Assembly: GCA_045656285.1 (NCBI GenBank)
Contig: JAZOQY010000036.1
Span: forward strand, 1,027 to 65,026
Direction of reading: 5' to 3'
From: Kiritimatiellia bacterium
Lineage (GTDB): Bacteria > Verrucomicrobiota > Kiritimatiellia > RFP12 > UBA1067
Length of the DNA: 64,000 nt
Shown: in pieces, positions 1 through 64,000 of the stretch
How positions within the stretch are numbered: the first letter of the stretch is position 1
How the letters are laid out: each line of letters starts with the position of its first letter
The notes under the pieces: generated by a model
What the model was told of the DNA's origin: nothing
Seen by the model: only the letters and a program-made list of their open reading frames with translations
Database searches by the model: none
Position numbers and translations under genes: made by a program

Positions 1-3000
1 GGTTATGCCGATGCATTGACTAACTCTCTTCCGATTAGGTTGCAGTGGGTCGGCTCTAAGGGTACGAGCACGGTTAAGCTTTATCGTACGCGCGATTTAG
101 AGAAGAGCGCGTCGGCTGAGCCTCTTTATACGGCTCAGACTGAGGGTAACGCTATTACGTACTTCGATCCTGAAGTCGGTCGAAATTATACTTGGACTGT
201 TACCGACTCTACCGGTGCGACTGCGACGGGTCACTTTTATACAATGCAGCGCACTCCTCGCATTATTAATCACGACCAGAATCCTTATTCTCACGGCGGT
301 GAGGCGAGTGTCGGGCGCGATATCGGCGGTTGGCTTACTTCTGACGGTACTAAGCGCGTTCAGCAAGGCTTACTTTACCGTTCTGCTCAGTTGGAATTTT
401 GCAGTTCGCGAGATAATGAAGAAATATATTCTCCCCTTACGCATCTTCAGGATAATTTAAAGGTCCGTTTGGATGTCGATCTTCGTCAGGGTGTGGATCA
501 TTTGGTTAAAAATGGATTTGTGGCTACGAATGGTTGGGTCGGCGCATGGGACGGCTGGGGTTGCGAATGGAATGATCGCGGCTATTTGCTTATTGATGAA
601 TCCAGTATTGGACCGCTCGTAAGGCGTTATTGCGTTGACTATTATGCTCCCGGTCAGTTCCCGTCTTATAATGCGCTATTCAGCCAGGATAAGTATAAAG
701 CTTCTTTCTGGATGGGATTTTACGAACTTTATAAGTCAATTAAGAAAGGTGAGCCTGCCCTCTTCCATTGTTCCCATGGTAAGGATCGTACTGGTGCGCT
801 CGCGTATATTATCTTAGGCTCTCTCGGTGTTTCTGAAACTGATTGCCGCCGTGACTTCGGCTTTACCTGGTATTCTGACGCCAAGAGCGACGTGGCTATG
901 AATAAACCGGGCGATAGCGATGTAATGGGCTACCTCGGTCTTAACAGTATTAAATCTAAATTGGATGCTTACTCCGGTTCTAATTTTCAGGAGGATTGCG
1001 TAGCGTATCTTAAGGATTGCTGCGCTAAGGCTGTAGCCAGCGGGAAGTATAACGGTTCCAGCGATTCGACCGCCGTTATCGCCGACTTCCAGTCTATAAT
1101 GCTTGAAGATATCGAGACTAAGTCTGTAGCTGCTAAGGTTGCTAAGCCTACTGGCAATTCGTTCAGTTATACTGGCGGCGAACTCGTAGGTATTCCTGAT
1201 GATGAGCGCTACACTATTACGGGAGTTTCTAAGGCGACTGACATTGGCTCTTATACGGCTACACTCGCTTTAAAGTCGGGATATACTTGGGCTGACGGCA
1301 CTACCGCTAATGCGCAGATTTCGTGGTCGATTACTGATGTTGTCGCCAGCGCGGGAATTACTAAGAATGCGATTTCTGACGCGGGTTATTCGGTAACCGG
1401 TCTTGGTAAGGATGGCGATGAGGTTGCAGTAGTTATTACTAACTATTTTAATTCTTTTACATGGAAGGCTCCTAAGGATCTTAAGTACGTTAAATATCTC
1501 GTCGTCGGCGGCGGTGGCGGCGGTGGCGGTCGCGCGGCATACGCTATGAGCGAATATGAAGGCGGTGCCGGTGGTGGCGGCGGCGGTGTTGTCGCAGGTT
1601 CAATTTTTAGCCTTAAAGCCGGCGATAAAGTTACTATCAGCGTCGGCGCCGGCGGTGATGGTGGTAGTAAGTCCACGTCTTATTCGACAGGTACTACCGG
1701 CAAGGGCGCAGGTGCAGCCGGCTCTAACTCGTCCTTTAAGGTTAATGATGTTGATTTTGTAACTGCGTTCGGCGGCGGTAATGACGCGGGTCACGGTGTA
1801 GTCGCTCCTCAGGGCGGATCTAACGCCGGTAACCGCGGTAATGTTACAACTGCCCAATCTTACACTGCAGCTGGTTCAATCGGCTCGAGCGCTACTTCGC
1901 TTCTCTCGTACACGATGTACGGTAATAAGGGTGGCGCAGGTCTCGCTGGAGTATATTGCGTTGCTGCTGGCGGCGGTGGTGCTACTCAAGCAGGCAGCAG
2001 CGCTCTTAAGTTAAGCGACGGTGTTTATGCTGCCGGTAATGGCGGCTTAGGTCTTCTTTCTGATATTACCGGTACGCGCACGGTTTATGGCTCAGGCGGC
2101 GGCGCTGGCGCGGCATCTAAGACTGAAGTCGCTTATGCCGGTAAGGGTGGTGACGGTGCCGGTGACGGCGCGATCGAGGGTTGCGGCACGAACGCGCTCG
2201 CCAACCAGGGCGGCGGCGGCGGCGGTGGCGCTCTCAGCGACGACAGCGATAAGGATGCCAGCGGCGGTAGCGGTGGCTCCGGTATCGTCGTACTTCGTTA
2301 TTCAGTCAAGGCTCAGCCTGAGGCTGAAACTCCTGTTGTAGTTTCTGAGAATAAACTTATTATCACTTACGGTGACTCTGTAACGAGAGGCTCTAAGGCT
2401 AATGAAGTTACGATGGATGATCGTAAGACTTACTTCGGCGGTCGCCTGAAGGGTGTTGCGAATGTCCCCGAGAGCTATCCTTACTGGCTCTCCGGATTCC
2501 TCTCCGATAATTATAATGTCATTAACCAGTCTCGCGGCAGTACCCTCGCGAGCCACGTTTCGGCTTGGTTCGGCGTTCAGGAAGTTTTGGTTAATACGGC
2601 TATTACGCTCCCTAAGTCCGGTAGCGTAACTCTTAACAAGAAGCTCGTATTTAACAATTGCACCTACGGTAATTCGATGGATGCATTACCTGCTGATGCA
2701 GACCTTAAGGGCTTTATTACTCCTGTTTATCCGCTTTCTGAGAATTATACAGCCGGAACTACGAGCGATTCTATTGTCGGTACGTTAGGCGGCTATCGCG
2801 TAAGAATTCAGGGCGATGATGTTGCGAGCCTTAAGGTCACGGCGCTTGATACTCTCGCGGCGGATGTGACGATTCCTGCCGGTTCAGTATTTATTCCTGA
2901 GAGCGCGACTGTTGAAGAATATAAGAGCGCTATTAAGATCGTCTGTATGGGCGGTAACGACTGGATCGGGAATCGTAACGGCGATTACGGCGAGGATGAT

Positions 3001-6000
3001 CCTTATACGTATACTTATAAGAACCATATTCGTCCTCTGGCGATGAAGATTAAAGCAGAAGGCGGCAGATACCTCATCGTTTCTCCTCTCTTTAATCCTG
3101 ACGGCTCCAGCCCCAGCGGTGATGTCGAGTCCCCAGAGCCTACCGAGACCGAAAAGCTTTACGCGGCTGATTTCGGAGAGAATTATTTCAACTTGCGCCT
3201 CGCGTTCGTTCAGAATGCTGAGCGTATCGCCAAGGAGCTAGATATTAAGATTAATGGTGAATGGTATGATTTTGGCGGTTCGATTATCGCGAGTGACTCT
3301 GTTCACCTTACGTCCGCCGGTTATAAGATTAAGGCGGCTTTAATTCGCGATAAGCTCGTTTCGCTCGGGTATATTACAGAAGTTGTTAAACCTGTCTACA
3401 CGACAGAGTTCGCGTATGACGGATCCGTTAAGCAGTGCGTACCTTCGGGCTCTGGTTACGCGGTTTCGGGTGTAAACGAGGCTTCTGAAACTGGCGAATA
3501 TAAAGTTCTTATTACGCTCGAACCTGGTCGTGTTTGGAGCGACGGAACTACTGATCCTATTGATGTTACCTGGACTATCGCTCAGCTTTCGGCTGGTGGT
3601 GAATCTTTCGTTCTTAAGGTCGATTCGGCCGACGGTAAACTTGTGAGCAGCCTCGGCGAAGGTGAGAATGAATATGCGGCCATCTTTACTACGGCTAATA
3701 AAGAAATTACTTGGGAAGTTCCTACCGACCTCGTTAATGTTCAGTTCCTCGTCGTCGGTGGCGGCGGCGGTGGCGGCGCCATCAGTAGCACTCAAGGTGG
3801 TGCCGGCGGTGGTGGCGGCGGTGTCGTTACTGGTATCGTAAACTCGCTCTCAAGAGGTCAGAAGATTAAGCTTTTTGTCGGTAAGGGCGGTGCTGGCGGT
3901 ACGACTACGACCGAAACGACTGTTTCTAGTCGCGTTGGCGTCGACCCTGACGGCGATGGCACTGAGTACGGCGTAGGTGGTGCATATTCTGGTCAAGACA
4001 GCTATTTCGCTGTAGACTCGGTTGAGTATGCTCGCGCTTATGGCGGTGCTGGTGACCCAGGCGCTGGTCTTAACGCTAAGCTCGGAGGCTCTAACTCGGG
4101 CGGTAGAACAACGACTGCTCAAGGTACACCGAAGAAGGGTGCGATCGGTGCGGCGGCAGCTGAGAACATTCTTAATTACAAGATTTTTGGTAACAAAGGC
4201 GGTGTCATACTTTCTACAACTCCTAAGGCTGCTGCTGGCGGTGGCGGCGCTATGACGGTTGGCGAGAATGCGAAAAAGACGAGCAGTTATCAAATTGGTG
4301 GCGGCGGCGGTGAGGGCGTTGTATCGACGATTACCGGCTCTGAAATTGTGTACGGCTCTGGTGGCGCTGGCGGCTTAAGGGGTAATATCGTTGAGGGTAA
4401 TATGGCGGGTTACGGCGGCTCGGGCGGTACGGGCGCCGGCGACGGATCCGGCGAATCGGCTAAGGCCAACCAAGGTGGTGGCGGCGGCGGCGGTACTACT
4501 TACCCGAAGAGCGCGACCGAGGGCTCTAATGCATTGGATTGGAAGCCTGATGCGATTATCGGTGGTAACGGCGGCAGCGGCATTGTAGTTCTTCGCTTCT
4601 CGATTCCCGGTGCTGACGAGAAGCTGAAAGTTGATGAGGTTACAGCTCTTATTAAGAACTATGTCTATGATGGTACAGAACATACTTGCGGACTTTCGTC
4701 TACAGATGTAAGATATACAATCAGCGGTGTAACTAAGGCAACCGAGGTCGGGACTTATACTGTTACTGTAACTGTTAAAGATGGTTGGATATGGAATGAT
4801 AATAATCCAGAGCCTTCAAGATCGTTTACTTGGAAGATTACTCAGGCTACGAACGAGTGGGTAACTGAGCCTTCTATTTCGAAGACGGCTTGGGATGCGG
4901 GCGCTACTGTAACGTATTCTATCGGTGAAGCTAAGAGCGGAACGCCGGTAGTAGTAACGATTAAGAAGGATAGTGCAGCGTTCTCAGGTACGCTCGCGAC
5001 AATGAAGGATTGGCAGCCTGGTTTCTATAGCATTACCTTCTCGGTAGCTGCGACTTCGGGCTATACCGGGCTAACTAAAACCTTAACTGTAAATGTAACT
5101 GATCCTAATGAAGAGATCGGCGAGGTAACGATTGATAAAAAGTGGGGTTATATTACTAAGCCTGCTGATAACGAATATATTCTCGTATTTACTAACCATA
5201 CTGCTACTGCAATGCAGTGGACAGCTCCCGCAGCGTTGCAGAATGTCCAGTTCCTCGTCGTCGGCGGCGGTGGCGGCGGCGGTGCTGACGGCCGTAGTAC
5301 TGTTGCTGGCGCCGGTGGTACCGGCGGTGCTGGCGGCGGCGGCGGCGGTGTCGTTACAGGCCTTGTTAATTTCGCTAAGGGTAGTGTAATTAGCGTTGCT
5401 GTTGGTAAGGGCGGCTCTGGCGGTAAAAAGGGTGTTATAACTCGAAATATAACATTCGTTGGTAATGATGAAAAAACACATACTGCTTACGGTGATTCTG
5501 GTAAGGCTGGCGACTCTTCATTCTCTGTCGGTGGTAATGTATACGTAAAAGCGTATGCGGGCGGCGGCGATTTAGGAGCAAAAAATAATACTGATTCTAT
5601 TTCGAATTGTCCTGAAGACGGTGGCTCAGGCTCTGGTGCGCGTTGGAAATACCGGTATAAAGACAACACTACCCAGAGTAAGGCTACTAAAGGTTATGTT
5701 CTTGATGATACCTCGCTTATTCCGTATTATAAAGCATTTGGTAATCCTGGCGGTCTTAATACATATAATTATGTTGCCGGCGGTGGTGGCGGCGCTACAG
5801 CGAAAGGTGGAGATACATATTATAAGACAGTAACAACAACCCATTGCGGAAAGCAGGAAGAACGTTATGCTGGTGATGGTGGCGAGGGCTTGAAGTCTTC
5901 GATTACTGGAACGGCTGTAGTTTATGGTTCTGGCGGCGGCGGCGGCAGCGGTGTATCTAAGGCTAGAACTGATAAGACATCAATGGATATTTATTTAGGT

Positions 6001-9000
6001 AAAGGTCCTGGCGGTAAGGGTGGTACAGGTGCAGGTGACGGTAATGCTGCTGCTGAAGCTAATGGGTCAAGCGCTAAGGCTAACCAAGGCGGCGGCGGCG
6101 GTGGCGGCGGCTATATGGCCAATGGCGGCTCCGGTGGCTCCGGTATTGTGGTATTCCGCTTTACTGTAGATACCGGACAGACTGAAGAGCCTGAAGAAGA
6201 GCTTATCGCTGTAGCGAAGCCTGTTGTTAGCGAGACCTCGTTCACTTACGACGGTTCGGCTAAAAGCGTTGTAGCTTCTAACGCGGGCTATACGCTCGTA
6301 GGCAATGCTATGGCTACCGAGGCTGGTAACTATACTGTTACTATTAAGCTTAACGCTGGCTATGTCTGGAGCGATAACTCGACTGATGACATCGTAATTA
6401 ACTGGACGATCGTCGCGATCGAGGAGCCTTTCGAGCCTGGTGTTGTTGAGCTCGCTGGTACTTACGGCTATGTAGTTCCTAATGTTGGCGGAAACGCTAA
6501 TGAATACGCCGTTGTCTTTACAAACGAAAATGCTGGTGCGATAACTTGGCGCGTACCCGCAGACCTTGAGAATGTAGAATTCCTAGTTGTCGGCGGCGGC
6601 GGTGGTGGCGGCGGCGTAACGTCTGCAAACTTAGGCGGTGCTGGCGGTGGCGGCGGCGGTGTGATAACTGGCAAGATTTTCTCTGTTTCTCAAGGCGCAA
6701 CATTAACAATTAATGTCGGTAAGGGTGGTGCTGGCGGTAATACAGCGAAAGCAACTTCAGCTGGTGAATCTGGGTCAGCTTCAAGCATTGCTAATAACGG
6801 AGTTGTATATGTAAGCGCCCCTGGTGGCGGCGGTGATAGTGGAATGGATAATGAATCTGCCGATCGTGTTGGAAAACAAGGCGGATCTAATGCCGGTGCT
6901 CGTACGACATCAGTAGCAAGTCACACATTTAGTTCCTTTGTGACGAATTGTGCTTATGTAGTTGCCAAATCATATGGTAAGAAAGGTGGCTATACATATT
7001 CAACTGGCGCTGCCGCCTCAGGTGGTGGCGGTGGTGCGACAGCCGCTGGAGGAAATTCTACCTCGAATGCCGCTGGAGGTAAGGGTGGTGAAGGTTTAAC
7101 ATCTTCTATTACAGGTACAAGTGTAGTTTATGGTTCCGGCGGCGGTGGTGGAAATACTAAGGTTAGTGGTGATGCCTATGTCAACGGAGTTGGTGGTACT
7201 GGTGCCGGTGATGGTGGTAAGCACAGTGATGGACTTTATAATGCTAAATCTGGTCTCGCCAACCAAGGTGGTGGTGGCGGCGGCGGCGGTGGCCGTAATG
7301 TTGATGGCGGCGCACAATACCGTGGTAAGGGTGGTAATGGAGGCTCTGGTATCGTCGTACTTCGCTTCTCGATGCCCGTTGTTGTCGAGACGGTTAAGGT
7401 TGCTAAGCCTGTCGCTACACCGAGCTTTACATACGATGGCGCTGAGAAGGTAGCCCTCGCTTCTGGCGAAGGTTATGAGCTTAGCGGCACGACCCAAGCT
7501 GTTGATGCAGGTTCATATTCTGCTACAGCGACCTTAAAGAGCGGCTATGCTTGGAGCGACGATACGACCGAGGCGATTACATTTAACTGGACCATCGCTA
7601 AGGCTTCCAACTCTTGGAATACTAAGCCCGATATTACTAAGACATCCTGGTATACCGACGAAGACGCGGCGACTCTTACTCTCGGCGCGGCGAAGTTCGG
7701 TGAGGTTGTCACCTCTATGACTAAGGATGGCGAGGCGGTTACATTTAGTGAGACTCTCCCGACAGAGGCGGGTAATTATACGATTACCTTCGCAGTCGCA
7801 GATTCTAACAACTATGGCGCTCTTACTGAGACGATTGCATTTACTGTAATTGAGGCGAGCCCCGTTAAGGTTAATGGCAGCTACGGCTATGTTGTCCCTG
7901 GTCTCGGCGCTAATGGTAACGAATACGCCGTTGTCTTTACGAATGCTGCTTCTACTATTACTTGGACGGTGCCTAAGGATCTTAAGAATGTTCAGTTCCT
8001 CGTCGTCGGCGGCGGCGGTGGCGGTGGTGCTATCAATAATTCTTCCAATACGCGTACAACTGGCGCTGGTGGCGGCGGTGGCGGTATTGTAACTGGTGTT
8101 GTAGCTACGCTTGAAAAGGATGCTGCTATTACTATTAACGTTGGTAAGGGTGGTACTGCTGGTAAGTGTGCTGTTAATCAATATGGCGGTTATGGTGCTT
8201 CCGAGAATGGCGGAAACAGCTCCTTCGTTTATGCTGATAAGCTTACCGTAACTGCGTATGGCGGTGGTGGTGATGGTGGTGCGCAAGATACGTCTTCAAG
8301 TGTTAGTAAGGCTAACGCTGGTAAGGCTGGCGGTTCGAGCGGTGGCTCTCGTCCCGGTTGCGCTACAAAGACAGCTCCTCTTTCAACTGAAGACTGTGTC
8401 ATTTCTCAAATTGATGGCCTAGTTGTTTATTCGGAAGTATTTGGTAAGGCTGGTGGCGCGGGTAATACTGAGCCTATATATGATTTTTATTGGATTGCTG
8501 GTGGTGGCGGCGGTGCTACTGAGGTTGGCGGCGATGGTAATGCCGCAGGCGACTGGCACGGCGGTAAGGGGGGTGAAGGTTTAGCCTCAGAGATCACAGG
8601 TGAATTGAAAGTTTATGGCTCTGGCGGTGGCGGTGGCTCCTCGGTGAATAACGATGGTTGTGGTGGTGAAGCGGGTACTGGTGCTGGTGCTGGTAATTCT
8701 CTCCATGATGGTCCTGGTTATGATGCTCTCGCAAATCAGGGCGGTGGCGGCGGCGGAAGCGGCTCTACCGCCAACGGTAACGGCGGTAACGGAGGCTCAG
8801 GTATCGTCGTACTTCGCTTCTCGCTAGAGGAAGAGGGCGAAACGCCTGAAGTTCCTCCAACTCCCGCTTCTGATTGGAGTGAAATTCCTTCGCTCTCTAA
8901 GAAGATCTTCAATGCTGGTACGGTGATAACCGTATTCAACGGCGCGAGCGAAAATAGAACGGTTACGGCTAACTATACAGCCACTCAGATTGCCGCGCTC

Positions 9001-12000
9001 AATCCCGGTACCTATACGTTCCGCGCGACAGCGAGTGCCGCGGGTGTCGAGCCCTTAGTTTACGAAATCGACTTCTGGGTACTCCCCGCCGATTTCAGCG
9101 CCGCTAATACGATTGTCTGCTACGGCGACTCCATCACTTACGGTGACGGCGCGGCAGAAATTACGATTGATAATCGCAGTAACTACTTCGATGGTCGCTT
9201 AAGCGGTAAGACGATTAAGGCTAACTATCAGTATTATCTCGCCGGTATGATCGATACTAAGTACAATGTTATCGGTCAGGGTAAGTCTCAGCAGTGGAGC
9301 GATACGATTCTCGCTTGGCTGGGCGGCGTTGATACTGTTTCGCGCTTTGACGCTACGCTTCCTGCCGGCGGTGTTGGCGTTTGGACGCCTACCAATATTG
9401 TATTTACTGCTGATAATCCGTACGGTATTAATGGCGGCTTACAGTATGTACGCGACCTTCAGTATCCTCACTTGGTAAACGGTAAATACAATAACGATGG
9501 TCAGCTTAACTACTTCGCTGGTCTTCAGGCGCCTGAATATCCCGCGTTCGAAACATATCCTGAGCCGTCGGGCGTTTATGGTTCGATGACCGGTTGGTTC
9601 GGCGATAAGCGCGTTCGTATTCACGGCACTGAAGTTGGTCACCCTTACTTTAGCCGTAAGGATACTGGCGGCTATGGTACCGACCAGGTCTGGGAGCGCG
9701 TCAGCGTTGAAGGCTCCGAAACGGTAATTCCTGCAGGAACTCCGTTTAAGCCCGATACGGCGCTCGTTTATAATGACGCGATTTCGGTAATCTTCACTGG
9801 TACGAATGATGAAATGGGTCAACCTTATTGGCCGGCTAGCAACCCTAAGGATTATACAACCTACATTTCGATGATTTCCGGCACGGTAGCTAAGATTCCG
9901 TCTGGTCGTTATGTTGTTGTATCTACCGTTTCCGGTAGTCATCGTTCCGACGAAATCGAGTCAGCGTTTGCTAAGGAGTTTGGCGAGCATTATCTTAACC
10001 TCTATAAGTTGATGGAGTTTTACGGTCTTAAGACGGCGGTTAAGCTCGGCGCTATGACCCAGACTCAGGCTGACGCGACAACTTGGAATACTAAGACAAC
10101 CGGTCTCATGGGCGACTCCGTCCACCCGAACGAGAAGGGCTACCAGGTTATCGCATACTTCATTAAGCAAAAACTCATCGAGCTTAACTACATCGAGGGC
10201 AAGCGCGATACCGATATCAGCTTTAGCTATGTCGATAAACCTACGGTAGATGTAACGAGCTTTACTTATGATGGTACTGAGAAAGTAGTTATCGCTGAAG
10301 GTGAGAATTACACTCTAACTGGTACAGCTAAGGCGATTAACGCAGGCTCTTATACAGTGATTATTACTCCAAACGCTGGCTTCGGTTGGTCTGATGGTAC
10401 GATTGGTGCTGTTACGATTAATTGGACGATTGAGAAAACATCTGTTGAGCCAGGTCAGCCAGACGTTGGCGGTGGTGAAAATCCCGAAGTTGGTTCAAAT
10501 CTTACCATTGTAAGTCCGGCTGATTATTCGACTGTTTCGACGATGAGCGAAAAGTTAAAGTCGATTATCCAAAGTGCGGATATGCTTAAGACTTCTACAT
10601 TTACGACGGCCGGTACTGCTACTCGTAAGATGTACAGTAACGAGTATTGCACTAACTCGTTGCCTGTTAAGCTCGAGTGGACCGGTAATGCCGCGTCTTA
10701 CACGGTTAGCGTTTATCGTACGCGCGACCTTGAATCGGGCGATGCTAAGGCGCTTTATAGCGTAACTACGAGCGAAAACTCCATTCTTTATTGGGATCCT
10801 GAAGTTGGCCGTAATTATACGTGGACTGTAGATGACGGCTCTTCGGTAGCTGTTGGTCACTTCTATACAGAATCTGGTGTACCGCGCCTTATCTACGCCG
10901 ATAAGAACGGTCCCGATGGTCCTGGTATGGACTGCCTTAACGGCCGCGATCTTGGCGGTTGGGTTACGACCGACGGTAAGGTCGTTAAGCAGAGCATGAT
11001 TTACCGCTCGGCTGAACTTGAGACTTGCTCACCTACCAACTCCATCGGTATGCGCATTGAAATGCCTTATCTCGCTGATGTTCTTGGTATTAAACTTGAT
11101 ATAGATCTTCGTTCTACGAACGAGGTTCTAGACACATATTTGGATTATGCCCTTTATTATAGCGCATGGAAAGATCTTGAAGTATCCAACATTAGTCCTG
11201 ATATTCCCCGTTTTAGCGCTCACCTAAACGCTAAGACATCATTCCCTTCATACTCAAAAGCAATTGTTACCGCAACTGATGATGGCGAAGATGCAGAGAA
11301 AAAGCGTAAGGCTATCTGGAAGGTTTTTGAGCAGTTTACGATTGAAGAGAATTATCCTATTATTTTCCACTGCGCTCACGGTAAGGATCGTGCGGGTACG
11401 GTAGGCTATATTCTTTTAAGTGTATTAGGCGTTCCTGCCGATGATGCTAAGCGCGATTTCGGTCTTTCATGGCTTTATTACGTTAATGAGCCGATGATTG
11501 ACGGTTACGGCTATACGCCTATTGATGCGGCAGTATTGAATTTCCCATCATACGGTGGAGCTACATTAAAGGAGCAGTGCGAAAATTATCTCGTTGTCTG
11601 TGCGCGTGATGCCGGCGTTTCGGAATCTGTTGCACGTGAGAAGATCGCTAAGTTCAGATCTTTGATGCTTGAAGAGCCTGAAACAAAGATAAGCACTTCG
11701 TCCAATGAGACTGTTACATATACCTGGACCGGTAACGGCGGCGATAATAAGTGGAATAATCCCGCTAACTGGGTTTCGCCTGAAGATTCATACGGTTATC
11801 CTAACGCCGAGAATGCGGTAGTTTATTTCGATTCTGAAGTAATTGCTAATATCGATCTTGGAGGTAATATTTATAAAGCTAAACCCATTTTCGGTAATAT
11901 GTGCGATGTTGCTTTCGTAAATGGTACGCTTAATGTTATGGCCGAATCGTTTACTTTCGGAGCGGCAGATGCGACCATAACTTTGAATTCTAATGCTAAA

Positions 12001-15000
12001 ATCGTTGCTTCTGGCGCGTTGAAGATTCTTGGAACTTTAAATGTTGTCATTCCTGAAGGCGGGCGCGATTTGCCCATTAGCGCGGCGTCGCTCGCTGCTG
12101 ATACAGCAGCTAAGATTAATCTCGATTTAATCGATTTCTCAGCCGCGGGCGAGGTTACGATCGCGAGCTTTGGCGAGACTTTTGGTAGTGCTGCGGCTTT
12201 AGAATATACCTTTACGGTAGCCGGCAATACGGTAGCCGATCGCGGCGCAATTACAACGCCCGAATCTAAGGCGATAGTTTATTCCCAGGATAAGAAGACT
12301 GGCGTAATCTCGCTCCCCAATGCTGTTACGGGTCTTGTTTATTCTGGCTCTGAGCTTGTTGGTGTTCCCGCTGGCGAAGGTTATACGCTCGCTGGCGATT
12401 ATAAGGCTGTCAATGCCGGAACTTACACAGCTCAGGTCATCTTAAAAGATGGTTATACCTTCTCTAACCAAACTGATGGTACGGTAACCTGGACAATCGC
12501 TAAGGCGAATAACGAGTGGGTTCAGAATCCTGAGATTTCGCTTGATACCTGGAATATTGGTGAGGCGGGCGGAGTTCTTACGCTTGGCGTTACTAAGTTC
12601 GGTACGGTAACAGCGACCATTTCTAAGGATGGCGGCGAAGCTCAAGTCTTTAATGGTCAGCTCCCGACGACGAAGGGTAATTATGTAATTACTTACTTAG
12701 CTTCCAGCGAGGGAACAGATAATTATAATGCGATTTCTGTTGGCGAACTTACCAAGAGCATTGCATTTACGATAACCGCTAATCCGTCTGATTTAATGGC
12801 GTATGCGGGCTACGTTACCTACCCGGAGCCGATTTTCTATGTTAGTGGCGTCATGAAGCTTGGCGAAGGTACTACGACAGCTAGAATTAAGTATTCTATT
12901 AATTCTACGGTGTGTAATAATGTTAAAGAAGTCGTTGTTGATGAGAACGGATACTTTAGAGTTAATATTCCTTATCAGAATGCAGAGGATACTTTAACAT
13001 GGGAAGTTGAGGTAGTAAATTCTGTATCGTCTGATGTGCTTACTGTCGCTAAGTCGACCATCAAGCGCGCTGGCGATCCATCTCGTGTTACATATAAGTG
13101 GAGAGGTAAGGGTGCTAATAATAAATGGCGCAGCCTCGCTAACTGGGAAGGTTTCTCGGGAACGGTAGGTAATAATAATCCTTGCTGCTGGGGCTACCCT
13201 GGTGGTATTACTACACATATACATTTTGACCAATCTACAGCACCTGAAGGTATTGATCTCGAGGGGCAAACATGGAAATCTATCGATAATGGATTCTTCG
13301 TTTTTGAAGAAAATGTATTCGTTAAGATGAAAAACGGTACGCTCTTAATTGATGGAGGTCTTACAACATTTGAAAATGACACGGTCGGCTTAATCGGTGC
13401 GAATAATTCCACTCTTGTATTAAATAAAGTTGTTCTGAAATATGCGGTTGATAATAATGTTACTAAATATCTTATTCCGGCAGAAGGCTTTACGCTTGTA
13501 TATGAAGGTGATAATACAGTTGATTGGTGTTATTGCCCACAAAATGCTAATTCTAAGTTTGTTGTTCGCGATGGAACGCTCTCGGGCAATAGTTTTAGTA
13601 CGAAGGCGATTGCTGGCACTCACGTTGTTGAAATTTCTAATGGCGTTTGGAGTGTTTCGCAGAATGTTTCTAACGATAAGGGTATTGGCGCTAAGGTAAT
13701 CTTTCGCGACGGTACTGATCGTGAAGCTCAATTTAAGACATCAGGTTCTCTTAAGATGTACGGTACGTACGATATTAAGATTCCTGCTGACGGCAGAACT
13801 AATCCTGCTGTTGAGGCGAAGACTCTTACAAGTTGCGGTAGTTCTAAGATTGTTCTCGATGTAACTGATTATAAGAGCTCGGCCAAGGTTCCTCTCGTTA
13901 AGTTTACGAGCACAACTGCTCAAACAGCTCCAACATCGACTCTTGAAGCTTATGCCGATGGCGTAAATGTAACTTCGGAGCGCGGGGCCAAGTTAACATT
14001 TGAAGGTAATATTCTTTATTACTCTCAGAACGAAGTTAAAGATCCTGTAGTTCTTGAGAAAATTGAAAAGCCTGAATACGCTACGACATCATTTATTTAT
14101 GATGGAGCTGAGAAGGTTGTTGTTATAGAAGGTGAGAATTATACGATTATCGGTACGGCTAAGGCGACGAATGCCGGTTCTTATACAGCGACCATTACAC
14201 CTAACGAAGGCTTCTCTTGGGCTGACGGTACAACTGACGCGATTACCGTTAATTGGACAATCGCTAAGGCGACTAACGTTTGGACGACTGAACCTTCGAT
14301 TACTCTAACTGAGTGGACGGTAGGTGAAACGGCTGGCGTTTTGACGGCGGGTGTAGCTAAGTTCGGCGATGTTGCAGTTACGATTAACGGCGAAGAGTTT
14401 ACTCAAATGCCTACAGCCGCCGGCACATATACAATTACGTATACTGTAGCTGACACTGCGAATTATAGCGCTCTTGCTAAGACAATTACATTTAATATTA
14501 AAGCTCCTGTAGTTGAACCAGATCCCGATGAGCCTGGACCTGGTGAAGGTGAAGATGAGCCTGTAGAGCCTAAGCTCGAGATTGATCCTGCGGTAGGTTA
14601 TATCGTTACTGATCTTGGCGAACTTAAAGATCAGGTAGCGGTAGTCTTTACGAATGCTGATAATTACGCATGGACGATGCCTAAGAGCGCGAAGAATGTT
14701 CAATTCCTCGTTGTTGGCGGCGGTGGCGGTGGCGGCGGTGCCGTTAATGGTGGGTCGAACGACAAGCAGCAAGGAGGCGCCGGTGGTGGCGGCGGTGCTG
14801 TCGTAACAGGCTTTGTAAAATTACTCAATATCTCTGATATTCTTACTATTACAGTTGGCGAGGGCGGTGATAATGGTACTGGTGGATCTGGCACAACAAC
14901 AGGTACTGGTAGTGCTATTTCTGGAGGATTAAGTTCGTTCTCAGTTGGCGCAGTTTCTTACATCACTGCATATGGTGGTGGTGGCGGCGGCGGTTATAAT

Positions 15001-17130
15001 ACAGCTGCTGTTGGGGTCGGAGGTTCCAATTCGGGAGGAACTAAGAGTACTGCCGATACTGCGCTTGCATCAGTTACATATATTGGAGCTGATGCAGCAT
15101 CGAATATTTACGATGCACAGATATTTAGAAACAAAGGAGGCATGAGCTATACTTCAGACTCCGGTTACTCTTCCGGTGGCGGTGGCGGTGGCGCTACTAG
15201 CGTAGGTCTTGCTTCTACAGGTTCTAATAATGGCGGTATGGGTGGTGCAGGATTTACTACTGATATTACTGGCGAAAGCCTTGTATATGGTGCTGGTGGT
15301 GGCGGTGGTATTGGTAAAAACGGAGGAGCTTCATCAGATGCCGATACAAGTGCTGGCCATGGAATAGCTTTACAGGATGGTACATCTGCTAAAGCTAACC
15401 AAGGCGGTGGCGGCGGTGGCGGTAGCTACGGTAAGAATGGTGGTGAGGGCGGCTCTGGCATCGTCGTTTTGCGCTTTGCATATTCAGATAAAGATATTGC
15501 AGTCGATGCCGAAACTAATGTTAAGCCTAAGATTTCGTCCAAGGCGTATACGGGCTCTGAGTTAACGTCTGGTATCGTTGATACTTATGCTTATAGTGTA
15601 GAAGAGCTTACTCAGGATCGTGTTACTGTCGGTAAGAAGACAGTTCGCATAACACTTAATGATGGCTATGCTTGGAGCGACGGTGATGTTAACAAATCTA
15701 AGGATTTCGATTGGTATATTGCTGAAGTAGAGTCTATGGATAACGGCTATAAAGTCGTTGGTCTTGGTGAAAAGGGTAATGAAGTAGCTCTTGTGTTTAC
15801 GAATCATGCCGCGACAATCAACTGGACTGCTCCCGCTAACCTTACGAATGTTCAATTCCTCGTCGTTGGTGGCGGCGGTGGCGGCGGCGCTGATAATACA
15901 ACATACGATGAATTTTATCAAGCCGGCGGCGGCGGCGGCGGCGGCGGTGTCGTTACAGGTCTTATGAATCTTAATAAAGACGACGCTGTTTCAATTAAGA
16001 TTGGTGTAGGCGGCAGTGGTGGTGTTCGTGCCGATAAAGTAGCTCCGTATGGTGCTGTTAAGACGCAAGCTGAGAATTCTTCCTTTACTGTAGGCACAAC
16101 AGTTGTTACTGCTAATGCTGGTGGTGGCGATCCTGGCTCAACCTCCGCTAACTCTACGTCTAGCGGCGCGCAAACCGGTGGCGCAGGTGGTTCGAGCTCC
16201 GGTTCTCGTTCGGGAGCTACAGGTCGAGGCGATGCGACTCGTGGTAATGTAGAAGGTTCTGACGGCAAAGTCGTATCTTATACTGCTTTTGGTAATCAGG
16301 GTGGAGCTGGTGCTTCGAGTTATCGTGCTGGTGGTGGTGGTGGTGCTACTACCGAAGGTAAAGCCGCTTCTGACATCTTTGGTGGTGCCGGTGGTGAGGG
16401 TCTTGCTTGCGATATTACAGGCACGATGCTTGTCTATGGTTCTGGCGGCGGCGGCGGAGCCGTTAATAGCGGTGCTTTGGGCGCTGGCAATGGTGGTACT
16501 GGCGCCGGTAATGGTGGTTTTACGACAGCCGCGACTTCTGCACTCGCTAACCAGGGCGGTGGCGGCGGCGGTGGCGGCCGCACCGGCAACGGCGGCAACG
16601 GCGGCTCGGGTATTGTTGTGTTTAGGTATGTTTTGCAGCCTGATGTCAACGGCACTCCAATATCTCCTGAAAAAGTTTTTGATGAAGCGCGTGTGTCTAA
16701 GAAGATTACTTATCCTTCTGCTCCTTCGCTTACGGGCGAAGAAGGATCTCAGGTAATTACTTGGAGAAATGTAAGGTGTGCAGTTCCTAAGTATTATACT
16801 GCGACTTTGAACGATAATGTTATTTCTCTTAAGCTTAATACGTTTGCCAGACCTGTAATCTGCGAGACCGACGAAAACAAGGGTGATGCTATTGTAGTTT
16901 CAGATAAGACGGTTACAATCGGTATTACCAATACTAAGGTCGGCCTATTCTATAGCGTAGAGGCGCATGATCAACCGGCATGTGCGGCAAACCCCATCTC
17001 TGTCACCGACCCGATTCCAGCAGATGGAGAAACAGCCGTATTGACGATTGATAAGCCGGAAGTCGAGGGAAAAGTGCTGGATTCGGCGTTTTTCAAGGTT
17101 GTTGTAACCGATGAAAATCAGCAAAAGTGA
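1..17130 (+). CDS. Giant modular surface/secreted protein, 5' end outside the window (7 glycine-rich domains, 2 PtpB/Y_phosphatase3-like domains, 2 SGNH/GDSL domains, Ig/MBG-like spacers, beta-helix-like segments)
   Basis: Frame 1 is open from base 1 (GYADALTNSLP), so the TTG at 16 is probably not the start. Motifs: HCSHGKDRTG (766-795) and HCAHGKDRAG (11368-11397); GDSVT...GGND...DSVH and GDSIT...GTND...DSVH; seven (Y/F)LVVGGGGGGG...ANQGGGGGGG...GGSGIVV(L/F)R units; many YDG...G.Y......GY.W.DG.T......WTI spacers. Confidence 0.93.
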   Translation, partial: GYADALTNSLPIRLQWVGSKGTSTVKLYRTRDLEKSASAEPLYTAQTEGNAITYFDPEVGRNYTWTVTDSTGATATGHFYTMQRTPRIINHDQNPYSHGGEASVGRDIGGWLTSDGTKRVQQGLLYRSAQLEFCSSRDNEEIYSPLTHLQDNLKVRLDVDLRQGVDHLVKNGFVATNGWVGAWDGWGCEWNDRGYLLIDESSIGPLVRRYCVDYYAPGQFPSYNALFSQDKYKASFWMGFYELYKSIKKGEPALFHCSHGKDRTGALAYIILGSLGVSETDCRRDFGFTWYSDAKSDVAMNKPGDSDVMGYLGLNSIKSKLDAYSGSNFQEDCVAYLKDCCAKAVASGKYNGSSDSTAVIADFQSIMLEDIETKSVAAKVAKPTGNSFSYTGGELVGIPDDERYTITGVSKATDIGSYTATLALKSGYTWADGTTANAQISWSITDVVASAGITKNAISDAGYSVTGLGKDGDEVAVVITNYFNSFTWKAPKDLKYVKYLVVGGGGGGGGRAAYAMSEYEGGAGGGGGGVVAGSIFSLKAGDKVTISVGAGGDGGSKSTSYSTGTTGKGAGAAGSNSSFKVNDVDFVTAFGGGNDAGHGVVAPQGGSNAGNRGNVTTAQSYTAAGSIGSSATSLLSYTMYGNKGGAGLAGVYCVAAGGGGATQAGSSALKLSDGVYAAGNGGLGLLSDITGTRTVYGSGGGAGAASKTEVAYAGKGGDGAGDGAIEGCGTNALANQGGGGGGGALSDDSDKDASGGSGGSGIVVLRYSVKAQPEAETPVVVSENKLIITYGDSVTRGSKANEVTMDDRKTYFGGRLKGVANVPESYPYWLSGFLSDNYNVINQSRGSTLASHVSAWFGVQEVLVNTAITLPKSGSVTLNKKLVFNNCTYGNSMDALPADADLKGFITPVYPLSENYTAGTTSDSIVGTLGGYRVRIQGDDVASLKVTALDTLAADVTIPAGSVFIPESATVEEYKSAIKIVCMGGNDWIGNRNGDYGEDDPYTYTYKNHIRPLAMKIKAEGGRYLIVSPLFNPDGSSPSGDVESPEPTETEKLYAADFGENYFNLRLAFVQNAERIAKELDIKINGEWYDFGGSIIASDSVHLTSAGYKIKAALIRDKLVSLGYITEVVKPVYTTEFAYDGSVKQCVPSGSGYAVSGVNEASETGEYKVLITLEPGRVWSDGTTDPIDVTWTIAQLSAGGESFVLKVDSADGKLVSSLGEGENEYAAIFTTANKEITWEVPTDLVNVQFLVVGGGGGGGAISSTQGGAGGGGGGVVTGIVNSLSRGQKIKLFVGKGGAGGTTTTETTVSSRVGVDPDGDGTEYGVGGAYSGQDSYFAVDSVEYARAYGGAGDPGAGLNAKLGGSNSGGRTTTAQGTPKKGAIGAAAAENILNYKIFGNKGGVILSTTPKAAAGGGGAMTVGENAKKTSSYQIGGGGGEGVVSTITGSEIVYGSGGAGGLRGNIVEGNMAGYGGSGGTGAGDGSGESAKANQGGGGGGGTTYPKSATEGSNALDWKPDAIIGGNGGSGIVVLRFSIPGADEKLKVDEVTALIKNYVYDGTEHTCGLSSTDVRYTISGVTKATEVGTYTVTVTVKDGWIWNDNNPEPSRSFTWKITQATNEWVTEPSISKTAWDAGATVTYSIGEAKSGTPVVVTIKKDSAAFSGTLATMKDWQPGFYSITFSVAATSGYTGLTKTLTVNVTDPNEEIGEVTIDKKWGYITKPADNEYILVFTNHTATAMQWTAPAALQNVQFLVVGGGGGGGADGRSTVAGAGGTGGAGGGGGGVVTGLVNFAKGSVISVAVGKGGSGGKKGVITRNITFVGNDEKTHTAYGDSGKAGDSSFSVGGNVYVKAYAGGGDLGAKNNTDSISNCPEDGGSGSGARWKYRYKDNTTQSKATKGYVLDDTSLIPYYKAFGNPGGLNTYNYVAGGGGGATAKGGDTYYKTVTTTHCGKQEERYAGDGGEGLKSSITGTAVVYGSGGGGGSGVSKARTDKTSMDIYLGKGPGGKGGTGAGDGNAAAEANGSSAKANQGGGGGGGGYMANGGSGGSGIVVFRFTVDTGQTEEPEEELIAVAKPVVSETSFTYDGSAKSVVASNAGYTLVGNAMATEAGNYTVTIKLNAGYVWSDNSTDDIVINWTIVAIEEPFEPGVVELAGTYGYVVPNVGGNANEYAVVFTNENAGAITWRVPADLENVEFLVVGGGGGGGGVTSANLGGAGGGGGGVITGKIFSVSQGATLTINVGKGGAGGNTAKATSAGESGSASSIANNGVVYVSAPGGGGDSGMDNESADRVGKQGGSNAGARTTSVASHTFSSFVTNCAYVVAKSYGKKGGYTYSTGAAASGGGGGATAAGGNSTSNAAGGKGGEGLTSSITGTSVVYGSGGGGGNTKVSGDAYVNGVGGTGAGDGGKHSDGLYNAKSGLANQGGGGGGGGGRNVDGGAQYRGKGGNGGSGIVVLRFSMPVVVETVKVAKPVATPSFTYDGAEKVALASGEGYELSGTTQAVDAGSYSATATLKSGYAWSDDTTEAITFNWTIAKASNSWNTKPDITKTSWYTDEDAATLTLGAAKFGEVVTSMTKDGEAVTFSETLPTEAGNYTITFAVADSNNYGALTETIAFTVIEASPVKVNGSYGYVVPGLGANGNEYAVVFTNAASTITWTVPKDLKNVQFLVVGGGGGGGAINNSSNTRTTGAGGGGGGIVTGVVATLEKDAAITINVGKGGTAGKCAVNQYGGYGASENGGNSSFVYADKLTVTAYGGGGDGGAQDTSSSVSKANAGKAGGSSGGSRPGCATKTAPLSTEDCVISQIDGLVVYSEVFGKAGGAGNTEPIYDFYWIAGGGGGATEVGGDGNAAGDWHGGKGGEGLASEITGELKVYGSGGGGGSSVNNDGCGGEAGTGAGAGNSLHDGPGYDALANQGGGGGGSGSTANGNGGNGGSGIVVLRFSLEEEGETPEVPPTPASDWSEIPSLSKKIFNAGTVITVFNGASENRTVTANYTATQIAALNPGTYTFRATASAAGVEPLVYEIDFWVLPADFSAANTIVCYGDSITYGDGAAEITIDNRSNYFDGRLSGKTIKANYQYYLAGMIDTKYNVIGQGKSQQWSDTILAWLGGVDTVSRFDATLPAGGVGVWTPTNIVFTADNPYGINGGLQYVRDLQYPHLVNGKYNNDGQLNYFAGLQAPEYPAFETYPEPSGVYGSMTGWFGDKRVRIHGTEVGHPYFSRKDTGGYGTDQVWERVSVEGSETVIPAGTPFKPDTALVYNDAISVIFTGTNDEMGQPYWPASNPKDYTTYISMISGTVAKIPSGRYVVVSTVSGSHRSDEIESAFAKEFGEHYLNLYKLMEFYGLKTAVKLGAMTQTQADATTWNTKTTGLMGDSVHPNEKGYQVIAYFIKQKLIELNYIEGKRDTDISFSYVDKPTVDVTSFTYDGTEKVVIAEGENYTLTGTAKAINAGSYTVIITPNAGFGWSDGTIGAVTINWTIEKTSVEPGQPDVGGGENPEVGSNLTIVSPADYSTVSTMSEKLKSIIQSADMLKTSTFTTAGTATRKMYSNEYCTNSLPVKLEWTGNAASYTVSVYRTRDLESGDAKALYSVTTSENSILYWDPEVGRNYTWTVDDGSSVAVGHFYTESGVPRLIYADKNGPDGPGMDCLNGRDLGGWVTTDGKVVKQSMIYRSAELETCSPTNSIGMRIEMPYLADVLGIKLDIDLRSTNEVLDTYLDYALYYSAWKDLEVSNISPDIPRFSAHLNAKTSFPSYSKAIVTATDDGEDAEKKRKAIWKVFEQFTIEENYPIIFHCAHGKDRAGTVGYILLSVLGVPADDAKRDFGLSWLYYVNEPMIDGYGYTPIDAAVLNFPSYGGATLKEQCENYLVVCARDAGVSESVAREKIAKFRSLMLEEPETKISTSSNETVTYTWTGNGGDNKWNNPANWVSPEDSYGYPNAENAVVYFDSEVIANIDLGGNIYKAKPIFGNMCDVAFVNGTLNVMAESFTFGAADATITLNSNAKIVASGALKILGTLNVVIPEGGRDLPISAASLAADTAAKINLDLIDFSAAGEVTIASFGETFGSAAALEYTFTVAGNTVADRGAITTPESKAIVYSQDKKTGVISLPNAVTGLVYSGSELVGVPAGEGYTLAGDYKAVNAGTYTAQVILKDGYTFSNQTDGTVTWTIAKANNEWVQNPEISLDTWNIGEAGGVLTLGVTKFGTVTATISKDGGEAQVFNGQLPTTKGNYVITYLASSEGTDNYNAISVGELTKSIAFTITANPSDLMAYAGYVTYPEPIFYVSGVMKLGEGTTTARIKYSINSTVCNNVKEVVVDENGYFRVNIPYQNAEDTLTWEVEVVNSVSSDVLTVAKSTIKRAGDPSRVTYKWRGKGANNKWRSLANWEGFSGTVGNNNPCCWGYPGGITTHIHFDQSTAPEGIDLEGQTWKSIDNGFFVFEENVFVKMKNGTLLIDGGLTTFENDTVGLIGANNSTLVLNKVVLKYAVDNNVTKYLIPAEGFTLVYEGDNTVDWCYCPQNANSKFVVRDGTLSGNSFSTKAIAGTHVVEISNGVWSVSQNVSNDKGIGAKVIFRDGTDREAQFKTSGSLKMYGTYDIKIPADGRTNPAVEAKTLTSCGSSKIVLDVTDYKSSAKVPLVKFTSTTAQTAPTSTLEAYADGVNVTSERGAKLTFEGNILYYSQNEVKDPVVLEKIEKPEYATTSFIYDGAEKVVVIEGENYTIIGTAKATNAGSYTATITPNEGFSWADGTTDAITVNWTIAKATNVWTTEPSITLTEWTVGETAGVLTAGVAKFGDVAVTINGEEFTQMPTAAGTYTITYTVADTANYSALAKTITFNIKAPVVEPDPDEPGPGEGEDEPVEPKLEIDPAVGYIVTDLGELKDQVAVVFTNADNYAWTMPKSAKNVQFLVVGGGGGGGGAVNGGSNDKQQGGAGGGGGAVVTGFVKLLNISDILTITVGEGGDNGTGGSGTTTGTGSAISGGLSSFSVGAVSYITAYGGGGGGGYNTAAVGVGGSNSGGTKSTADTALASVTYIGADAASNIYDAQIFRNKGGMSYTSDSGYSSGGGGGGATSVGLASTGSNNGGMGGAGFTTDITGESLVYGAGGGGGIGKNGGASSDADTSAGHGIALQDGTSAKANQGGGGGGGSYGKNGGEGGSGIVVLRFAYSDKDIAVDAETNVKPKISSKAYTGSELTSGIVDTYAYSVEELTQDRVTVGKKTVRITLNDGYAWSDGDVNKSKDFDWYIAEVESMDNGYKVVGLGEKGNEVALVFTNHAATINWTAPANLTNVQFLVVGGGGGGGADNTTYDEFYQAGGGGGGGGVVTGLMNLNKDDAVSIKIGVGGSGGVRADKVAPYGAVKTQAENSSFTVGTTVVTANAGGGDPGSTSANSTSSGAQTGGAGGSSSGSRSGATGRGDATRGNVEGSDGKVVSYTAFGNQGGAGASSYRAGGGGGATTEGKAASDIFGGAGGEGLACDITGTMLVYGSGGGGGAVNSGALGAGNGGTGAGNGGFTTAATSALANQGGGGGGGGRTGNGGNGGSGIVVFRYVLQPDVNGTPISPEKVFDEARVSKKITYPSAPSLTGEEGSQVITWRNVRCAVPKYYTATLNDNVISLKLNTFARPVICETDENKGDAIVVSDKTVTIGITNTKVGLFYSVEAHDQPACAANPISVTDPIPADGETAVLTIDKPEVEGKVLDSAFFKVVVTDENQQK

Positions 17131-17187
17131 TGTAATTGCATGAAATGAAAAAATAGTGACAAAAACTGGATAGGGAGAAACTAATAT

Positions 17188-17216
17188 TTGCAATTTGATT
17201 TTTTAATTATTATAAT
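17188..17216 (+). promoter_or_regulatory. sigma70-type promoter
   Basis: TTGCAA-17 bp-TATAAT upstream of the deacetylase gene. Confidence 0.65.
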
Positions 17217-17246
17217 ACACGCTCAAAATAATTGTCTTTTAAGAAT

Positions 17247-18032
17247 ATGAAAAAAATCGCATTGCTGTTTGTTTTATGTTTGAGTTCTCTTGCGGCGCAG
17301 GCTCAAGGCCCTTCAAAGCGCGGCAGGTTGTGCCTCACATTCGATGATTGCCATTGGAATGGTTGGGTCGCTGTCATGCCAATCTTTGAAAAGTATAACG
17401 CCAAAGCGAGTTTCTTTCCGCATAGCGCCTTAAGTGCGGGTGCGCTTAAAGCGTTGAAGAAACTCCACGACGCGGGGCATACTGTTGGTTTGCATACGGT
17501 TCATCACCGTAAAGCGACAGATTATGTCAAACAAAAAGGTTTTGATGCCTTTTGGGATGATGAATTGGCTCCTCAGATGAAGGCTTATGCGTCTGTCGGT
17601 ATTGTGCCGACGGCAATGGCGTATCCAAATAACGCCAGTACGCCCGACATTGACGCTCAGCTCGTTAAGCGCGGCTTCAAACGCCTTCGCGGTGGCTTAC
17701 CTAAGGCGAGACCTCATGATCCTAAAGGACTTAAGCGTGACACGCTCGTACCGTTCGAAAAGCTCGATGCGATGTATATGAGCGAAGCGGCCGTTGCCAC
17801 CAATCGTCTTATGCGCGGCGTCGGTATCGGTACTAATTACAACACCGACATCGACGATCTTCTCAAAGGAATCCGCAGGGCTGCCGCCAATAACGAGACG
17901 ATGGTCCTCTATTCGCACGATATTTCGAAAAAGCCCAGCGGCATCGGTATGAAGACCGAATGGCTCGAGGCGATTTTAAAGGCAGCGAGCGAAGAGGGTA
18001 TGGCTATCGTTGGATTTAATGATCTTCCGTAG
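17247..18032 (+). CDS. Exported polysaccharide deacetylase (CE4/NodB-like)
   Basis: Signal peptide MKKIALLFVLCLSSLAAQA; LTFDD, GLHTVHH, AYP and LYSH motifs. The ATG at 17247 is preferred over the TTG at 17232. Confidence 0.85.
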   Translation: MKKIALLFVLCLSSLAAQAQGPSKRGRLCLTFDDCHWNGWVAVMPIFEKYNAKASFFPHSALSAGALKALKKLHDAGHTVGLHTVHHRKATDYVKQKGFDAFWDDELAPQMKAYASVGIVPTAMAYPNNASTPDIDAQLVKRGFKRLRGGLPKARPHDPKGLKRDTLVPFEKLDAMYMSEAAVATNRLMRGVGIGTNYNTDIDDLLKGIRRAAANNETMVLYSHDISKKPSGIGMKTEWLEAILKAASEEGMAIVGFNDLP

Positions 18033-18053
18033 AAATCTTAAAAAGGTAAAATC

Positions 18054-18944
18054 ATGAATAAAAGCGGTTTTTTAGGTTTAGCTTTGATTGCATCGGTAAC
18101 GGCTTTTGGTACGAATAAGCCGGATTTTACGACTCTTATCGCACATCGCGGCGAATCAATTGACGCGCCGGAAAATACTTTGCCGGCTTTTAAGACGGCT
18201 GTTGAACGTGGGTTTGGCTTTGAGTGCGATATTTATCTTTCAAAAGATGGTAAAGTTTTTACATTTCATGATCGTAACTTAACGCGCACAACCGGAGGCG
18301 CTAATACGAATTCTTGCGCCAATGTTACATGGGATGAGGTTTCGAAGTTGGATGTAGGCAACTGGGGCAAGTGGCAAGGTTCTAAATTTGCAGGAACCCG
18401 TCCCGCGCTCTTGGAGGAGGTTTTGGCTCTTGCGCGTGACGGTCGCTATATTTATGTTGAAATCAAGACCGGTCCGGAGATTGTTCCTTACGTAAAGAAG
18501 GTTTTCGAAGCTCAGAAGAACGCGACGCCTAAAAACACTCTCTTTATTTCGTTCGGTGAAGAATCGTGCAAGGCGATTAAAGAAGCGATGCCCGAGTATA
18601 AGGTTTATTGGCTTACAGGATCTAAGATTCCGCAACGTGATGAGAAAGGCGAAGTGATTGCGAATGCTAAGTGGCTCCCAATTACGCCGGAATATGTAAT
18701 TGAGAAGTTAAAGTATATGAATGCCGATGGTGTTGATATCAATTTCAAGCGAGATATTATCACCGAGGATTTCATCAAGAAGGTTAAGGGAGCGGGCTAT
18801 GAATTTCATGTCTGGACCATTGATGATCTTGTCTCGGCTCTTTGCGCGTTCAAGCGTGGTGCTGATACGGTAACAACGAACCGAGCTCAAGATATGCGGT
18901 TTGATTATTTTGACGTGGTCGACTTCGTTAACAAAAACAAGTGA
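18054..18944 (+). CDS. Exported glycerophosphodiester phosphodiesterase (GDPD)
   Basis: IAHRGES..APENTLPAF, ECDI, HD..L.RTT, EIK, WTID, TTN motifs; signal peptide. Confidence 0.92.
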   Translation: MNKSGFLGLALIASVTAFGTNKPDFTTLIAHRGESIDAPENTLPAFKTAVERGFGFECDIYLSKDGKVFTFHDRNLTRTTGGANTNSCANVTWDEVSKLDVGNWGKWQGSKFAGTRPALLEEVLALARDGRYIYVEIKTGPEIVPYVKKVFEAQKNATPKNTLFISFGEESCKAIKEAMPEYKVYWLTGSKIPQRDEKGEVIANAKWLPITPEYVIEKLKYMNADGVDINFKRDIITEDFIKKVKGAGYEFHVWTIDDLVSALCAFKRGADTVTTNRAQDMRFDYFDVVDFVNKNK

Positions 18945-18985
18945 TTGTCTCGTGCTGTTGTTTTTATTTTGAAAGGTTTATTAGC

Positions 18986-20587
18986 GTGAAGAGTGCATTT
19001 TTTGTTTTTCTCTTTTTGGCATCTATAGCGGTTCATGCGGCCGTGCCGTTTAAAATCGGCATTGCAGGTTACACGTTCAATAAAAAGTCTTTGGACGAGT
19101 CGCTTAAGATAATGCAGAAGATCGATTGTCGTTATCTTTGTCATAAGGATTTCTTCCTCAAGTACAACGCCGCCGAAAAAGAAATAGCGGACTATCTCGA
19201 CAAGACTTCAAGATACGGCGTAAAGACTCTCGCCACTGGCCCTCTTTACGCGAAGGACGAGGCGACCGTGCGCGAACAGTTCGAATTCGCCAAAAAGCTC
19301 GGCGTCAAGATTCTCGTCGGAGTTCCTTACGAGGTCAGAAAGGGGGCCAAGGATGCATGGGGGCCCAATCGCCTGGAGTCTGACGCGATGCTCGACATGA
19401 TCGAAAAGCTCGTTAAAGAGTATGACATGTATTATGCGATCCACAATCACGGCCCGGACATTCCGAATCTCTATCCCACCGCAGAATCCGTGATGGCGCG
19501 CATCTCAAATCGCGACAGGCGCATCGGCGTCTGTCTTGATGTCGGTCACGAGCGCCGCGCGGGTCTCGATCCCGTCGCTTTCATCCGCAAGCACGCCGAC
19601 AGGATTTTCGATGTTCACATCAAGAACATCAAGATCGACTCCGTTAAGAACATCGCAATGGAAGGTCCGCGCGGCGAACTCGACATTCCGGCGATTTTCC
19701 AGGCTCTCGCCGATGTCGGTTACACCGGAGTATGCCATATCGAGTACGAGAAGGATTTCAAGGACAATGCCATGGGCCTGGCGGAGTCGTTCGGATACTA
19801 TCGCGGAGTCGCCGATTGCATCAAGGCGAAAGCCGTAATGAAGCCGGCTCCCGCCAACGCCAATACATTGAGCGATGCAGAAAAGGCTGACGGTTGGAGG
19901 CTTTTGTGGGACGGCAAGACTCTCGACGGTTGGGTCGGGGTTAAGAATCATTTTAAAACTCCGCCGTCAAAGGGTTGGGTTGTGGACGAAGGTACGCTTA
20001 CGATGCGTCCCGTCAATGGTATTACCCCAGAAGGGAACTGGTTCCCGCTTCCTCCCGAAGATCAGAAACTCGGTGGTGGCGGAGATATCGTAACTATCGC
20101 CAAGTATCGCGATTTTGCGTTCAAGTTTGATTTCCGTCTTACTAAATACGCTAACTCTGGGGTTAAATATTTCTACGACGAGACACAGAATAAAGGAACT
20201 TGCGAAGAGTATCAGATTCTTGAGAACGGGCATCCCGATTCTTCAAAGGGTAAAGAGGGTAACCGCAAGACTGCCTCGCTCTACGATATCTTTCCTGCGA
20301 ACGCCGATGATATTCTTAAATCCCCGGGCGAATGGAACAGCGGCATGATCGTCGCTAAGGGCTCCAATGTTGAGCATTGGCTCAACGGGGTCAAGGTTCT
20401 TGAATATAATCGCGCGTCAAAAAAGTTCAAAGATGGCGTGAACGCATCCAAATATGCTTCGTGGGGCGTTAGCGCCGCCGGTAAAAGTCAACCGTGGGGT
20501 GAGATTCCAGAAGGGCGCATTCTTCTTCAGGATCATAGTGACTCAACGGTTTCTTTCTGCAATTTGAAAATTAAAGAGTTTAAATAA
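18986..20587 (+). CDS. Exported fusion of a sugar-phosphate isomerase/epimerase TIM barrel (AP_endonuc_2) and DUF1080 (3-keto-glycoside-processing domain)
   Basis: N-half HNHGP, CLDVGH, DVHIK, HIEYE; C-half LWDGKTLDGW, NSGVKY, EYQILE, GEWN, VEHWLNG, LQDH...F.NLKIKE. GTG at 18986 follows a GAAAGG SD. Confidence 0.88.
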   Translation: MKSAFFVFLFLASIAVHAAVPFKIGIAGYTFNKKSLDESLKIMQKIDCRYLCHKDFFLKYNAAEKEIADYLDKTSRYGVKTLATGPLYAKDEATVREQFEFAKKLGVKILVGVPYEVRKGAKDAWGPNRLESDAMLDMIEKLVKEYDMYYAIHNHGPDIPNLYPTAESVMARISNRDRRIGVCLDVGHERRAGLDPVAFIRKHADRIFDVHIKNIKIDSVKNIAMEGPRGELDIPAIFQALADVGYTGVCHIEYEKDFKDNAMGLAESFGYYRGVADCIKAKAVMKPAPANANTLSDAEKADGWRLLWDGKTLDGWVGVKNHFKTPPSKGWVVDEGTLTMRPVNGITPEGNWFPLPPEDQKLGGGGDIVTIAKYRDFAFKFDFRLTKYANSGVKYFYDETQNKGTCEEYQILENGHPDSSKGKEGNRKTASLYDIFPANADDILKSPGEWNSGMIVAKGSNVEHWLNGVKVLEYNRASKKFKDGVNASKYASWGVSAAGKSQPWGEIPEGRILLQDHSDSTVSFCNLKIKEFK

Positions 20588-20597
20588 TAAGAAGTAA

Positions 20598-22037
20598 ATG
20601 AAAATGAAATTAGTAAGAATATCAATTCTTTTTGTAGCTGCATTTGTTTCGTCGGTCGTTAGCGCAGCTCAGCCTAAATATGTTTTTGTGTTTATCGGTG
20701 ATGGCATGGCGGCCAACCATCGCGTTATGACCGATAAGTTTTCCCGCAAAATCGGCCGTGGGCCGCTTGCGATGGATGAACTTACGGTTAAGGGGCTTAC
20801 CACGACTCTTTCTGCCGATAAACTTGTAACCGATTCCGCTGCGGCTGCAACCGCGCTTGCTTGCGGTGTTAAGACCAAGAATTGCATGCTCGGTTGCGAT
20901 CCCGACGGAAATTATGTTCCTTCCTGCGCTACTCTCGCGAAAGAGGCCGGCAAGAAGGTTGGTATTATTACGACGGTAACCACAACTCACGCTACTCCCG
21001 CCGGCTTTTATGCCAGCGGTCTTTCAAGAGGTAAAAACTACCGCATCGCCGCAGATCTTGTCAATTCAGGCTTCGACTTTTTCGCCGGTGGCGGATTAGA
21101 CAGAAAGTACAACGACAAGAAGTCGCGCGCCTATAAAAATTACGGCAATATCTACGACTACGCTAAAAAGAAAGGATATAATGTCGTAACAAGCAAAAAG
21201 GATTTTCTCGCCCTTAAACCGTCGGACGGTAAAGTCCTGACGCGTTTTACCGATCTCGTTTATCCTTACGATATCGACATTACGAACGATGATGCCGAAC
21301 TTTATCCGACCTTGGCGCAGCTGCTTGAAAAATGCGTTGAGATGATTGACAATCCGGAAGGATTTTTTATCATGGTTGAAGGCGGCCGTATTGATTGGTC
21401 TGCTCACGCCAATGATGCTGCAACTTCCGTATTAGAAATTCTCGCGCTTGATGATGCTGTGAAAGTCGCGCTCGAATTTATGAAAAAGCACCCTAAAGAA
21501 ACGCTTGTTGTCGCAACCGGCGATCATGAAACAGGCGGTTTGACTGCTGGTGTTGCCGGCGTAACGACGGCTTCTGATATTTCTATTCTTAAGCATCAGA
21601 CAACGAGCATCAGAGAGTTTGACGAAAAGATGCGACAGGCTGTCTTAAAGAATCCGAATCTTGACTTCGAAGACGCGAAAAAGATGATAACTAAAGGATT
21701 CGGTTTGAAGTTTGAAGGTAATCCAAAGCTCGATCCTATGGTTCTTACGAAAAAAGAGATCGCCATGCTGAAATCCGAATTTGAAAAAGATCTAAAAAAA
21801 CTCTTGGCGAATATGATCAAGAAAAAAGATGCTGTTGAATATTTGACGATTTCCAAACATGTTCTCGGCATTCGTCTCGGTAAATTGGTTTCCAAGCGGG
21901 CTGGTGTGTCGTGGGCTCATACTCATCACTCAGGTCAACCGGTTATCATTTCCGCAGAGGGTTGCGGAGCTGAGCTTTTCAAGGGCAAGATGGAAAATTC
22001 CGATGTCGGTAAAAAGCTTAAATCTTTTTATCAATAA
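20598..22037 (+). CDS. phoA: Alkaline phosphatase (PhoA family)
   Basis: FIGDGM, VTDSAAAATA (catalytic Ser), HATPA, EGGRIDWSAHAND, GDHETGG; signal peptide. Confidence 0.92.
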   Translation: MKMKLVRISILFVAAFVSSVVSAAQPKYVFVFIGDGMAANHRVMTDKFSRKIGRGPLAMDELTVKGLTTTLSADKLVTDSAAAATALACGVKTKNCMLGCDPDGNYVPSCATLAKEAGKKVGIITTVTTTHATPAGFYASGLSRGKNYRIAADLVNSGFDFFAGGGLDRKYNDKKSRAYKNYGNIYDYAKKKGYNVVTSKKDFLALKPSDGKVLTRFTDLVYPYDIDITNDDAELYPTLAQLLEKCVEMIDNPEGFFIMVEGGRIDWSAHANDAATSVLEILALDDAVKVALEFMKKHPKETLVVATGDHETGGLTAGVAGVTTASDISILKHQTTSIREFDEKMRQAVLKNPNLDFEDAKKMITKGFGLKFEGNPKLDPMVLTKKEIAMLKSEFEKDLKKLLANMIKKKDAVEYLTISKHVLGIRLGKLVSKRAGVSWAHTHHSGQPVIISAEGCGAELFKGKMENSDVGKKLKSFYQ

Positions 22038-22043
22038 TATGAA

Positions 22044-23168
22044 ATGAAGATTTCAAAGTCTATATTGACATCTGTTTTTCTTGCACTTGTTTTAGCTATT
22101 GCTACAATTTATCTTCTAGTCCAGCCGGATCCGCCTACTTTGGTTTCAACGCCGCCTAAAGCGACGTCTACGGCGAAGGTTATTACGGTTGATGATACTT
22201 CCGTTGAAGATTTAGGCTCTGTCAAGTACGGAACGCAGCGCCTTAAGGTAGCGCTTCCAGACGGTCGCGAATTTCCGTCCGAGAATGAACTTTTAGCCGA
22301 GATCGAAAAGGATAAGGTTTTTAAGGCGGGAGATACGATTGTCGTCGAAATGCCGGAAACGATAAATGAAGAAACCGTTCTTTTTGCTCGCGATTACTGG
22401 CGGATCGGCTGGGCGGTGACTCTGTTTGTTTTGTTTGCTGTGCTATTGTGCGCTTTTGGAGGCTGGACAGGGATTCGTGCACTGTTTACTTTTTTCTTCA
22501 GTTGTCTTGCGATCTGGAAACTTCTCATTCCGGCTGTTTTGAATGGTGCGAACGCTTCGCTGATAAGTTTTTTAACTGTCGCTGTCTTAACGGCTGTTAT
22601 CGTTTTTCTGGTCGCAGGCATCAACAGCGTCGGCATTTCGGCATTTTTAGGTTCTATGCTGGGTGTTGGAGTTTCTCTTGCATTATCGTGGTTTTTCACT
22701 GAAGTCATGTATATTGACGGAGTGACAATGCCGTTTGCCCAGTTGCTTGTCAATGCGGATGCCAATATTGTTTCACTTCGCAACATTTTCGTCGGCGCGG
22801 TTATTCTCGCTTCATCCGGTGCCGTTATGGATCTTGCGATGGATATTGCAGCCGGCATGGCGGAGGTGCGCCGTCACAATCCCGATGTCGGCTTCAAGGA
22901 TCTTTTTTTGTCGGGCTGCCGCATAGGGCGAGCAGTTGTCGGAACAATGACGACAACTTTGCTTTTGGCATATTCGGGAGGATATCTTACGTTATTGATG
23001 GTTTTCGCTTCTGAAGGTGTAAAACCGGTGGACTTTATCAACAGTGCGCTTGTAAGTGCAGAGATCGTCAAGACTCTTGTCGGAAGTTTCGGGCTGGTTC
23101 TCGTAGCTCCATTTACGGCTCTTGCCGGCGCGTTCATTCTATCTGGATACGACAAAAAGAAAGGATAA
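22044..23168 (+). CDS. YibE/F family multipass membrane protein
   Basis: Many TM segments; SGAVMDLAMDI, GRAVVGTMTTTLLLAYSGG, EIVKTLVGSFGL. Confidence 0.88.
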   Translation: MKISKSILTSVFLALVLAIATIYLLVQPDPPTLVSTPPKATSTAKVITVDDTSVEDLGSVKYGTQRLKVALPDGREFPSENELLAEIEKDKVFKAGDTIVVEMPETINEETVLFARDYWRIGWAVTLFVLFAVLLCAFGGWTGIRALFTFFFSCLAIWKLLIPAVLNGANASLISFLTVAVLTAVIVFLVAGINSVGISAFLGSMLGVGVSLALSWFFTEVMYIDGVTMPFAQLLVNADANIVSLRNIFVGAVILASSGAVMDLAMDIAAGMAEVRRHNPDVGFKDLFLSGCRIGRAVVGTMTTTLLLAYSGGYLTLLMVFASEGVKPVDFINSALVSAEIVKTLVGSFGLVLVAPFTALAGAFILSGYDKKKG

Positions 23169-23171
23169 CCA

Positions 23172-24578
23172 ATGACTGCATCTTTAACGCTCGCCGCACT
23201 CTTGCCTGTCATTCCTCAACCTACAGAATGGAGGCCGTCCCAGGGTGAGTGCGACCTTGCTTCTGCGACGGTTGTCGAAAAGATCATCACCGACGCATCA
23301 TTGGGTGATGAAGGGTATAGGATGTTTATACGCCCCGGCGAGATCGAAATTGTCGCTGATGCGAAATCGGGACTGCTCTGGGGGCGTCAGACCTTGGCGC
23401 AGCTGAAGAACGCCGCCCCCAAGGCCGAATGCGGTGAAATCTTCGACAAGCCCAAATATCGTGTTCGTGGCTTTATGATGGATGTCGGTCGCATGTATCA
23501 CTCGATGGATTTTCTTCGCGACTTGGCCAGGACGATGGCGTATTACAAGATGAATACGCTTCATATTCACATAAGCGACTGCGAAATCGAGAAAAATCCC
23601 AAGGCGGACTGGACGAAAAAGCAGGCGGCGTTCCGTTTGGAGTCTGAGGTTTATCCGGGGCTTACCGCGAAGGACGGACATTACGCCAAAAAGGAATTTC
23701 GCGAGTTCATGCTTTACTGCAAATCTCTCGGCATTACCGTAATTCCTGAAATTGACGTTCCCGCCCATTCTCTCGCCTTTACGCGCTTAAAGCCAGAGTT
23801 CGCCTCAAAAAAATATGGTGCCGACCATTTCGATCTGGACAAGACCGACGAAATCATAGCTTGGCTCAAGCCGCTTTTTGCCGAATACATGACAGGAGAG
23901 AATCCCACGTTCATCGGACCTTACATGCACGTCGGAACTGATGAATACAACAGTGCCGAAGCCGAAAAATTCCGTAAATTCACCGATGAAATGTTCAAGA
24001 TGGTCGAAGGGTTCGGCTATAAGGCATGCGCATGGGGGGCGCTTTCCCATGCACGCGGCAAAACTCCCGTCCGTGCGAGTCGTGATATAACGATCGATAT
24101 CTGGTACAATCCATTTTATCAACCCAAAGAAGCGCTTGATGCAGGGTATACCATCGTGTCGATTCCGGACGGACTTGTTTATCTTGTGCCTTTCACCGGG
24201 TATTACTACGATTATCTGAACTGCCGCTATCTCTACGAACACTGGGAGCCTCGCATTGTCGGCAATTATGTCGTGCCGGACGACAAGCTCGATCAGCTCG
24301 CAGGCGGCAAGTTCGCTCTGTGGAACGACGCTCTTGGCCGCAAGGTTAAGGTCGAGGGCAAACCCCCTTATACTGAAGCGGACAATTGGGACAGAATCTA
24401 TCCTGCTCTGCAGACGCTCAGCCAGAAGTTCTGGACAGGCGCACGTCCCGATCAGCCGTGGTCGCATTTTGCTCCTTTGGCCGATTCGAAAGGGGAGCCT
24501 GACGGCGTCAAGTTCTCGAGAATTTTCAGGTTTAATCCAAAGCCTGTTCCGGCAAAGCCGACGAAAACACAGAAATAA
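23172..24578 (+). CDS. GH20 beta-N-acetylhexosaminidase/lacto-N-biosidase-like
   Basis: RGFMMDVGR, KMNTLHIHISD, IPEIDVPAHS, HVGTDE catalytic pair. Confidence 0.9.
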   Translation: MTASLTLAALLPVIPQPTEWRPSQGECDLASATVVEKIITDASLGDEGYRMFIRPGEIEIVADAKSGLLWGRQTLAQLKNAAPKAECGEIFDKPKYRVRGFMMDVGRMYHSMDFLRDLARTMAYYKMNTLHIHISDCEIEKNPKADWTKKQAAFRLESEVYPGLTAKDGHYAKKEFREFMLYCKSLGITVIPEIDVPAHSLAFTRLKPEFASKKYGADHFDLDKTDEIIAWLKPLFAEYMTGENPTFIGPYMHVGTDEYNSAEAEKFRKFTDEMFKMVEGFGYKACAWGALSHARGKTPVRASRDITIDIWYNPFYQPKEALDAGYTIVSIPDGLVYLVPFTGYYYDYLNCRYLYEHWEPRIVGNYVVPDDKLDQLAGGKFALWNDALGRKVKVEGKPPYTEADNWDRIYPALQTLSQKFWTGARPDQPWSHFAPLADSKGEPDGVKFSRIFRFNPKPVPAKPTKTQK

Positions 24579-24603
24579 ACGGTATACTTCGGTTTCGGGC
24601 GAA

Positions 24604-24636
24604 ACAAAAGGAACGCATCAAATGCGTTCCTTTTGT
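24604..24636. terminator. Bidirectional intrinsic terminator
   Basis: Perfect hairpin ACAAAAGGAACGCAT-CAA-ATGCGTTCCTTTTGT between convergent genes. Confidence 0.8.
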
Positions 24637-24658
24637 GCTTTTACGTTCCGATTTGGGA

Positions 24659-25792
24659 TCAGAGCGAGCGGATCGTTTTTACGAGCTCTTCGCGTGATCC
24701 GGAGGGAATAGCACCTTCGGGCAGAACCTTCACCGCAGAGCCGAAGCCTATAACAGTTCCTCCACGGCTGATGAACTTCTCAACAAGCTTCTTGACGTTT
24801 TTGCCGCGCTTGGGGTCGGCAATGATGTCGTTCGTGATGACGAGAATGTTGATATGGTCGAGCTGACGGCGCCAATCGGACATTACATCAACGGGGACGA
24901 GATACATGTCATCGGCCGCGTCGATGGCGAGGGCTGTTTCAGCCATTTCGATGCCGCTGATGTAGCTGGTTAGATAGCCGACGGCGACAGCATCTTTCTT
25001 TTTCATTCTTGGAGGAAACTTTACTTCGCGACCCGTAACGAACTTGAACGCGCCTTCAACGATATCAAGCGTGTCTTCAAAATATTCAGGGTGAGCGACG
25101 GTCGTAAAGACCTTGCCCTTGCCGAATGTTCCGCCCAGAATGGCGGGAGCGCCGAACATCTCGGTGTTTGCGCGACCGGTCGTCGAGGCTTCAAAGTCGT
25201 AGGTGGCGAACACCTCAAACTTGGCGTCGGGAACTTCGTTTTCGGTCTTCTTGATGATAGGGCCGCCGCTGTATCTTATGCGGCGGGGCTCTTCAGCGAT
25301 ACCGAGAGCCTCTGCGCCGGCCTTGGTGATCTTGAAGTTTCCGTTGATGAGCTTTGTGCTGCTCAGGCGCCTGTACGGAACAATCCTGAGTCTTCTGTCA
25401 TCCTCGTTGAGAAGAATGCTGCAGCCGGCGCACGTTCCGATGTAACCGCCTCCGTTCAAGATGAACTCCTTGAATTTCTTGACGCCTTCCTCGGTGAGAG
25501 AAGTGAATTCGTCTTTGCTGTTGCCTCCCGGCATGACAACAACGTCCTCACCCTCGAGGGCTCCGGCTGCGACGGCCTCGCCGTCGACGAGCTTCATTCT
25601 CATCTCGGGGCATTCGTTGATGAGACGGCACCATTCGATCGCTCCAATGCCTTTGGCGCCTTCGCCAAGGTAGATGGAAACTTTTATGGGAGCGGCGCTT
25701 TTGCTGCACTTTACGCTGGGCGATGTTGCACATCCTGACAGAATCGTCGTGATTACGACCGCGACTATGGACAATCTTAATGTAATTTTCAT
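24659..25792 (-). CDS. Lipoprotein with a BPL_N / class I glutamine-amidotransferase-like domain
   Basis: Lipobox LSGC; MPGG, GGGYIGTCAG nucleophile elbow, Y.GGP, HPE; second degenerate GATase-like domain at the C-terminus (FISRGGTVIGFG). Confidence 0.75.
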   Translation of the reverse strand: MKITLRLSIVAVVITTILSGCATSPSVKCSKSAAPIKVSIYLGEGAKGIGAIEWCRLINECPEMRMKLVDGEAVAAGALEGEDVVVMPGGNSKDEFTSLTEEGVKKFKEFILNGGGYIGTCAGCSILLNEDDRRLRIVPYRRLSSTKLINGNFKITKAGAEALGIAEEPRRIRYSGGPIIKKTENEVPDAKFEVFATYDFEASTTGRANTEMFGAPAILGGTFGKGKVFTTVAHPEYFEDTLDIVEGAFKFVTGREVKFPPRMKKKDAVAVGYLTSYISGIEMAETALAIDAADDMYLVPVDVMSDWRRQLDHINILVITNDIIADPKRGKNVKKLVEKFISRGGTVIGFGSAVKVLPEGAIPSGSREELVKTIRSL

Positions 25793-25827
25793 GTTTTGCT
25801 TTCTCTTTTGAGTTGCGATATCTGTAG

Positions 25828-25836
25828 ATTATATCA
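25828..25836 (-). promoter_or_regulatory. Extended -10 promoter element
   Basis: TGATATAAT on the minus strand 35 bp upstream of the BPL_N-like gene. Confidence 0.55.
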
Positions 25837-25879
25837 AATTTATTGAATTAAAGCCGATTGTCGGCGAAACTCTTTTTAT

Positions 25880-26027
25880 GGGTGCGATTTTATTTCGTTG
25901 AAAAAAAAGGTGGTTGCAAAGCTTCAGCCAAGGAGCTCATCTTTGCGAACGCGCGGAGTCGACGCGTTCGACGGACGAACCACACGACCCACGCAAAACC
26001 TTCCTCAACAATTTAGAATCGCAACCC
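25880..26027 (+). repeat. MITE-like palindromic dispersed repeat, copy A
   Basis: Aligns along its length with the reverse complement of 60865-61008. Imperfect terminal inverted repeats GGGTGCGATTTTATTTCGTTGA / TCAACAATTTAGAATCGCAACCC; internal hairpins. Confidence 0.8.
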
Positions 26028-26029
26028 TA

Positions 26030-26059
26030 TTGAAAACAACGACCTGTTTTTGATATAAT
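26030..26059 (+). promoter_or_regulatory. tRNA promoter
   Basis: TTGAAA-18 bp-TATAAT with extended TG, 17 bp upstream of the tRNA. Confidence 0.65.
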
Positions 26060-26076
26060 ATCCGCAATTCGTTTTC

Positions 26077-26153
26077 GGGCGGTTAGCTCAGTTGGTTAGA
26101 GCATCTCGTTTACACCGAGAGGGTCGGGAGTTCGAGTCTCTCACCGCCCACCA
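26077..26153 (+). tRNA. trnV: tRNA-Val (anticodon TAC)
   Basis: GGGCGGT acceptor stem pairs with ACCGCCC; D-arm AGCTCAGTTGGTTAGAGC; anticodon arm CTCG-TTTACAC-CGAG; GTTCGAG T-loop; encoded CCA. Confidence 0.97.
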
Positions 26154-26247
26154 ATCAAAAGTCCCGTTTGGGTACGTTGTCCGACAAACCTTGATTCACC
26201 TCGTTTACGCTCTTTGTGGATTGGTTTGGGATTTAAGACTGAAAATA

Positions 26248-26256
26248 TGATATAAT
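26248..26256 (+). promoter_or_regulatory. Extended -10 promoter element
   Basis: TGATATAAT upstream of the GH2 gene, with an AAAGGA SD before ATG 26300. Confidence 0.55.
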
Positions 26257-26299
26257 AGTTCATGCTATATATTACTTTTCCGAAAAGGATCGTATAAAC

Positions 26300-29005
26300 A
26301 TGAACATTAAAAATTTTGCCATAGCGTTGATCTGCATTTCAACTGCAGCCAAGATGTTTGCGGAAGAAATTCCTTTGCCCGAGCATCCGCGTCCTGATTG
26401 GGAGCGCGCCGATTGGGTCAACTTGAATGGTCAGTGGGATTTTGGATTCGAGCCGAATGCGTATACCCAGAAGATTACCGTGCCTTTCGGCTGGGGCTCG
26501 AAGCTTTCCGGCGTTCAAATGCAGAAGGGCAAGGATACCGGTTACTACATGAGATCAGTCACCATTCCTTCAACCTGGAAGGGCAAGCGCGTTTTTGTGG
26601 TCGTCGGCGCTGCCGATCATGACACTGAATGTTTCATCGATGGCACACCACTCGGCAAGCATGTCGGCGGTTATACGCCTTTCGAATATGAGATTACCGA
26701 CTTTGTCCGTTGGGGCGAGGTCCAGAAGATCGAATTCAAGGTCTGGGACCCCAACGACCAGGAGGCTCGCGACGGGCACTACCTTTACGGCAAGCAGGGC
26801 TACGGCAATGCGCGCGGCATCTGGCAGACCGTCTATCTCGAAGCCAGAGGCATGAACTACTTCGATTATGCCCGCCTTACGCCGAGCATCAAGAATTCAA
26901 GCGTGACGGCTGATTTGCGTCTTGGTGCGCCTGCGAAGTCCAAGCTTGCCGCGAAAATCACCCTTGCCGGCAAGACGACGAATGTCACTTTCAATCCCGG
27001 CGAAATGGAGAAGAGCGTCGAAATCAAGATTGCAAAACCGAAGCTTTGGGATCTGGACAATCCCTACCTTTATGATGTCTCGCTTGCGCTTTCGCCGGTT
27101 TCGCAGTCATGGAAGTCCGATAAGGTCAAGACATATTTCGGTTTCCGTGAAATCGGCACCGGCATCAACTCCGCGGGCGATAATTATGTAACGCTGAACG
27201 GGAAGCCGATCTATCTTCAGCTTTGCCTCGATCAGAGCTATCATCAGGACGGATGGTATACGTTCCCGTCCGACGAGTTCATGAAGAACGATCTTCTTAT
27301 CTCCAAAAAGCTCGCTCTTTCCGGAAACCGCATTCACATCAAGGTCGAGATTCCCCGCAAGCTCTACTGGGCCGACAAGCTCGGTCTTCTTATCCAGGCT
27401 GACGTCCCCAACGCGTGGGGCGACCCCAGCGAGACCATGTTCGAGGAGCACTGGAAATGTTTTGAGGATATGGTGAAGCGCGACTACAACCACCCGTCGA
27501 TCTACCAGTGGACCCTCTTCAACGAGACATGGGGGCTCAAGTCCAACCGTTCTCTCTCCATGGGCCTGGCTTCGGGCGACAAGGGCGGGCGCCCGATGTT
27601 CCGCCCGTGGACCCAGCGTCGCGTCGCAGATTGCTATTTCAAGGCGAAGAACCTTGATCCGACACGCATTATCGAGGACAATTCACCGTGCAACCGCGAC
27701 CATGTCGTCACCGATGTCAACACGTGGCATTCGTACGTTGCCGGCTACGGATGGGACGAGCGTGTCGAGCACATCTGCAAAAATACTTCTGTCGGCTCCA
27801 AATTCAACTACATCGGCGGATTTGTGCAGACGGGCGTTCCGATGATGAACTCCGAGTGCGGCAATGTCTGGGGCTATAACGGCTCGACGGGCGACTGCGA
27901 TTTCTCATGGGATTACCACATGATGATCAACGCCTTCCGCCGCCGTCTCAAGTGTGCCGGCTGGCTTTACACCGAGCATCACGATGTCATCAACGAGTGG
28001 AACGGCTACGTTCGATTCGACCGTTCGCCGAAGTACGACGGCATGGACGAGCTTGCCGGAATGACGCTTAAGGATTTCCACGGTGATGCCGGCATCGTAT
28101 TCTTCGGCAAGCGCGGCAACGAGATCGGCGAGTTCATCGCTCCCGGCGCCAAGCATGCGATCCCCGTCGGACCTTCGCTCATTACCGACAGGTACAACGG
28201 CAAAAAGCTCAAGCTCGCCATGAGCGCATGGTGGTATGACGACAAGGGCGCCAAGGTATCAATGCCCGAAACAACGCTCAAGCGCGAAGTTACTGCGAAG
28301 GGCTGGAAAGCCGAGAAGCTCTGGGATGCCGAGTTTGACGCGCCAAAGACCCCTGCCTGCGGCTGCGTCGTCTTCAGGCTTCTTGCCGACGGCAAGGAGA
28401 TCGCACGCAACTTCTGGTCGTTCTCGACGGTCGACACCAAAGCTACGATGGCAAAGCCTGTCAGATCCAGCTGGTCGGCGGGCACGGCCGAAGTTCTTGA
28501 CGGGCTTAAGATCAACGGTTTCGGCAATGGATATTTCGAGTATGAGCTCGACGCTCCCAAGGAGGGCGGCGTATTCAGGATCGAACTTTCCGCCAAGCGC
28601 AAGAATGCCAAGGATTTCGAGAACAAGTCCAGCGCCGGCGGTCTTGACTACATGCTTGGCGGCGGCGCGTCCGATCGTTCCAAGAACCCCAACAGCTATC
28701 CCCAGACGAGCGACGTGAAGTTCCCCGCCAACATCAAGGCTTCGATCGGCGGCAAGGTAGTGCTCGAACAGGTCCTGCCCGACGACCCTGCCGACCATCG
28801 CGGCATCCTGTCGTGGTTCTCGCAGCTTCGCGACCGCAAATTGCGCGAGGCGGGCAGCTACGGCTATCTTGTTGAGGTTCCCGTCACTGCAGATCAGGTC
28901 AAAAACGGCAAGGTCACGATTCGTCTCGAGTCTGACGCCGGCCTCGCCGTTTACGGTCCGCGTTTCGGGCGCTATCCGATTGCGCCTGCTGTAATGAAAA
29001 AGTAA
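26300..29005 (+). CDS. GH2 family glycoside hydrolase, exported
   Basis: EHPRPDWER..W.NLNGQWDF, HVGGYTPF, GIWQTVYLE, LWDLDNPYLY, LDQ.Y...G.YT, NHPSI.QW..FNE, SECG. Confidence 0.9.
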   Translation: MNIKNFAIALICISTAAKMFAEEIPLPEHPRPDWERADWVNLNGQWDFGFEPNAYTQKITVPFGWGSKLSGVQMQKGKDTGYYMRSVTIPSTWKGKRVFVVVGAADHDTECFIDGTPLGKHVGGYTPFEYEITDFVRWGEVQKIEFKVWDPNDQEARDGHYLYGKQGYGNARGIWQTVYLEARGMNYFDYARLTPSIKNSSVTADLRLGAPAKSKLAAKITLAGKTTNVTFNPGEMEKSVEIKIAKPKLWDLDNPYLYDVSLALSPVSQSWKSDKVKTYFGFREIGTGINSAGDNYVTLNGKPIYLQLCLDQSYHQDGWYTFPSDEFMKNDLLISKKLALSGNRIHIKVEIPRKLYWADKLGLLIQADVPNAWGDPSETMFEEHWKCFEDMVKRDYNHPSIYQWTLFNETWGLKSNRSLSMGLASGDKGGRPMFRPWTQRRVADCYFKAKNLDPTRIIEDNSPCNRDHVVTDVNTWHSYVAGYGWDERVEHICKNTSVGSKFNYIGGFVQTGVPMMNSECGNVWGYNGSTGDCDFSWDYHMMINAFRRRLKCAGWLYTEHHDVINEWNGYVRFDRSPKYDGMDELAGMTLKDFHGDAGIVFFGKRGNEIGEFIAPGAKHAIPVGPSLITDRYNGKKLKLAMSAWWYDDKGAKVSMPETTLKREVTAKGWKAEKLWDAEFDAPKTPACGCVVFRLLADGKEIARNFWSFSTVDTKATMAKPVRSSWSAGTAEVLDGLKINGFGNGYFEYELDAPKEGGVFRIELSAKRKNAKDFENKSSAGGLDYMLGGGASDRSKNPNSYPQTSDVKFPANIKASIGGKVVLEQVLPDDPADHRGILSWFSQLRDRKLREAGSYGYLVEVPVTADQVKNGKVTIRLESDAGLAVYGPRFGRYPIAPAVMKK

Positions 29006-29014
29006 TCTCGCCTT

Positions 29015-30100
29015 ATGACGAATGTCGATGCAATCATTGCGGGAGCCGGCATCTGGGGCTCGACTCTCGCCCGTCGTTTTGCGGAGACGGGGCGCAAGGT
29101 TCTTGTCCTGGAGAAGCGGCTTAATGTCGGCGGCAACGTTCGCTGCGAAATCGATCCTGAGACCGGCATAGAGATCCATTCTTACGGCTCTCACATTTTC
29201 CACACTTCCATTCCCGAGGTGTGGGAGTTCATAAATCGATTTGCTGCATTCAACGGCTATCAACACAAGGTTCTCGCCCGCTACAAAGGCAAGACGTATT
29301 TCCTGCCGCTTGGATTGACGCTTGTGAATTCCTTTTTCGGAGTTGAGCTCACCCCTGCAGAATTGCCCGCGTTCATGGCCGACGAGTCCCATTCGGCGGC
29401 CATTTTCGATGCGTTCTTCAGAGGTTACACCTCCAAGCAGTGGGGGAGGGCGCCCGAGGAGGTCGATCCGTCGATCATCAAGCGCGTTCCCGTCAGGTCG
29501 ACCTACGATGTGAATTATTTCAACGACTACTGCCAGGGCATTCCTTTGGACGGATACAATTCCATCTTCGACAGGCTTTTGGATCATCCCGGCATCACCG
29601 TCAAGTGCGGTGCCGGAATCACGCTCGAGAACGGAAGGCTCAAGGTCGGTGCCGACGATCTGCCCGATGTCCCGGTATATTATTCAGGGCCGGTCGACGC
29701 GCTTTTCGATTACAGGCTCGGCGTTCTTCCCTGGCGCACCCTCAAGTTCGAGACAGAGAAGCTCGACATCGCCGATTATCAGGGAACGAGTGTCGTAAAT
29801 TACACGGAAGCCGAAGTCCCGTACACGCGCATTCACGAGTTCAAGCACTACCATCCCGAATTGAAGGATGTGATGACCTCTCCCAAGACAATCATAATGC
29901 GCGAATATTCCGCTGAATGGAAATTGGGCGATGAGCCTTACTATCCGGTCGATACGGCTGAATCGCGTGAACTTCTCGCAGCCTACAAGGCTGAGGCACG
30001 AAAGATTCCCAATCTCGTCCTTGGCGGGCGACTCGGGGCCTACAAATATTTCGACATGGACAAATCGATTGAGAGCGCGCTCAAAATCGAAATTTGCTGA
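29015..30100 (+). CDS. glf: UDP-galactopyranose mutase
   Basis: GAGIWG FAD motif, YGSHIFHT, YTSKQWG, YFND..QGIP, TRIHEFKH, EPYYP, GRLG.YKY.DMD. Confidence 0.95.
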   Translation: MTNVDAIIAGAGIWGSTLARRFAETGRKVLVLEKRLNVGGNVRCEIDPETGIEIHSYGSHIFHTSIPEVWEFINRFAAFNGYQHKVLARYKGKTYFLPLGLTLVNSFFGVELTPAELPAFMADESHSAAIFDAFFRGYTSKQWGRAPEEVDPSIIKRVPVRSTYDVNYFNDYCQGIPLDGYNSIFDRLLDHPGITVKCGAGITLENGRLKVGADDLPDVPVYYSGPVDALFDYRLGVLPWRTLKFETEKLDIADYQGTSVVNYTEAEVPYTRIHEFKHYHPELKDVMTSPKTIIMREYSAEWKLGDEPYYPVDTAESRELLAAYKAEARKIPNLVLGGRLGAYKYFDMDKSIESALKIEIC

Positions 30101-30166
30101 TCTTGGAGAATTTGAATTTTGTTCAGGTCTTAACATAGCGTTTAATCAAAATCAAGGAGCATTGAA

Positions 30167-31666
30167 ATGGAATTATCCAGAAGAACGGCGTTTAAAGGGC
30201 TCTTGGCGGCCGGAGCGCTTTGCAGTTTCGGCATCGGCAATCCCGGCTTCGGGCAGGGTCGCGCAAGGCAGATCGAAAAGGGCGCCAAGCTGCGTGTAGC
30301 TCTCATCGGCTGCGGCATTCAGGGCCGAATGATCATCGATGCCATCCTTCTTGAAAAGCTTGTCGCCATCGTCGATCCCGATCCGAAGCAGCTTGCCCGC
30401 ATGGACAGCGAGGTCAGGGCTCTTCGCAGTCCCGCGGCCACAGAGAACTACAAGGGAGTCAAGAAGTTCTCGACATATCAGGACATGTTCGACGCAGTCG
30501 GCGACGAGCTTGACGCCGTTATCATCGAAACTCCGAACCATCAGCACATTCTGCCCGCCGTCATGGCGATCCGCCGCGGCATCCACGTCTATCTCGACAA
30601 GCCTCTCGTCCTTACCGCGGCCGAGGGCGATCTCCTTCTCGAGGAGACCCGCAAGCAGCCCGGCATCGTGACCCAGTGCGGCACCTACGGACATACGTTC
30701 CCGTCGATGAAGTATTGCATCGACCGCATCAACGAAGGCGCGCTCGGCGAGATCAACGAAGTATGGTGCTACGACGATCGCGTCAATTCCATTTTCTCGC
30801 GTCCCGCGTCGCTGCCTCCTCCGAAGGGACTCGACTGGGATTCATGGTGCGGCGGATCGCCCATCTGCGACTACTACCCCGAGACTCCCGACCAGGACGG
30901 AATGCATCCGCACGGCTGGCACAGCTGGATCGGCTACGGCAACGGCTCCATCGGCAATCTCGGCATGCATATCATGGATGTCGCGTTCTGGGCGCTCGGG
31001 CTTAAGGATCCCGACAGCGTAAAGTGCCATGATGCGAAGTTCGCGCTCGACGGCGCATGGGCGTACCGCGATGTCTTCGAGTTCCATTTCCCGGCGAACG
31101 AGAAGCGCGGCGAAGTCGCGCTCCATTGGTGGGACGGTCTCAACGACGGCGTACCCTACAAGAAGGAGTATCTCAACAAGTTCGGCCTTCCCCACCGCCG
31201 CGAATGGCTCAACATTCCGCCGCGCGTTCTCGAGGAAGAGAAGAAGTGGGGTTTCGAGAAGGATCCTTTCTATTCGAACGGCGTGCTCTTCATCGGCTCG
31301 AAGGCTAACTTGTGGTTCACCCACCACGGCGGATACCGCTTCCTGCCCAACTCCGCCGGCTGGTGCAACCCGCGCATCGACCGCCAGAAGGACTTCAACT
31401 ACCGCCGCAACACGCTGCCGCACGTTCGCGAGTTCTACAACGCCATCCGCGAACGCCGCGAAGCGAACGACAATTTCGAGTACGCGGTTCCTCTCGCCAA
31501 GACCGTCTGTCTCGGCAACATTTCCGCGCTCGCCCACAACAGGCTCGGCATCTCCGAGCTCAAGTGGAACGGCTCACATGTCACCAACAGCGCCGAGGCC
31601 GACAAGTGGGTCGCCAAGGAATACCGCAAGGGATGGGATCCCTTCGAAGGGAGGACTAAACAATGA
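30167..31666 (+). CDS. Tat-exported Gfo/Idh/MocA oxidoreductase
   Basis: SRRTAFK Tat motif; IGCGIQG, TPNHQH, YLDKP, DWDSWCG, G.IGNLG.HIMD. Confidence 0.9.
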   Translation: MELSRRTAFKGLLAAGALCSFGIGNPGFGQGRARQIEKGAKLRVALIGCGIQGRMIIDAILLEKLVAIVDPDPKQLARMDSEVRALRSPAATENYKGVKKFSTYQDMFDAVGDELDAVIIETPNHQHILPAVMAIRRGIHVYLDKPLVLTAAEGDLLLEETRKQPGIVTQCGTYGHTFPSMKYCIDRINEGALGEINEVWCYDDRVNSIFSRPASLPPPKGLDWDSWCGGSPICDYYPETPDQDGMHPHGWHSWIGYGNGSIGNLGMHIMDVAFWALGLKDPDSVKCHDAKFALDGAWAYRDVFEFHFPANEKRGEVALHWWDGLNDGVPYKKEYLNKFGLPHRREWLNIPPRVLEEEKKWGFEKDPFYSNGVLFIGSKANLWFTHHGGYRFLPNSAGWCNPRIDRQKDFNYRRNTLPHVREFYNAIRERREANDNFEYAVPLAKTVCLGNISALAHNRLGISELKWNGSHVTNSAEADKWVAKEYRKGWDPFEGRTKQ

Positions 31667-32847
31667 AGACGATTCTTTATGCGGCGCTCGCCGCGATTCT
31701 CGCAGGATGCGCGACCTGTCCCGAAGCCGTCGAAGGCCCAAAGTGGCAGCCTATCGGCAAGCGCAAGGCAAAGGTCGCACTTTGGGGTATCGTCCACAAC
31801 CATGCGCGCGGCAAGTTCGACGCCTTGCGCAAGCTGAAGGACGATTACGAAATCATCGGCTGGGTTGACGACTCGGATTCGAAGGCTATGCGCATGCAGG
31901 AGCCCAACGTCAAGTCGTATTCCCAGTGGCCAAAGATCGACGGCGAGAAGCTTCTCAATCGAGAAATCGAATGTGACGCCATCGTAGTAGAAGTGTCCAA
32001 CTCCGAGCTCGTCGAGGTTTCGACAAAGATCGCCAAGGCCGGCTATCCGATGCACATGGACAAGCCCCTCGGTGTCGACCAGGAAGGCTACGCCAAGATG
32101 TCCAGAATCTGCGAGGCGCGCGGCATTCCTCTTCAGATAGGCTACATGTTCCGCTCCAACGAAGCGATCAACAAGATGGTCGAAATCGCCAAGAGCGGAA
32201 TTTTGGGCGAGATCTATTCGATAGATGCCGATCTCGACCACAGCTACGGCTACCCGAAGTATCCGAAGTACGCTTCGCACTATCCGGGCGGCACGGCGTA
32301 TCTTCTCGCGTGTCACGCGATCGAATGGGCGATGCCGATATTCGACGACGCGATGCCGCTCAAGACGTATTCGATCATCAAGCCCGCGCCAGGCGATCCC
32401 GAATGGGCCCAGACACATTCCTTGACGATCATGGAATATCCGCGCGCCAATGCCGTTTTCAGAGTCTGCTCTCGCGGCACCCAGCCTTGCCGCCACATCC
32501 GCATCGACGGGACGAACGGTTCGATGGAGCTTGAGCCGATCGAAGACTTCCGCACGGTAAAGCACACGACCGGCCTCAACGAAGACGGGCTTTCCCGCGT
32601 CGACAAGCTCGAGATCAAGATGTTCCTCAAGAAGGTAAACGACAAGGCCAAGGCCGCCGGCTACCGCGAGGGCATAAACCGCCTCACGTTCAAGGTGCCC
32701 ACAGACCGCTACGCCGGGCAGCTCAAGGAGTTCGCCGAGATCATCCGCGGAGAGAAGCCGAATCCTCCCGGGCTTTATCTTCACGACTTGAAGGTTCACA
32801 AGGTCTCGCTCGACGCCTGCAACCTCAAGACCAAGGAAATATGGTGA
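31663..32847 (+). CDS. Gfo/Idh/MocA-family oxidoreductase, lipoprotein
   Basis: Lipobox LAGC; GIVHNHA, HMDKP, QIGYMFR, G.LGEIY, LACH. Confidence 0.82.
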   Translation: MKTILYAALAAILAGCATCPEAVEGPKWQPIGKRKAKVALWGIVHNHARGKFDALRKLKDDYEIIGWVDDSDSKAMRMQEPNVKSYSQWPKIDGEKLLNREIECDAIVVEVSNSELVEVSTKIAKAGYPMHMDKPLGVDQEGYAKMSRICEARGIPLQIGYMFRSNEAINKMVEIAKSGILGEIYSIDADLDHSYGYPKYPKYASHYPGGTAYLLACHAIEWAMPIFDDAMPLKTYSIIKPAPGDPEWAQTHSLTIMEYPRANAVFRVCSRGTQPCRHIRIDGTNGSMELEPIEDFRTVKHTTGLNEDGLSRVDKLEIKMFLKKVNDKAKAAGYREGINRLTFKVPTDRYAGQLKEFAEIIRGEKPNPPGLYLHDLKVHKVSLDACNLKTKEIW

Positions 32848-33623
32848 CAGGAATCATCGCGGCGAGTCTTCTCAGTCCGTTTTTTCTCGAAGTGACGCCC
32901 GAGGTGCGATCGACGTACCAGTCGCTCGGAAAGATCGTCGAAGACCGCCCGATGCAGGTTACGAACATGCGCTTCGGCTACGATACGGGGCGCTTTGGCC
33001 GTTTTGGCGTCCGCAATTGGGACGTAAGCTCCTTTACCGACAGAAGGCATGATGCCCATCGTCATGCCCTCTATCATTTTGAGTTCGGCCCTACGTGGGA
33101 TTTTGATGTCGATCTCGTCGATGATTGGCGGCTTAAGACAGGGCTTACCAGATCGTGGACGATGTATCGCGGATTCCGCAATTCAAAGAGCGACGGGACC
33201 TACCATTGGTGGCAGATCGACCAGTCGCTTGAAAATCCGCATGTCGTTCCGTTCTACCGGTTGAGGAAGTGCTTTCGCGGCAACGATTATTTTTACTTTA
33301 AAGTCGGTTTGAGGCGAAGGTTCGAGTTGTTCGACAATGTGTATTTTACTCCGTCTGTGTTTGCGGAGGGCGGCAGTTCGCGCAATTTCGAACGGGTGAT
33401 CGGCAAAAGATTGGACGGCAGGCGTTGGAACGACAGGATTTCGTCGCTTTCATTGCGTTTGGAGCTTTCGTGGAAATACAGCGAAACAATGTCTTTCTTC
33501 GCTTATGTCGAGCAATATGGAGTTGTCGGCTCCGACGCCCGCAAAACGAATGACGCCAGTGCCTATCGCTGTGCGCACAATGATTGGACGCATGGGGGTG
33601 TTGGAGTAAGGCTCCGTTTTTGA
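32841..33623 (+). CDS. Putative outer-membrane beta-barrel protein
   Basis: Alternating amphipathic strands rich in aromatics; C-terminal GGVGVRLRF beta-signal. The start could also be GTG 32844 (GTGA overlap). Confidence 0.6.
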   Translation: MVTGIIAASLLSPFFLEVTPEVRSTYQSLGKIVEDRPMQVTNMRFGYDTGRFGRFGVRNWDVSSFTDRRHDAHRHALYHFEFGPTWDFDVDLVDDWRLKTGLTRSWTMYRGFRNSKSDGTYHWWQIDQSLENPHVVPFYRLRKCFRGNDYFYFKVGLRRRFELFDNVYFTPSVFAEGGSSRNFERVIGKRLDGRRWNDRISSLSLRLELSWKYSETMSFFAYVEQYGVVGSDARKTNDASAYRCAHNDWTHGGVGVRLRF

Positions 33624-33653
33624 TTTAAAATTTCGCTAGCGCGGCCTAATTTT

Positions 33654-33662
33654 TGGTATAAT
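33654..33662 (+). promoter_or_regulatory. Extended -10 promoter, probably leaderless fhs transcript
   Basis: TGGTATAAT followed by 7 nt and then ATG 33670; no SD. Confidence 0.65.
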
Positions 33663-33669
33663 ATATACT

Positions 33670-35433
33670 ATGAAATTAGACCCTACAAAAATGAAGGATT
33701 GGCAGATTGCCGAAGCCGCCGAGGCTAATCTCCGCAAGGCTTCCGATTTGGCCAAGGAACTCGATTTAAGAGACGACGAATGGATGCCTTACGGCGACGT
33801 TCTTGCCAAGATCGATGTGACGAAAGTCCTCAAGCGCGTCGGAGAAGGGCGCAAGGGCAAGTACATCGACGTTACCGCCATCACCCCGACCGCTCTCGGC
33901 GAGGGCAAGACCACGACGACTCTCGGTCTTGTCCAGGGTCTTGGCCGGTTGGGCAAGAAGGTCATCGGCTGCGTGCGCCAACCTTCAGGGGGGCCTACTT
34001 TCAACATCAAGGGTTCGGCGGCGGGCGGCGGTCTCGCCCAGGTCGTCCCCTTGACTTCGCTTTCGCTCGGCCTTACGGGCGATATCGATGCCATCACCAA
34101 CGCAAACAACCTCGCGATGGTCGCGCTCAACTCGCGCATGCAGCACGAGCGCAACCACGACGACGCATGGCTCGCCGAGCGCGGGCTCAAGCGTCTCGAT
34201 ATCGATCCTGAGCGCATCCAGTTCCGCTGGGCTATGGATTTCTGCGCCCAGGGTTTAAGGAATATCGAGATAGGTCGCGGCGGGAAACTCGACGGCTTTA
34301 CGTGCGAAAGCGGCTTTTACATCACTGTCGCGTCCGAGGTCATGGCGATTCTCGCGATGAGCGCCGATCTCGCCGACTTGAGAAAGCGCCTCTCTAAGAT
34401 CATCGTAGCCTATTCGAAGTCTGGAGCCCCCGTGACGACCGCCGATCTCGAGGTCGACGGTGCGATGTGCGCGCTTTTGGTCAATGCGATAAAACCCACG
34501 ATGATGCAGTCGATCGAGGGACAGCCCATGTTCGTCCATGCCGGTCCCTTCGCCAACATCGCAATCGGACAGAACTCCGTCGTGGCCGATCGCCTTGCGT
34601 GCGCGCTTGGCGATTATGTCATCACAGAATCTGGTTTCGCCAGCGACATGGGCTTCGAGAAGTTCTGGAACATCAAGTGCCGCTGCTCCGGGCTCAAGCC
34701 CGACGCGGTCGTTCTCGTTGCGACCGTTCGCGCGCTCAAGGCCCACGGCGGGGCTCCCCAGGTCAAAGCTGGCCTTCCGCTCGACCCTGTCTACACGAGC
34801 GAGAATCTCGAGCTGCTCGAGAAGGGCTGCGACAATCTTCTCGCCCACATCGACATCATTCGCCGCTCGGGAGTCCAGCCGGTCGTCTGCTTGAACGCGT
34901 TCTATACCGATACCGTGGCCGAGCGCGCTCTTGTCAAGAAGGTCGCCGAATCGGCGGGCGCCAGATTCGCGGTTTCCGACCATTGGCTTAAAGGCGGCGA
35001 AGGTGCGCTCGAGCTCGCCGAAGCCGTCATCGCCGCGTGCGACGAGCCGAACAATTTCGAGTTCCTCTGCGATTTGAGCGAGCCCTTGAAGGACCGCATC
35101 GAAAAGCAGGTCAAGGAGGTCTACGGCGGAGACGGGGTCGACTTCGAGCCTCTCGCGCTTGAAAAGCTTGAAGCATATCAGGCCAATCCCGAAACTGCGC
35201 GACTTCCCGTCTGCATCGCGAAGACCCAGTATTCGCTTTCGCACGATCCGAAGCTTCTCGGCCGTCCGAAGGGCTGGCGCCTGCCGGTCAAGGATATTCT
35301 CGTCTACGCCGGCGCGGGGCTTCTCGTTCCGGTCGCGGGCGAGATAAAGCTCATGCCAGGAACGAGCGCGTCTCCTGCGTACCGCAAGATCGATGTCGAT
35401 GTCGAAACCGGCAAAGTGAAGGGATTGTTCTAA
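33670..35433 (+). CDS. fhs: Formate--tetrahydrofolate ligase
   Basis: TAITPT..GEGKTTTT.GL, RQPS.GPTF.IKG.AAGGG, HAGPFANIA, ATVRALK.HGG, AKTQYS.S. Confidence 0.97.
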   Translation: MKLDPTKMKDWQIAEAAEANLRKASDLAKELDLRDDEWMPYGDVLAKIDVTKVLKRVGEGRKGKYIDVTAITPTALGEGKTTTTLGLVQGLGRLGKKVIGCVRQPSGGPTFNIKGSAAGGGLAQVVPLTSLSLGLTGDIDAITNANNLAMVALNSRMQHERNHDDAWLAERGLKRLDIDPERIQFRWAMDFCAQGLRNIEIGRGGKLDGFTCESGFYITVASEVMAILAMSADLADLRKRLSKIIVAYSKSGAPVTTADLEVDGAMCALLVNAIKPTMMQSIEGQPMFVHAGPFANIAIGQNSVVADRLACALGDYVITESGFASDMGFEKFWNIKCRCSGLKPDAVVLVATVRALKAHGGAPQVKAGLPLDPVYTSENLELLEKGCDNLLAHIDIIRRSGVQPVVCLNAFYTDTVAERALVKKVAESAGARFAVSDHWLKGGEGALELAEAVIAACDEPNNFEFLCDLSEPLKDRIEKQVKEVYGGDGVDFEPLALEKLEAYQANPETARLPVCIAKTQYSLSHDPKLLGRPKGWRLPVKDILVYAGAGLLVPVAGEIKLMPGTSASPAYRKIDVDVETGKVKGLF

Positions 35434-35434
35434 C

Positions 35435-36262
35435 ATGAAACGTCAGATGGTTCTGATCGCGAGTCTTGTAGCCGGTCTTATCGGGGCTCTTGGGGCAAAC
35501 GCATGGATCAGCGGCAAGATCAGTGAGCTTGAAAAGAAAGAAAAGGCCATTAAAGAAAAGTACGGCGAAATGGAGGCTCTCTGTTTTGTCTCTCAGAAGA
35601 TGGCCGGCACGCAGATCAAGGATGCCGATCTCAAGGTCTGCAAAACTCTTCGAGTAGGCAATGTGGGGCTTGTTTATACGCCAGACGAAAAAGATGAGCT
35701 TATCGGGCGTGTTCTCGAAAGAACTCTGGCCGCCAATGAGCCTATCAAAAAAACCGACATTCAAGGGTATACGTTCGACAATTCGCTGGCGAGCAAAATA
35801 GGCGAGGGAAACAGAGCCATATCCATTAATGTTAACGAATCAACTTCCGTTTCGGGAAGGATTCGTCCGGGCGACGAAGTCGATGTGATCGGGACCTTCC
35901 TGCGTCCCAGCGAGAATCCCGCCAACAAGCAGGGCGATCTCGTTACCGTTACGCTTCTTCAGAGAATCGAGGTTCTGGCCGTCGGGAACGAATCTTCCCG
36001 CGCAAGAGGTCCTGGACTTGGCGTGTCGACGTCGTCCGGCTTTACGACAGTCACGTTGCAGGTTACTCCCCGCGAGGCTGAGATGCTTGCAAATGTCGAG
36101 CAGACAAAGGGGCGGATCACGCTTACATTGCGTCACAAAGAGGACGATCATACCGAGAGCGAACTGCCTGTCATAGAATTCAACAAGATCTGCAGCCAGA
36201 TATCCGATCTGAACCGCGAGCGTGTCAAAAAAGAAGAAAACAAGAAACGCTACGACCGTTAA
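35435..36262 (+). CDS. cpaB: Flp/Tad pilus assembly protein CpaB (RcpC)
   Basis: N-terminal TM, SAF-like region, RAISI.V....SVSG.IRPGD.VDVI, LLQ.I.VLAVG, TVTL.VTP.EAE, ITL.LR. Confidence 0.9.
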   Translation: MKRQMVLIASLVAGLIGALGANAWISGKISELEKKEKAIKEKYGEMEALCFVSQKMAGTQIKDADLKVCKTLRVGNVGLVYTPDEKDELIGRVLERTLAANEPIKKTDIQGYTFDNSLASKIGEGNRAISINVNESTSVSGRIRPGDEVDVIGTFLRPSENPANKQGDLVTVTLLQRIEVLAVGNESSRARGPGLGVSTSSGFTTVTLQVTPREAEMLANVEQTKGRITLTLRHKEDDHTESELPVIEFNKICSQISDLNRERVKKEENKKRYDR

Positions 36263-36283
36263 CAATTCCACAAGGCGTCCATC

Positions 36284-37984
36284 ATGCTTTATTTGATCAC
36301 TCTAGTTGACGGTGTCCGCGAAAGGCGGGAGCTTTCAGACGGTTCGTGGATAATCGGCCGCGGCGAAAATTGCCGTGTCCGTTTTCCACATCCTTCCGTA
36401 AGCGAACGCCATGCCATTCTGACTGTGAGGGATGAAAGAGCGATATTAGAAGATCTCAACAGCGCCAACGGCACATACGTTAACGGTGAACAGATTGATT
36501 GCGCCGTCGAACTCAACGGTGAAATGGTCGTCCAGATAGGCGAGGCGATTTTCCGCGTTTCACAAGAATCTGAATATTTCGACGACAGCGGTGAGCAGGA
36601 TGGCTCGTTATCGACCATCCAGGAGACCGAACCGGCCGAAGAGGTCGCCGAGTCTGCTGTTGAGGATCCTTTCCGTGAAGTCAGGCGCAATGTTCAGGAG
36701 CAGATTCAAAACGAACTTCTCAAGCGCATGGACATGAAGCGCCTTACGCTGGACGGCGTAGATCGAGAAGGGCTTGAAGATACGGCGCGATTGAAGATTC
36801 GTCAGATCATCGAAGAAGTTGTATCCAACGGCCGCATGCCGGAAGGGATCGATACGATCCGTCTTGAGGACGATGTCTTCAACGAGGCAATGAGGCTCGG
36901 ACCTCTCGAGGAACTTCTTGCCGATGATACCGTCAGTGAAATCATGGTGAACGGACCGCGCAAAGTTTATGTTGAACGCAAGGGAAAGCTCGTTCTCTCG
37001 GACTGCCAGTTCACCGATGATGCAAGCGTTTTGGCCGTAATCGAACGAATCGTTGCGCCTCTTGGCCGCCGCATCGACGAGTCTCAGCCTTATGTCGACG
37101 CTCGTCTTGCCGACGGCAGCCGTGTTAACGCGATCATTGCGCCCCTCGCGCTTTCGGGGCCTACGATTACAATCCGCAAGTTCTCCAAAAGCGCGCTTAC
37201 TCCCGCTGATTTCATCCGCTTCGGAACGTGGACGCACAACGCGGCGGAGTTTATGAAGCTTTGCGTACGCCTGCGCAAGAATATCATCGTCGCCGGCGGT
37301 ACCGGTTCAGGTAAAACGACTCTCTTGAACCTCCTTTCAGGGTACATCCCGAGCACAGAACGCATTGTCACCGTCGAAGATGCGGCGGAATTGAGGCTTC
37401 AGCAGCCGCATGTCGTCCGTCTTGAGGCCCGTCCGCCGAATATCGAGGGTAAGGGTGCGGTGACGATCCGCGATCTTGTGAAGAACTGTCTGCGTATGCG
37501 CCCTGACCGCATCATCGTCGGCGAATGCCGTTCTGGCGAAGCTCTCGATATGCTTCAGGCGATGAATACGGGTCATGACGGATCTCTTACGACCGTCCAC
37601 GCCAATTCGCCGCGCGATGTCATTTCGCGTCTTGAGACGATGGTCATGATGAGCGGCATGGAATTGCCCTCCAAGGCGATACGCGAACAGATCGCCAGCG
37701 CCGTCGATATCATCATCCACGAATCGCGACTCTCCGACGGCTCGCGCAAAGTTGTCGCCATTACCGAAGTTACAGGGCTTGAAGGCAATCAGATTGTGAT
37801 GCAGGACATTTTTGCGTTCAATCAGACGGGGGTAAGCGAAAACGGCAAGGTGATCGGCGAGTTTAAGCCCACAGGTGCGATTCCTACCTGGCTGGATCAG
37901 CTGTCCGGTCGCGGCATAACTGTCGATACGGGCATGTTCGACCCTTCGGGCAACGAGAACGCAACCATAACATACAAGAACTGA
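36284..37984 (+). CDS. cpaF: FHA domain fused to Flp pilus assembly ATPase CpaF/TadA
   Basis: FHA: [21 protein letters not shown]. ATPase: [52 protein letters not shown]. Confidence 0.93.
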
Positions 37985-38000
37985 CAAGGACGGAAAATAT

Positions 38001-38678
38001 ATGTTAGGTTTGTTAGCAGTAATTCTTTTGGCCTTATCTATCACCGGTGTTACCTGGTATCTTCTCTCCGGAATAAAGGTCAAGAGCGGCTGGCAGAATG
38101 GCCAGGGTTTTATCGCCAGATGGCTTGACGAGCGTCGTCGCCAAAAGTTCAACAATCAACTTCCTGAAGCACTCGCTACGATGTCGAATGCGCTTCGTGC
38201 CGGTTTTTCGATATCTCAGGCGTTCGATTCGGTTGTAAATCAGGGCGAAAATCCGATGAGCGAAGAATTCGCCATCCTTCAACAGCAACTCAGGATAGGA
38301 ATGTCGTTTGAAGGCGCACTCAAGTCCATGTCTGACAGGGTAGGCTCCGACGATTTGACGCTGGTGACCACAGCCATTCTCATCAGCCGCAAAACAGGCG
38401 GCAATGTAACGGAAATCTTCGATAAGATTTCCGAGACGATTAGGGGGCGCATGAAAATAGAGCGCAAGGTCAAAACGCTCACCGCTCAAGGCCGCATGCA
38501 GGGCATTCTTGTTTCGGCAATGCCTTTTTTGCTCGCTGTCGCCATGATCATATTGAAGCCTCAGATGATGCTGCCGTTTTTATGCAGTTTCATTGGAGTG
38601 ATTTCTTGTGTTGTCGTTTTTTTGCTAATTATTGCCGGTTGGCTGATTATAAGAAAAATCACTAAAATCGACGTTTGA
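38001..38678 (+). CDS. tadB: Tad pilus inner-membrane platform protein TadB (T2SS F family)
   Basis: F..QLPEAL..MSNALRAG.S, P..EEF, TGGN..EI, R.VK.LTAQGR, C-terminal KI..IDV. Confidence 0.88.
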   Translation: MLGLLAVILLALSITGVTWYLLSGIKVKSGWQNGQGFIARWLDERRRQKFNNQLPEALATMSNALRAGFSISQAFDSVVNQGENPMSEEFAILQQQLRIGMSFEGALKSMSDRVGSDDLTLVTTAILISRKTGGNVTEIFDKISETIRGRMKIERKVKTLTAQGRMQGILVSAMPFLLAVAMIILKPQMMLPFLCSFIGVISCVVVFLLIIAGWLIIRKITKIDV

Positions 38679-38684
38679 TGTAAA

Positions 38685-41600
38685 ATGAAAAAAAAATTCT
38701 TTACAAAGTTTGACTGGTCTGCATTTTGGGTTGCAACGATTGTTACTTTTGGAGTTTATTTCTACACTCTCGGACCGTCCGTAGGTCTTGAAGATTCCGG
38801 CGAACTGGCCACCGCGAGCGCCCATCTCGGCGTGCCTCATCCCCCGGGGTATCCGTTTTGGACATTCTGCACTTGGATTTTCTGTAAAATCTTCTCTTCT
38901 GTCACTTATATGGATCACCCGAATCCTGTTTGGGCGGTCAGTTGCTGCTCTGCGTTTTTCGGGGCCTTGGCGGCAGGTTGCATGGCGATGCTGATAAGCC
39001 GCAGTGCTGCAGATTTGATTAACACCGTCAAAAAAGATTCTCTCTTTGCGGATAACGATTCGTCAACTACAAATTGGCTTTCTTTTCTCGGAGGTGTCAG
39101 TGGCGCGCTTGCGTTTGCGTTTTCTCCGGTAGAATGGTCCCAATCGACCATAGTCGAAATTTATTCGCTCAACTCGCTTTTCCTGGTTTTGGTTTTTCTT
39201 TTGTCGTATCGGTGGATGCGCAGACCTACATACAAGACTCTTTGGTTTGTTGCCTTTGTTTTTGGCCTCGGGCTTACCAACTACCAGGTCCTTCTTTTCG
39301 CGATAGTTCCGCTCGGTATAATTATTTTGCTGAAAAACGTTAAACTCTTCAGAGATTTCGCGCTGTTTATCATACCTGTCCTGTTGACATATCATGTTTT
39401 GAAAACGGCTGATTTTCAGAGAGCCAAAGCAGGGATGTCGAGTGAAGTTGCAGCCAAGGCGGCTCCCGTGGGCGTCTCGAATTTGGAATACGCGGTTTCA
39501 GAGTCCAATCTTGGATCTTCTTACATTGACTACTGGTCGGATTCCAAGGCTTTTCAGGAAAATAAAAAAAATCTTGATAATCAACTTCTTCAATTAAAAA
39601 AAGAAATAAAGAATTTAAAAGAAGAGGGGAAAACGATTCCTTCTGAGATGTACAAGGCGTGCCTTGATTGCGAAGCCAAACTGAATATGATGAACTCTGT
39701 TCAGCGTAATGCATACAAGGTACAGTCAGATAAAAGAAGATTGAACAAGTTGTCTAGATTATTTGATGCGAGACGTCTTGCGTATATCCACAAGGAAGGT
39801 CTCGAAATCAAGGATAATGACAAGAGGGGGCGCGATGAGATGGCGGCCGTAGAAGGCAGTCTCAAGAATTTCGGATGTGACGAATCTGATCTTGTAAAGC
39901 ACAGCGACGGTAAATATCATCTAAGCTACGAAGCGTACGAAAAAATAAAACCGCTTTCAGAGATGGTATCTAAAACGAAACGTCTGCCGTCTCAACCTAT
40001 TGTTATCATTTCGATATTAGTCTTCTTCGGATTTATCATTTCAGCTTTTGTTCTCAAAAAAAGGAATAATGTCGATACTGCGGTTAAAACTGTTCTTGCA
40101 GGCGGCGCGAGCGCGGCATTTCTGCTTTTCCTTGCTGGCACCCTGTTTGCTCGCGCAGGAACATGGAGCGGCGTTGATGCTGAACAGTTTGCGCCGACTG
40201 CCGATCCGTTCGTATATATTTTAGTCGGTGTTTTCATATTGCTTTCGTCGTCGTTTGCGCTGGCGGCGTCATTGAGAGACGACGAGTCGCTCTTTGCCGG
40301 AAAATCCAAATATTTCATTCTCGCCTCCGGTGCCTTTGCGCTCTGTGCAATACTTTCGGTCCTGATGATTGTTCCGTCCGCAGACGGCGTTGCTGAGCTT
40401 TTCGGTTATTTCAACAGGGAATATCTTCCGTCTTACGCCGAATGGCATAAAGCGCTTTCAAACGAAATAGCCTCGTGTTCCAATCCCGCCGTAAAGGCGG
40501 AACTGATAAAGGAGCTCAATCAGCCTACGAACGCTTATGTGTCATGGGCGCCCGTCTTGATTCTTCTTGTGATTTTCGTATCGCTTTCCATGTTTGTCAA
40601 AAAAGGATTGTGTTACGCAATTCCCGTAGCCGGATTTCAAATTGCGCTGTTCTTGCTGCTTTCAAGAGGCGCTATGCATGGATTGACACATCCCACTACA
40701 TGGTGGTTCTGGTGGCCGCTCGTCTGGAATTTTGTCGTACTCGCATTGGTATGGTTTATTCTTCCCTATGGCAAATCCGTCGCCGGTGCAGCATTCTTCA
40801 CCCAGCTCGGTGTTTCGTTCTACGCTTATATGCCGATTGTTTCCGAATTGCGCAATCCTCCCATGAACTGGGGGTATCCGAGAACTTGGGAAGGTTTCAA
40901 GCACGCCATAACCCGTGGTCAGTATGAAGAAATCAGGATGCCGGATTTCGCCAGCGTTTCCGCATTTTTTGCTCTGGTAAAAAATCAAATTCTGTATTAT
41001 TTCAGTGAGCTGAAGATTCAGTTTATCGACTTTCTTCTCTTGCTGACGATTCTGCCTCTAGCCTGTTGGCGCGCTACAGTCCGCATAGCAGGAAAGAAGC
41101 ACTGTTTCTATGCGCTTTACTTCTCGTTGTTTTTCGCCGCACTTTTGGCGGTGCGCGCATGCGGATTCACCTTTGGTTTTCAAGATGCGGGCATATTGCA
41201 GAAATTTGACGTTGTCTTGATATTGGCAATGGCTCTGCCGGCCATTATCGGCATGTTGTATGTCATATTCAATCAGTTCATCATGCGTCCCGCCGTCGTC
41301 ATTTACAGGTTTTACAGCGTGAGCATGCATAACAAACGCAAAGATTATATCGTTGCATGCGTATTGATTTTATTATCTCTGGCAATATTGTCTTTGCTGC
41401 CGTGCTGCAAGCCCGGCGGAAGCGTTAAATATTTTGCGCTGCTTGTTTCCATGACTTTTATATTTGCAATGGCTGTAATGGCGGTGCCTTTCATTATAAA
41501 GAAACGTCTGGAAAAATCTTCCTTCTGTCTTTCATTCGATGCCGACAACAATACCCAGCATTGGATTCTGTCGTTAGGTGCGTGCTTTTTCATGATGACC

Positions 41601-43031
41601 GTACCACTGATTCTTTTGGCCAATGTCAAGGGAGATATCCAGGATGGCTTCATCCAAAAGGTTAAATTCATATCTTCGTATGCTATGGTCGCAATATGGA
41701 TCGGATACGGAATAATTCTGCTGGTTTCATTTTTCCGGCACCTATTCAGCAATATGCTGAAACATGAAAAGGCCGCATTCTTCATCGTTCTGCCGTTAGG
41801 TATTTTCTTTATGTGTTTGGCGGGAATAAATCCGATTCTCAAAAATTACACTGACGATGAACTCGTTTTAAAATATGGCGGATCTGAACAGAACGATCAC
41901 TCGTTCGGGTGGCAGTTCGGCGCATATCAGCTTGATGGTGCCAAGGCCATCAGGGCTCAGATAACCGAGGATGAAGAACCTCTTCCGGATCCTGATTATC
42001 CGCCGCCGATGGAGCCTTATTCAATTCTCTTTGGAGGTACTGATCCAGGGAGATTTGTTCCCACCTACATGATTTACGGCGCAAACTTCAGGCCAGATAT
42101 TTATCTTATCACTCAAAATGCCCTTGCAGACGGAACGTATATGTCCGTCCAGAGAGATCTTTACGGAGATGAAATCTGGATACCTTCAGAAAAAGACAGC
42201 GCTATAGCATTTGAACGGTACGCAATCAAAAATGGAGTGGACCCCAAAAACGGCAGGTTGCAGGTTACCGGTGCTCTTGAGGTCATGAAAATCAATGCTG
42301 AGCTTGCTGAAATGATGCACGAACACGACAAGAAGCGTCATGCATTTTATATTGAAGAAAGTTATCCGATGCCATGGATGTATCCGTATTGGGATGAAAA
42401 TGCAAACGCTCCAAAAGATGGGTTGGTTTCGCCTCACGGACTTGTTATGAAGATCAATTCTGAACCGACGGCATGCGATCCGGAACTTGTAAAAAAAGAC
42501 AGAGATTTCTGGGATTGGTACACTAGACGTCTTGTTGGGGATCCCATGTATCGGCGCGACTTTGCCGCTCAGAAAAGTTTTTCAAAGTTGCGATCGACAT
42601 TGGGTGGATATTATCATAAGCATCTCAATATGCAATTCCATCATTTACAAGCTGCTCTTTTGGGCCGCGGCAAAATTACCGAAAAGGAAATGACAGAAAA
42701 ATTGGATCGTATCAAATATTATACGAAAAATGCCTTGTCGGCCTATAATGAAGCCTGTTTTCTCTATCCAATTTCTTCTGAAGCGCTCAACGTCTATATC
42801 AATTTTATCGATGAGATCCACTATATAGAAGATTTTTTTGAAAAGATGGATAAGAAAATTTCAGACAGTCGATTTGCAGATCTGATAAACGGTTTTCTTG
42901 CAGACAATATAGCCAATAAAGAAACTCTTATGAACGACTTGCTTGCTCACATCGAGAAAAAAGATCCCAACAACAAACTTGCGCTAGGTTTAAAAGAAAA
43001 ATTAAAACGCGCGCGTGAACGTGCTGAATGA
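38685..43031 (+). CDS. DUF2723/TMEM260-like multipass membrane protein (putative GT-C protein O-glycosyltransferase)
   Basis: L.PSV..EDSGEL......LGVPHPPGYP, WSQS...E.Y.L, P.NWG.P; many TM helices; soluble C-terminal domain. Confidence 0.85.
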   Translation: MKKKFFTKFDWSAFWVATIVTFGVYFYTLGPSVGLEDSGELATASAHLGVPHPPGYPFWTFCTWIFCKIFSSVTYMDHPNPVWAVSCCSAFFGALAAGCMAMLISRSAADLINTVKKDSLFADNDSSTTNWLSFLGGVSGALAFAFSPVEWSQSTIVEIYSLNSLFLVLVFLLSYRWMRRPTYKTLWFVAFVFGLGLTNYQVLLFAIVPLGIIILLKNVKLFRDFALFIIPVLLTYHVLKTADFQRAKAGMSSEVAAKAAPVGVSNLEYAVSESNLGSSYIDYWSDSKAFQENKKNLDNQLLQLKKEIKNLKEEGKTIPSEMYKACLDCEAKLNMMNSVQRNAYKVQSDKRRLNKLSRLFDARRLAYIHKEGLEIKDNDKRGRDEMAAVEGSLKNFGCDESDLVKHSDGKYHLSYEAYEKIKPLSEMVSKTKRLPSQPIVIISILVFFGFIISAFVLKKRNNVDTAVKTVLAGGASAAFLLFLAGTLFARAGTWSGVDAEQFAPTADPFVYILVGVFILLSSSFALAASLRDDESLFAGKSKYFILASGAFALCAILSVLMIVPSADGVAELFGYFNREYLPSYAEWHKALSNEIASCSNPAVKAELIKELNQPTNAYVSWAPVLILLVIFVSLSMFVKKGLCYAIPVAGFQIALFLLLSRGAMHGLTHPTTWWFWWPLVWNFVVLALVWFILPYGKSVAGAAFFTQLGVSFYAYMPIVSELRNPPMNWGYPRTWEGFKHAITRGQYEEIRMPDFASVSAFFALVKNQILYYFSELKIQFIDFLLLLTILPLACWRATVRIAGKKHCFYALYFSLFFAALLAVRACGFTFGFQDAGILQKFDVVLILAMALPAIIGMLYVIFNQFIMRPAVVIYRFYSVSMHNKRKDYIVACVLILLSLAILSLLPCCKPGGSVKYFALLVSMTFIFAMAVMAVPFIIKKRLEKSSFCLSFDADNNTQHWILSLGACFFMMTVPLILLANVKGDIQDGFIQKVKFISSYAMVAIWIGYGIILLVSFFRHLFSNMLKHEKAAFFIVLPLGIFFMCLAGINPILKNYTDDELVLKYGGSEQNDHSFGWQFGAYQLDGAKAIRAQITEDEEPLPDPDYPPPMEPYSILFGGTDPGRFVPTYMIYGANFRPDIYLITQNALADGTYMSVQRDLYGDEIWIPSEKDSAIAFERYAIKNGVDPKNGRLQVTGALEVMKINAELAEMMHEHDKKRHAFYIEESYPMPWMYPYWDENANAPKDGLVSPHGLVMKINSEPTACDPELVKKDRDFWDWYTRRLVGDPMYRRDFAAQKSFSKLRSTLGGYYHKHLNMQFHHLQAALLGRGKITEKEMTEKLDRIKYYTKNALSAYNEACFLYPISSEALNVYINFIDEIHYIEDFFEKMDKKISDSRFADLINGFLADNIANKETLMNDLLAHIEKKDPNNKLALGLKEKLKRARERAE

Positions 43032-43088
43032 ATTTCTGCGGAAAATCGTCTAAAAAAACATTGATAAAAGAATAAAGGAGAAAAGCAA

Positions 43089-44120
43089 ATGCCAAGAACA
43101 GACATAGATTGGGCAAATTTGGGCTTCGGTTTTTCTGAGGTGAACTGCCACATCCGCTACGTATGGAAAGACGGCGTATGGTCCGAAGGGGAGTTGGTCA
43201 AGAAGCCTGAAATAACGATGCACATAGGTGCGAGTTGCCTTCATTACGGACAGGAGTGCTTTGAAGGAATGAAAGCCTTCCGCCAGAAGGACGGCAAGAT
43301 TGTGATTTTCCGTCCTGAGGAGAATGCCAAGCGCATGTACAAGACAGCCGTGCGCTGCGTAATGCCGCCCATTCCTGTGGATATGTTCATTGACGCGGTC
43401 GACAAGGTTGTTCGCGCAAACGAAGAGTATGTCCCTCCGTACGGCACGGGCGGCTCCCTGTATTTGAGACCGCTTCTCATCGGCACCGGCCCTCAGATCG
43501 GCGTCGCCCCCTCCAAGGAATACACCTTCATGGTCATGGTGATGCCTGTAGGCGCCTATTACAAAGGCGGACTTAAGCCCGTGCGCGCCGTCATTCTCGA
43601 CGATTGGGACCGTGCGGCTCCCAACGGCATGGGTGATGTGAAGGTCGGCGGCAACTATGCTGCGTCGCTCTACGCCCACGAGAAGGCGAAGCATGACGGC
43701 TGGCCTGTTGAACTTTATCTCGATGCCAAGACCCACAAGTATGTCGAAGAGTTTTCGACCTCCAACTTCATCGGCATCACCAGGGACGGAACATATGTCA
43801 CCCCTGACAGCAATTCCATTCTTCCTTCCATCACGAACATGTCGCTCAAGGAATGTGCTGCGGATCTTGGCTGGAAGGTCGAGTGCCGTCCAGTTCCCTA
43901 CGAGGAGATTCGCGAATTCGCCGAAGTCGCCGCGTGCGGAACCGCTGTCGTGATTACACCCGTCTGGGAGATTACCCGTGGCGAGGATGTCATTACAATC
44001 TCCGACAAGGATACTGTAGGCGAACATCTTCAGAAGCTTTACGATACCGTCCAGGGCATCCAGTACGGGCTTTTGGAAGATACGCACGGCTGGTGCCACG
44101 AGGTTAAGATCGACGCATAA
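43089..44120 (+). CDS. ilvE: Branched-chain amino acid aminotransferase
   Basis: LHYGQECFEGMKA, FRP.EN, LYLRP, KVGGNYA, EE....N, ILPSIT, CGTAVVITP. Confidence 0.95.
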   Translation: MPRTDIDWANLGFGFSEVNCHIRYVWKDGVWSEGELVKKPEITMHIGASCLHYGQECFEGMKAFRQKDGKIVIFRPEENAKRMYKTAVRCVMPPIPVDMFIDAVDKVVRANEEYVPPYGTGGSLYLRPLLIGTGPQIGVAPSKEYTFMVMVMPVGAYYKGGLKPVRAVILDDWDRAAPNGMGDVKVGGNYAASLYAHEKAKHDGWPVELYLDAKTHKYVEEFSTSNFIGITRDGTYVTPDSNSILPSITNMSLKECAADLGWKVECRPVPYEEIREFAEVAACGTAVVITPVWEITRGEDVITISDKDTVGEHLQKLYDTVQGIQYGLLEDTHGWCHEVKIDA

Positions 44121-44137
44121 CAGGTCGAAGTGTTGCA

Positions 44138-45835
44138 ATGGCCTGGAAAGAACGAGAAGTCTGCGAAGCCGATGTCGCTTCTTTGGTCAAAGCGGGTGAA
44201 AGTCCGCTCATGGCCAGGCTTCTCGCCTTAAGGGGCGTCACTGCGGATTCTCTTGAGACCTTCTTGAGTCCATCGCATAAGAATCTTCTTCCTCCCGACC
44301 GTCTTCCCGGAATAGAAGAAGCCGTTTCTGTCATAATATCGGCGAAGCGCAAAAACAAAAAAACCGTAATTCTCGGCGATTACGATTGCGACGGAATCTG
44401 TGCTACGGCGATATTGGTGAAAACGTTTGAGAGTCTGGAATTCGATGTCTATCCGTTTCTTCCCAAACGCATGGATGAGGGATACGGATTAAACGCGAAA
44501 ACAGTTGAAAGACTGTTAAAAGAGCATCCCGATGTAAAGCTGGTTGTCACGGTAGACAACGGCATCAATTCGATCGAAGAGACGGCGTATTTAAAGTCGA
44601 AAGGCATTGATGTCGTCATCACCGATCATCATCTTCCCGGCGAAGCGCTGCCGGATTGTCCTGTTGTCAATCCAAAAGTCAGCGCACCGGAGGAGTTGTC
44701 GGGGCTTTGCGGTGCGGGTGTTGCATTTATGCTCGCGAATGCGCTTGTCGTCAAGTCGCGGGAAGAAGGGCTTTACAATGGCGGCGCCGTCTCCGGACCG
44801 CTGATCGTACTTGCGGGGTTGGCCACCATAACGGATATAATGCCGTTGAAAGACCAGAACAGAATTCTTGTTTCAGAAGCACTGAAGCTTTTTCAGAAAT
44901 ATGCGCCGATAGGCCTTAAAGAGCTTTATCAACGCGTCTGCCGCCCGGGTGTTCTGGCTATGACATCGCGCGATTTCGGTTATGCGATAGGCCCTAGGAT
45001 AAACGCGTCCGGTCGCATGTCCGACGGTTCCGAAGCGTTGCGGCTAGTCCTCTCGAACGATCGCGAAGAGGCGCGCGAACTCGCCAGACTGGTCGATATG
45101 CGCAACTGTGAACGCAAGAGCGTCGAGCAGGATATGCTTAATTCAGCACTCCTTCAAATCACAAAAGGCGCGCCCGCACAGGTTATCGTTCTTCCGGATG
45201 GGCACCAGGGAGTTGCCGGAGTTGTCGCATCGAGAGTCCTTGAGAAAATTTCCGAGGACACATCATCCCGAGGAGTGCCCGTGGCGGTTCTCGTCGGCAA
45301 CCACGGTTCGGCGCGCGCACCGGAAGGATACAACGTCCGCGATGCGTTGACGGCCGCCGCCGAATCGCTGTCGCGTTTCGGCGGGCATGCCGCCGCGGCC
45401 GGCTTTTCGGTAAAAGAAGGATGCGTCGACTCGTTCAAGTCGCTTTTTGCCGCTGCATGCACAGCACAGGCGAATGCCGGAGCAGAATGCGACGAAGGTG
45501 AAGTTCTCATTGATGCGTGGGTTACGCCAAGTGATATCTCAGTCGAATTCGTAAATTCTCTAATGCGACTGGAGCCATTCGGCGAAGAAAATTCCGAACC
45601 GGTTTTCGCATTCAAAAATGTGTATATTTCTGATGTTCGGGTCATGGGGAATGACGGCCGTCATCTTCAGCTTACATTTTCAGGCGGTTTGCGAGCGGTC
45701 TGGTGGAACAAAGGCGAACTCGTCGAAACGTTGCGGGCGAAATCGCATCTTCCCGGCGATGTATTGTTCACAGCATCGATTTCAACGTACGGAGAGATTC
45801 ATGTCGAACTCAAGATACTCTCGATCATCCGTTAA
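44138..45835 (+). CDS. recJ: Single-stranded DNA exonuclease RecJ
   Basis: GDYDCDG, EGYGL, TVDNG, TDHH, PRINASGR, GSAR, FGGHAAAAG, LEPFG..N. Confidence 0.94.
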   Translation: MAWKEREVCEADVASLVKAGESPLMARLLALRGVTADSLETFLSPSHKNLLPPDRLPGIEEAVSVIISAKRKNKKTVILGDYDCDGICATAILVKTFESLEFDVYPFLPKRMDEGYGLNAKTVERLLKEHPDVKLVVTVDNGINSIEETAYLKSKGIDVVITDHHLPGEALPDCPVVNPKVSAPEELSGLCGAGVAFMLANALVVKSREEGLYNGGAVSGPLIVLAGLATITDIMPLKDQNRILVSEALKLFQKYAPIGLKELYQRVCRPGVLAMTSRDFGYAIGPRINASGRMSDGSEALRLVLSNDREEARELARLVDMRNCERKSVEQDMLNSALLQITKGAPAQVIVLPDGHQGVAGVVASRVLEKISEDTSSRGVPVAVLVGNHGSARAPEGYNVRDALTAAAESLSRFGGHAAAAGFSVKEGCVDSFKSLFAAACTAQANAGAECDEGEVLIDAWVTPSDISVEFVNSLMRLEPFGEENSEPVFAFKNVYISDVRVMGNDGRHLQLTFSGGLRAVWWNKGELVETLRAKSHLPGDVLFTASISTYGEIHVELKILSIIR

Positions 45836-45847
45836 AGACCTGCATTC

Positions 45848-46516
45848 ATGAAAGAACGTCTCCCGTTTAAGATAATCCATGAAGACAAGGACGTCATAGT
45901 CATCGACAAGCCTGCGGGGCTGTTGACGACACATACGAAACTTTACGGGCGCTCGGCGCGGGAAGCGCAGGCGACAGCCGAAAATCATCTCAACAATTAC
46001 GTTCGCAAAGGTCAGTCGAAAAGCCGCAAGCGTGTGTGGCTCGTCCACAGGCTCGACAGAGAGACAAGCGGCGTGATGCTCTTCGCCAAGAGCGAAGAGG
46101 TTGCCGAATACTTCAGGTCCGATTGGAACAATCTAACCGAAAAAACGTATCTTGCACGGGTAGAAGGCGTTGTTGACGAACCGGAAGGTGTTTTTGATTC
46201 GTACCTCAGAGAGGATGCCGACGGTTACAGGGTTCGCTCCGTGCCAGAAGGGACGAAGGGCGCCAAAAGGGCAGTAACCGAATGGCGTCTCATTTCGGTT
46301 TTGAAGGAAAGTTCGCTCGTCGAAGTTCACTTAAAAAGCGGACGCAAGAATCAGATTCGCGTTCATTTTTCGGAATACGGTCATCCGGTCGTCGGAGATG
46401 TCAAATATGGCGCAAAAAAAGCATCCCGGCTTTTTCTTCATTCTTCGCAAATATCTCTCATCCATCCTTTTTCATCCAAAAAATTGGAATTTTCATCCAT
46501 ATCGCCATGGCATTGA
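45848..46516 (+). CDS. RluA-family pseudouridine synthase
   Basis: DKPAGL, VHRLDRETSG, GRKNQIRVH, GHPVVGD.KYG, LHS. Confidence 0.92.
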   Translation: MKERLPFKIIHEDKDVIVIDKPAGLLTTHTKLYGRSAREAQATAENHLNNYVRKGQSKSRKRVWLVHRLDRETSGVMLFAKSEEVAEYFRSDWNNLTEKTYLARVEGVVDEPEGVFDSYLREDADGYRVRSVPEGTKGAKRAVTEWRLISVLKESSLVEVHLKSGRKNQIRVHFSEYGHPVVGDVKYGAKKASRLFLHSSQISLIHPFSSKKLEFSSISPWH

Positions 46517-46561
46517 AAAATCTTCCGAAAATGAATTTTAATGCGGCCTTTAAAGTCATTA

Positions 46562-46570
46562 TGATATAAT
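46562..46570 (+). promoter_or_regulatory. Extended -10 promoter element
   Basis: TGATATAAT 21 bp upstream of the aminotransferase ATG, with an AAAGG SD. Confidence 0.55.
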
Positions 46571-46591
46571 ATCCATAAACATAAAGGTAAT

Positions 46592-47803
46592 ATGATGCAG
46601 ACAGTAACAGACTATTTCGTGCAGGCCGCGGCAAAGGGCGGTTTCATCCGTAAGATGTTCGAAAAAGGCCTTGAATTAAAGGCCCAGTACGGCGAGGACG
46701 CCGTATGCGATTTCTCGCTCGGCAATCCCGATGTGCCTCCGCCAGAAACGGTTCGAGAGGTTCTACGCGAAATCGCCGACGACGCCATCCGTCCGCTCGG
46801 TCTCGGCTACTGCCCGAACGCCGGCATTCCGGCCGTGCGCGAATCCATCGCGGAATATCTTTCCAAACAGCAGGAGATGAAGCTTGCGGGCAAAGACGTC
46901 GTCATGACAGTCGGAGCCGCCAGCGCGCTTGTCGACTTTTTCAGGGCGACGGTCGAGCCAGGCGACGAAATAATCGTCCCCAGTCCATACTTTGTCGAAT
47001 ACGGCAACTATTGCGGCCACTTCGGCGGCGTATTGAAACCCGTCGATACGAACGAGGATTTCTCTCTTGACGTCAAGGCGATAGAAGCGGCGGTCACTCC
47101 GAAGACGCGCGCGATCATCGTCAACTCTCCGAACAATCCGACAGGGGCTGTATATTCAAAGTCCGAGCTCGAGTCGCTTGCCGCTCTTATCGACAGAGTG
47201 AACGGCGAACGCGAAAACGTGTCCGGCTCACGGGCTCTCTTTCTTCTCTCCGATGAGCCTTACCGAATCTTCGCCTATGACGGCGTAGAAGTTCCGGCGG
47301 TCCTACCCATGTCCAAATACGCCATCGTTCTCGGCAGCTTCTCGAAAACGCTTTCAATGGCCGGCGAACGCGTCGGATACCTCGTTGTCAATCCGGAGCT
47401 TTCCAGACAGGACGGCGGAACGCTCATGACGACTTTGATTCTCGTCAACAGAACGCTCGGCTACGTCAACGCTCCCGTAATAGGACAGAAGCTCGCCGCG
47501 GCAATCTGCAACGAAACGGTCGATCTTGAGATATACGCCCGTCGCAGGGCGCTTATGGCTGAAGTGCTGACTGACGCAGGTGTCGAGTTCACGATGCCGA
47601 AGGGCGCTTTCTATTTCTTCCCCAAGGCTCCCGGCGGCGACGATGCGAAGTTCGTCGACGCGCTTCTTGCAGAAAAGATTCTCGCTGTTCCCGGCAGAGG
47701 CTTCGGACGTCCCGGCTACATCCGCCTCAGCTGTTCTGTCGACGAGAAGATTATCACCCGCAGCGCAGAAGGCTTCAAACGGGCTGTGGAGGCGTGCAAG
47801 TGA
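46592..47803 (+). CDS. PLP-dependent class I/II aminotransferase (aspartate aminotransferase-like)
   Basis: DFSLGNPD, NSPNNPTG, SDEPY, SFSK..S..GERVG, GAFY, PG.GFG...YIRLS. Confidence 0.92.
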   Translation: MMQTVTDYFVQAAAKGGFIRKMFEKGLELKAQYGEDAVCDFSLGNPDVPPPETVREVLREIADDAIRPLGLGYCPNAGIPAVRESIAEYLSKQQEMKLAGKDVVMTVGAASALVDFFRATVEPGDEIIVPSPYFVEYGNYCGHFGGVLKPVDTNEDFSLDVKAIEAAVTPKTRAIIVNSPNNPTGAVYSKSELESLAALIDRVNGERENVSGSRALFLLSDEPYRIFAYDGVEVPAVLPMSKYAIVLGSFSKTLSMAGERVGYLVVNPELSRQDGGTLMTTLILVNRTLGYVNAPVIGQKLAAAICNETVDLEIYARRRALMAEVLTDAGVEFTMPKGAFYFFPKAPGGDDAKFVDALLAEKILAVPGRGFGRPGYIRLSCSVDEKIITRSAEGFKRAVEACK

Positions 47804-48927
47804 AATATTTCGGGCTGATTCTTGCGGCGTCGTTTTTTGCGTCTGCGTGCGCTTTTGGCAAGAGCGATGTCGTTTTCGACGCTGCGAAGAAGACGGTCAG
47901 TTTTGATGTCGTTTCGACCGACTGCGGTGTCGATACCGATGTCGAGTTCCTTTTGGTCGGCCCCGGTTCCGATCACGATTACGAAGCGATGTTCAAGACC
48001 GTTTCACCGGTCGGCGAAATTGTCGATGCGTTCACCAAGGCGGGCTTCCCGCTCGGTTCGGTGATGTCTGACAAGAACTGCCGCTTCTGGGCTACCGGCG
48101 ATGAAGTGATCATGGAGCCCGCCTTTACAAATCTTGTCAGGGATCTCCGCTCGGAAAACCGGCCGAAGATAATCTATACCGGCGGCGCAAGAAACGGGAA
48201 GGGTGAAGCGGAAGCAGCGGTGAAAATGCCTGAAGCCGTCTTTGCCCTCTACAACTGCCCGCAGTCTTTGATTCTCTTCGACGATTTTCTCGATCAGTCT
48301 GCGACGTACGGACGATTCAAAGTCGCTCAAAAGATTCCTGAAGGCGAGAAGCGCCGTATCACATTCAAATACGTATGCGGCACATCCCACAAAAAGGAAA
48401 CGATTGGAATAAACAGCACGAATCTTGCTGAAGTCGCCAGATCCCTTAAGGCGAAATCTGCCGAAGCGAAGCTCGACGTCCTGTGCGATTTCTCGCCGAA
48501 GATGACTGTTAAGGCCGTGCGTGATGCGGCGACGCTTCTTCAAATGCTCGATTCGAACAAAATCAAGATAAACGGGGTCAAGGAAGGGCAGCTGTACTAC
48601 AGGGCGTATTTGCCGCTCGAAAAATGGCGCGATCGCAAGGAGAGACTCGCTCAGCCTCCGGAAGTCCGTTTCAAACCTGACGGATCGTTCAGCGTAACCG
48701 AAATCAAAGAAGACTGGAGCGACGAAAACTCTCCGGATCCGAAATTGACTCCGGAGGAAAAGAACTATACCGACGTCAAGGCTGCCGCGAAGGCCGCAGA
48801 CGCAGTTGCCTCCAGAGTTTTCACCGTATTTTTCTATGCACCCGAAACATTGGAGATCGGCAGGATTTTCGAATTCAGAAAACATCTCAAGACGGATAAT
48901 TTGAGCATTTACGTTTTCACAGAATGA
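47800..48927 (+). CDS. Exported hypothetical protein (possibly YdjY-like domain)
   Basis: GTGA overlap with the upstream stop; signal peptide MKYFGLILAASFFASACAFG; VEFLLVG..S..DYEA motif. The family call is tentative. Confidence 0.6.
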   Translation: MKYFGLILAASFFASACAFGKSDVVFDAAKKTVSFDVVSTDCGVDTDVEFLLVGPGSDHDYEAMFKTVSPVGEIVDAFTKAGFPLGSVMSDKNCRFWATGDEVIMEPAFTNLVRDLRSENRPKIIYTGGARNGKGEAEAAVKMPEAVFALYNCPQSLILFDDFLDQSATYGRFKVAQKIPEGEKRRITFKYVCGTSHKKETIGINSTNLAEVARSLKAKSAEAKLDVLCDFSPKMTVKAVRDAATLLQMLDSNKIKINGVKEGQLYYRAYLPLEKWRDRKERLAQPPEVRFKPDGSFSVTEIKEDWSDENSPDPKLTPEEKNYTDVKAAAKAADAVASRVFTVFFYAPETLEIGRIFEFRKHLKTDNLSIYVFTE

Positions 48928-50195
48928 ACGGATTTTCTTCAGAGCCTTTGGCTGCGCGTATGCGGCCGATGACGATCGACGAGGTCGTCGGGCAGCGACA
49001 TATACTTGGAGAAGGAAAGCTCTTGAGAAGGGTGATTGAAGCCGATAGACTCACCAATGTGATTTTCTACGGGCCTCCGGGATGCGGCAAAACTACTCTC
49101 GCCGAGGTGATCGCCAAGACGACGAAACGCAATTTCGTAAGACTTTCTGGCGTTTTGTCGGGTGTCGCAGACATCCGCAAAATATGCGATCGGGCGCGCA
49201 ACGAGCTCGGAGGAAAGGGGACGATACTTTTCATCGACGAGATCCATCGCTTCAACAAATCGCAGCAGGACGTTCTTCTGCCTTATGTCGAAGACGGCAC
49301 TGTCATTCTTATCGGAGCGACAACCCACAACCCGAACTTTTTCATCAATACGCCGCTTACCTCGAGGTCGCTTGTTTTCGAGCTCAAGGCGCTTTCTCCC
49401 GACGAAATCGCCGATGTTCTGAAAAGGGCTTTGGGCGACCGCGAGAAGGGGTGCGGTGCGATCCCTTCTGAAATTGACGATGACGCCCTTTCGTTCTTGT
49501 CGACGATTTCCGACGGTGATGCGAGGCACGCGCTTACGGCGCTTGAAATCGCCATGCGCTCGACACCGCCTGGAGACGACGACATTGTCCACCTGACGCT
49601 CGACGTGATCCAGGAATGCGTACAGCGCCGCCAGGTAAGGTATGATAAAAAAGAAGACGGCCATTACGACACGATTTCGGCGTTTATAAAATCGATCCGT
49701 GGCAGCGATCCCGATGCCGCAACATACTGGCTCGGCAAGATGCTTGTAGCCGGCGAGGATCCGAGATTCATCGCCAGGCGACTGGTCATAAGCGCGAGCG
49801 AAGATATCGGCAACGCAGACCCTCGCGGACTCTCTGTAGCCGTTGCGGCGATGCAGGCGTGTGAATTTGTAGGGATGCCGGAGTGTGCGATAAATCTTTC
49901 TCAGGCGACCGCATATCTTGCGACTGCACCCAAATCGAACGCAAGCTGCATGGCGATATCAGAGGCCATGGCCGACATCGAATCTGGTGCCGTCCAGCCG
50001 GTTCCGGAGCACCTCAAGAATAAGCACGTAAAGGCGATCGGAAGCGAAAAAGTTACGGAATACAAGTACCCGCACAATTTCGCAAATCATTACGTCAAGC
50101 AGGAATATATGGGCGTGCCGAAAAGTTATTATAGACCGACTCAAGAAGGTTATGAGGCGACAATCTCGAAAAGATTAAGTGCACTTCGTGCGTAG
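48924..50195 (+). CDS. rarA: Replication-associated recombination protein A (RarA/MgsA)
   Basis: PLAARMRP, GPPGCGKTT, FIDEIHRFNK.QQD, HYD.ISAFIKS.RGSDPDA, SEDIGNADP, Y.YPH. Confidence 0.96.
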   Translation: MNGFSSEPLAARMRPMTIDEVVGQRHILGEGKLLRRVIEADRLTNVIFYGPPGCGKTTLAEVIAKTTKRNFVRLSGVLSGVADIRKICDRARNELGGKGTILFIDEIHRFNKSQQDVLLPYVEDGTVILIGATTHNPNFFINTPLTSRSLVFELKALSPDEIADVLKRALGDREKGCGAIPSEIDDDALSFLSTISDGDARHALTALEIAMRSTPPGDDDIVHLTLDVIQECVQRRQVRYDKKEDGHYDTISAFIKSIRGSDPDAATYWLGKMLVAGEDPRFIARRLVISASEDIGNADPRGLSVAVAAMQACEFVGMPECAINLSQATAYLATAPKSNASCMAISEAMADIESGAVQPVPEHLKNKHVKAIGSEKVTEYKYPHNFANHYVKQEYMGVPKSYYRPTQEGYEATISKRLSALRA

Positions 50196-50242
50196 TTTAC
50201 ATAACACATATTATGCGACAATAAAAAAAAGGGGAATAGAAA

Positions 50243-51478
50243 ATGATAGAAAACGAGGATATTTCCGGCGCCAAGGCAGTCCCGGTTTCTTCTAATGCGA
50301 ATTCCGTCACTCTTTACGGAAATCAGGACGCAATGGATGATTTTCCTGTACTGAAAGCTTTTCAACAATATGTAGATTCCGAACAAGCCAAAGCTCATAA
50401 GCGTTTGATGACGGTTTGTGCTTTTTTCACAATTCTGATTTTCTTTATCATCGGGGTGTTCATATTTGTTGTGATGAATATTCGCAGCAACAAGGAAAAC
50501 AATCCGGATAACAGTATGCTGGCGCTTCAGCAGCAAGTTGCCGAACAGGCATCAAAGATGACCGACCAGCAGATGGCATATCAAAGGCAAATTGCCGATC
50601 AGACCACTAAATTTAACGAAATGTTTATTCAACAACAGTTTGCCCCACAGCCCCCCTCCCCTTCGACTGTTGGCGTCGCGGCCGAAAATACGAAAGACAA
50701 AGAAATCATCAGCAGCGACGAAATTAAAAATCTGATAAAAGTCGTCGCGGCCGAAAATATGAAAGAGAAAGAAATCATCATTAAAAGTCTGATAAAAAAT
50801 GAATTAAAAAGAACGCTTGAACAGTCTGCAGCTTCATCGGAACAGCCTGAAATCCAGGTCTCGGCAAAGAAACCGCCTGAAGCCCAAAAACATCAGCATA
50901 AGGCTTTGTCCGGAGAATCTGAATTGAAAAAAAACGAATCGCAGCTGAATGAACCTGCCAAAAGCATCAATCCGACGAAACCCGAAGTCAACAAAAACCT
51001 CCCCGTCACAACTCCCGAAAAAGTAAACGACAAGGGACATCAAGTGACCAAGGTTCAATCGGAAAAAAAGCATGAGGACGATGCTGAAATCCAAAAAGCC
51101 AAAGCGATTCTTGAGCATCGCCGCAGACTTTATCCCGAGTATTTCGATGAAAACGGCAACGAACATTCAACACCTGTCAGCGCTAAAAAACAGCAATCCT
51201 CTGTTCCCGCAAATCCTCAGGATGCGGAAATCGAACGCTTGAAAAAAGAAAATGAAATACTCAAGCTGAAAGCTGAAAACAATCTTTTAAAACAGAAGAA
51301 GGAATCTGTTGAAAAGCAAGTGCCCGCAGATGATGATGCCGACCTTAAAGAACTTGATGCGATCTTGATAAGCTCGGGGATTTATGGAGTTGAGGAAAAA
51401 CCGGCCTCCCCTTCCGATATTTTAAACATCAATATCGATGAGACAAAAAGCTCAACCTGGACCATTCCTTTGAAATAA
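50243..51478 (+). CDS. Hypothetical single-TM protein with coiled-coil and low-complexity regions
   Basis: 411-aa ORF with an SD-like GGGG; one TM segment (aa ~57-78); Q/E/K-rich remainder. Confidence 0.7.
   Translation: MIENEDISGAKAVPVSSNANSVTLYGNQDAMDDFPVLKAFQQYVDSEQAKAHKRLMTVCAFFTILIFFIIGVFIFVVMNIRSNKENNPDNSMLALQQQVAEQASKMTDQQMAYQRQIADQTTKFNEMFIQQQFAPQPPSPSTVGVAAENTKDKEIISSDEIKNLIKVVAAENMKEKEIIIKSLIKNELKRTLEQSAASSEQPEIQVSAKKPPEAQKHQHKALSGESELKKNESQLNEPAKSINPTKPEVNKNLPVTTPEKVNDKGHQVTKVQSEKKHEDDAEIQKAKAILEHRRRLYPEYFDENGNEHSTPVSAKKQQSSVPANPQDAEIERLKKENEILKLKAENNLLKQKKESVEKQVPADDDADLKELDAILISSGIYGVEEKPASPSDILNINIDETKSSTWTIPLK
50674..50797 (+). repeat. Intragenic tandem duplication (2 copies)
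   Basis: CGTCGCGGCCGAAAATA(C/T)GAAAGA(C/G)AAAGAAATCATC...ATTAAAA(A/G)TCTGATAAAA occurs twice, differing by a 12-bp indel. Confidence 0.85.
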
Positions 51479-51494
51479 TACAAAATAGTTCGGA

Positions 51495-51534
51495 TAAAAA
51501 AAAGACCGACGCTGAAAGCATCGGTCTTTTTTTA
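51495..51534. terminator. Bidirectional intrinsic terminator
   Basis: AAAAAAAGACCGA-CGCTGAAAGCA-TCGGTCTTTTTTT hairpin between convergent genes. Confidence 0.85.
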
Positions 51535-51549
51535 TGTAATGGATTCAAA

Positions 51550-51684
51550 TCACATCGCTTCGAACTGGTCTTTGCCGACTCCGCAGAGCGGGCAGGTCCA
51601 ATCATCGGGAAGCGCGTCGAATTCGACACCGTTGTTATCGGCGGGGTCGTAGACGTAACCGCAGACTTTGCATACGTATTTCAT
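51550..51684 (-). CDS. Rubredoxin (44 aa, not in the ORF track)
   Basis: Hand translation [44 protein letters not shown], with two CxxC motifs. Confidence 0.95.
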
Positions 51685-51689
51685 TTTGA

Positions 51690-52463
51690 TCAGCCTTTCA
51701 TTTCGATTTCGCTGCGCCAGGCGTAGAACTTCTTGAGCTTGAGCTTGGAAGCGGCCTCCTCATCGCAGAATACCCACGCGTCATTATGGGCCTGAAGCGC
51801 GGAAGCCGTGCAGTACTGGCTCATACCGCCTTCGACCATACCCTTTACGGCGTCAGCCTTGTTCTTGCCGAACGCGAGAAGAACAACCTTCTTGGCCTCG
51901 CAGATCGTGCCGACGCCCATCGAGAGCGCGCTCACGGGGACATCGGACGCCTTCTTGAAGAAGCGGGCGTTGTCCTTGATCGTCTGAGGTGTGAGATAGA
52001 CGATGCGCGTACGGGAAGCGAGGGAGCTGCCGGGCTCGTTGAACGCGATGTGGCCGTCGGAGCCGATGCCGAGGACCTGAAGATCGATGCCGCCGGCCTT
52101 CTTGATCTGAGCCTCGTACGCGGCGCATTCCTTGCGCCAGTCCTTGGCGAGACCGTTGAGGACGTGGGTGTTGGACTTCTTGATGTCGATCTTGTCGAAG
52201 AAGTTCTCGTTCATGAAGTAGCGGTAGCTCTGGTCGTGCGTCGGAGCGAGACCGTAATACTCGTCAAGGTTCCAGCTCTTGACGTTCTTGAAGGATATCG
52301 TCTTGGCCTTGACGTCCTTGGCGAGGCAGTCATACATCTCGACCGGAGTGGAGCCTGTCGCGAGACCCAATACGCACTTGGGGTTCTCCTTGACGAGCTT
52401 TGCGATCATATCGGCGGCCTTGCGGCTCGCTTCTTTCTTGGTCTTGCAGATTACGATTTCCAT
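51690..52463 (-). CDS. nagB: Glucosamine-6-phosphate deaminase
   Basis: [54 protein letters not shown]. Confidence 0.96.
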
Positions 52464-52489
52464 TTTTTACCTCTTTTGTTGATTTTGCG

Positions 52490-53542
52490 TTAAAGTGATT
52501 TCGCGGTATCGCGGACGATACGCTCATATTCGTCGCGCTGATCCTCCATCGACTGGACCATCTTGAGCTGGGTGCGGCAGCGGACGAGATTGTGGTCGTC
52601 GTACGCCGTCCTGAAGTAGGTGTCGCCGGCGAGATAGTCGGTGAGGAAGCGAATGCCGATCGTAAGCGTGATCAGGCGGCCGGAGAACGCGAGAGCGTCG
52701 AGCTCGGCGGCATTGAGGAACTTGGCGTCCTTCAGATAGCCCTTTACGAGCGCCTCGAAATACTCCTTGCGCGAGAACACCTTGTCGAGATCCTTCTCGT
52801 CTTCGGCCGCGGCGGCGGTGGACGTGCGGACCATGTCGCCGAAGTCGTAGAGCGCGGAGCCGGGCATCACCGTATCAAGGTCGATGACCGCAACGCCCTG
52901 CTGGGTGACGTCGTCGAGCATGACGTTATTGATCTTCGTGTCGTTGTGGGTGATGCGCTCGGGAATCTCGCCGCTCGCCATGGCGTTGACGATGCGGCCG
53001 GCCTCTTCGCGGCGGGCGTTGATGAAATCCATCTCGCGCTGAACGAGCTTGAGACGATCCTTGACGTCGGCCGCGGCGGCTTCGTCGAGAAGCTTGAGAC
53101 GGTTGACCGTGTTGTGGAACTTCGGCAGAATCTCGTTGAGGCGAGGCTCAGGGAGATCGGCGAGCGTGTTCTGGAACTGGGCGAAAGCGTTGGCCGCGAG
53201 GAAAGCCTGATCGGCGTTCTCGATGAGGTCGATCGTGCGCGCGCCCGTGATGAACGCATAGAGACGCCAGGGGTTCTTGTATCCGAGGACCTCGAGCGAT
53301 CTGCCGCCCTTCGAGCGGATGTGGCTCGTGACGCGGCTGATGTTCTCCATCATTCCGTCGGCATCGGGAAAGATGTCGGTGTTGATGCGCTGGAGAATGT
53401 ACGAGACGCCGCGGACATCGTCGGCCTTGAACGTGTCGTTGATGTGACCCGAACCATAACGGGCAACCTTTACGATATCGGTCACTCCGAATGCGGAAAG
53501 TACTGAAAGCAGCTCTTCTTCGCTGTATGTGCGATTGGACAT
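52490..53542 (-). CDS. APH-fold sugar kinase (N-acetylhexosamine 1-kinase NahK-like)
   Basis: G.GHINDTF, YILQRINT.IF, FHNT, RITHNDTKINN, VIDLDTVMPG...YDFGD..R, RFLTDYL.GD.YF. Confidence 0.88.
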   Translation of the reverse strand: MSNRTYSEEELLSVLSAFGVTDIVKVARYGSGHINDTFKADDVRGVSYILQRINTDIFPDADGMMENISRVTSHIRSKGGRSLEVLGYKNPWRLYAFITGARTIDLIENADQAFLAANAFAQFQNTLADLPEPRLNEILPKFHNTVNRLKLLDEAAAADVKDRLKLVQREMDFINARREEAGRIVNAMASGEIPERITHNDTKINNVMLDDVTQQGVAVIDLDTVMPGSALYDFGDMVRTSTAAAAEDEKDLDKVFSRKEYFEALVKGYLKDAKFLNAAELDALAFSGRLITLTIGIRFLTDYLAGDTYFRTAYDDHNLVRCRTQLKMVQSMEDQRDEYERIVRDTAKSL

Positions 53543-53561
53543 GTTATTGTTCCTTTATCGG

Positions 53562-54479
53562 TTAAAAAAGTTTTTCGGGATACTCACCGGCGGCGACGAG
53601 CTTGGCGATCGCATCGACTACGAGCGGCTTGTCTTCGCGGTAGGTGACGCCGAACCACGCGGACTCGGTCGGAAGAACCTTCGCGTCGGCCTTGCCTTCC
53701 TTGATGAGCTCGTCGACAACGAAAGGAATGTACCATTCGCTCTTCTCCTTCGAGCCGTTCTCGGCAAGCCACTTCGGGAAACGCTCTTCAAGTTCGGTGA
53801 AGAGAGCGGGAGTAAAGCCCCAGAGATTCATCGAAACGCGGGCGTCGAGAGGAACCTTGACGGGATTCTCGGGATCCTCCTGGTTCTCGGCCATGTCGCC
53901 CGCCTTGACGAGCTTCGTCATCTCCTTGACGTCGGTAAGGTAACCCGCCTCGTCGATCTTGCAGACGCCGCGCGCGACGGAACCGTGCTCCGAAAGCGTA
54001 AGCGAAAGATTGTAGCCGACCATCGCGAAGTGATGCTTGCACAGGCACCCCTTCTCGCCTGTGAGGAACTTGGCGAGCTGCTGGAAAGCGTCGCGGCCGT
54101 AGAAGTCGTCGGCGTTGATCGCGGCGAACGGCTCTTTCACGACATCGCGCGCTGCGCGGATGGCGTGAGCCGTGCCCCAAGGCTTGGAGCGACCTTCCGG
54201 TACGACGTACGGAGCGGGCAGGTCGTTCAGATCCTGGAACGCGTATGCGACCTCCATGATGCCCTCATATTTCTTGCCGACCTTCTCACGGAAGACCTCT
54301 TCGAAATCCTTGCGGATGATGAACACAACCTTGCCGAAACCGGCGCGGGAAGCGTCGAAAACGGAGTAGTCGAGAATAGCCTCGCCCGAAGGACCTACGG
54401 GATCGACCTGCTTGAGGCCACCGTAGCGCGAGCCCATGCCTGCTGCGAGAACAACCAATGTCGGTTTTACTTCACTCAT
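53562..54479 (-). CDS. Sugar-phosphate nucleotidyltransferase
   Basis: LVVLAAGMGSRYGGLKQ, KPWGTAHA, INADDFYG, SMNLWGF, WFGVTY.ED. ATG 54479 follows a GGAAGG SD. Confidence 0.88.
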   Translation of the reverse strand: MSEVKPTLVVLAAGMGSRYGGLKQVDPVGPSGEAILDYSVFDASRAGFGKVVFIIRKDFEEVFREKVGKKYEGIMEVAYAFQDLNDLPAPYVVPEGRSKPWGTAHAIRAARDVVKEPFAAINADDFYGRDAFQQLAKFLTGEKGCLCKHHFAMVGYNLSLTLSEHGSVARGVCKIDEAGYLTDVKEMTKLVKAGDMAENQEDPENPVKVPLDARVSMNLWGFTPALFTELEERFPKWLAENGSKEKSEWYIPFVVDELIKEGKADAKVLPTESAWFGVTYREDKPLVVDAIAKLVAAGEYPEKLF

Positions 54480-54557
54480 ATCCAGCCTTCCTGAATTATT
54501 TTGTAATCGTGTTTTGATAATTATAGTATATTCCAGCGAAAAAATCAATTCTTGCTT

Positions 54558-56342
54558 TTACCACAGATCGATCTCTGCGAAACAGCATTGGTTATTGCCC
54601 GAAAGCGAGTGCGTCGCATTGAACTTGAAGTAGCGGGCCTTCACGGGCGTGTCGAAAACTATTCTGTTGCGCACAGGATTTGCGGCGAGATTGCCGATGC
54701 CGCCCGCCTTGACGAGACGCCAGCTTTTACCGTCGTCCGAGACGAAGAACTCGTAAGCGTCCACCATGCCGTGCATGCAGTTGTCCATGCGCGGCACATA
54801 GTCAAAGCCCTTCATCGTCACGACCTTCCCGCAGTCGACCGAGAAGTGCTGCGGCGGCGGTATCGGGCTCTGACCGACGGGATGAGTATTCCAAAGCGTC
54901 TTCTCGTTACCGTCAATCACATTTCTCGCATTGCCCGGCGACTTGCAGCTTTCGTCTATGATTTTCCATCCACGCTTGTCGAGGGTGTCCTTTCGCTTCG
55001 CGCCTTCCGCAACGACCTCGGGCGCAAAGCGCAAAGCGACGTTGCCGTCCATGACCGGCGCGGCGCGGCCCTTGAGCGTAACGCGGACCTCACTCGCTTC
55101 AACTTCGTCAAATCGGACTATGCGGCGGTAACCGACGGTTGTGCCATTGGCGACCTCGGTCCACCCGCCGTCGATCTTAACCTCGACTGTGAAATTTTCG
55201 ACGCGCTGTCCGAGTTCGATTTTCTCTTTAAAGTCGACACAGTTGAAAAGCCTCGGACGATGAAGTTTCACGGTTAGAACAAGGGTGTTGCCGTTTCTTT
55301 TTTTGCCGTATTCCGTCCTCTGCGATTCTGCGAAATCGCATTCATTGAATTTACGGATGTAATCGCCAAACTCCTTCAGACGCTTGACGTCGGCCTCGCA
55401 GACGAGTCCGCGCTTGTCGGGAGCGATGCCGAGATTGAGTACCGCACCGCGGCCGACGGACTCAAAATACATATCGACAAGACGCGTCATCGGCTTCGGG
55501 CTTTCATGAGCATGGAAGAACCAGCCGCCGCGGAACGGCGTATCGGCCTCGGAAGGCATCCAATACTCTTTACCGTCATCGCCCTTCGAAGGATTCCACC
55601 ACGTTTCGGGCGAAGTTCCGCGCTCGTTGCCGCACCACTTTATAGACCAGTTGTAATGGCCGCCGAACGCAACCGCTTCGGGATGCTTTTTATGAAGATT
55701 GGCGAGAAGACGCGGTTTCTGGTAATAACCGGCCGGGATGGAGCGGCGCTCGCCTCGTCCGCCGTTTGCGCCGCCGTACCAGCCGTCGCCGCCGTTTGCG
55801 CCGTCGAGCCAGATCTCGCAGATATCGCCGTAATTCGTCATGAGCTCATCCCACTGGTTGTGGAAATATTCGACATACGACGGTCTCGCATAATCGGCGC
55901 GATACCGGTCCCACGGCGAAAGATACGCGCCGAAGTCGAGCCCGTATTTGCGGCACGCCTTTTCGGTCGCGCGAACGATGTCGAAGTTCCTGTACTTCCC
56001 GGGAACGGCCGCCATCGAATAATCCTTGTTGTACTTCGAAGGCCAAAGGCAGAACCCGTCATGGTGCTTCGCAACGAGAACGACGGCCTTGATTCCGCCG
56101 TCAGCCATCGCCTTGACCCATTGCTCGGGATCGAGACTGTCGGGAGTTACGCGCGAGGGAGGCACATTGCCGAATCCCCATTCCTGGCCGGTGTAGGTGT
56201 TCGGCCCCCAGTGGACAATGGCGATGATTTCGCGCTTGTGATATTCGAGATGAGCTTTCGTCGGGAGCGTCCCGTAGGTTTCGGCCGCATTTACGGAAGA
56301 AACAACGAATGCGAAAAACGCAAGAGCGAAAAGCTTTTTCAT
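54558..56342 (-). CDS. GH29 alpha-L-fucosidase with C-terminal F5/8 type C (CBM32-like) domains
   Basis: HWGPNTYT..EWG.G, AKHHDGFCLWPS, YLSPWD, WLDGANG, SVGR..L.L.I.P; signal peptide. Confidence 0.92.
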   Translation of the reverse strand: MKKLFALAFFAFVVSSVNAAETYGTLPTKAHLEYHKREIIAIVHWGPNTYTGQEWGFGNVPPSRVTPDSLDPEQWVKAMADGGIKAVVLVAKHHDGFCLWPSKYNKDYSMAAVPGKYRNFDIVRATEKACRKYGLDFGAYLSPWDRYRADYARPSYVEYFHNQWDELMTNYGDICEIWLDGANGGDGWYGGANGGRGERRSIPAGYYQKPRLLANLHKKHPEAVAFGGHYNWSIKWCGNERGTSPETWWNPSKGDDGKEYWMPSEADTPFRGGWFFHAHESPKPMTRLVDMYFESVGRGAVLNLGIAPDKRGLVCEADVKRLKEFGDYIRKFNECDFAESQRTEYGKKRNGNTLVLTVKLHRPRLFNCVDFKEKIELGQRVENFTVEVKIDGGWTEVANGTTVGYRRIVRFDEVEASEVRVTLKGRAAPVMDGNVALRFAPEVVAEGAKRKDTLDKRGWKIIDESCKSPGNARNVIDGNEKTLWNTHPVGQSPIPPPQHFSVDCGKVVTMKGFDYVPRMDNCMHGMVDAYEFFVSDDGKSWRLVKAGGIGNLAANPVRNRIVFDTPVKARYFKFNATHSLSGNNQCCFAEIDLW

Positions 56343-56345
56343 AGA

Positions 56346-56486
56346 TCACAATTCCTTTTCGGGTTTGTTGCCTTGATTGTTTTCGGCGGATTTTTCACGC
56401 TCGGCGGCAGCATCACGCAAAATCCTCTTAAAGCGTTTCAGCTCGGCTTCGCGTCCGGCGCGGCGCTCATACGCTCCATCGGCCAT
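56346..56486 (-). CDS. Small hypothetical protein (46 aa) directly after the parA stop
   Basis: MADGAYERRAGREAELKRFKRILRDAAAEREKSAENNQGNKPEKEL; fills the gap exactly (TGA-ATG upstream, 3 nt to the next ATG). Confidence 0.5.
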   Translation of the reverse strand: MADGAYERRAGREAELKRFKRILRDAAAEREKSAENNQGNKPEKEL

Positions 56487-57413
56487 TCAAGCCTCCGGAG
56501 CGGTCACGGTTTCGGTGGCGGATTCGGCCGCAGCATCGGACGCCTGCTCTGCAGGAGCGGGCTCGGCTGCAGGTGCTTCGGCGGCAGGAACGATTGCGGG
56601 AGCCGCTTCCGGCGCGCGCGGCGCGGCGTCGAAACGGGTAGGGTTTTTAGCCATGAATTCCCACGCGAAGGCCTTGTAGCTTTCGGCGCCCTTGGAGCGA
56701 GAATCGAGAAAAACTACCGGCGTTCCCATGGACGGAGCTTCGGAAACGCGGACATTTCGGGGAATGGCGGTTTCGTAGACCTTATCTCCAAAATGAGTGC
56801 GCACCTCATCCATGACATCGTGGGTAAGCTTCGCCTGGGAGTTCACCATAGTGAAGACTATGCCGTTCAGATCAAGCGACGGATTGACGGATTGACGGAT
56901 GCGTTCAATGGAGCTCGTGATGAGAGCGAGTCCGTCCATCGCGAGGAACTCGGCCTGGATAGGAATAAGCACTCCGTCGGAAGCGACGAGAGAACTTGTC
57001 ATGACGATGCCGAGCGACGGAGGGCAGTCGAGAATGATATAATCGAAGGCACCTGCGTCGCGCACGGGAGCGAGCGCATTGCGGATCATTTCAAGACGAT
57101 CTTCACGTGCGCCGAACTCGAGTTCTGCACCGGCAAGGTCGACTTCCGAGGGAATGATGTTGAGATTGTTCCACTTTGTGGGCTGGATGACATCTTCAAT
57201 CGGCTTTTCGCCCAGAAGGACGGGATAAAGGGAAATGCCCTGCTGCTTTTCAAGACCAAGACCCAATGTCGCATGAGCCTGCGGATCAAGATCGACAACA
57301 AGCACCGCCCTTTTCCTGGCTGAAAGCGCGGCGGCGAGATTGACTACGGTTGTCGTTTTGCCCACTCCGCCTTTTTGGTTCGCTATGGCTATTATTTTCG
57401 TTCTGCGTTCCAT
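56487..57413 (-). CDS. parA: ParA/Soj family ATPase with an Ala/Pro/Glu-rich C-terminal tail
   Basis: ANQKGGVGKTTT, DLDPQ, DCPPSLG, PIQAEFLA..G, IPRNVR.SEAPS.G. Confidence 0.93.
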   Translation of the reverse strand: MERRTKIIAIANQKGGVGKTTTVVNLAAALSARKRAVLVVDLDPQAHATLGLGLEKQQGISLYPVLLGEKPIEDVIQPTKWNNLNIIPSEVDLAGAELEFGAREDRLEMIRNALAPVRDAGAFDYIILDCPPSLGIVMTSSLVASDGVLIPIQAEFLAMDGLALITSSIERIRQSVNPSLDLNGIVFTMVNSQAKLTHDVMDEVRTHFGDKVYETAIPRNVRVSEAPSMGTPVVFLDSRSKGAESYKAFAWEFMAKNPTRFDAAPRAPEAAPAIVPAAEAPAAEPAPAEQASDAAAESATETVTAPEA

Positions 57414-57430
57414 TTGTCTCTCCTAGTGTG

Positions 57431-57967
57431 TCAATTTCCGAAAAGCTTCCCGCTGTCGTTCAATTCTTTAATGTTTTTGCCGGCGCTGCGTTCCACTTCA
57501 CGCCGCCAGAACTCGACGAGCGCAATATCCCACGGTTCATCGACACCGTGGATTACTGCCGCGAACTTGTCTCCCGATGCGATCACATCTGACTTGACGC
57601 GGTCGACAACGGCGGACAGGGAATCTGTTATTATCTGTTCGGAAAAATTGTCGCTCTTCAAATGATATCCGTATTGAAGAATCCTCAAGTTGCTTTCATT
57701 GGCTTTCAGGAATTCAAGATATTCCTTGGCCTCTTCGCCGAATCCCTCGGTCGTTATCTCGCCGAAGCGAGGGGTGATGATCCTGGGCTGATGGGCTTCG
57801 AGACGCCCTTCCCTCACTCTGATTTTTCCGGGATAGTCCTCAAGCTCCGATATGAGATGGTAATTCACCAGGGTAGAGCCAAACGTCTCGAGCTGGTGAG
57901 ACGGCGAAAGAAGTATACGCACCTTGCTCGCGGCGTACCATCTGTCAAAATCGATATCGCGGCTCAT
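57431..57967 (-). CDS. Hypothetical protein
   Basis: 178-aa ORF coupled by ATGA overlap within the operon; typical codon usage; no recognised motif. Confidence 0.75.
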   Translation of the reverse strand: MSRDIDFDRWYAASKVRILLSPSHQLETFGSTLVNYHLISELEDYPGKIRVREGRLEAHQPRIITPRFGEITTEGFGEEAKEYLEFLKANESNLRILQYGYHLKSDNFSEQIITDSLSAVVDRVKSDVIASGDKFAAVIHGVDEPWDIALVEFWRREVERSAGKNIKELNDSGKLFGN

Positions 57968-58620
57968 TCGAACTCCCTTTCGACATCGATCTCGTCAAGA
58001 GAGCGGACAATGCGCCACGCGCCGGTAAAATCGCTGTCGCGACCTTCCTTGCGGTCAAGCGCTATTACGCACATCCCGGCAGCGACGCCCGCGGCGACAC
58101 CGACCTTGGAATCCTCAATGACGACACATGAGGCAGAGTCGACGCCGAAGCGTTCGGCGGCAGCGAGATAGCTTGAAGGATCTGGTTTGCCTTTGGCGTA
58201 ATCGCCGGCGCCCAGGGAAAAATTCACCAGTCCGTCGACTCCCATCATCCTCGCAGCCTTGTCGATATCGGCTCGCGGAGAGCCGGAGACGATGGCCACA
58301 GGCGCTTTAGACGCAACACGTTTCAGAAATTCAACGCTTTCCGGAATTATCATCGTCCTCGGATCGGCGACCCGCGCGTCGAAGAACTTTCGCAAACGGC
58401 GAGAATCCTCTTCGACGGTCGTATCTCCGATCTCTGGAAAGCGTTGATGCAGCGATCTGTTGATGTCGAGCCAATTGCGCCCGACGATTGACGGCAAAAT
58501 CCTTTCGACGGTCATTTCAACGCCGCATTCGGTGAGAAAATCAACGATTGCTCCCGCCCAGGCTTCTTCAGTATCCACTAAAGTCCCGTCAAGATCGAAA
58601 AGGAACGCCGCAACTTTCAA
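57964..58620 (-). CDS. HAD-superfamily phosphatase (beta-PGM/CbbY-like)
   Basis: FDLDGTLVDT, IVSGS, GKPDP..YL, VIEDS..GV.AG.AAGM. Confidence 0.9.
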   Translation of the reverse strand: MKVAAFLFDLDGTLVDTEEAWAGAIVDFLTECGVEMTVERILPSIVGRNWLDINRSLHQRFPEIGDTTVEEDSRRLRKFFDARVADPRTMIIPESVEFLKRVASKAPVAIVSGSPRADIDKAARMMGVDGLVNFSLGAGDYAKGKPDPSSYLAAAERFGVDSASCVVIEDSKVGVAAGVAAGMCVIALDRKEGRDSDFTGAWRIVRSLDEIDVEREFE

Positions 58621-58627
58621 ATCACTC

Positions 58628-59122
58628 CTAACCGCAACACTTTTTGTACTTTTTGCCGCTGCCGCAAGGACAGGGATCGTTGCGGCCTACCTTCGGGGCT
58701 TCACGGGTGAGAGGAGTTTCGCCGACAAGTTCTCCGTCGTCGAACTTCCATCCGTCGGCCTCTTTCACGAATTTTGACACTTCATGATGATTGCAAAATT
58801 CGTTGTTGGCGGTATAGGTCGCGCGAAATTCGACGATCCCTTCGGTATCGTCCTTGCCGCCTTTTTCAGTGGCGATGATTTCGAGACCGTGCCAGTGCGC
58901 GGCGCGACTCCAGGCAATCGAGGCCTTTTCGTCAAATTCCGACTGGACGGCGGCCGTAGCGCTGGTTTTCAAGAATTCAATATGCTCTGTGACGTAAGCG
59001 CTGTAACGCGCTCTCATGAGCTCTTCGGCAGTATCTGCCTGGCGTGAACCTTCCAAAACGGGAGCGCAGCATTCGCCGTAGGGCTTGCCGGAACAACAAG
59101 GGCATTTATCTTCTTTTTTCAT
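58628..59122 (-). CDS. ychJ: YchJ family protein with SEC-C motifs
   Basis: [52 protein letters not shown]; start placed at ATG 59122. Confidence 0.92.
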
Positions 59123-59129
59123 AGACAGT

Positions 59130-59158
59130 AGTTTATCAAATAGAGGGGTTGTTATCAA
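59130..59158 (-). promoter_or_regulatory. sigma70 promoter, probably leaderless ychJ transcript
   Basis: Minus strand TTGATA-17 bp-TAAACT (extended TG), then 7 nt to ATG; no SD. Confidence 0.65.
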
Positions 59159-60729
59159 TCCAGCGGAGCGTCATGTTCGGCCGAAGGCTCGCGCGAGTGG
59201 AACTTGGTGACGCCGGGTTTGATGTACTTCACGACGCGGTGTGTTCCGTCGGCGGAGAAGACGCGCAGACGGAGAGGACGGTCGGTTTCGACCGTGACGC
59301 TGAAGAAGCGCTTGTCCGGAACGAAGGCCGAAAGCGAAACCTTGCCGCCGTTGAACGGAATATCCTTCATCCCCTGGTTTCCGGTTTCGGAAATTCTCCA
59401 GTCGATCCTGTTTTCGAGAGCGTTGATGTCAAGACCGATGATGTCCTCGACGAAAAGGATGATAGGTCCGAGACCGCCCCAGCCGACAAAGTTCTTGCGC
59501 ACCTGCTTGCCGAGCTTGTCGCGCGCGGGCTCGGCGAACTCAGGCGCGTAGCACTCCCAGATCGTGCCGATCTCTTCGTCGGTCGCCGAAGCGAACGAGA
59601 ACGTCTTGCTCTTGGCCTTCGTCCTGTATTTGTAAAGGACATCGCACATCTGATCGAGGTGCTTGCGCGCAATATCGCGGGAAAGGTCGCCGTAGCCGTT
59701 CTCGCGCAAACCGCGGCACGTCATGTAGACGATGGGCGGCCAGACGCCACCGAGCCAGTAGCCGCCGTAGGGATCGTAGTTGGGATCGTCCTTCGAAAGC
59801 GAAGGAACGGGATACTTGGAGCCGAAGGTGTTCTCGTTTGTCAGGTGGGCGGCGAGCTTTGCGGCGCGCTCCGGAGTGGCAACGCCCGAAACGAGCGCCC
59901 AGAACGCGGCGGCAGTCTTGACGGCGAGCTTGTTGTTGGTGTTGATGTAAAGGTCGTGATAGAACCCGGTCTTCTCGCACCACATGAGATCGTTGATCTT
60001 CTCGGCGAGATGATCGGCTTCGTGATTCCAGGTCTTGGCCTCTTCGGGCTTGCCGACGTAAGGAGCCATCTTCGCGAGGCAGCGCGCCGCGAGAACCTGC
60101 TGGCAGCAAAGATCGACAAAGCATACGTCGCTGCCCTTCTGGTGTTCGGCGAAGTAGCCGCTGCGCGGAGAGTTGTCCATGCCGGAAGAGCCGGTATCTT
60201 CGAAGTAGTAAAGACCGTTGTTCTTGCGCGTCCTGTTGGCCTTGAGCCAGCGGTAGTACTTGGAGCACGCCTCGTAAGCCTTGGGAAGACGAGTCAGATC
60301 GCCCGTGCGCTCTGCGTAGAGCCACTCGCACCATGCGTAAAGCGGAGGATTGATGCGACCAGCCCAGGTCGGCTTGCGCGTCTCGTACGTATAGGCCATC
60401 GAGATGTAACCGTCTTCACCCTGCATCGCATAAAGGTTGTCGAGGTTTCCGAGGCCGTTGTAATTGCCGGGGGTATAGCCGCCGTAGAGAGCCATGTAGC
60501 AGCTGTCCCACTGCCAGATTATGCCGACGCCCGGCATGCACGTCATCTGGGTCTTCCAGCCGTCGAGCTTCTCCATATTTTTCTTCGCGAGCGAAATGGC
60601 CTTGTCGTTGAGACGCTGCCAATCGGGACGCCCTTCAAGATATGCTCTGGTGTTCAATTCGGTGGAAGCACATGCGCATAAGGCGGTTGCAACAAACGCG
60701 TAAACGGCAACTGTTATTTTTTTATTCAT
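59155..60729 (-). CDS. (alpha/alpha)6 glycoside hydrolase, GH63/MGH1/trehalase-like, probable lipoprotein
   Basis: [44 protein letters not shown]; GGAG SD before ATG 60729. Confidence 0.85.
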
Positions 60730-60816
60730 GATTTCTCCTGGATTTTGCATTGACGACGTACCAATGATAACGGCATTGCTACACCATTCTTCATCTATCG
60801 CTCAAACAATTCAATT

Positions 60817-60825
60817 ATTATATCA
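60817..60825 (-). promoter_or_regulatory. Extended -10 promoter element
   Basis: TGATATAAT on the minus strand upstream of the GH63-like gene. Confidence 0.55.
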
Positions 60826-60864
60826 AATACACCTCTCAAAATACATCCCGAAAATGATTTGAAT

Positions 60865-61008
60865 GGATGCGGTTCTAAATCGTTGAAAGGTTTTGCGGCT
60901 TTGACAGTGTGGTTCGTCCGTCGAATGCGTCGACGCGTTCGCAAAGACGAGCTCCTTGGCTGAAGTTTTGCAACTGTCTTTTTTTTTCAACGAAATAAAA
61001 TCGCACCC
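60865..61008 (-). repeat. MITE-like palindromic dispersed repeat, copy B
   Basis: The reverse complement matches 25880-26027; same terminal inverted repeats; begins TA-GGGTGCG. Confidence 0.8.
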
Positions 61009-61289
61009 TACGGCGTGCCTGCAGCCGTCGCCGCGGCGGGAGAATAGCTCGTCCGGGCTTCCTTTTCGACCAGTGACCTGAATTCCTCAAACCCCTTTCC
61101 CGTTCAAGCCGACGCCACCGTTGGCAACCATTGAAAAGAACTTGATCATATCCATTGGACTGCCGAAGAGACCGCCTCCCGCCTCGGGATATCGGCTGTG
61201 AAGAGAATACGGATGCTGAAACTGATTGAAGATGCGGCAGCGGCAAATTGCGCCACCGTCACCAAAGCCGCCAATATCACTGATTTCAC
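61008..61289 (-). pseudogene. Remnant of an exported serine hydrolase/beta-lactamase-family gene
   Basis: Signal peptide (MKSVILAALVTVAQFAAAA), then out of frame YPEAGGGLFGSPMDMIKFFSMVANGG (PF00144-like motif), then out of frame a short C-terminal helix ending in TAG; most of the domain is missing. Confidence 0.65.
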
Positions 61290-62174
61290 TTCTTCTCCTG
61301 TCTCTTGGAGGGCATGCCCTTGCTGTTGATGAAAGTCTGACGCCCGAACAGCTCGGGGCCAAAGCGATTCCCTTTGAGATCGCAATCGACGAATGTCATC
61401 GTGCAGTTGTTCGAACCGATGAACGAGCCCGGGAAGGACGTCCTGACAAAAAGCATTTCACCGAGATAGGCGCTGAAACGGCTGCCCTTGAAAACACAAT
61501 TCAAAAGTCTCGCCGCGAATCGCAATATCCCATCCGCGATAGGCGGACTGCGCGCCGAACACGAGATTCTTGACGCGATTGCCTTCAAGCCTCACATAAC
61601 CGGTCTTCAGGCGGCTGTCGCCCCCACATTGAGCGTCACGCAATCGTTGCTTGCAATATAGCTGGAATAGGTGCGCGGCCAAAGATGGATCGAAGCGCGA
61701 TTGCCGACGAACTGGAAGTTCATTCCCGCACACATCAATATCTCATTGTTCGGGTTGTCGTGAAAATAGTTGTCGAGCAGCAGGACGTCGAACGCCCAAA
61801 TCGAATTCGCCGTCTCCGGATGGCATATCTGTCTTGGTCAAACGGCGAAAGTTCTTTCGGTCGGTCGTCAATTTAAGTTCGACATCGAAGCGCCGCGAAG
61901 TGTCGCCAAATCTGACAAGCGAGTGATCGAAGTCGGTTGCATACCAGCGAATCTTCGCATTCTCGCCGCTGATGAGCGTCGGCTTGACATAATAAACCGA
62001 AATGTACGGATACTTGAGCGAAGCGGGCGTTTCAGTTTCCCCCGCGGCAAGCTCCTTCCAATTGGCAGACGGATCAGTCAAACAACCCGGCAGCATCGGA
62101 GCGGCGACAACAGCGCGAAAAGCACCGACGAAGCACGCGGCAACGGCGGCAAACAACGGGAATACTTTTCTCAT
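61286..62174 (-). pseudogene. Frameshifted, internally deleted exported protein (beta-helix-like C-terminal part)
   Basis: Protein-like text continues across several frame switches: MRKVFPLF...GEFDLG / FDVLLLDNYFHDNPNNEILMCAG... / GDSRLKTGYVRLEGNRV... / NCVFKGSRF...FVDCDL... Confidence 0.65.
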
Positions 62175-62183
62175 CTGCCTGAT

Positions 62184-63641
62184 TTAGCGGACAATCACAG
62201 AAAAACCAGGCTTCCGATCAGGAACATACACATACTCAACAGCCTCAATTTCAGCATAATACTGTGCCACATTGTTGGGCTTACCAAACGTAATACGAAG
62301 TGCAGTCGCATTGCGAACAACAAATCCATTTTCAAAATCATGCAAAGACGCAAAAAGTGCAGTTCCCGACGTTCCGCTTCCGGCATAGTCCAACTCCTCA
62401 ACATCGAGATCAATCCAATAATCGAAATCAGCGGTCTTGATTTCTATTTTAGAAATCTTGATATCGTCATACATGCCATAACTAGCGGTAAAGCATGTAG
62501 TAAAACGAATTGACTTGAGTGATTTAGGTTTATCAAATGACCATGCAACTGTCGCCCCTTCATAAAATCCGCACGTCTGCTTTGTCTCTCCAGAAACCTC
62601 TGCATTAGTAAGAAGATCTACACCTCCGCCATACCCAGAAATCGTACCGGTTGTCGTTCCTACCATACCCGAAAGAACATTGTTTTCAATCGGCACAAAG
62701 TCATCAGGAACACCCTCACTCGTTATCCACATTGTCGTCCGAGCATCTGCAGCCAATGTCATAAACTGACCGCTTTTTACGGTGTCTTTAACCGTTGGTG
62801 CATCATTGGAGATTGTAATCAGATAGGAATATGTCGTCCCAGTCTCAAGTCCTTCAAGACAATATTCGAAAGTATCTGTCACACGTTTGGCAATCCTGAC
62901 AGGAGTTGCGCCATTAATCGAAAGATAAACATTACACATTGTTGCGTCTGTGCCAGCATCGGCGATCGAGCCGGAAAAAATCGCCTTTGTCTTTGCAGGA
63001 GTAACATCAACGGATCCGATAGTGGGGCCTACCGCCCCTGCGCGACCAACCGCCTCGATTTCACCGCAATAATTCGCCAGTCCACTTATTGGCGAGTCAA
63101 ATATCACCTTCAGCGCACCGACACCCTCTGCCAACGGGCCTCCGTTTTCATTGGAAAGAACAAGCCACTGGATTGCATTTTGCCCATTGTCTGCATACTC
63201 GCCTGTTGCTGCATTGAAAGGCATCCAGGTCGAACTGCCAAAAGTTTGCATTTCAACAGACTTAACACGCAAGCCTGAGTAATTATTATATAAAACCGGA
63301 TAGCCACAGGATATTCTCACCTGCTCAAGCGTCTTTGGGGCTGCAAAAGTCCAAACGACAGATGCGTTTCCCTTAAAACCAACTTCTTTTGGATGTACTT
63401 CATCTGCCGTTCCGACCTGAGGCACATCACCATCCGTCAGCAACATAGGATCATTCGTCGAATAACCGATCTCTATATTCCCGCTGATTGTGCCTTTTGC
63501 TCCGTCAAGTAGGTTATCGGGAAGCGCCGTCCACTCGCTTGGAGCGCAAGAGCCTGTCGTCCACACCAATTCAGCATGAACATTTGAGGCGAAAAAGCCC
63601 ATAAGCATGAGCATCAAAGAAGGTACGGTAATCTTGTTCAT
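62184..63641 (-). CDS. Secreted protein with two homologous discoidin/galactose-binding-like domains flanking an FN3-like domain
   Basis: Signal peptide; internal repeat (W.F..PK.L...R; AL...F..P......EIEAV, twice); GLETGTTYSY FN3 motif; C-terminus KPGFSVIVR. Confidence 0.7.
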   Translation of the reverse strand: MNKITVPSLMLMLMGFFASNVHAELVWTTGSCAPSEWTALPDNLLDGAKGTISGNIEIGYSTNDPMLLTDGDVPQVGTADEVHPKEVGFKGNASVVWTFAAPKTLEQVRISCGYPVLYNNYSGLRVKSVEMQTFGSSTWMPFNAATGEYADNGQNAIQWLVLSNENGGPLAEGVGALKVIFDSPISGLANYCGEIEAVGRAGAVGPTIGSVDVTPAKTKAIFSGSIADAGTDATMCNVYLSINGATPVRIAKRVTDTFEYCLEGLETGTTYSYLITISNDAPTVKDTVKSGQFMTLAADARTTMWITSEGVPDDFVPIENNVLSGMVGTTTGTISGYGGGVDLLTNAEVSGETKQTCGFYEGATVAWSFDKPKSLKSIRFTTCFTASYGMYDDIKISKIEIKTADFDYWIDLDVEELDYAGSGTSGTALFASLHDFENGFVVRNATALRITFGKPNNVAQYYAEIEAVEYVYVPDRKPGFSVIVR

Positions 63642-63692
63642 AATGATATTTTCAGTTTTTCGTTTTCAAACAATCGACTTGTCTATGCTAAT

Positions 63693-63735
63693 ATTATACC
63701 ATTATAAACCACGAAACACACAAAAATGATATAAT
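63693..63735. promoter_or_regulatory. Back-to-back divergent extended -10 promoters
   Basis: TGGTATAAT on minus (63693-63701) and TGATATAAT on plus (63727-63735). Confidence 0.55.
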
Positions 63736-63745
63736 TAATTTATCC

Positions 63746-64000
63746 ATGGAACAGCAGGAGTCAAAAACAGGTCTTATCCTTGAAGGCGGTGCGATGCGCG
63801 GGCTTTTTACGGCCGGCGTTCTTGATGTATTCATGGAACGCGGCATCAAATTTGACGGACTCATCGGCGTCTCCGCCGGAGCCTGCTTCGGATGCAACTA
63901 CAAAAGCCGCCAAATAGGGCGCGTCATCCGCTACAACAAACGCTTCGCCCGCGATCCGCGCTACTGTTCGTGGAAATCGCTTTTTACGACGGGCGATCTT
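63746..64000 (+). CDS. Patatin-like phospholipase family protein (partial, runs off the window)
   Basis: Hand translation MEQQESKTGLILEGGAMRGLFTAGVLD...GVSAGA, with the oxyanion GGxxR and GxSxG motifs. Confidence 0.9.
   Translation, partial: MEQQESKTGLILEGGAMRGLFTAGVLDVFMERGIKFDGLIGVSAGACFGCNYKSRQIGRVIRYNKRFARDPRYCSWKSLFTTGDL

Follow-up and report, generated by a model that had tools for sequence, protein, structure and literature searches.

A giant, predicted secreted multi-enzyme protein of a Kiritimatiellia bacterium carries seven phage-type glycine-rich units

Glycine-rich bundles of the polyglycine-II type form a small and recently recognised class, known from a few phage tail proteins, from ALK and LTK and from an antifreeze protein. 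In gp38 of phage S16 and the T-even phages, variable distal loops on such a bundle set receptor specificity. The available portions of the paper on phage Pam3 (PMC9608196) describe gp24 as a TNF-like domain combined with a glycine-rich domain of 12 glycine-rich motifs, in which a conserved stem bears a hypervariable receptor-binding tip. The same source also links this fibre to ALK of C. elegans and portrays gp38 as a three-layer, 10-motif bundle that sits on a beta-helix, not on a TNF-like sandwich. In phage Bxb1, the gp33 "tail wing brush" domains and gp29 are glycine-rich polyproline-II-type bundles according to the accessible text of two papers (PMC13243192; PMC13243795).

Seven units of this general kind are encoded in the 64-kb stretch of DNA from a Kiritimatiellia bacterium that we analysed (the window). 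The preliminary description had regarded them as a tandem receptor-binding array; they are not a free-standing one: all seven lie in frame 1 of one ORF of at least 5709 aa, as modules of a single giant, predicted secreted multi-enzyme protein. Its features, and the genes that follow it, are arranged as follows.

1..17130, + strand: giant ORF, 5' end open at the window edge; 5709 codons plus stop
316..867, + strand: PTP-like phosphatase domain 1 (Pfam Y_phosphatase3, aa 106-289)
1381..2310, + strand: Gly_rich_2 unit 1 (aa 461-770)
2365..3339, + strand: SGNH/GDSL esterase-like domain 1 (aa ~789-1113)
3631..4608, + strand: Gly_rich_2 unit 2 (aa 1211-1536)
4609..5142, + strand: Ig-like spacer domains (He_PIG, E 5.5e-7)
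5143..6171, + strand: Gly_rich_2 unit 3 (aa 1715-2057), with the longest loops among the units
6463..7377, + strand: Gly_rich_2 unit 4 (aa 2155-2459)
7882..8829, + strand: Gly_rich_2 unit 5 (aa 2628-2943)
9121..10155, + strand: SGNH/GDSL esterase-like domain 2 (aa ~3041-3385)
10933..11478, + strand: PTP-like phosphatase domain 2 (Y_phosphatase3, aa 3645-3826)
11686..14070, + strand: region with two modules without a Pfam match (aa ~3896-4100 and ~4396-4690) and Ig-like spacers between them
14593..15486, + strand: Gly_rich_2 unit 6 (aa 4865-5162)
15742..16638, + strand: Gly_rich_2 unit 7 (aa 5248-5546)
16639..17130, + strand: C-terminal region, ending in ...SAFFKVVVTDENQQK
17232..24578, + strand: six tightly spaced genes with 4-nt overlaps or gaps of 3-21 nt

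The orthologue P0002 aligned from its own residue 72, which indicates that about 71 residues are missing from the giant ORF here, and the complete protein would be about 5780 aa long. P0002 has a signal-peptide-like N-terminus, as do most relatives of the giant protein, and on the strength of this orthologue's signal peptide we predict that the giant protein is secreted. P0002 for its part is missing a segment that corresponds to aa ~3482-4671. Besides the Ig-like domains listed, the remaining spacers between units (6172-6462, 7378-7881 and 13201-14589) give weak matches of the MBG/Ig-like kind.

Comparison with Pfam identifies the giant protein as a multi-domain one with, by prediction, two PTP-like phosphatase and two SGNH esterase-like domains. 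The phosphatase-like domains score 74.4 and 96.5 bits against Y_phosphatase3 (cut-off 22.2), and each retains an intact C-X5-R motif, HCSHGKDRTG from aa 256 in the first and HCAHGKDRAG from aa 3790 in the second. SGNH domain 1 reaches 22.9 bits with Lipase_GDSL, slightly under the cut-off of 23.6, and SGNH domain 2 reaches 33.2 bits with Lipase_GDSL_2 (cut-off 32.9). Both contain GDS and DS[VI]H blocks, the GDS block of domain 1 starting at aa ~794 and its D-x-x-H block lying at aa ~1103.

A profile built from the units themselves recovers all seven, at E values of 1e-93 to 1e-109 each and within a few bases of where the preliminary description had put them. The fixed scaffold that it had claimed also holds, each of six counted motifs being present in six or seven units. 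[YF]LVVGGGGGGG, GGGGA, ITG....YG[SA]GG and GGSGIVV.R are found in 7/7; GGGGG[VIA]V.G is found in 6/7 (unit 4 has V-I, and the count is 7/7 if the second position may be V or I), as is ANQGGGGGGG (unit 5 has six G, and the count is 7/7 with six G). All six are absent from the other 3512 residues of the protein, and glycine content is 27.9% within the units versus 8.9% in the remainder. The units are ~300 aa long and share 44-53% pairwise identity (mean, 48%); 77 columns of their alignment are invariant, glycine accounting for 53 of these. Indels fall in 12 alignment stretches, where the lengths of individual loops range over, for example, 14-33, 5-22, 8-21 and 8-22 residues, so that the loops between the motifs do differ in length and sequence as had been reported.

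All seven units are members of Pfam PF21722 (Gly_rich_2), and the family is thus already catalogued rather than new. The matches amount to 317.1 bits over five stretches in aa 1-3000 and 121 bits over two stretches in aa 3001-5709 (cut-off, 24.3 bits), far enough over the cut-off to exclude a chance resemblance among the units. The best stretches span profile positions 3-225 of 226; the model leaves out the N-terminal strands, which make up the first ~25-40 residues of each unit. At E<=0.01 the units matched no other Pfam family, NCBIfam contained no family matching them, and our literature search found no paper naming PF21722 or Gly_rich_2 and none pairing Kiritimatiellae with "glycine-rich". 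PF21722 comprises 5512 representative proteins at E<=1e-3, and tandem arrays of the domain are common in other proteins. A PTP-like domain occurs in 19/186 other fetched family proteins, and GDPD, GDSL-like, Laminin_G_3 or BspA-LRR partners are found among the 12 multi-copy relatives scanned.

Several comparisons connect these units with phage proteins. In PHROGs, phrog_2295 is matched by 7/7 units, phrog_863 ("tail fiber assembly") by 5/7 and each of three "minor tail protein" families by 2/7. In the ESM Atlas, PF21722 is present in 30/30 nearest clusters, the top three of which are 80-100% viral. A tblastn search of unit 2 against 50,697 GenBank phage records, run with the low-complexity filter on, returned nothing at E<=1e-3, a result that says little because the filter probably masks the glycine runs. 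The locus and its relatives show wide use of a phage-type domain by cellular bacteria, often in tandem arrays fused to esterases or phosphatases.

To examine the fold, we generated AlphaFold models of units 1 and 3 from a shallow alignment that contained only the seven paralogues. The unit 1 model has a pLDDT of 84.8 and a pTM of 0.88, with 264/310 residues at pLDDT >=70, and the unit 3 model has a pLDDT of 73.9 and a pTM of 0.81; by this check, the two units are folded, not disordered. Helices are absent from both models, in which strands alternate with high-confidence glycine runs of no regular structure, that is, non-strand, non-helix segments within blocks of pLDDT 90-95. Where pLDDT is low, the segments are those of the variable loops that carry indels, and the low values may reflect flexibility or disorder. 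Judged from this topology and from the matched structures, the glycine segments probably form a bundle of the polyglycine-II type, and the variable residues probably cluster on one of its faces. The modelled core is beta-strand, and the TNF-like sandwich is shown by only 7-23% of the solved matches (Pam3 gp24 and ALK).

The preliminary description had placed the units with phage gp38 and the ALK/LTK glycine-rich domain, and glycine-rich bundles of phage tail proteins and of ALK/LTK are indeed their closest solved matches. Foldseek searches of the PDB gave the same top match for both models, chains Qa/Qb of the Bxb1 tail tip (9D93; E ~1e-7, probability 1.0, target TM 0.56-0.57), followed by the Pam3 fibre (7YPX/7YFW; E 3e-5 to 8e-3) and then by the ALK/LTK glycine-rich domains (E 3e-4 to 3e-3). 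The phage matches have modest TM scores (0.40-0.45 by query and 0.46-0.57 by target), and those to ALK/LTK reach only 0.2-0.32, with rmsd values of 7-19 A. By contrast, gp38 (6F45) appears neither among the listed Foldseek matches of either model nor in the PDB sequence search, in which the best match to a unit profile had an E value of only 0.22. Against the predicted viral structures of BFVD, Foldseek found 271 matches at E<=1e-3, with query TM values up to 0.73.

Like Pam3 gp24 as described in the available portions of its paper, the units are predicted to combine a beta-strand core and projecting glycine-rich hairpins, conserved in the stem and variable at the tips, and by sequence reading each has ~12-13 glycine-rich segments, versus 12 motifs in gp24. 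The structural match (Foldseek E 3e-5 for unit 1 and 5e-4 for unit 3, probability 1.0) comes with a TM of only 0.36-0.49 and 16-21% sequence identity in the structural alignment. Moreover, the units have no N-terminal alpha-helical domain for trimerisation and baseplate docking, are flanked by Ig-like spacers, occur seven to a chain together with these spacers and with enzyme domains, and are encoded without an adjacent fibre chaperone or phage context in the 39 ORFs scanned. Bxb1 chain Q, the best solved match, has 229-230 residues versus ~300 in the units and is a virion component, whereas the giant protein is predicted to be a secreted cellular enzyme. A connection to gp38 exists only by way of the Pam3 paper (PMC9608196), as far as its available portions go. 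With ALK/LTK, the units may share the general TNF-like plus glycine-rich arrangement; the ligand-binding role is the receptor's. ALK and LTK are metazoan receptor kinases with one domain copy per chain, and the giant protein is bacterial and has no kinase domain. In overall architecture, it resembles multi-modular secreted enzymes and giant beads-on-a-string surface proteins, which are generally known to combine a signal peptide, Ig-like spacers, catalytic domains and repeated non-catalytic modules, yet the repeated module here is a phage-type glycine bundle instead of a classical carbohydrate-binding module or lectin.

The giant gene is chromosomal, in a relative of ruminant-gut Kiritimatiellae, and is not part of a prophage. 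Related loci lie in Kiritimatiellae/Kiritimatiellia MAGs in 31/33 cases, and synteny around the gene is conserved in at least three Kiritimatiellae MAGs. Among the 39 neighbouring ORFs scanned are glycan enzymes, Tad-pilus genes, FTHFS and RecJ, and none of the 39 has a phage-type or tail-fibre-assembly Pfam domain; a prophage location was rejected on this basis. The first of the six same-strand genes downstream begins 101 nt after the giant ORF. In order, these genes encode a polysaccharide deacetylase, a GDPD phosphodiesterase, a xylose-isomerase-like TIM barrel with a 3-keto-disaccharide hydrolase, an alkaline phosphatase, YibE/F and a GH20 hexosaminidase. By spacing, they may form an operon with the giant gene.

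The preliminary description had also called the loops hypervariable, and comparison of orthologues upholds this in part. Between orthologues, scaffold columns are 96.6% identical and variable columns 75.9%; indel loops drop to 66.3%, compared with 92.9% for the protein outside the units, and the loops are the fastest-evolving part of the giant protein. However, dN/dS never exceeds 1: scaffold values of 0.015-0.044 compare with 0.12-0.36 for the loops and 0.08-0.20 for the remainder, all pooled Nei-Gojobori estimates with which a few selected sites are still compatible. Pervasive positive selection on the loops finds no support in the pooled loop values, and at such values relaxed constraint and selection for new specificities explain the fast loops equally well. 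Variation is instead found at the level of whole units, which form a mosaic between orthologues at 55-95% identity while their flanks are ~90% identical. Unit 4, for example, shares only 55% identity with unit 4 of P0002 between flanks at 91-93%, and which unit is replaced changes from one orthologue pair to the next. Divergent units show raised dS along with raised dN (dS values >1 being near saturation), and their dN/dS stays below 0.4. These features of the sequences point to recombination of whole cassettes and not to hypermutation.

We propose that the units are binding heads on a giant secreted enzyme, each head having its own loop-set specificity and the set being renewed by recombination that swaps units; we put the probability of this reading at about 0.5. 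In each unit, about a dozen glycine-rich segments would project from the beta-strand core as hairpins and pack into a bundle of the polyglycine-II type. A rigid stem would be made up of the conserved glycine runs together with the few strands that are conserved, and the hairpin tips and other loops between the runs, whose length and sequence vary from unit to unit, would give each head its own specificity. Strung between Ig-like spacers, the heads would hold the two Cys-X5-Arg phosphatase-like and two SGNH esterase-like domains against a polymer or cell surface that serves as substrate, a role like that of carbohydrate-binding module arrays in multi-modular enzymes that degrade glycans. We infer accordingly that the units bind, that their loops set what is bound and that the ligands are tied to the substrates of the esterase and phosphatase domains. 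Recombination that exchanges entire units among alleles or paralogues, rather than targeted hypermutation, would renew the diversity.

Other explanations bear on what drives the variation and on whose gene this is. Loops that evolve faster than anything else in the protein could owe this to a dedicated mutator such as a diversity-generating retroelement, an idea that we find scarcely credible here. The 39 other ORFs scanned within the 64-kb window contain no reverse-transcriptase domain, and the giant ORF has no near-identical template/variable repeat pair, its direct DNA repeats being 60-87% identical; a diversity-generating retroelement was rejected on these two grounds. In addition, point mutagenesis of coding positions would not make dS climb with dN, as it does in the divergent units. 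The matches to PHROGs tail families, the viral character of the nearest Atlas clusters and the rank of phage tail proteins as best structural matches would all suit a phage or prophage tail-fibre gene or a tailocin component. We nonetheless consider it very improbable that the region is other than cellular, given the scanned neighbours free of phage-type Pfam domains, the signal peptide on the orthologue, the phosphatase and esterase domains within the protein and the synteny across at least three Kiritimatiellae MAGs.

The units could also be structural, either as rigid beads that stiffen or extend a surface fibre or as modules that self-associate through flat polyglycine-II faces into a matrix or surface layer, with loops left to drift. 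Loop dN/dS of 0.12-0.36 fits the relaxed constraint that this implies, as does low pLDDT in the loops. In the consulted parts of the respective papers, glycine-rich polyproline-II-type bundles are robust, well-packed scaffolds that tolerate varied flanks (10.1101/2023.11.25.568672), and a moderate-confidence prediction has a hexaglycine peptide that could dock on such a bundle (PMC13243192). Against a structural role, those solved homologues to which a role is assigned in the sources available, Pam3 gp24 and ALK/LTK, are receptor- or ligand-binding ends, spacers are already supplied by the Ig-like domains, and replacement of whole units amid conserved flanks is the pattern expected of surface specificity cassettes and is hard to account for in a purely structural bead; we therefore hold this role to be unlikely, while still giving it some weight. 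Peptidase_S74 is an intramolecular chaperone domain typical of trimeric phage fibres, and its presence at the end of 2/12 multi-copy relatives scanned (P0070 and P0083) raises another option, that the whole protein is a homotrimeric fibre whose TNF-like cores trimerise as in Pam3 gp24, so that it would bear seven trimeric knobs and not monomeric heads. The giant protein itself has no Peptidase_S74 domain, neither unit model contains a predicted helical segment, and monomers are the rule for PTP-like and SGNH enzyme domains and for Ig-like spacers. A three-copy complex prediction for unit 1 scored 0.00 against a mark of 0.42 and speaks neither for nor against a trimer. Pam3 gp24 is a trimer according to the available portions of its paper (PMC9608196), but we regard a trimeric giant protein as improbable.

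If the units are indeed binding heads, the seven natural variants and their allelic cassettes form a series from which loop-to-specificity rules on a glycine-bundle scaffold could be learned, and they would offer a route to the attachment targets and food sources of the poorly known gut Kiritimatiellae. One can go further and suppose, though we consider it quite doubtful, that a phage fibre-tip fold was taken up by a gut bacterium as a seven-headed targeting array, with heads swapped between strains or paralogues in the manner of phage host-range cassettes and latching onto surface polymers of other microbes or of the host, which the fused and adjacent enzymes would dismantle. Phosphodiester-linked, acylated glycopolymers would then be examples of targets, and the products of the adjoining deacetylase, GDPD, alkaline phosphatase and GH20 genes would join in breaking the polymer down.

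Other parts of the giant protein recur in its relatives as well. Modules related to the two Pfam-less modules at 11686..14070 are present in 8 and 11 other family proteins, and many relatives likewise end in an FFKV/FFRV-type strand and then an acidic tail.

The giant open reading frame runs through window positions 1-17130 on the forward strand as a single frame of 5709 codons, open at the 5' edge and with its stop at 17128-17130. A profile built from its glycine-rich units found exactly seven full-length matches in the window protein (E 1e-93 to 1e-109), which confirms the seven units of about 300 residues placed there by the preliminary description. The motifs it had listed as shared occur in six or all seven units and nowhere in the remaining 3512 residues, and the length-variable loops it had reported correspond to twelve indel-bearing variable stretches of the unit alignment (loop lengths of, for example, 14-33 or 5-22 residues). 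Pairwise identity among the units is 44-53%, and glycine fills 53 of the 77 invariant columns.

Features of the giant open reading frame (ORF) and the genes after it. Residues (aa) are numbered from the window start; the units were delimited with the profile built from them, the genes by ORF calls and a domain scan.
aa 461-770, +, unit 1
aa 1211-1536, +, unit 2
aa 1715-2057, +, unit 3, with the longest loops of the units
aa 2155-2459, +, unit 4
aa 2628-2943, +, unit 5
aa 4865-5162, +, unit 6
aa 5248-5546, +, unit 7
Giant ORF, +, two Y_phosphatase3 domains (74 and 96 bits; C-X5-R loops intact)
Giant ORF, +, two SGNH/GDSL-like regions (GDS and D-x-x-H blocks; scores at Pfam cut-offs)
Giant ORF, +, Ig-like spacers (He_PIG, MBG-like)
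Window 11686-12300 and 13186-14070, +, two modules with no Pfam family (Trp-rich starts TYTWTGNGGDNKWNNPANW and YKWRGKGANNKWRSLANW)
Window 17232-24578, +, six tightly spaced genes: CE4-type polysaccharide deacetylase, GDPD phosphodiesterase, xylose-isomerase-like plus 3-keto-disaccharide hydrolase protein, alkaline phosphatase, YibE/F, GH20 hexosaminidase

The closest relative, P0002, is a protein of 4528 aa that shares 86% identity with window residues 1-3481. Since this alignment starts at its residue 72 and a typical signal peptide lies at its N-terminus, about 71 residues are missing from the window, and the window protein is predicted from its orthologue's sequence to be exported. A block of about 1190 residues (window 10444-14013, aa ~3482-4671) is missing in P0002, which shows a domain-level insertion or deletion between orthologues; it holds the second PTP-like domain and the two modules without a Pfam family, relatives of which are found in 8 and 11 further proteins of the family. 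At the C-terminus (window 17065-17127 and P0002-P0070), many family proteins carry a strand of the FFKV/FFRV/IFKIV type followed by an acidic tail, and the terminal residues of another subset are ...RVIVR or ...FKVIVR. Such segments have no Pfam match; they may serve this lineage as signals for sorting or anchoring.

The units are members of Pfam PF21722 (Gly_rich_2), matched in 5 + 2 stretches at 317 and 121 bits (cut-off 24.3 bits) over profile positions 3-225 of 226. In PHROGs, phrog_2295 (no function assigned) was matched by all seven units, phrog_863 ("tail fiber assembly") by five, three "minor tail protein" families by two each and one "tail fiber protein" family by one. PF21722 was present in 30/30 nearest ESM Atlas clusters, the best three of which are 80-100% viral, with Uroviricota commonest. 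AlphaFold2 models built from the seven-unit alignment were confident for unit 1 (pLDDT 84.8, pTM 0.88; 264/310 residues at pLDDT >=70) and somewhat lower for unit 3 (pLDDT 73.9, pTM 0.81). Neither model contains a helix; the glycine runs form high-confidence segments that DSSP leaves unassigned, alternating with strands. Low-confidence segments (unit 1, residues 99-107 and blocks 51-60, 151-160 and 281-290; unit 3, residues 54-59, 101-120, 148-179 and 274-288) match the variable indel loops.

Foldseek ranked the PDB matches identically for both models: the Bxb1 tail tip (9d93 chains Qa/Qb; E ~1e-7, target TM 0.56-0.57), the Pam3 fibre (7ypx/7yfw; E 3e-5 to 8e-3, target TM 0.43-0.49) and numerous entries for the glycine-rich domain of ALK/LTK (E 3e-4 to 3e-2, TM 0.2-0.32), with all lower matches at E>0.4. 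ALK/LTK, with which the preliminary description had compared the units, are among these matches at low TM only; gp38, its other comparison, was absent from the matches listed in both PDB structure searches and from the sequence search. Among predicted viral structures, 271 matched at E<=1e-3, the highest query TM being 0.73; the majority are "glycine-rich domain-containing proteins" and come from cyanophages, uncultured tailed phages, a haloarchaeal phage and prasinoviruses. Pam3 gp24 is described as a helical docking domain, a TNF-like sandwich and a glycine-rich domain, and is likened there to S16 gp38 and C. elegans ALK (PMC9608196); polyproline-II-type glycine bundles are described for the Bxb1 gp33 "tail wing brush" domains and gp29 (PMC13243192; PMC13243795). 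Each variable loop is bordered on both sides by a glycine run, and these runs begin and finish at strands. This topology and the matched structures suggest a polyglycine-II geometry with variable residues clustered on one face.

When 1.84 billion representative proteins were searched with a profile, 5512 matched at E<=1e-3; a threshold of 1e-10 left 969 of them, and one of 1e-30 left 129. Among 187 family proteins with 351 full-length domains, 81/54/30/9/2/2/2 carry 1/2/3/4/5/6/7 copies, so tandem arrays are common in the family; by the looser count of matched stretches in the representative-protein search, one protein of 6381 aa reaches 14. Each species was represented by a single genome in a scan for related loci, whose search patterns were taken from the family's own motifs and hence favour close relatives; it found 33, the best with 87% DNA identity over window 7-5284. 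Six Kiritimatiellae/Kiritimatiellia metagenome-assembled genomes (MAGs), from sheep or yak gut where titled, hold 31; the others lie in a bacterial assembly and, weakly matched, in an Actinomycetota MAG. Thirteen are in a single yak-caecum Kiritimatiellae MAG, JAGBTH (L003, L006, L010, L015-L017, L020, L022, L024, L027-L029 and L031), which indicates a large lineage-specific expansion of these proteins.

In a tree of the 351 units (FastTree, midpoint root; detail is soft given the glycine-rich alignment), the window's seven fail to group as a single clade: the clade of their common ancestor covers 114 units from 76 proteins, and units 6 and 7 have their nearest neighbours in other proteins. 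With only 60-87% identity between the DNA repeats of different units, the duplications are old. Peptidase_S74 is a phage-fibre chaperone domain. Among 12 multi-copy relatives, it ends two; Laminin_G_3 occurs in three, Y_phosphatase3 in two (one also with a BspA-type LRR), GDPD with fn3 and other domains in one, a GDSL-like lipase in one, and Gly_rich_2 alone in four. PTP-like domains related to the window's occur in 19 of 186 other family proteins and its type of SGNH domain in three. Gly_rich_2 thus serves in phage-type fibres and also, repeatedly, beside esterases and phosphatases in secreted bacterial proteins.

Compared column by column, identity to P0002 is 96.6% in the scaffold, 75.9% in variable columns, 66.3% in indel loops and 92.9% outside the units. 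Pooled Nei-Gojobori dN/dS against five orthologous loci is 0.015-0.044, 0.09-0.18 and 0.12-0.36 for the first three classes and 0.08-0.20 for the rest of the protein. The loops are thus the fastest-evolving part of the protein, but pooled values such as these do not prove positive selection.

Divergence from P0002 is lumpy: segments between units are 91-95% identical, whereas units 1-5 are 86.5, 93, 76, 55 and 94% identical. Against the JAZOQU MAG, identity is 67% in unit 2 (dS 1.47; flanks 0.50-0.74), 78% in unit 3 (dS 1.08) and 95% in unit 4 (dS 0.35), the unit that is 55% identical to P0002. DNA identity in unit 2 falls to 0.53-0.62, against 0.80-0.93 in the flanks, yet this unit is 92-93% identical to P0002 and to L002, a sheep MAG locus against which units 1 and 2 show no comparable drop. 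Across window 3631-7377, comparison with P0002 and L001/L014/L002 gives a mosaic of whole units with flanks ~90% identical throughout. Because dS and dN rise together and the affected unit differs from pair to pair, whole units appear to be replaced, which points to recombination with old alleles or paralogues, not local hypermutation. A mutator-driven system is the least probable explanation of all: no reverse transcriptase was found among the 39 ORFs scanned in the window.

The best reading, with a probability of about 0.5, is that the protein is a secreted multi-enzyme built like beads on a string, in which the seven glycine-bundle domains would be binding heads with loop-set specificity. 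They would keep the phosphatase and esterase domains attached to a polymeric or cell-surface substrate, and cassette recombination would renew that specificity. The analysis shows the family, the fold, the catalytic motifs, the genomic context and the mosaicism, as well as export by way of the orthologue's signal peptide; we infer that the units bind, that they do so specifically, and what kind of ligand they recognise. Units with the same scaffold and loops could instead be structural or self-associating, which we consider unlikely. A trimeric fibre is more doubtful still; a three-copy complex prediction of unit 1 returned no answer and counts neither for nor against it. Despite the phage kinship of the fold, a prophage gene is very improbable: the 39 ORFs scanned include no phage gene.

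The finding is not of a new kind, since the domain family is catalogued, structures of its fold have been solved from phages and metazoans, and sequence databases contain many tandem arrays. Apparently new within the literature searched is the cellular use of the domain, as a seven-unit array in a giant secreted phosphatase/esterase of gut Kiritimatiellae that shows cassette-level mosaicism between strains. That search, outside subscription journals and supplements, found nothing naming "PF21722" or "Gly_rich_2" and nothing joining "Kiritimatiellae" with "glycine-rich".

As a speculation, the six downstream genes and the fused PTP-like and SGNH domains might together break down an acylated, phosphodiester-linked glycopolymer. 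The remaining window encodes glycoside hydrolases, Tad-pilus genes, FTHFS, RecJ and further housekeeping genes. Its Tad/Flp-pilus-like cluster (window 35435-43031, +) comprises RcpC/CpaB, an FHA-containing T2SSE ATPase and T2SSF; after it comes a protein of 1448 aa that carries a TMEM260-like O-mannosyltransferase domain.

Follow-up and report, generated by a model that had tools for sequence, protein, structure and literature searches.

A Giant, Putatively Exported Kiritimatiellae Protein Combining Glycine-Rich Heads with Predicted Phosphatase and Esterase-Like Domains

The Giant Gene and Its Domain Architecture

The window analyzed here, a stretch of 64,000 nucleotides (positions 1027–65026 of contig C36 of genome G000), begins within a single giant gene of a Kiritimatiellae bacterium (1..17130, + strand), which is open at the left edge and has 5709 codons in the window, with its stop codon at 17128–17130. 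The initial annotation of this DNA, made from the sequence alone, had described the gene as one uninterrupted open reading frame, and this was borne out, the frame being a single entry in the list of open reading frames. It had also proposed that the N-terminus be recovered from the upstream part of the contig, and an ATG preceded by a ribosome-binding site (AAGGAG) was indeed found 213 nt upstream of the window, at position 814 of the contig. The frame of 5786 codons is without interruption and the complete protein consists of 5780 aa; its N-terminus, MIRSVRYGVALAATILAFAFGAFGAP, resembles a signal peptide as judged by eye. RNA support for the gene is weak, consisting of contigs of 349–562 nt from a single metatranscriptome run, and such runs can hold DNA.

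Pfam was run on 31 segments of the protein and NCBIfam on 12, the order of the modules was established with HMMs built on the protein's own modules, and internal repeats were located by chunked BLAST. Pfam identified seven Gly_rich_2, two Y_phosphatase3, and two GDSL-type domains, and Pfam covers all of the domain families apart from those of the C-terminal domain and of the beta-helix unit. At the curated level of NCBIfam, none of the 12 segments matched a family. The modules are arranged in the order Nfn-PTP-Ig-Gly-SGNH-Ig-Gly-Ig-Ig-Gly-Ig-Gly-Ig-Ig-Gly-Ig-SGNH-Ig-Nfn-PTP-A1-Ig-Ig-mid-A2-Ig-Ig-Gly-Ig-Gly-Cterm. The earlier order of PTP, Gly, SGNH, beta-helix, and C-terminal domains matches that given by these HMMs, and the presence of the modules on a single chain was confirmed by Pfam and the HMMs together. 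Pfam detected in the chain no lytic domain of the lysozyme, amidase, or peptidase kind and, at E ≤ 1 in the 31 segments, no cohesin or dockerin, the mark of a cellulosome-type scaffold. The modules are separated by 14 Ig-like spacers (1120..15735, +) of two kinds, viz. IgA of about 75 aa (nine copies) and IgB of about 90 aa (five copies). Their description as Ig/MBG-like is plausible but no firmer than that, because the Pfam matches to Ig, He_PIG, MBG, Big, and PKD are all sub-threshold.

Phosphatase and SGNH Modules

The first phosphatase domain, PTP1 (286..1134, +; Y_phosphatase3, Pfam E = 4e-21), is preceded by an N-terminal domain of about 140 aa, Nfn1 (1..291, +), the first 45 aa of which lie upstream of the window. 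This domain has no library match, and it is repeated as Nfn2 (10501–10920, +) in front of the second phosphatase domain, PTP2 (10915–11700, +), which was also recognized as Y_phosphatase3 by Pfam. The P-loops, HCSHGKDRTG and HCAHGKDRAG, are located at residues 256 and 3790 in the amino acid numbering of the window. Against the PF13350 cut-off of 22.2 bits the two domains score 76.5 and 98.1 bits, and PTP2 matches the solved chain 8dhi_A with an E value of 2.9e-10; no literature was found under the name 8DHI. The P-loop and the HMM match are common to these domains and the Y_phosphatase3 family. HCxHGKDRxG is invariant in 14 of 14 aligned PTP copies from this protein and its relatives, and both domains are assigned, from sequence, as Cys-based phosphatases of the PTP fold with intact CX5R P-loops and predicted activity. 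Proteins of about 420 aa consisting of Nfn and PTP alone have matches in 42 of 101 genomes of the bacterial family, including G000, where one is encoded on contig C47; in the giant chain, in contrast, the pair is embedded twice. A search of the ESM Atlas with Nfn2 yielded only scores of 0.79–0.82, which is chance level.

The two GDSL/SGNH esterase-like modules are SGNH1 (2317..3396, +; motifs YGDS, GGND, and DSVH) and SGNH2 (9076..10230, +; YGDS, GTND, and DSVH). The YGDS motifs are at residues 790 and 3041 and the DSVH motifs at 1099 and 3372 in the same numbering, and block III was identified by alignment as GGND and GTND, respectively. Their assignment to the SGNH/GDSL group is marginal by Pfam, the matches lying just above the cut-offs (PF00657, 24.1 bits vs 23.6 for SGNH1; PF13472, 35.0 bits vs 32.9 for SGNH2). 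Both copies contain blocks I, III, and V, the block II glycine being without a confident assignment, and the GDS, GxND, and block V His are invariant in 22 of 22 aligned copies from this protein and its relatives. The GDS, GxND, and DxxH blocks are shared with known SGNH/GDSL hydrolases (carbohydrate acetylesterases and lipases), from which the protein differs in that about 150 aa are inserted between blocks I and III, as seen in SGNH1. An SGNH profile gave weak, GDSL-only matches to PDB sequences (best E = 0.0035), and a PDB sequence search with SGNH2 returned nothing useful. A shared-word search of proteins of 209–665 aa revealed no stand-alone relative of SGNH2, which is weak evidence of absence. 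The invariance of the PTP and SGNH motifs in the 14 and 22 copies agrees with the earlier statement that all four enzyme domains keep their catalytic motifs.

Glycine-Rich Heads

Seven glycine-rich heads of the Gly_rich_2 family (PF21722) are distributed along the + strand, viz. Gly1 (1372..2319; Pfam E = 2.4e-24), Gly2 (3619..4617; 8.6e-13), Gly3 (5131..6180; 4.4e-11), Gly4 (6451..7386; 3e-25), Gly5 (7870..8838; 1.8e-26), Gly6 (14581..15495; 5e-21), and Gly7 (15730..16647; 1.5e-16). All seven pass the family cut-off of 24.3 bits, with scores of 43.7–94.0 bits (E = 4e-11 to 2e-26). No literature was found under the name PF21722, and a PDB sequence search with one head gave no match. The structure of Gly5 was modelled with high confidence (pLDDT 92.2, pTM 0.93), and the model is similar to the tail-tip chain 9d93_Qb of phage Bxb1 (VIA Z 15.9, 214 residues aligned, rmsd 3.7), to the fibre of cyanophage Pam3 (Z 15.8 for 7ypx_A and 15.3 for 7yfw_a), and to the glycine-rich domain of ALK/LTK (Z 8.7–10.4), the next unrelated row being at 4.1. 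At least 272 viral models match a glycine-rich head at E ≤ 0.001. On the basis of this model, the heads are assigned a polyglycine-II-bundle fold on a beta-sandwich, as in phage brush and fibre domains and in the ALK glycine-rich domain, and by analogy this fold fits a role of the glycine-rich modules as binding heads. The phage domains (Bxb1, 9D93; Pam3, 7YPX/7YFW) and the ALK/LTK domain belong to the same Pfam family and have the same fold as the heads, but differ from them in setting: the giant protein carries seven heads per chain, interleaved with enzymes, in a cellular and putatively exported protein, whereas the phage copies form a tail tip or fibre and ALK has a single copy that binds a cytokine ligand, the phage and ALK ligands being different in kind. 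The fold therefore does not name the target.

Of 151 genomes sampled across the class, 34 carry Gly_rich_2, for the most part within large frames on the chromosome. Among close relatives of the giant protein the heads differ markedly in similarity: Gly4 is 95% identical in P0003 vs 53–57% in the other seven relatives compared, and Gly5 is 90–94% identical in three relatives and 50–72% in five. The Ig and enzyme modules adjoining these heads are mostly 83–97% identical. This pattern indicates that the glycine-rich heads have probably been exchanged like cassettes among close relatives, with the enzymes and spacers conserved.

Variable Block and Beta-Helix Units

A variable block of about 1270 aa (10501..14277, +), of lower GC content than the first 10 kb, contains Nfn2 and PTP2, followed by a short beta-helix unit, A1 (11701–12255, +), two Ig-like spacers, a domain referred to here as mid (12781–13080, +), a further beta-helix unit, A2 (13081–14010, +), and one Ig-like spacer. 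The block is present in P0002 and absent in P0003–P0008 and P0010. A search for A2 at E ≤ 1e-5 drew no match in 150 other genomes of the class, and the unit also went undetected in four of five genomes of the same genus. A model of A2 (pLDDT 82.9) was compared with 48,161 chains by VIA, of which 41 scored Z ≥ 8; the best was 5nxk_A (Z 11.9, 223 aligned, rmsd 3.7), and virtually all of the 50 top-ranking structures are beta-helix or solenoid proteins, including the adhesins SRRP, pertactin, UpaB, IcsA, and tapirin. Foldseek with the same model gave no match at E ≤ 0.001, and nothing was found in a PDB sequence search with the A1–A2 region. The right-handed beta-helix fold of the A2 model is consistent with the two beta-helix-like units noted earlier; it is a predicted fold shared with known solenoids, from which neither family nor function follows.

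C-Terminal Domain and Export

The protein terminates in a domain of 159 aa (16651..17127, +) ending in ...AFFKVVVTDENQQK, which has no match in Pfam or, at E ≤ 1, in NCBIfam, and gave no usable match in the ESM Atlas. It represents a small family whose members lie at the very C-terminal end of many exported proteins that are otherwise unlike one another, and its tail motif is common to other large proteins of the same genome. Cargo of the T9SS carries C-terminal domains of the TIGR04183 or TIGR04131 type; for T9SS itself, SprA_N and PorP_SprF had no match in G000 (93% complete), and the control genomes were likewise without a match. Pfam detected no RTX, beta-barrel, or LPXTG part in the giant protein. 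With the sequence libraries (Pfam and NCBIfam), no autotransporter or two-partner secretion family was found at either end, and the search of the protein pointed to no route for crossing the outer membrane. The long stalks of Ig-like domains resemble those of giant repeat adhesins (SiiE, LapA type) and of beta-helix adhesins (autotransporters, SRRP), to whose beta-helices A2 is similar with Z 10–12. The giant protein differs from giant adhesins of the T1SS/RTX type in having no RTX family and a Sec-type signal-like N-terminus, rather than a C-terminal T1SS signal, and in carrying four enzyme domains in the chain.

Relatives and Integrity of the Assembly

The databases contain 11 proteins that combine PTP and Gly_rich_2 domains, with 61–92% identity, one of them named by NCBI "tyrosine-protein phosphatase [Kiritimatiellae bacterium]". 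Hence, the initial annotation overstated the case in regarding the architecture as unlike that of any described protein; its particular architecture was not found in the literature searched. P0002 (5311 aa) carries both the variable block and the same C-terminus, and in P0003–P0008 the left 3500 aa have the same module order.

The gene was also compared with metagenome contigs from four runs, all labelled gut metagenome; other runs, which bore the labels bovine or gut and had small shares of the sampled words, were excluded from the habitat evidence. A contig of 10,650 nt from another study (X3) is colinear with the gene on 7308–8031, 8778–14704, 15394–15896, and 16411–17398, and it spans both borders of the variable block. 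For positions 1–7300, the pieces listed include only short contigs, the longest in X1 being 1262 nt. Many contig joints skip or step back within the gene, e.g., from 803 to 7981 in three runs, and the sides of the skipping joints are short (22–54 nt). These joints could represent paralogues, other module orders, or cross-matches between repeats. Internal DNA repeats of the gene are at most 170 nt long and 60–87% identical. A chimeric assembly, which had been raised earlier as a point to be checked, is unlikely, because the second half is spanned, in colinear order, by the contig of the other study and the same order is seen in other assemblies.

Other giant Gly_rich_2 proteins also carry enzyme domains. 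P0013 has a CE4 domain (4e-23) and an SGNH domain like that of the giant protein, and P0040 has a GDPD domain (30.2 bits vs 23.6) and Peptidase_S9 (27.6 vs 22.6), so that, from sequence comparisons, hydrolases on giant Gly_rich_2 proteins appear as a recurring theme. PhoD_N and Pur_ac_phosph_N in P0049 and P0054 were considered as enzymes and rejected, since no stretch passes alone and they overlap fn3-like matches.

Genes Downstream of the Giant Gene

The giant gene is followed on the same strand (17232..24578, +) by genes for, in order, a CE4 deacetylase, a GDPD phosphodiesterase, a TIM-barrel + 3-keto-disaccharide hydrolase, an alkaline phosphatase, YibE/F, and GH20. The first four, from CE4, have signal-peptide-like N-termini, and the CE4 and GDPD genes directly downstream encode the same kinds of enzymes that are fused in P0013 and P0040. 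The set of GDPD, CE4, alkaline phosphatase, and GH20 is consistent with degradation of teichoic acid and the cell wall. A functional link of the giant gene to these hydrolases is a tentative, weak hint, because the CE4-GDPD pair has a promoter-like site of its own in front of CE4, and in one close species (G228) the pair lies on a separate contig, whose 1.4 kb of upstream sequence contains no giant gene. No phage, toxin, or immunity gene lies beside the giant gene, its neighbours being metabolic or exported-hydrolase genes.

Possible Functions of the Giant Protein

The interpretation that we favor, with confidence evenly divided between acceptance and doubt, is that the giant protein is exported and acts as a scaffold for multivalent binding, taking phosphate and acyl groups off a polymer or the surface of a cell. 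In this view, a Kiritimatiellae bacterium of the animal gut would export a modular protein by the Sec route and either display it on the cell surface or release it, and the seven heads of the protein would bind a repetitive target such as a glycan or the envelope of another cell. Since it is the heads that are exchanged between close relatives, they may determine specificity, and the spacers would hold neighbouring modules at a distance. Each phosphatase, which has an accessory domain of its own on the N-terminal side, would take phosphate monoesters off the bound polymer and the esterases would take off O-acyl groups, so that glycosidases and phosphoesterases of the organism could reach it. 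Extra binding may come from the beta-helix units, and the C-terminal domain may direct sorting or anchoring.

Two other functions are each unlikely in our view. The heads could recognize neighboring bacteria, with the enzymes stripping teichoic acids, capsule, or O-acetyl and phosphate decorations to kill or feed, i.e., the protein would be a contact weapon or scavenging tool. Such a role, which we consider unlikely, accords with a head fold otherwise seen in phage host-recognition domains, with heads that vary like receptor-binding cassettes, with the GDPD, CE4, alkaline phosphatase, and GH20 enzymes among its neighbours and fused partners, and with the reading of giant PVC proteins as surface weapons in the available parts of two sources (PMC12057145; bioRxiv 10.1101/2023.11.21.568195). 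Against it, the chain has no lytic domain by Pfam, no toxin or immunity gene adjoins the gene, the same fold binds a protein cytokine in ALK, and the adjacency to hydrolase genes is not conserved in G228. Equally unlikely is a mainly structural or adhesive surface fibre, in which the enzyme-like domains bind without turnover or remodel the cell's own envelope. The chains of Ig-like spacers and the beta-helix units do resemble adhesins (SRRP, pertactin, UpaB, IcsA, and tapirin), and the tail motif in other large proteins of the genome would fit a common surface layer; however, all four enzyme domains retain their catalytic residues, and these do not vary across relatives, which is not expected for binding-only pseudoenzymes, and a functional enzyme module is favored by the commonness of stand-alone Nfn + PTP proteins (42 of 101 genomes, counting G000).

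That the gene is an assembly artefact, formed by fusion of several genes through the repeated glycine-rich modules, is very improbable. It is a repetitive gene in a metagenome-type assembly of 58 contigs, with joints that skip parts of it, a block of lower GC at 10–14 kb, and only short contigs listed for positions 1–7300; but the repeats are short and divergent (at most 170 nt and 87% identity), the frame is open over 5786 codons, the block and C-terminus recur together in P0002, the order of the left 3500 aa recurs in P0003–P0008, and the X3 contig crosses both borders of the block. A prophage tail-fibre gene, an idea suggested by the frequency of Gly_rich_2 heads in phage and virus proteins, is more remote still, given the Sec-type N-terminus (by eye), the enzyme modules in the chain, the metabolic and exported-hydrolase genes, rather than phage genes, on both sides, and the mostly large chromosomal frames with Gly_rich_2 in 34 of 151 genomes of the class.

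A bolder version of the scaffold, which we judge rather unlikely as a whole, is that a phage-fibre head was adopted as an exchangeable targeting cassette, whose swaps re-aim the phosphatase and esterase, possibly at microbes, the protein reaching the surface through a new C-terminal sorting domain (ending in FYKVxVTD) common to many large exported proteins of the order.

Comparison with Other Giant Proteins and Significance

Large extracellular catabolic or giant proteins of PVC bacteria have been discussed, in the accessible portions of two sources, as surface weapons or as cellulosome-like (PMC12057145; bioRxiv 10.1101/2023.11.21.568195). As far as these portions go, the giant genes of Omnitrophota and the "large catabolic proteins" are, like the giant protein, very long, exported, and multi-domain, with catalytic and binding parts, but their domain sets are different and the Omnitrophota giants are much longer. 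The text of bioRxiv 10.1101/2023.11.21.568195 contains none of the terms "glycine", "esterase", "SGNH", and "Kiritimatiell" (0 occurrences each).

Taken singly, the domains are members of known families, and the significance of the protein rests on inference. If the favored interpretation is correct, it would provide a compact natural example of enzymes joined to multivalent, swappable recognition heads of phage type, and the known uses of the polyglycine-II bundle, so far in viruses and one animal receptor, would come to include the surface biology of bacteria. Extracellular PTP-fold phosphatases would then serve Kiritimatiellae of the herbivore gut in the processing of glycans or envelopes; for this group, to our knowledge, hardly any experimental work exists. 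A precedent is provided by laforin and SEX4, glucan phosphatases that combine a PTP fold with a carbohydrate-binding domain and act on a polysaccharide. The family of C-terminal domains may mark a lineage-specific sorting route.

Gene and Module Architecture of the Giant Protein

The gene for the giant protein forms a single reading frame on the forward strand at window positions 1–17130 (5709 aa within the window), open at the left edge, which bears out the uninterrupted ORF reported in the initial annotation. On the source contig, where the window corresponds to positions 1027–65026 of contig C36 of genome G000, the frame extends 213 nt 5′ of the window to an ATG at C36:814 that is preceded by an AAGGAG site; the N-terminus is thereby recovered and the full-length protein comprises 5780 aa. 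Its N-terminal sequence, MIRSVRYGVALAATILAFAFGAFGAP, was read by eye as a probable Sec signal peptide, and the N-termini of the relatives of this protein resemble one another and its own. The gene upstream encodes a GH63-like glycosidase fragment.

Pfam searches, performed on three overlapping thirds of the protein and later on 31 segments, identified seven Gly_rich_2 heads (Gly1–Gly7; PF21722, E 4e-11 to 2e-26), two Y_phosphatase3 domains (PTP; PF13350, E 4e-21 and 1e-27) and two GDSL-type (SGNH) domains, the latter barely over the curated cut-offs (24.1 vs. 23.6 bits for PF00657; 35.0 vs. 32.9 bits for PF13472). Chunked self-comparison, together with HMMs built on the protein's own modules, gave the order Nfn-PTP-IgA-Gly-SGNH-IgA-Gly-IgA-IgB-Gly-IgA-Gly-IgA-IgB-Gly-IgB-SGNH-IgA-Nfn-PTP-A1-IgA-IgB-mid-A2-IgA-IgB-Gly-IgA-Gly-Cterm, where Nfn precedes each PTP, IgA and IgB are two kinds of spacer, A1 and A2 are beta-helix units and mid is a separate domain. 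The order of domains proposed earlier was thus exactly reproduced. The description of the spacers as Ig/MBG-like stands in part, as Pfam yielded Ig, MBG, He_PIG or PKD matches for them, but all of these were sub-threshold. For Nfn, A1, A2, mid and the C-terminal 159 aa, no match was found in Pfam or NCBIfam.

All four enzyme domains retain their catalytic motifs, as had been claimed. The P-loops of the two PTP domains are HCSHGKDRTG and HCAHGKDRAG, and the SGNH domains contain YGDS (twice), GGND and GTND, and DSVH (twice). Across the domain copies aligned from the giant protein and its relatives (14 PTP and 22 SGNH), the P-loop was invariant in every PTP copy, and the GDS, GxND and block V histidine were invariant in all SGNH copies.

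Predicted Structures of the Heads and Beta-helix Units

The Gly5 model, based upon a 47-sequence alignment that combined it with the other six heads of the chain and with 40 of 59 small proteins from the databases, had a pLDDT of 92.2 and a pTM of 0.93. Foldseek retrieved 19 PDB matches for it at E ≤ 0.001, and those listed were all phage tail-tip/fibre chains or ALK/LTK glycine-rich domains. With a second structural aligner, the model matched the Bxb1 tail-tip chain 9d93_Qb with a Z score of 15.9 (214 residues, rmsd 3.7), the cyanophage Pam3 fibre with 15.8 and 15.3, and ALK/LTK with 8.7–10.4, while the first unrelated row scored 4.1. At least 272 entries of a viral model library matched it at E ≤ 0.001, most of them named "glycine-rich domain-containing protein," and their sources included cyanophages, a Pelagibacter phage, a haloarchaeal phage and prasinoviruses. 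In PMC13243192, bundles of the polyproline-II type are pointed out in 7YFW and in gp33 and gp29 of 9D93 and are compared to the phage S16 adhesin. In view of these fold matches to phage tail tips and fibres and to ALK/LTK, it is reasonable to regard the Gly_rich_2 domains as putative binding heads.

The A2 model (pLDDT 82.9) was derived from a 10-sequence alignment of this unit with A1, which is a shortened copy of A2, and with four paralogues each from G000 and the same-genus genome G228. Foldseek gave no match for it at E ≤ 0.001. In a wide structural search, beta-helix proteins were present throughout the list, in agreement with the beta-helix-like units described initially. The highest Z scores were for SRRP (11.9), pertactin (11.5) and the CBA120 tailspike (11.0), followed in order by UpaB, Vag8, IcsA, tapirin and HMW1, and 41 of 48,161 chains had a Z score of at least 8. 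For a repeat fold, such scores of a predicted model indicate a common arrangement and nothing beyond it. Among 151 genomes of the class the A2 unit was detected in G000 only, and it occurs in one of five same-genus genomes.

Relatives of the Giant Protein and Probable Exchange of Heads

Of 1038 candidates scored, 57 giant proteins were related to this protein at E ≤ 0.001. Both PF13350 and PF21722 are present in 11 of them (P0002–P0012; 3144–5311 aa), which are 61–92% identical to it in the best local alignment and one of which is named "tyrosine-protein phosphatase [Kiritimatiellae bacterium]" by NCBI. In the other 46, Gly_rich_2 occurs with other partners; P0013 carries a CE4 deacetylase domain (4e-23) as well as SGNH and C-terminal domains resembling those described here, and P0040 has GDPD (30.2 vs. 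23.6 bits) and Peptidase_S9 (27.6 vs. 22.6 bits) domains.

Gly_rich_2 was found in 34 of the 151 class genomes sampled, mainly in long frames. G000 has 13 matches, seven of them in the giant protein and the others on contigs C32, C43, C44, and C25. The Nfn + PTP unit had matches in 42 of 101 family genomes (G000 counted). Close copies (88%) were limited to G228, in frames of 2084–3016 aa, whereas matches outside G228 were mostly in frames of about 300–700 aa, i.e., stand-alone proteins. At least four such giant frames are present in G228 (on C94, C12, C68, and C46), several of which may be cut by contig ends, and they suggest a paralogue family of Nfn + PTP giants. G000 itself encodes a stand-alone Nfn + Y_phosphatase3 protein of 406 aa on contig C47 (locus L038, 8328–9548), adjoining GH113 mannanase-family, TonB-receptor plug and Amidase_3 genes. 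Other large proteins of G000 share the module kit of Gly_rich_2 heads, IgA/IgB, mid and A2-like units (C32:88247–94633, C43:69553–79806, C17:17586–18620, C14:8967–9980, a 1506-aa frame on C25 and a 1407-aa frame on C44).

Module-by-module comparison with eight relatives revealed a mosaic pattern of identity. For Gly4, identity is 95% in P0003 and 53–57% in the other seven; Gly5 is 90–94% identical in P0003, P0004, and P0010 and 50–72% in the other five; and Gly3 is 94–95% identical in two relatives and 65–78% in the rest. Overall, the heads are 50–95% identical among close relatives (P0002–P0010), whereas the Ig and enzyme modules beside them are conserved, with most values for SGNH1 and the neighboring Ig modules at 83–97% in the eight relatives. 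The C-terminal domain is of two kinds, with 92% identity in P0002 and 23–39% in other relatives. A contig of another strain (run X3, below) falls under 90% identity to the window in stretches inside Gly5, Gly6, and Gly7. The heads are thus the exchanged parts, and we infer from these comparisons that they may be swapped like cassettes, as expected of specificity modules.

Soundness of the Assembly and the Variable Block

That so long a gene is a chimeric assembly was considered and is very improbable. No direct DNA repeat within it is longer than 170 nt, and the repeats, being 60–87% identical, are too diverged for assembly collapse. The same module order is also found in proteins from other assemblies: P0003–P0008 (4508–4539 aa) match module for module except for one missing block of about 1270 aa (Nfn2-PTP2-A1-IgA-IgB-mid-A2-IgA; window 10501–14277), and P0002 (5311 aa) has the block and the same C-terminus but one head fewer. 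The GC content is 0.44–0.45 at 10–14 kb, where the Nfn2-PTP2-A1-mid-A2 block lies, vs. 0.50–0.52 in the first 10 kb, and this block, which is missing in most relatives, looks like an insertion from a paralogue.

Among 20 sequencing runs found, the best share of sampled words was 0.36, with none reaching half, and contigs of four runs were compared with the giant gene. A 10,650-nt contig from X3, a gut metagenome run whose study is not that of X1 and X2, is colinear with window positions 7308–8031, 8778–14704, 15394–15896, and 16411–17398; it thus spans the block from one border to the other and extends as far as the downstream gene, which further argues against a chimera. Over 8778–14704 it shows 307 differences and 15 gaps, and with about 5% divergence it represents another strain. 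For the left 7 kb, the pieces listed were short contigs only. The contigs of X1–X3 also contain many joints, with sides of 22–54 nt, that skip or go back inside the gene (e.g., 803 to 7981, 3778 to 15448, and 5282 to 16548), which may reflect paralogues, a different order of modules or cross-matching between repeats.

The C-terminal Domain

When 1.84 billion representative proteins were searched in full with HMMER, 66 matched the C-terminal domain at E ≤ 0.001 (39 at E ≤ 1e-10). These are 159 to 4528 aa long, with the match at the extreme end in nearly all. The motif [FY][FYW][KR][IVLA] occurs within the last 30 residues of 54 of 64 (P0063 and P0004 left out), with typical tails of FFKVVVTD or FYKVYVTD followed by 0–12 residues, and its general form, [FY][FY][KR][IV]xV[TS]D plus 0–12 residues, is present on otherwise unrelated exported proteins. 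Of 3734 G000 frames that are 150 aa or longer, seven contain the motif in their last 25 residues, compared with 5 and 1 in two control windows, and five of the seven belong to the ten longest frames. Sites of the domain or motif are at window 16651–17127, at C43:80273–92962, and in frames on C57 (2129 aa), C18 (1885 aa), C25 (1506 and 236 aa) and C46 (247 aa). The domain profile matched 8 of 301 phylum genomes sampled, mainly of the same order, and one of these has nine copies. Two T9SS markers were not found in G000 in a search that ran without a positive control. Given its constant terminal position on diverse exported proteins, the domain resembles a sorting or anchoring signal, and it may be an undescribed one of this Kiritimatiellae order.

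Possible Role and Novelty

Laforin and SEX4 are examples of PTP-fold enzymes that carry a carbohydrate-binding domain and act on polysaccharides. We give about an even chance to the reading that the giant protein is an exported chain whose binding heads hold a surface from which its enzymes strip phosphate and O-acyl groups. The heads would bind a repetitive surface multivalently and in a strain-specific way, each PTP-fold domain would, together with its Nfn partner, take phosphate monoesters off the bound material, the SGNH domains would remove O-acyl groups, and other exported hydrolases of the organism would act next on the stripped material. The target may be a glycan from the diet or the host, or the envelopes of other microbes; taken by itself, the version aimed at other microbes is unlikely. 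It is similarly doubtful that the protein is mainly a structural fibre.

The main domains all come from known families, and the close relatives in databases are unstudied. The initial annotation matched the architecture to no described protein. Our literature search turned up no publication that describes this architecture or PF21722 in bacteria, though supplementary domain tables could contain either. The combination of PF13350 and PF21722 is, however, shared with the 11 database proteins above. Extracellular catabolic proteins of large size have been treated before for PVC bacteria (PMC12057145; bioRxiv 10.1101/2023.11.21.568195); in the text of the latter, a preprint on giant genes, "glycine," "esterase," "SGNH," and "Kiritimatiell" are absent.

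Genomic Neighborhood

On the same strand 3′ of the giant gene (window 17232–24578), a run of exported-hydrolase genes is followed by YibE/F and GH20, in the order CE4, GDPD, TIM-barrel + 3-keto-disaccharide hydrolase, alkaline phosphatase, YibE/F, and GH20. The products of the first four begin with signal-peptide-like sequences. These deacetylase, phosphodiesterase, phosphatase and hexosaminidase neighbors fit the theme of the giant protein, and CE4 and GDPD also occur elsewhere fused into Gly_rich_2 giants. However, a promoter-like site is present in front of CE4, and G228 retains the CE4-GDPD pair on a separate contig behind an unrelated frame, with no giant gene adjoining; a functional link is therefore only hinted at. 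Further along, window 35435–43031 contains Tad/Flp-type pilus genes (RcpC/CpaB, an FHA-domain secretion ATPase and a T2SS-F protein), and after them is a gene whose 1448-aa product has a TMEM260-like protein O-mannosyltransferase domain.
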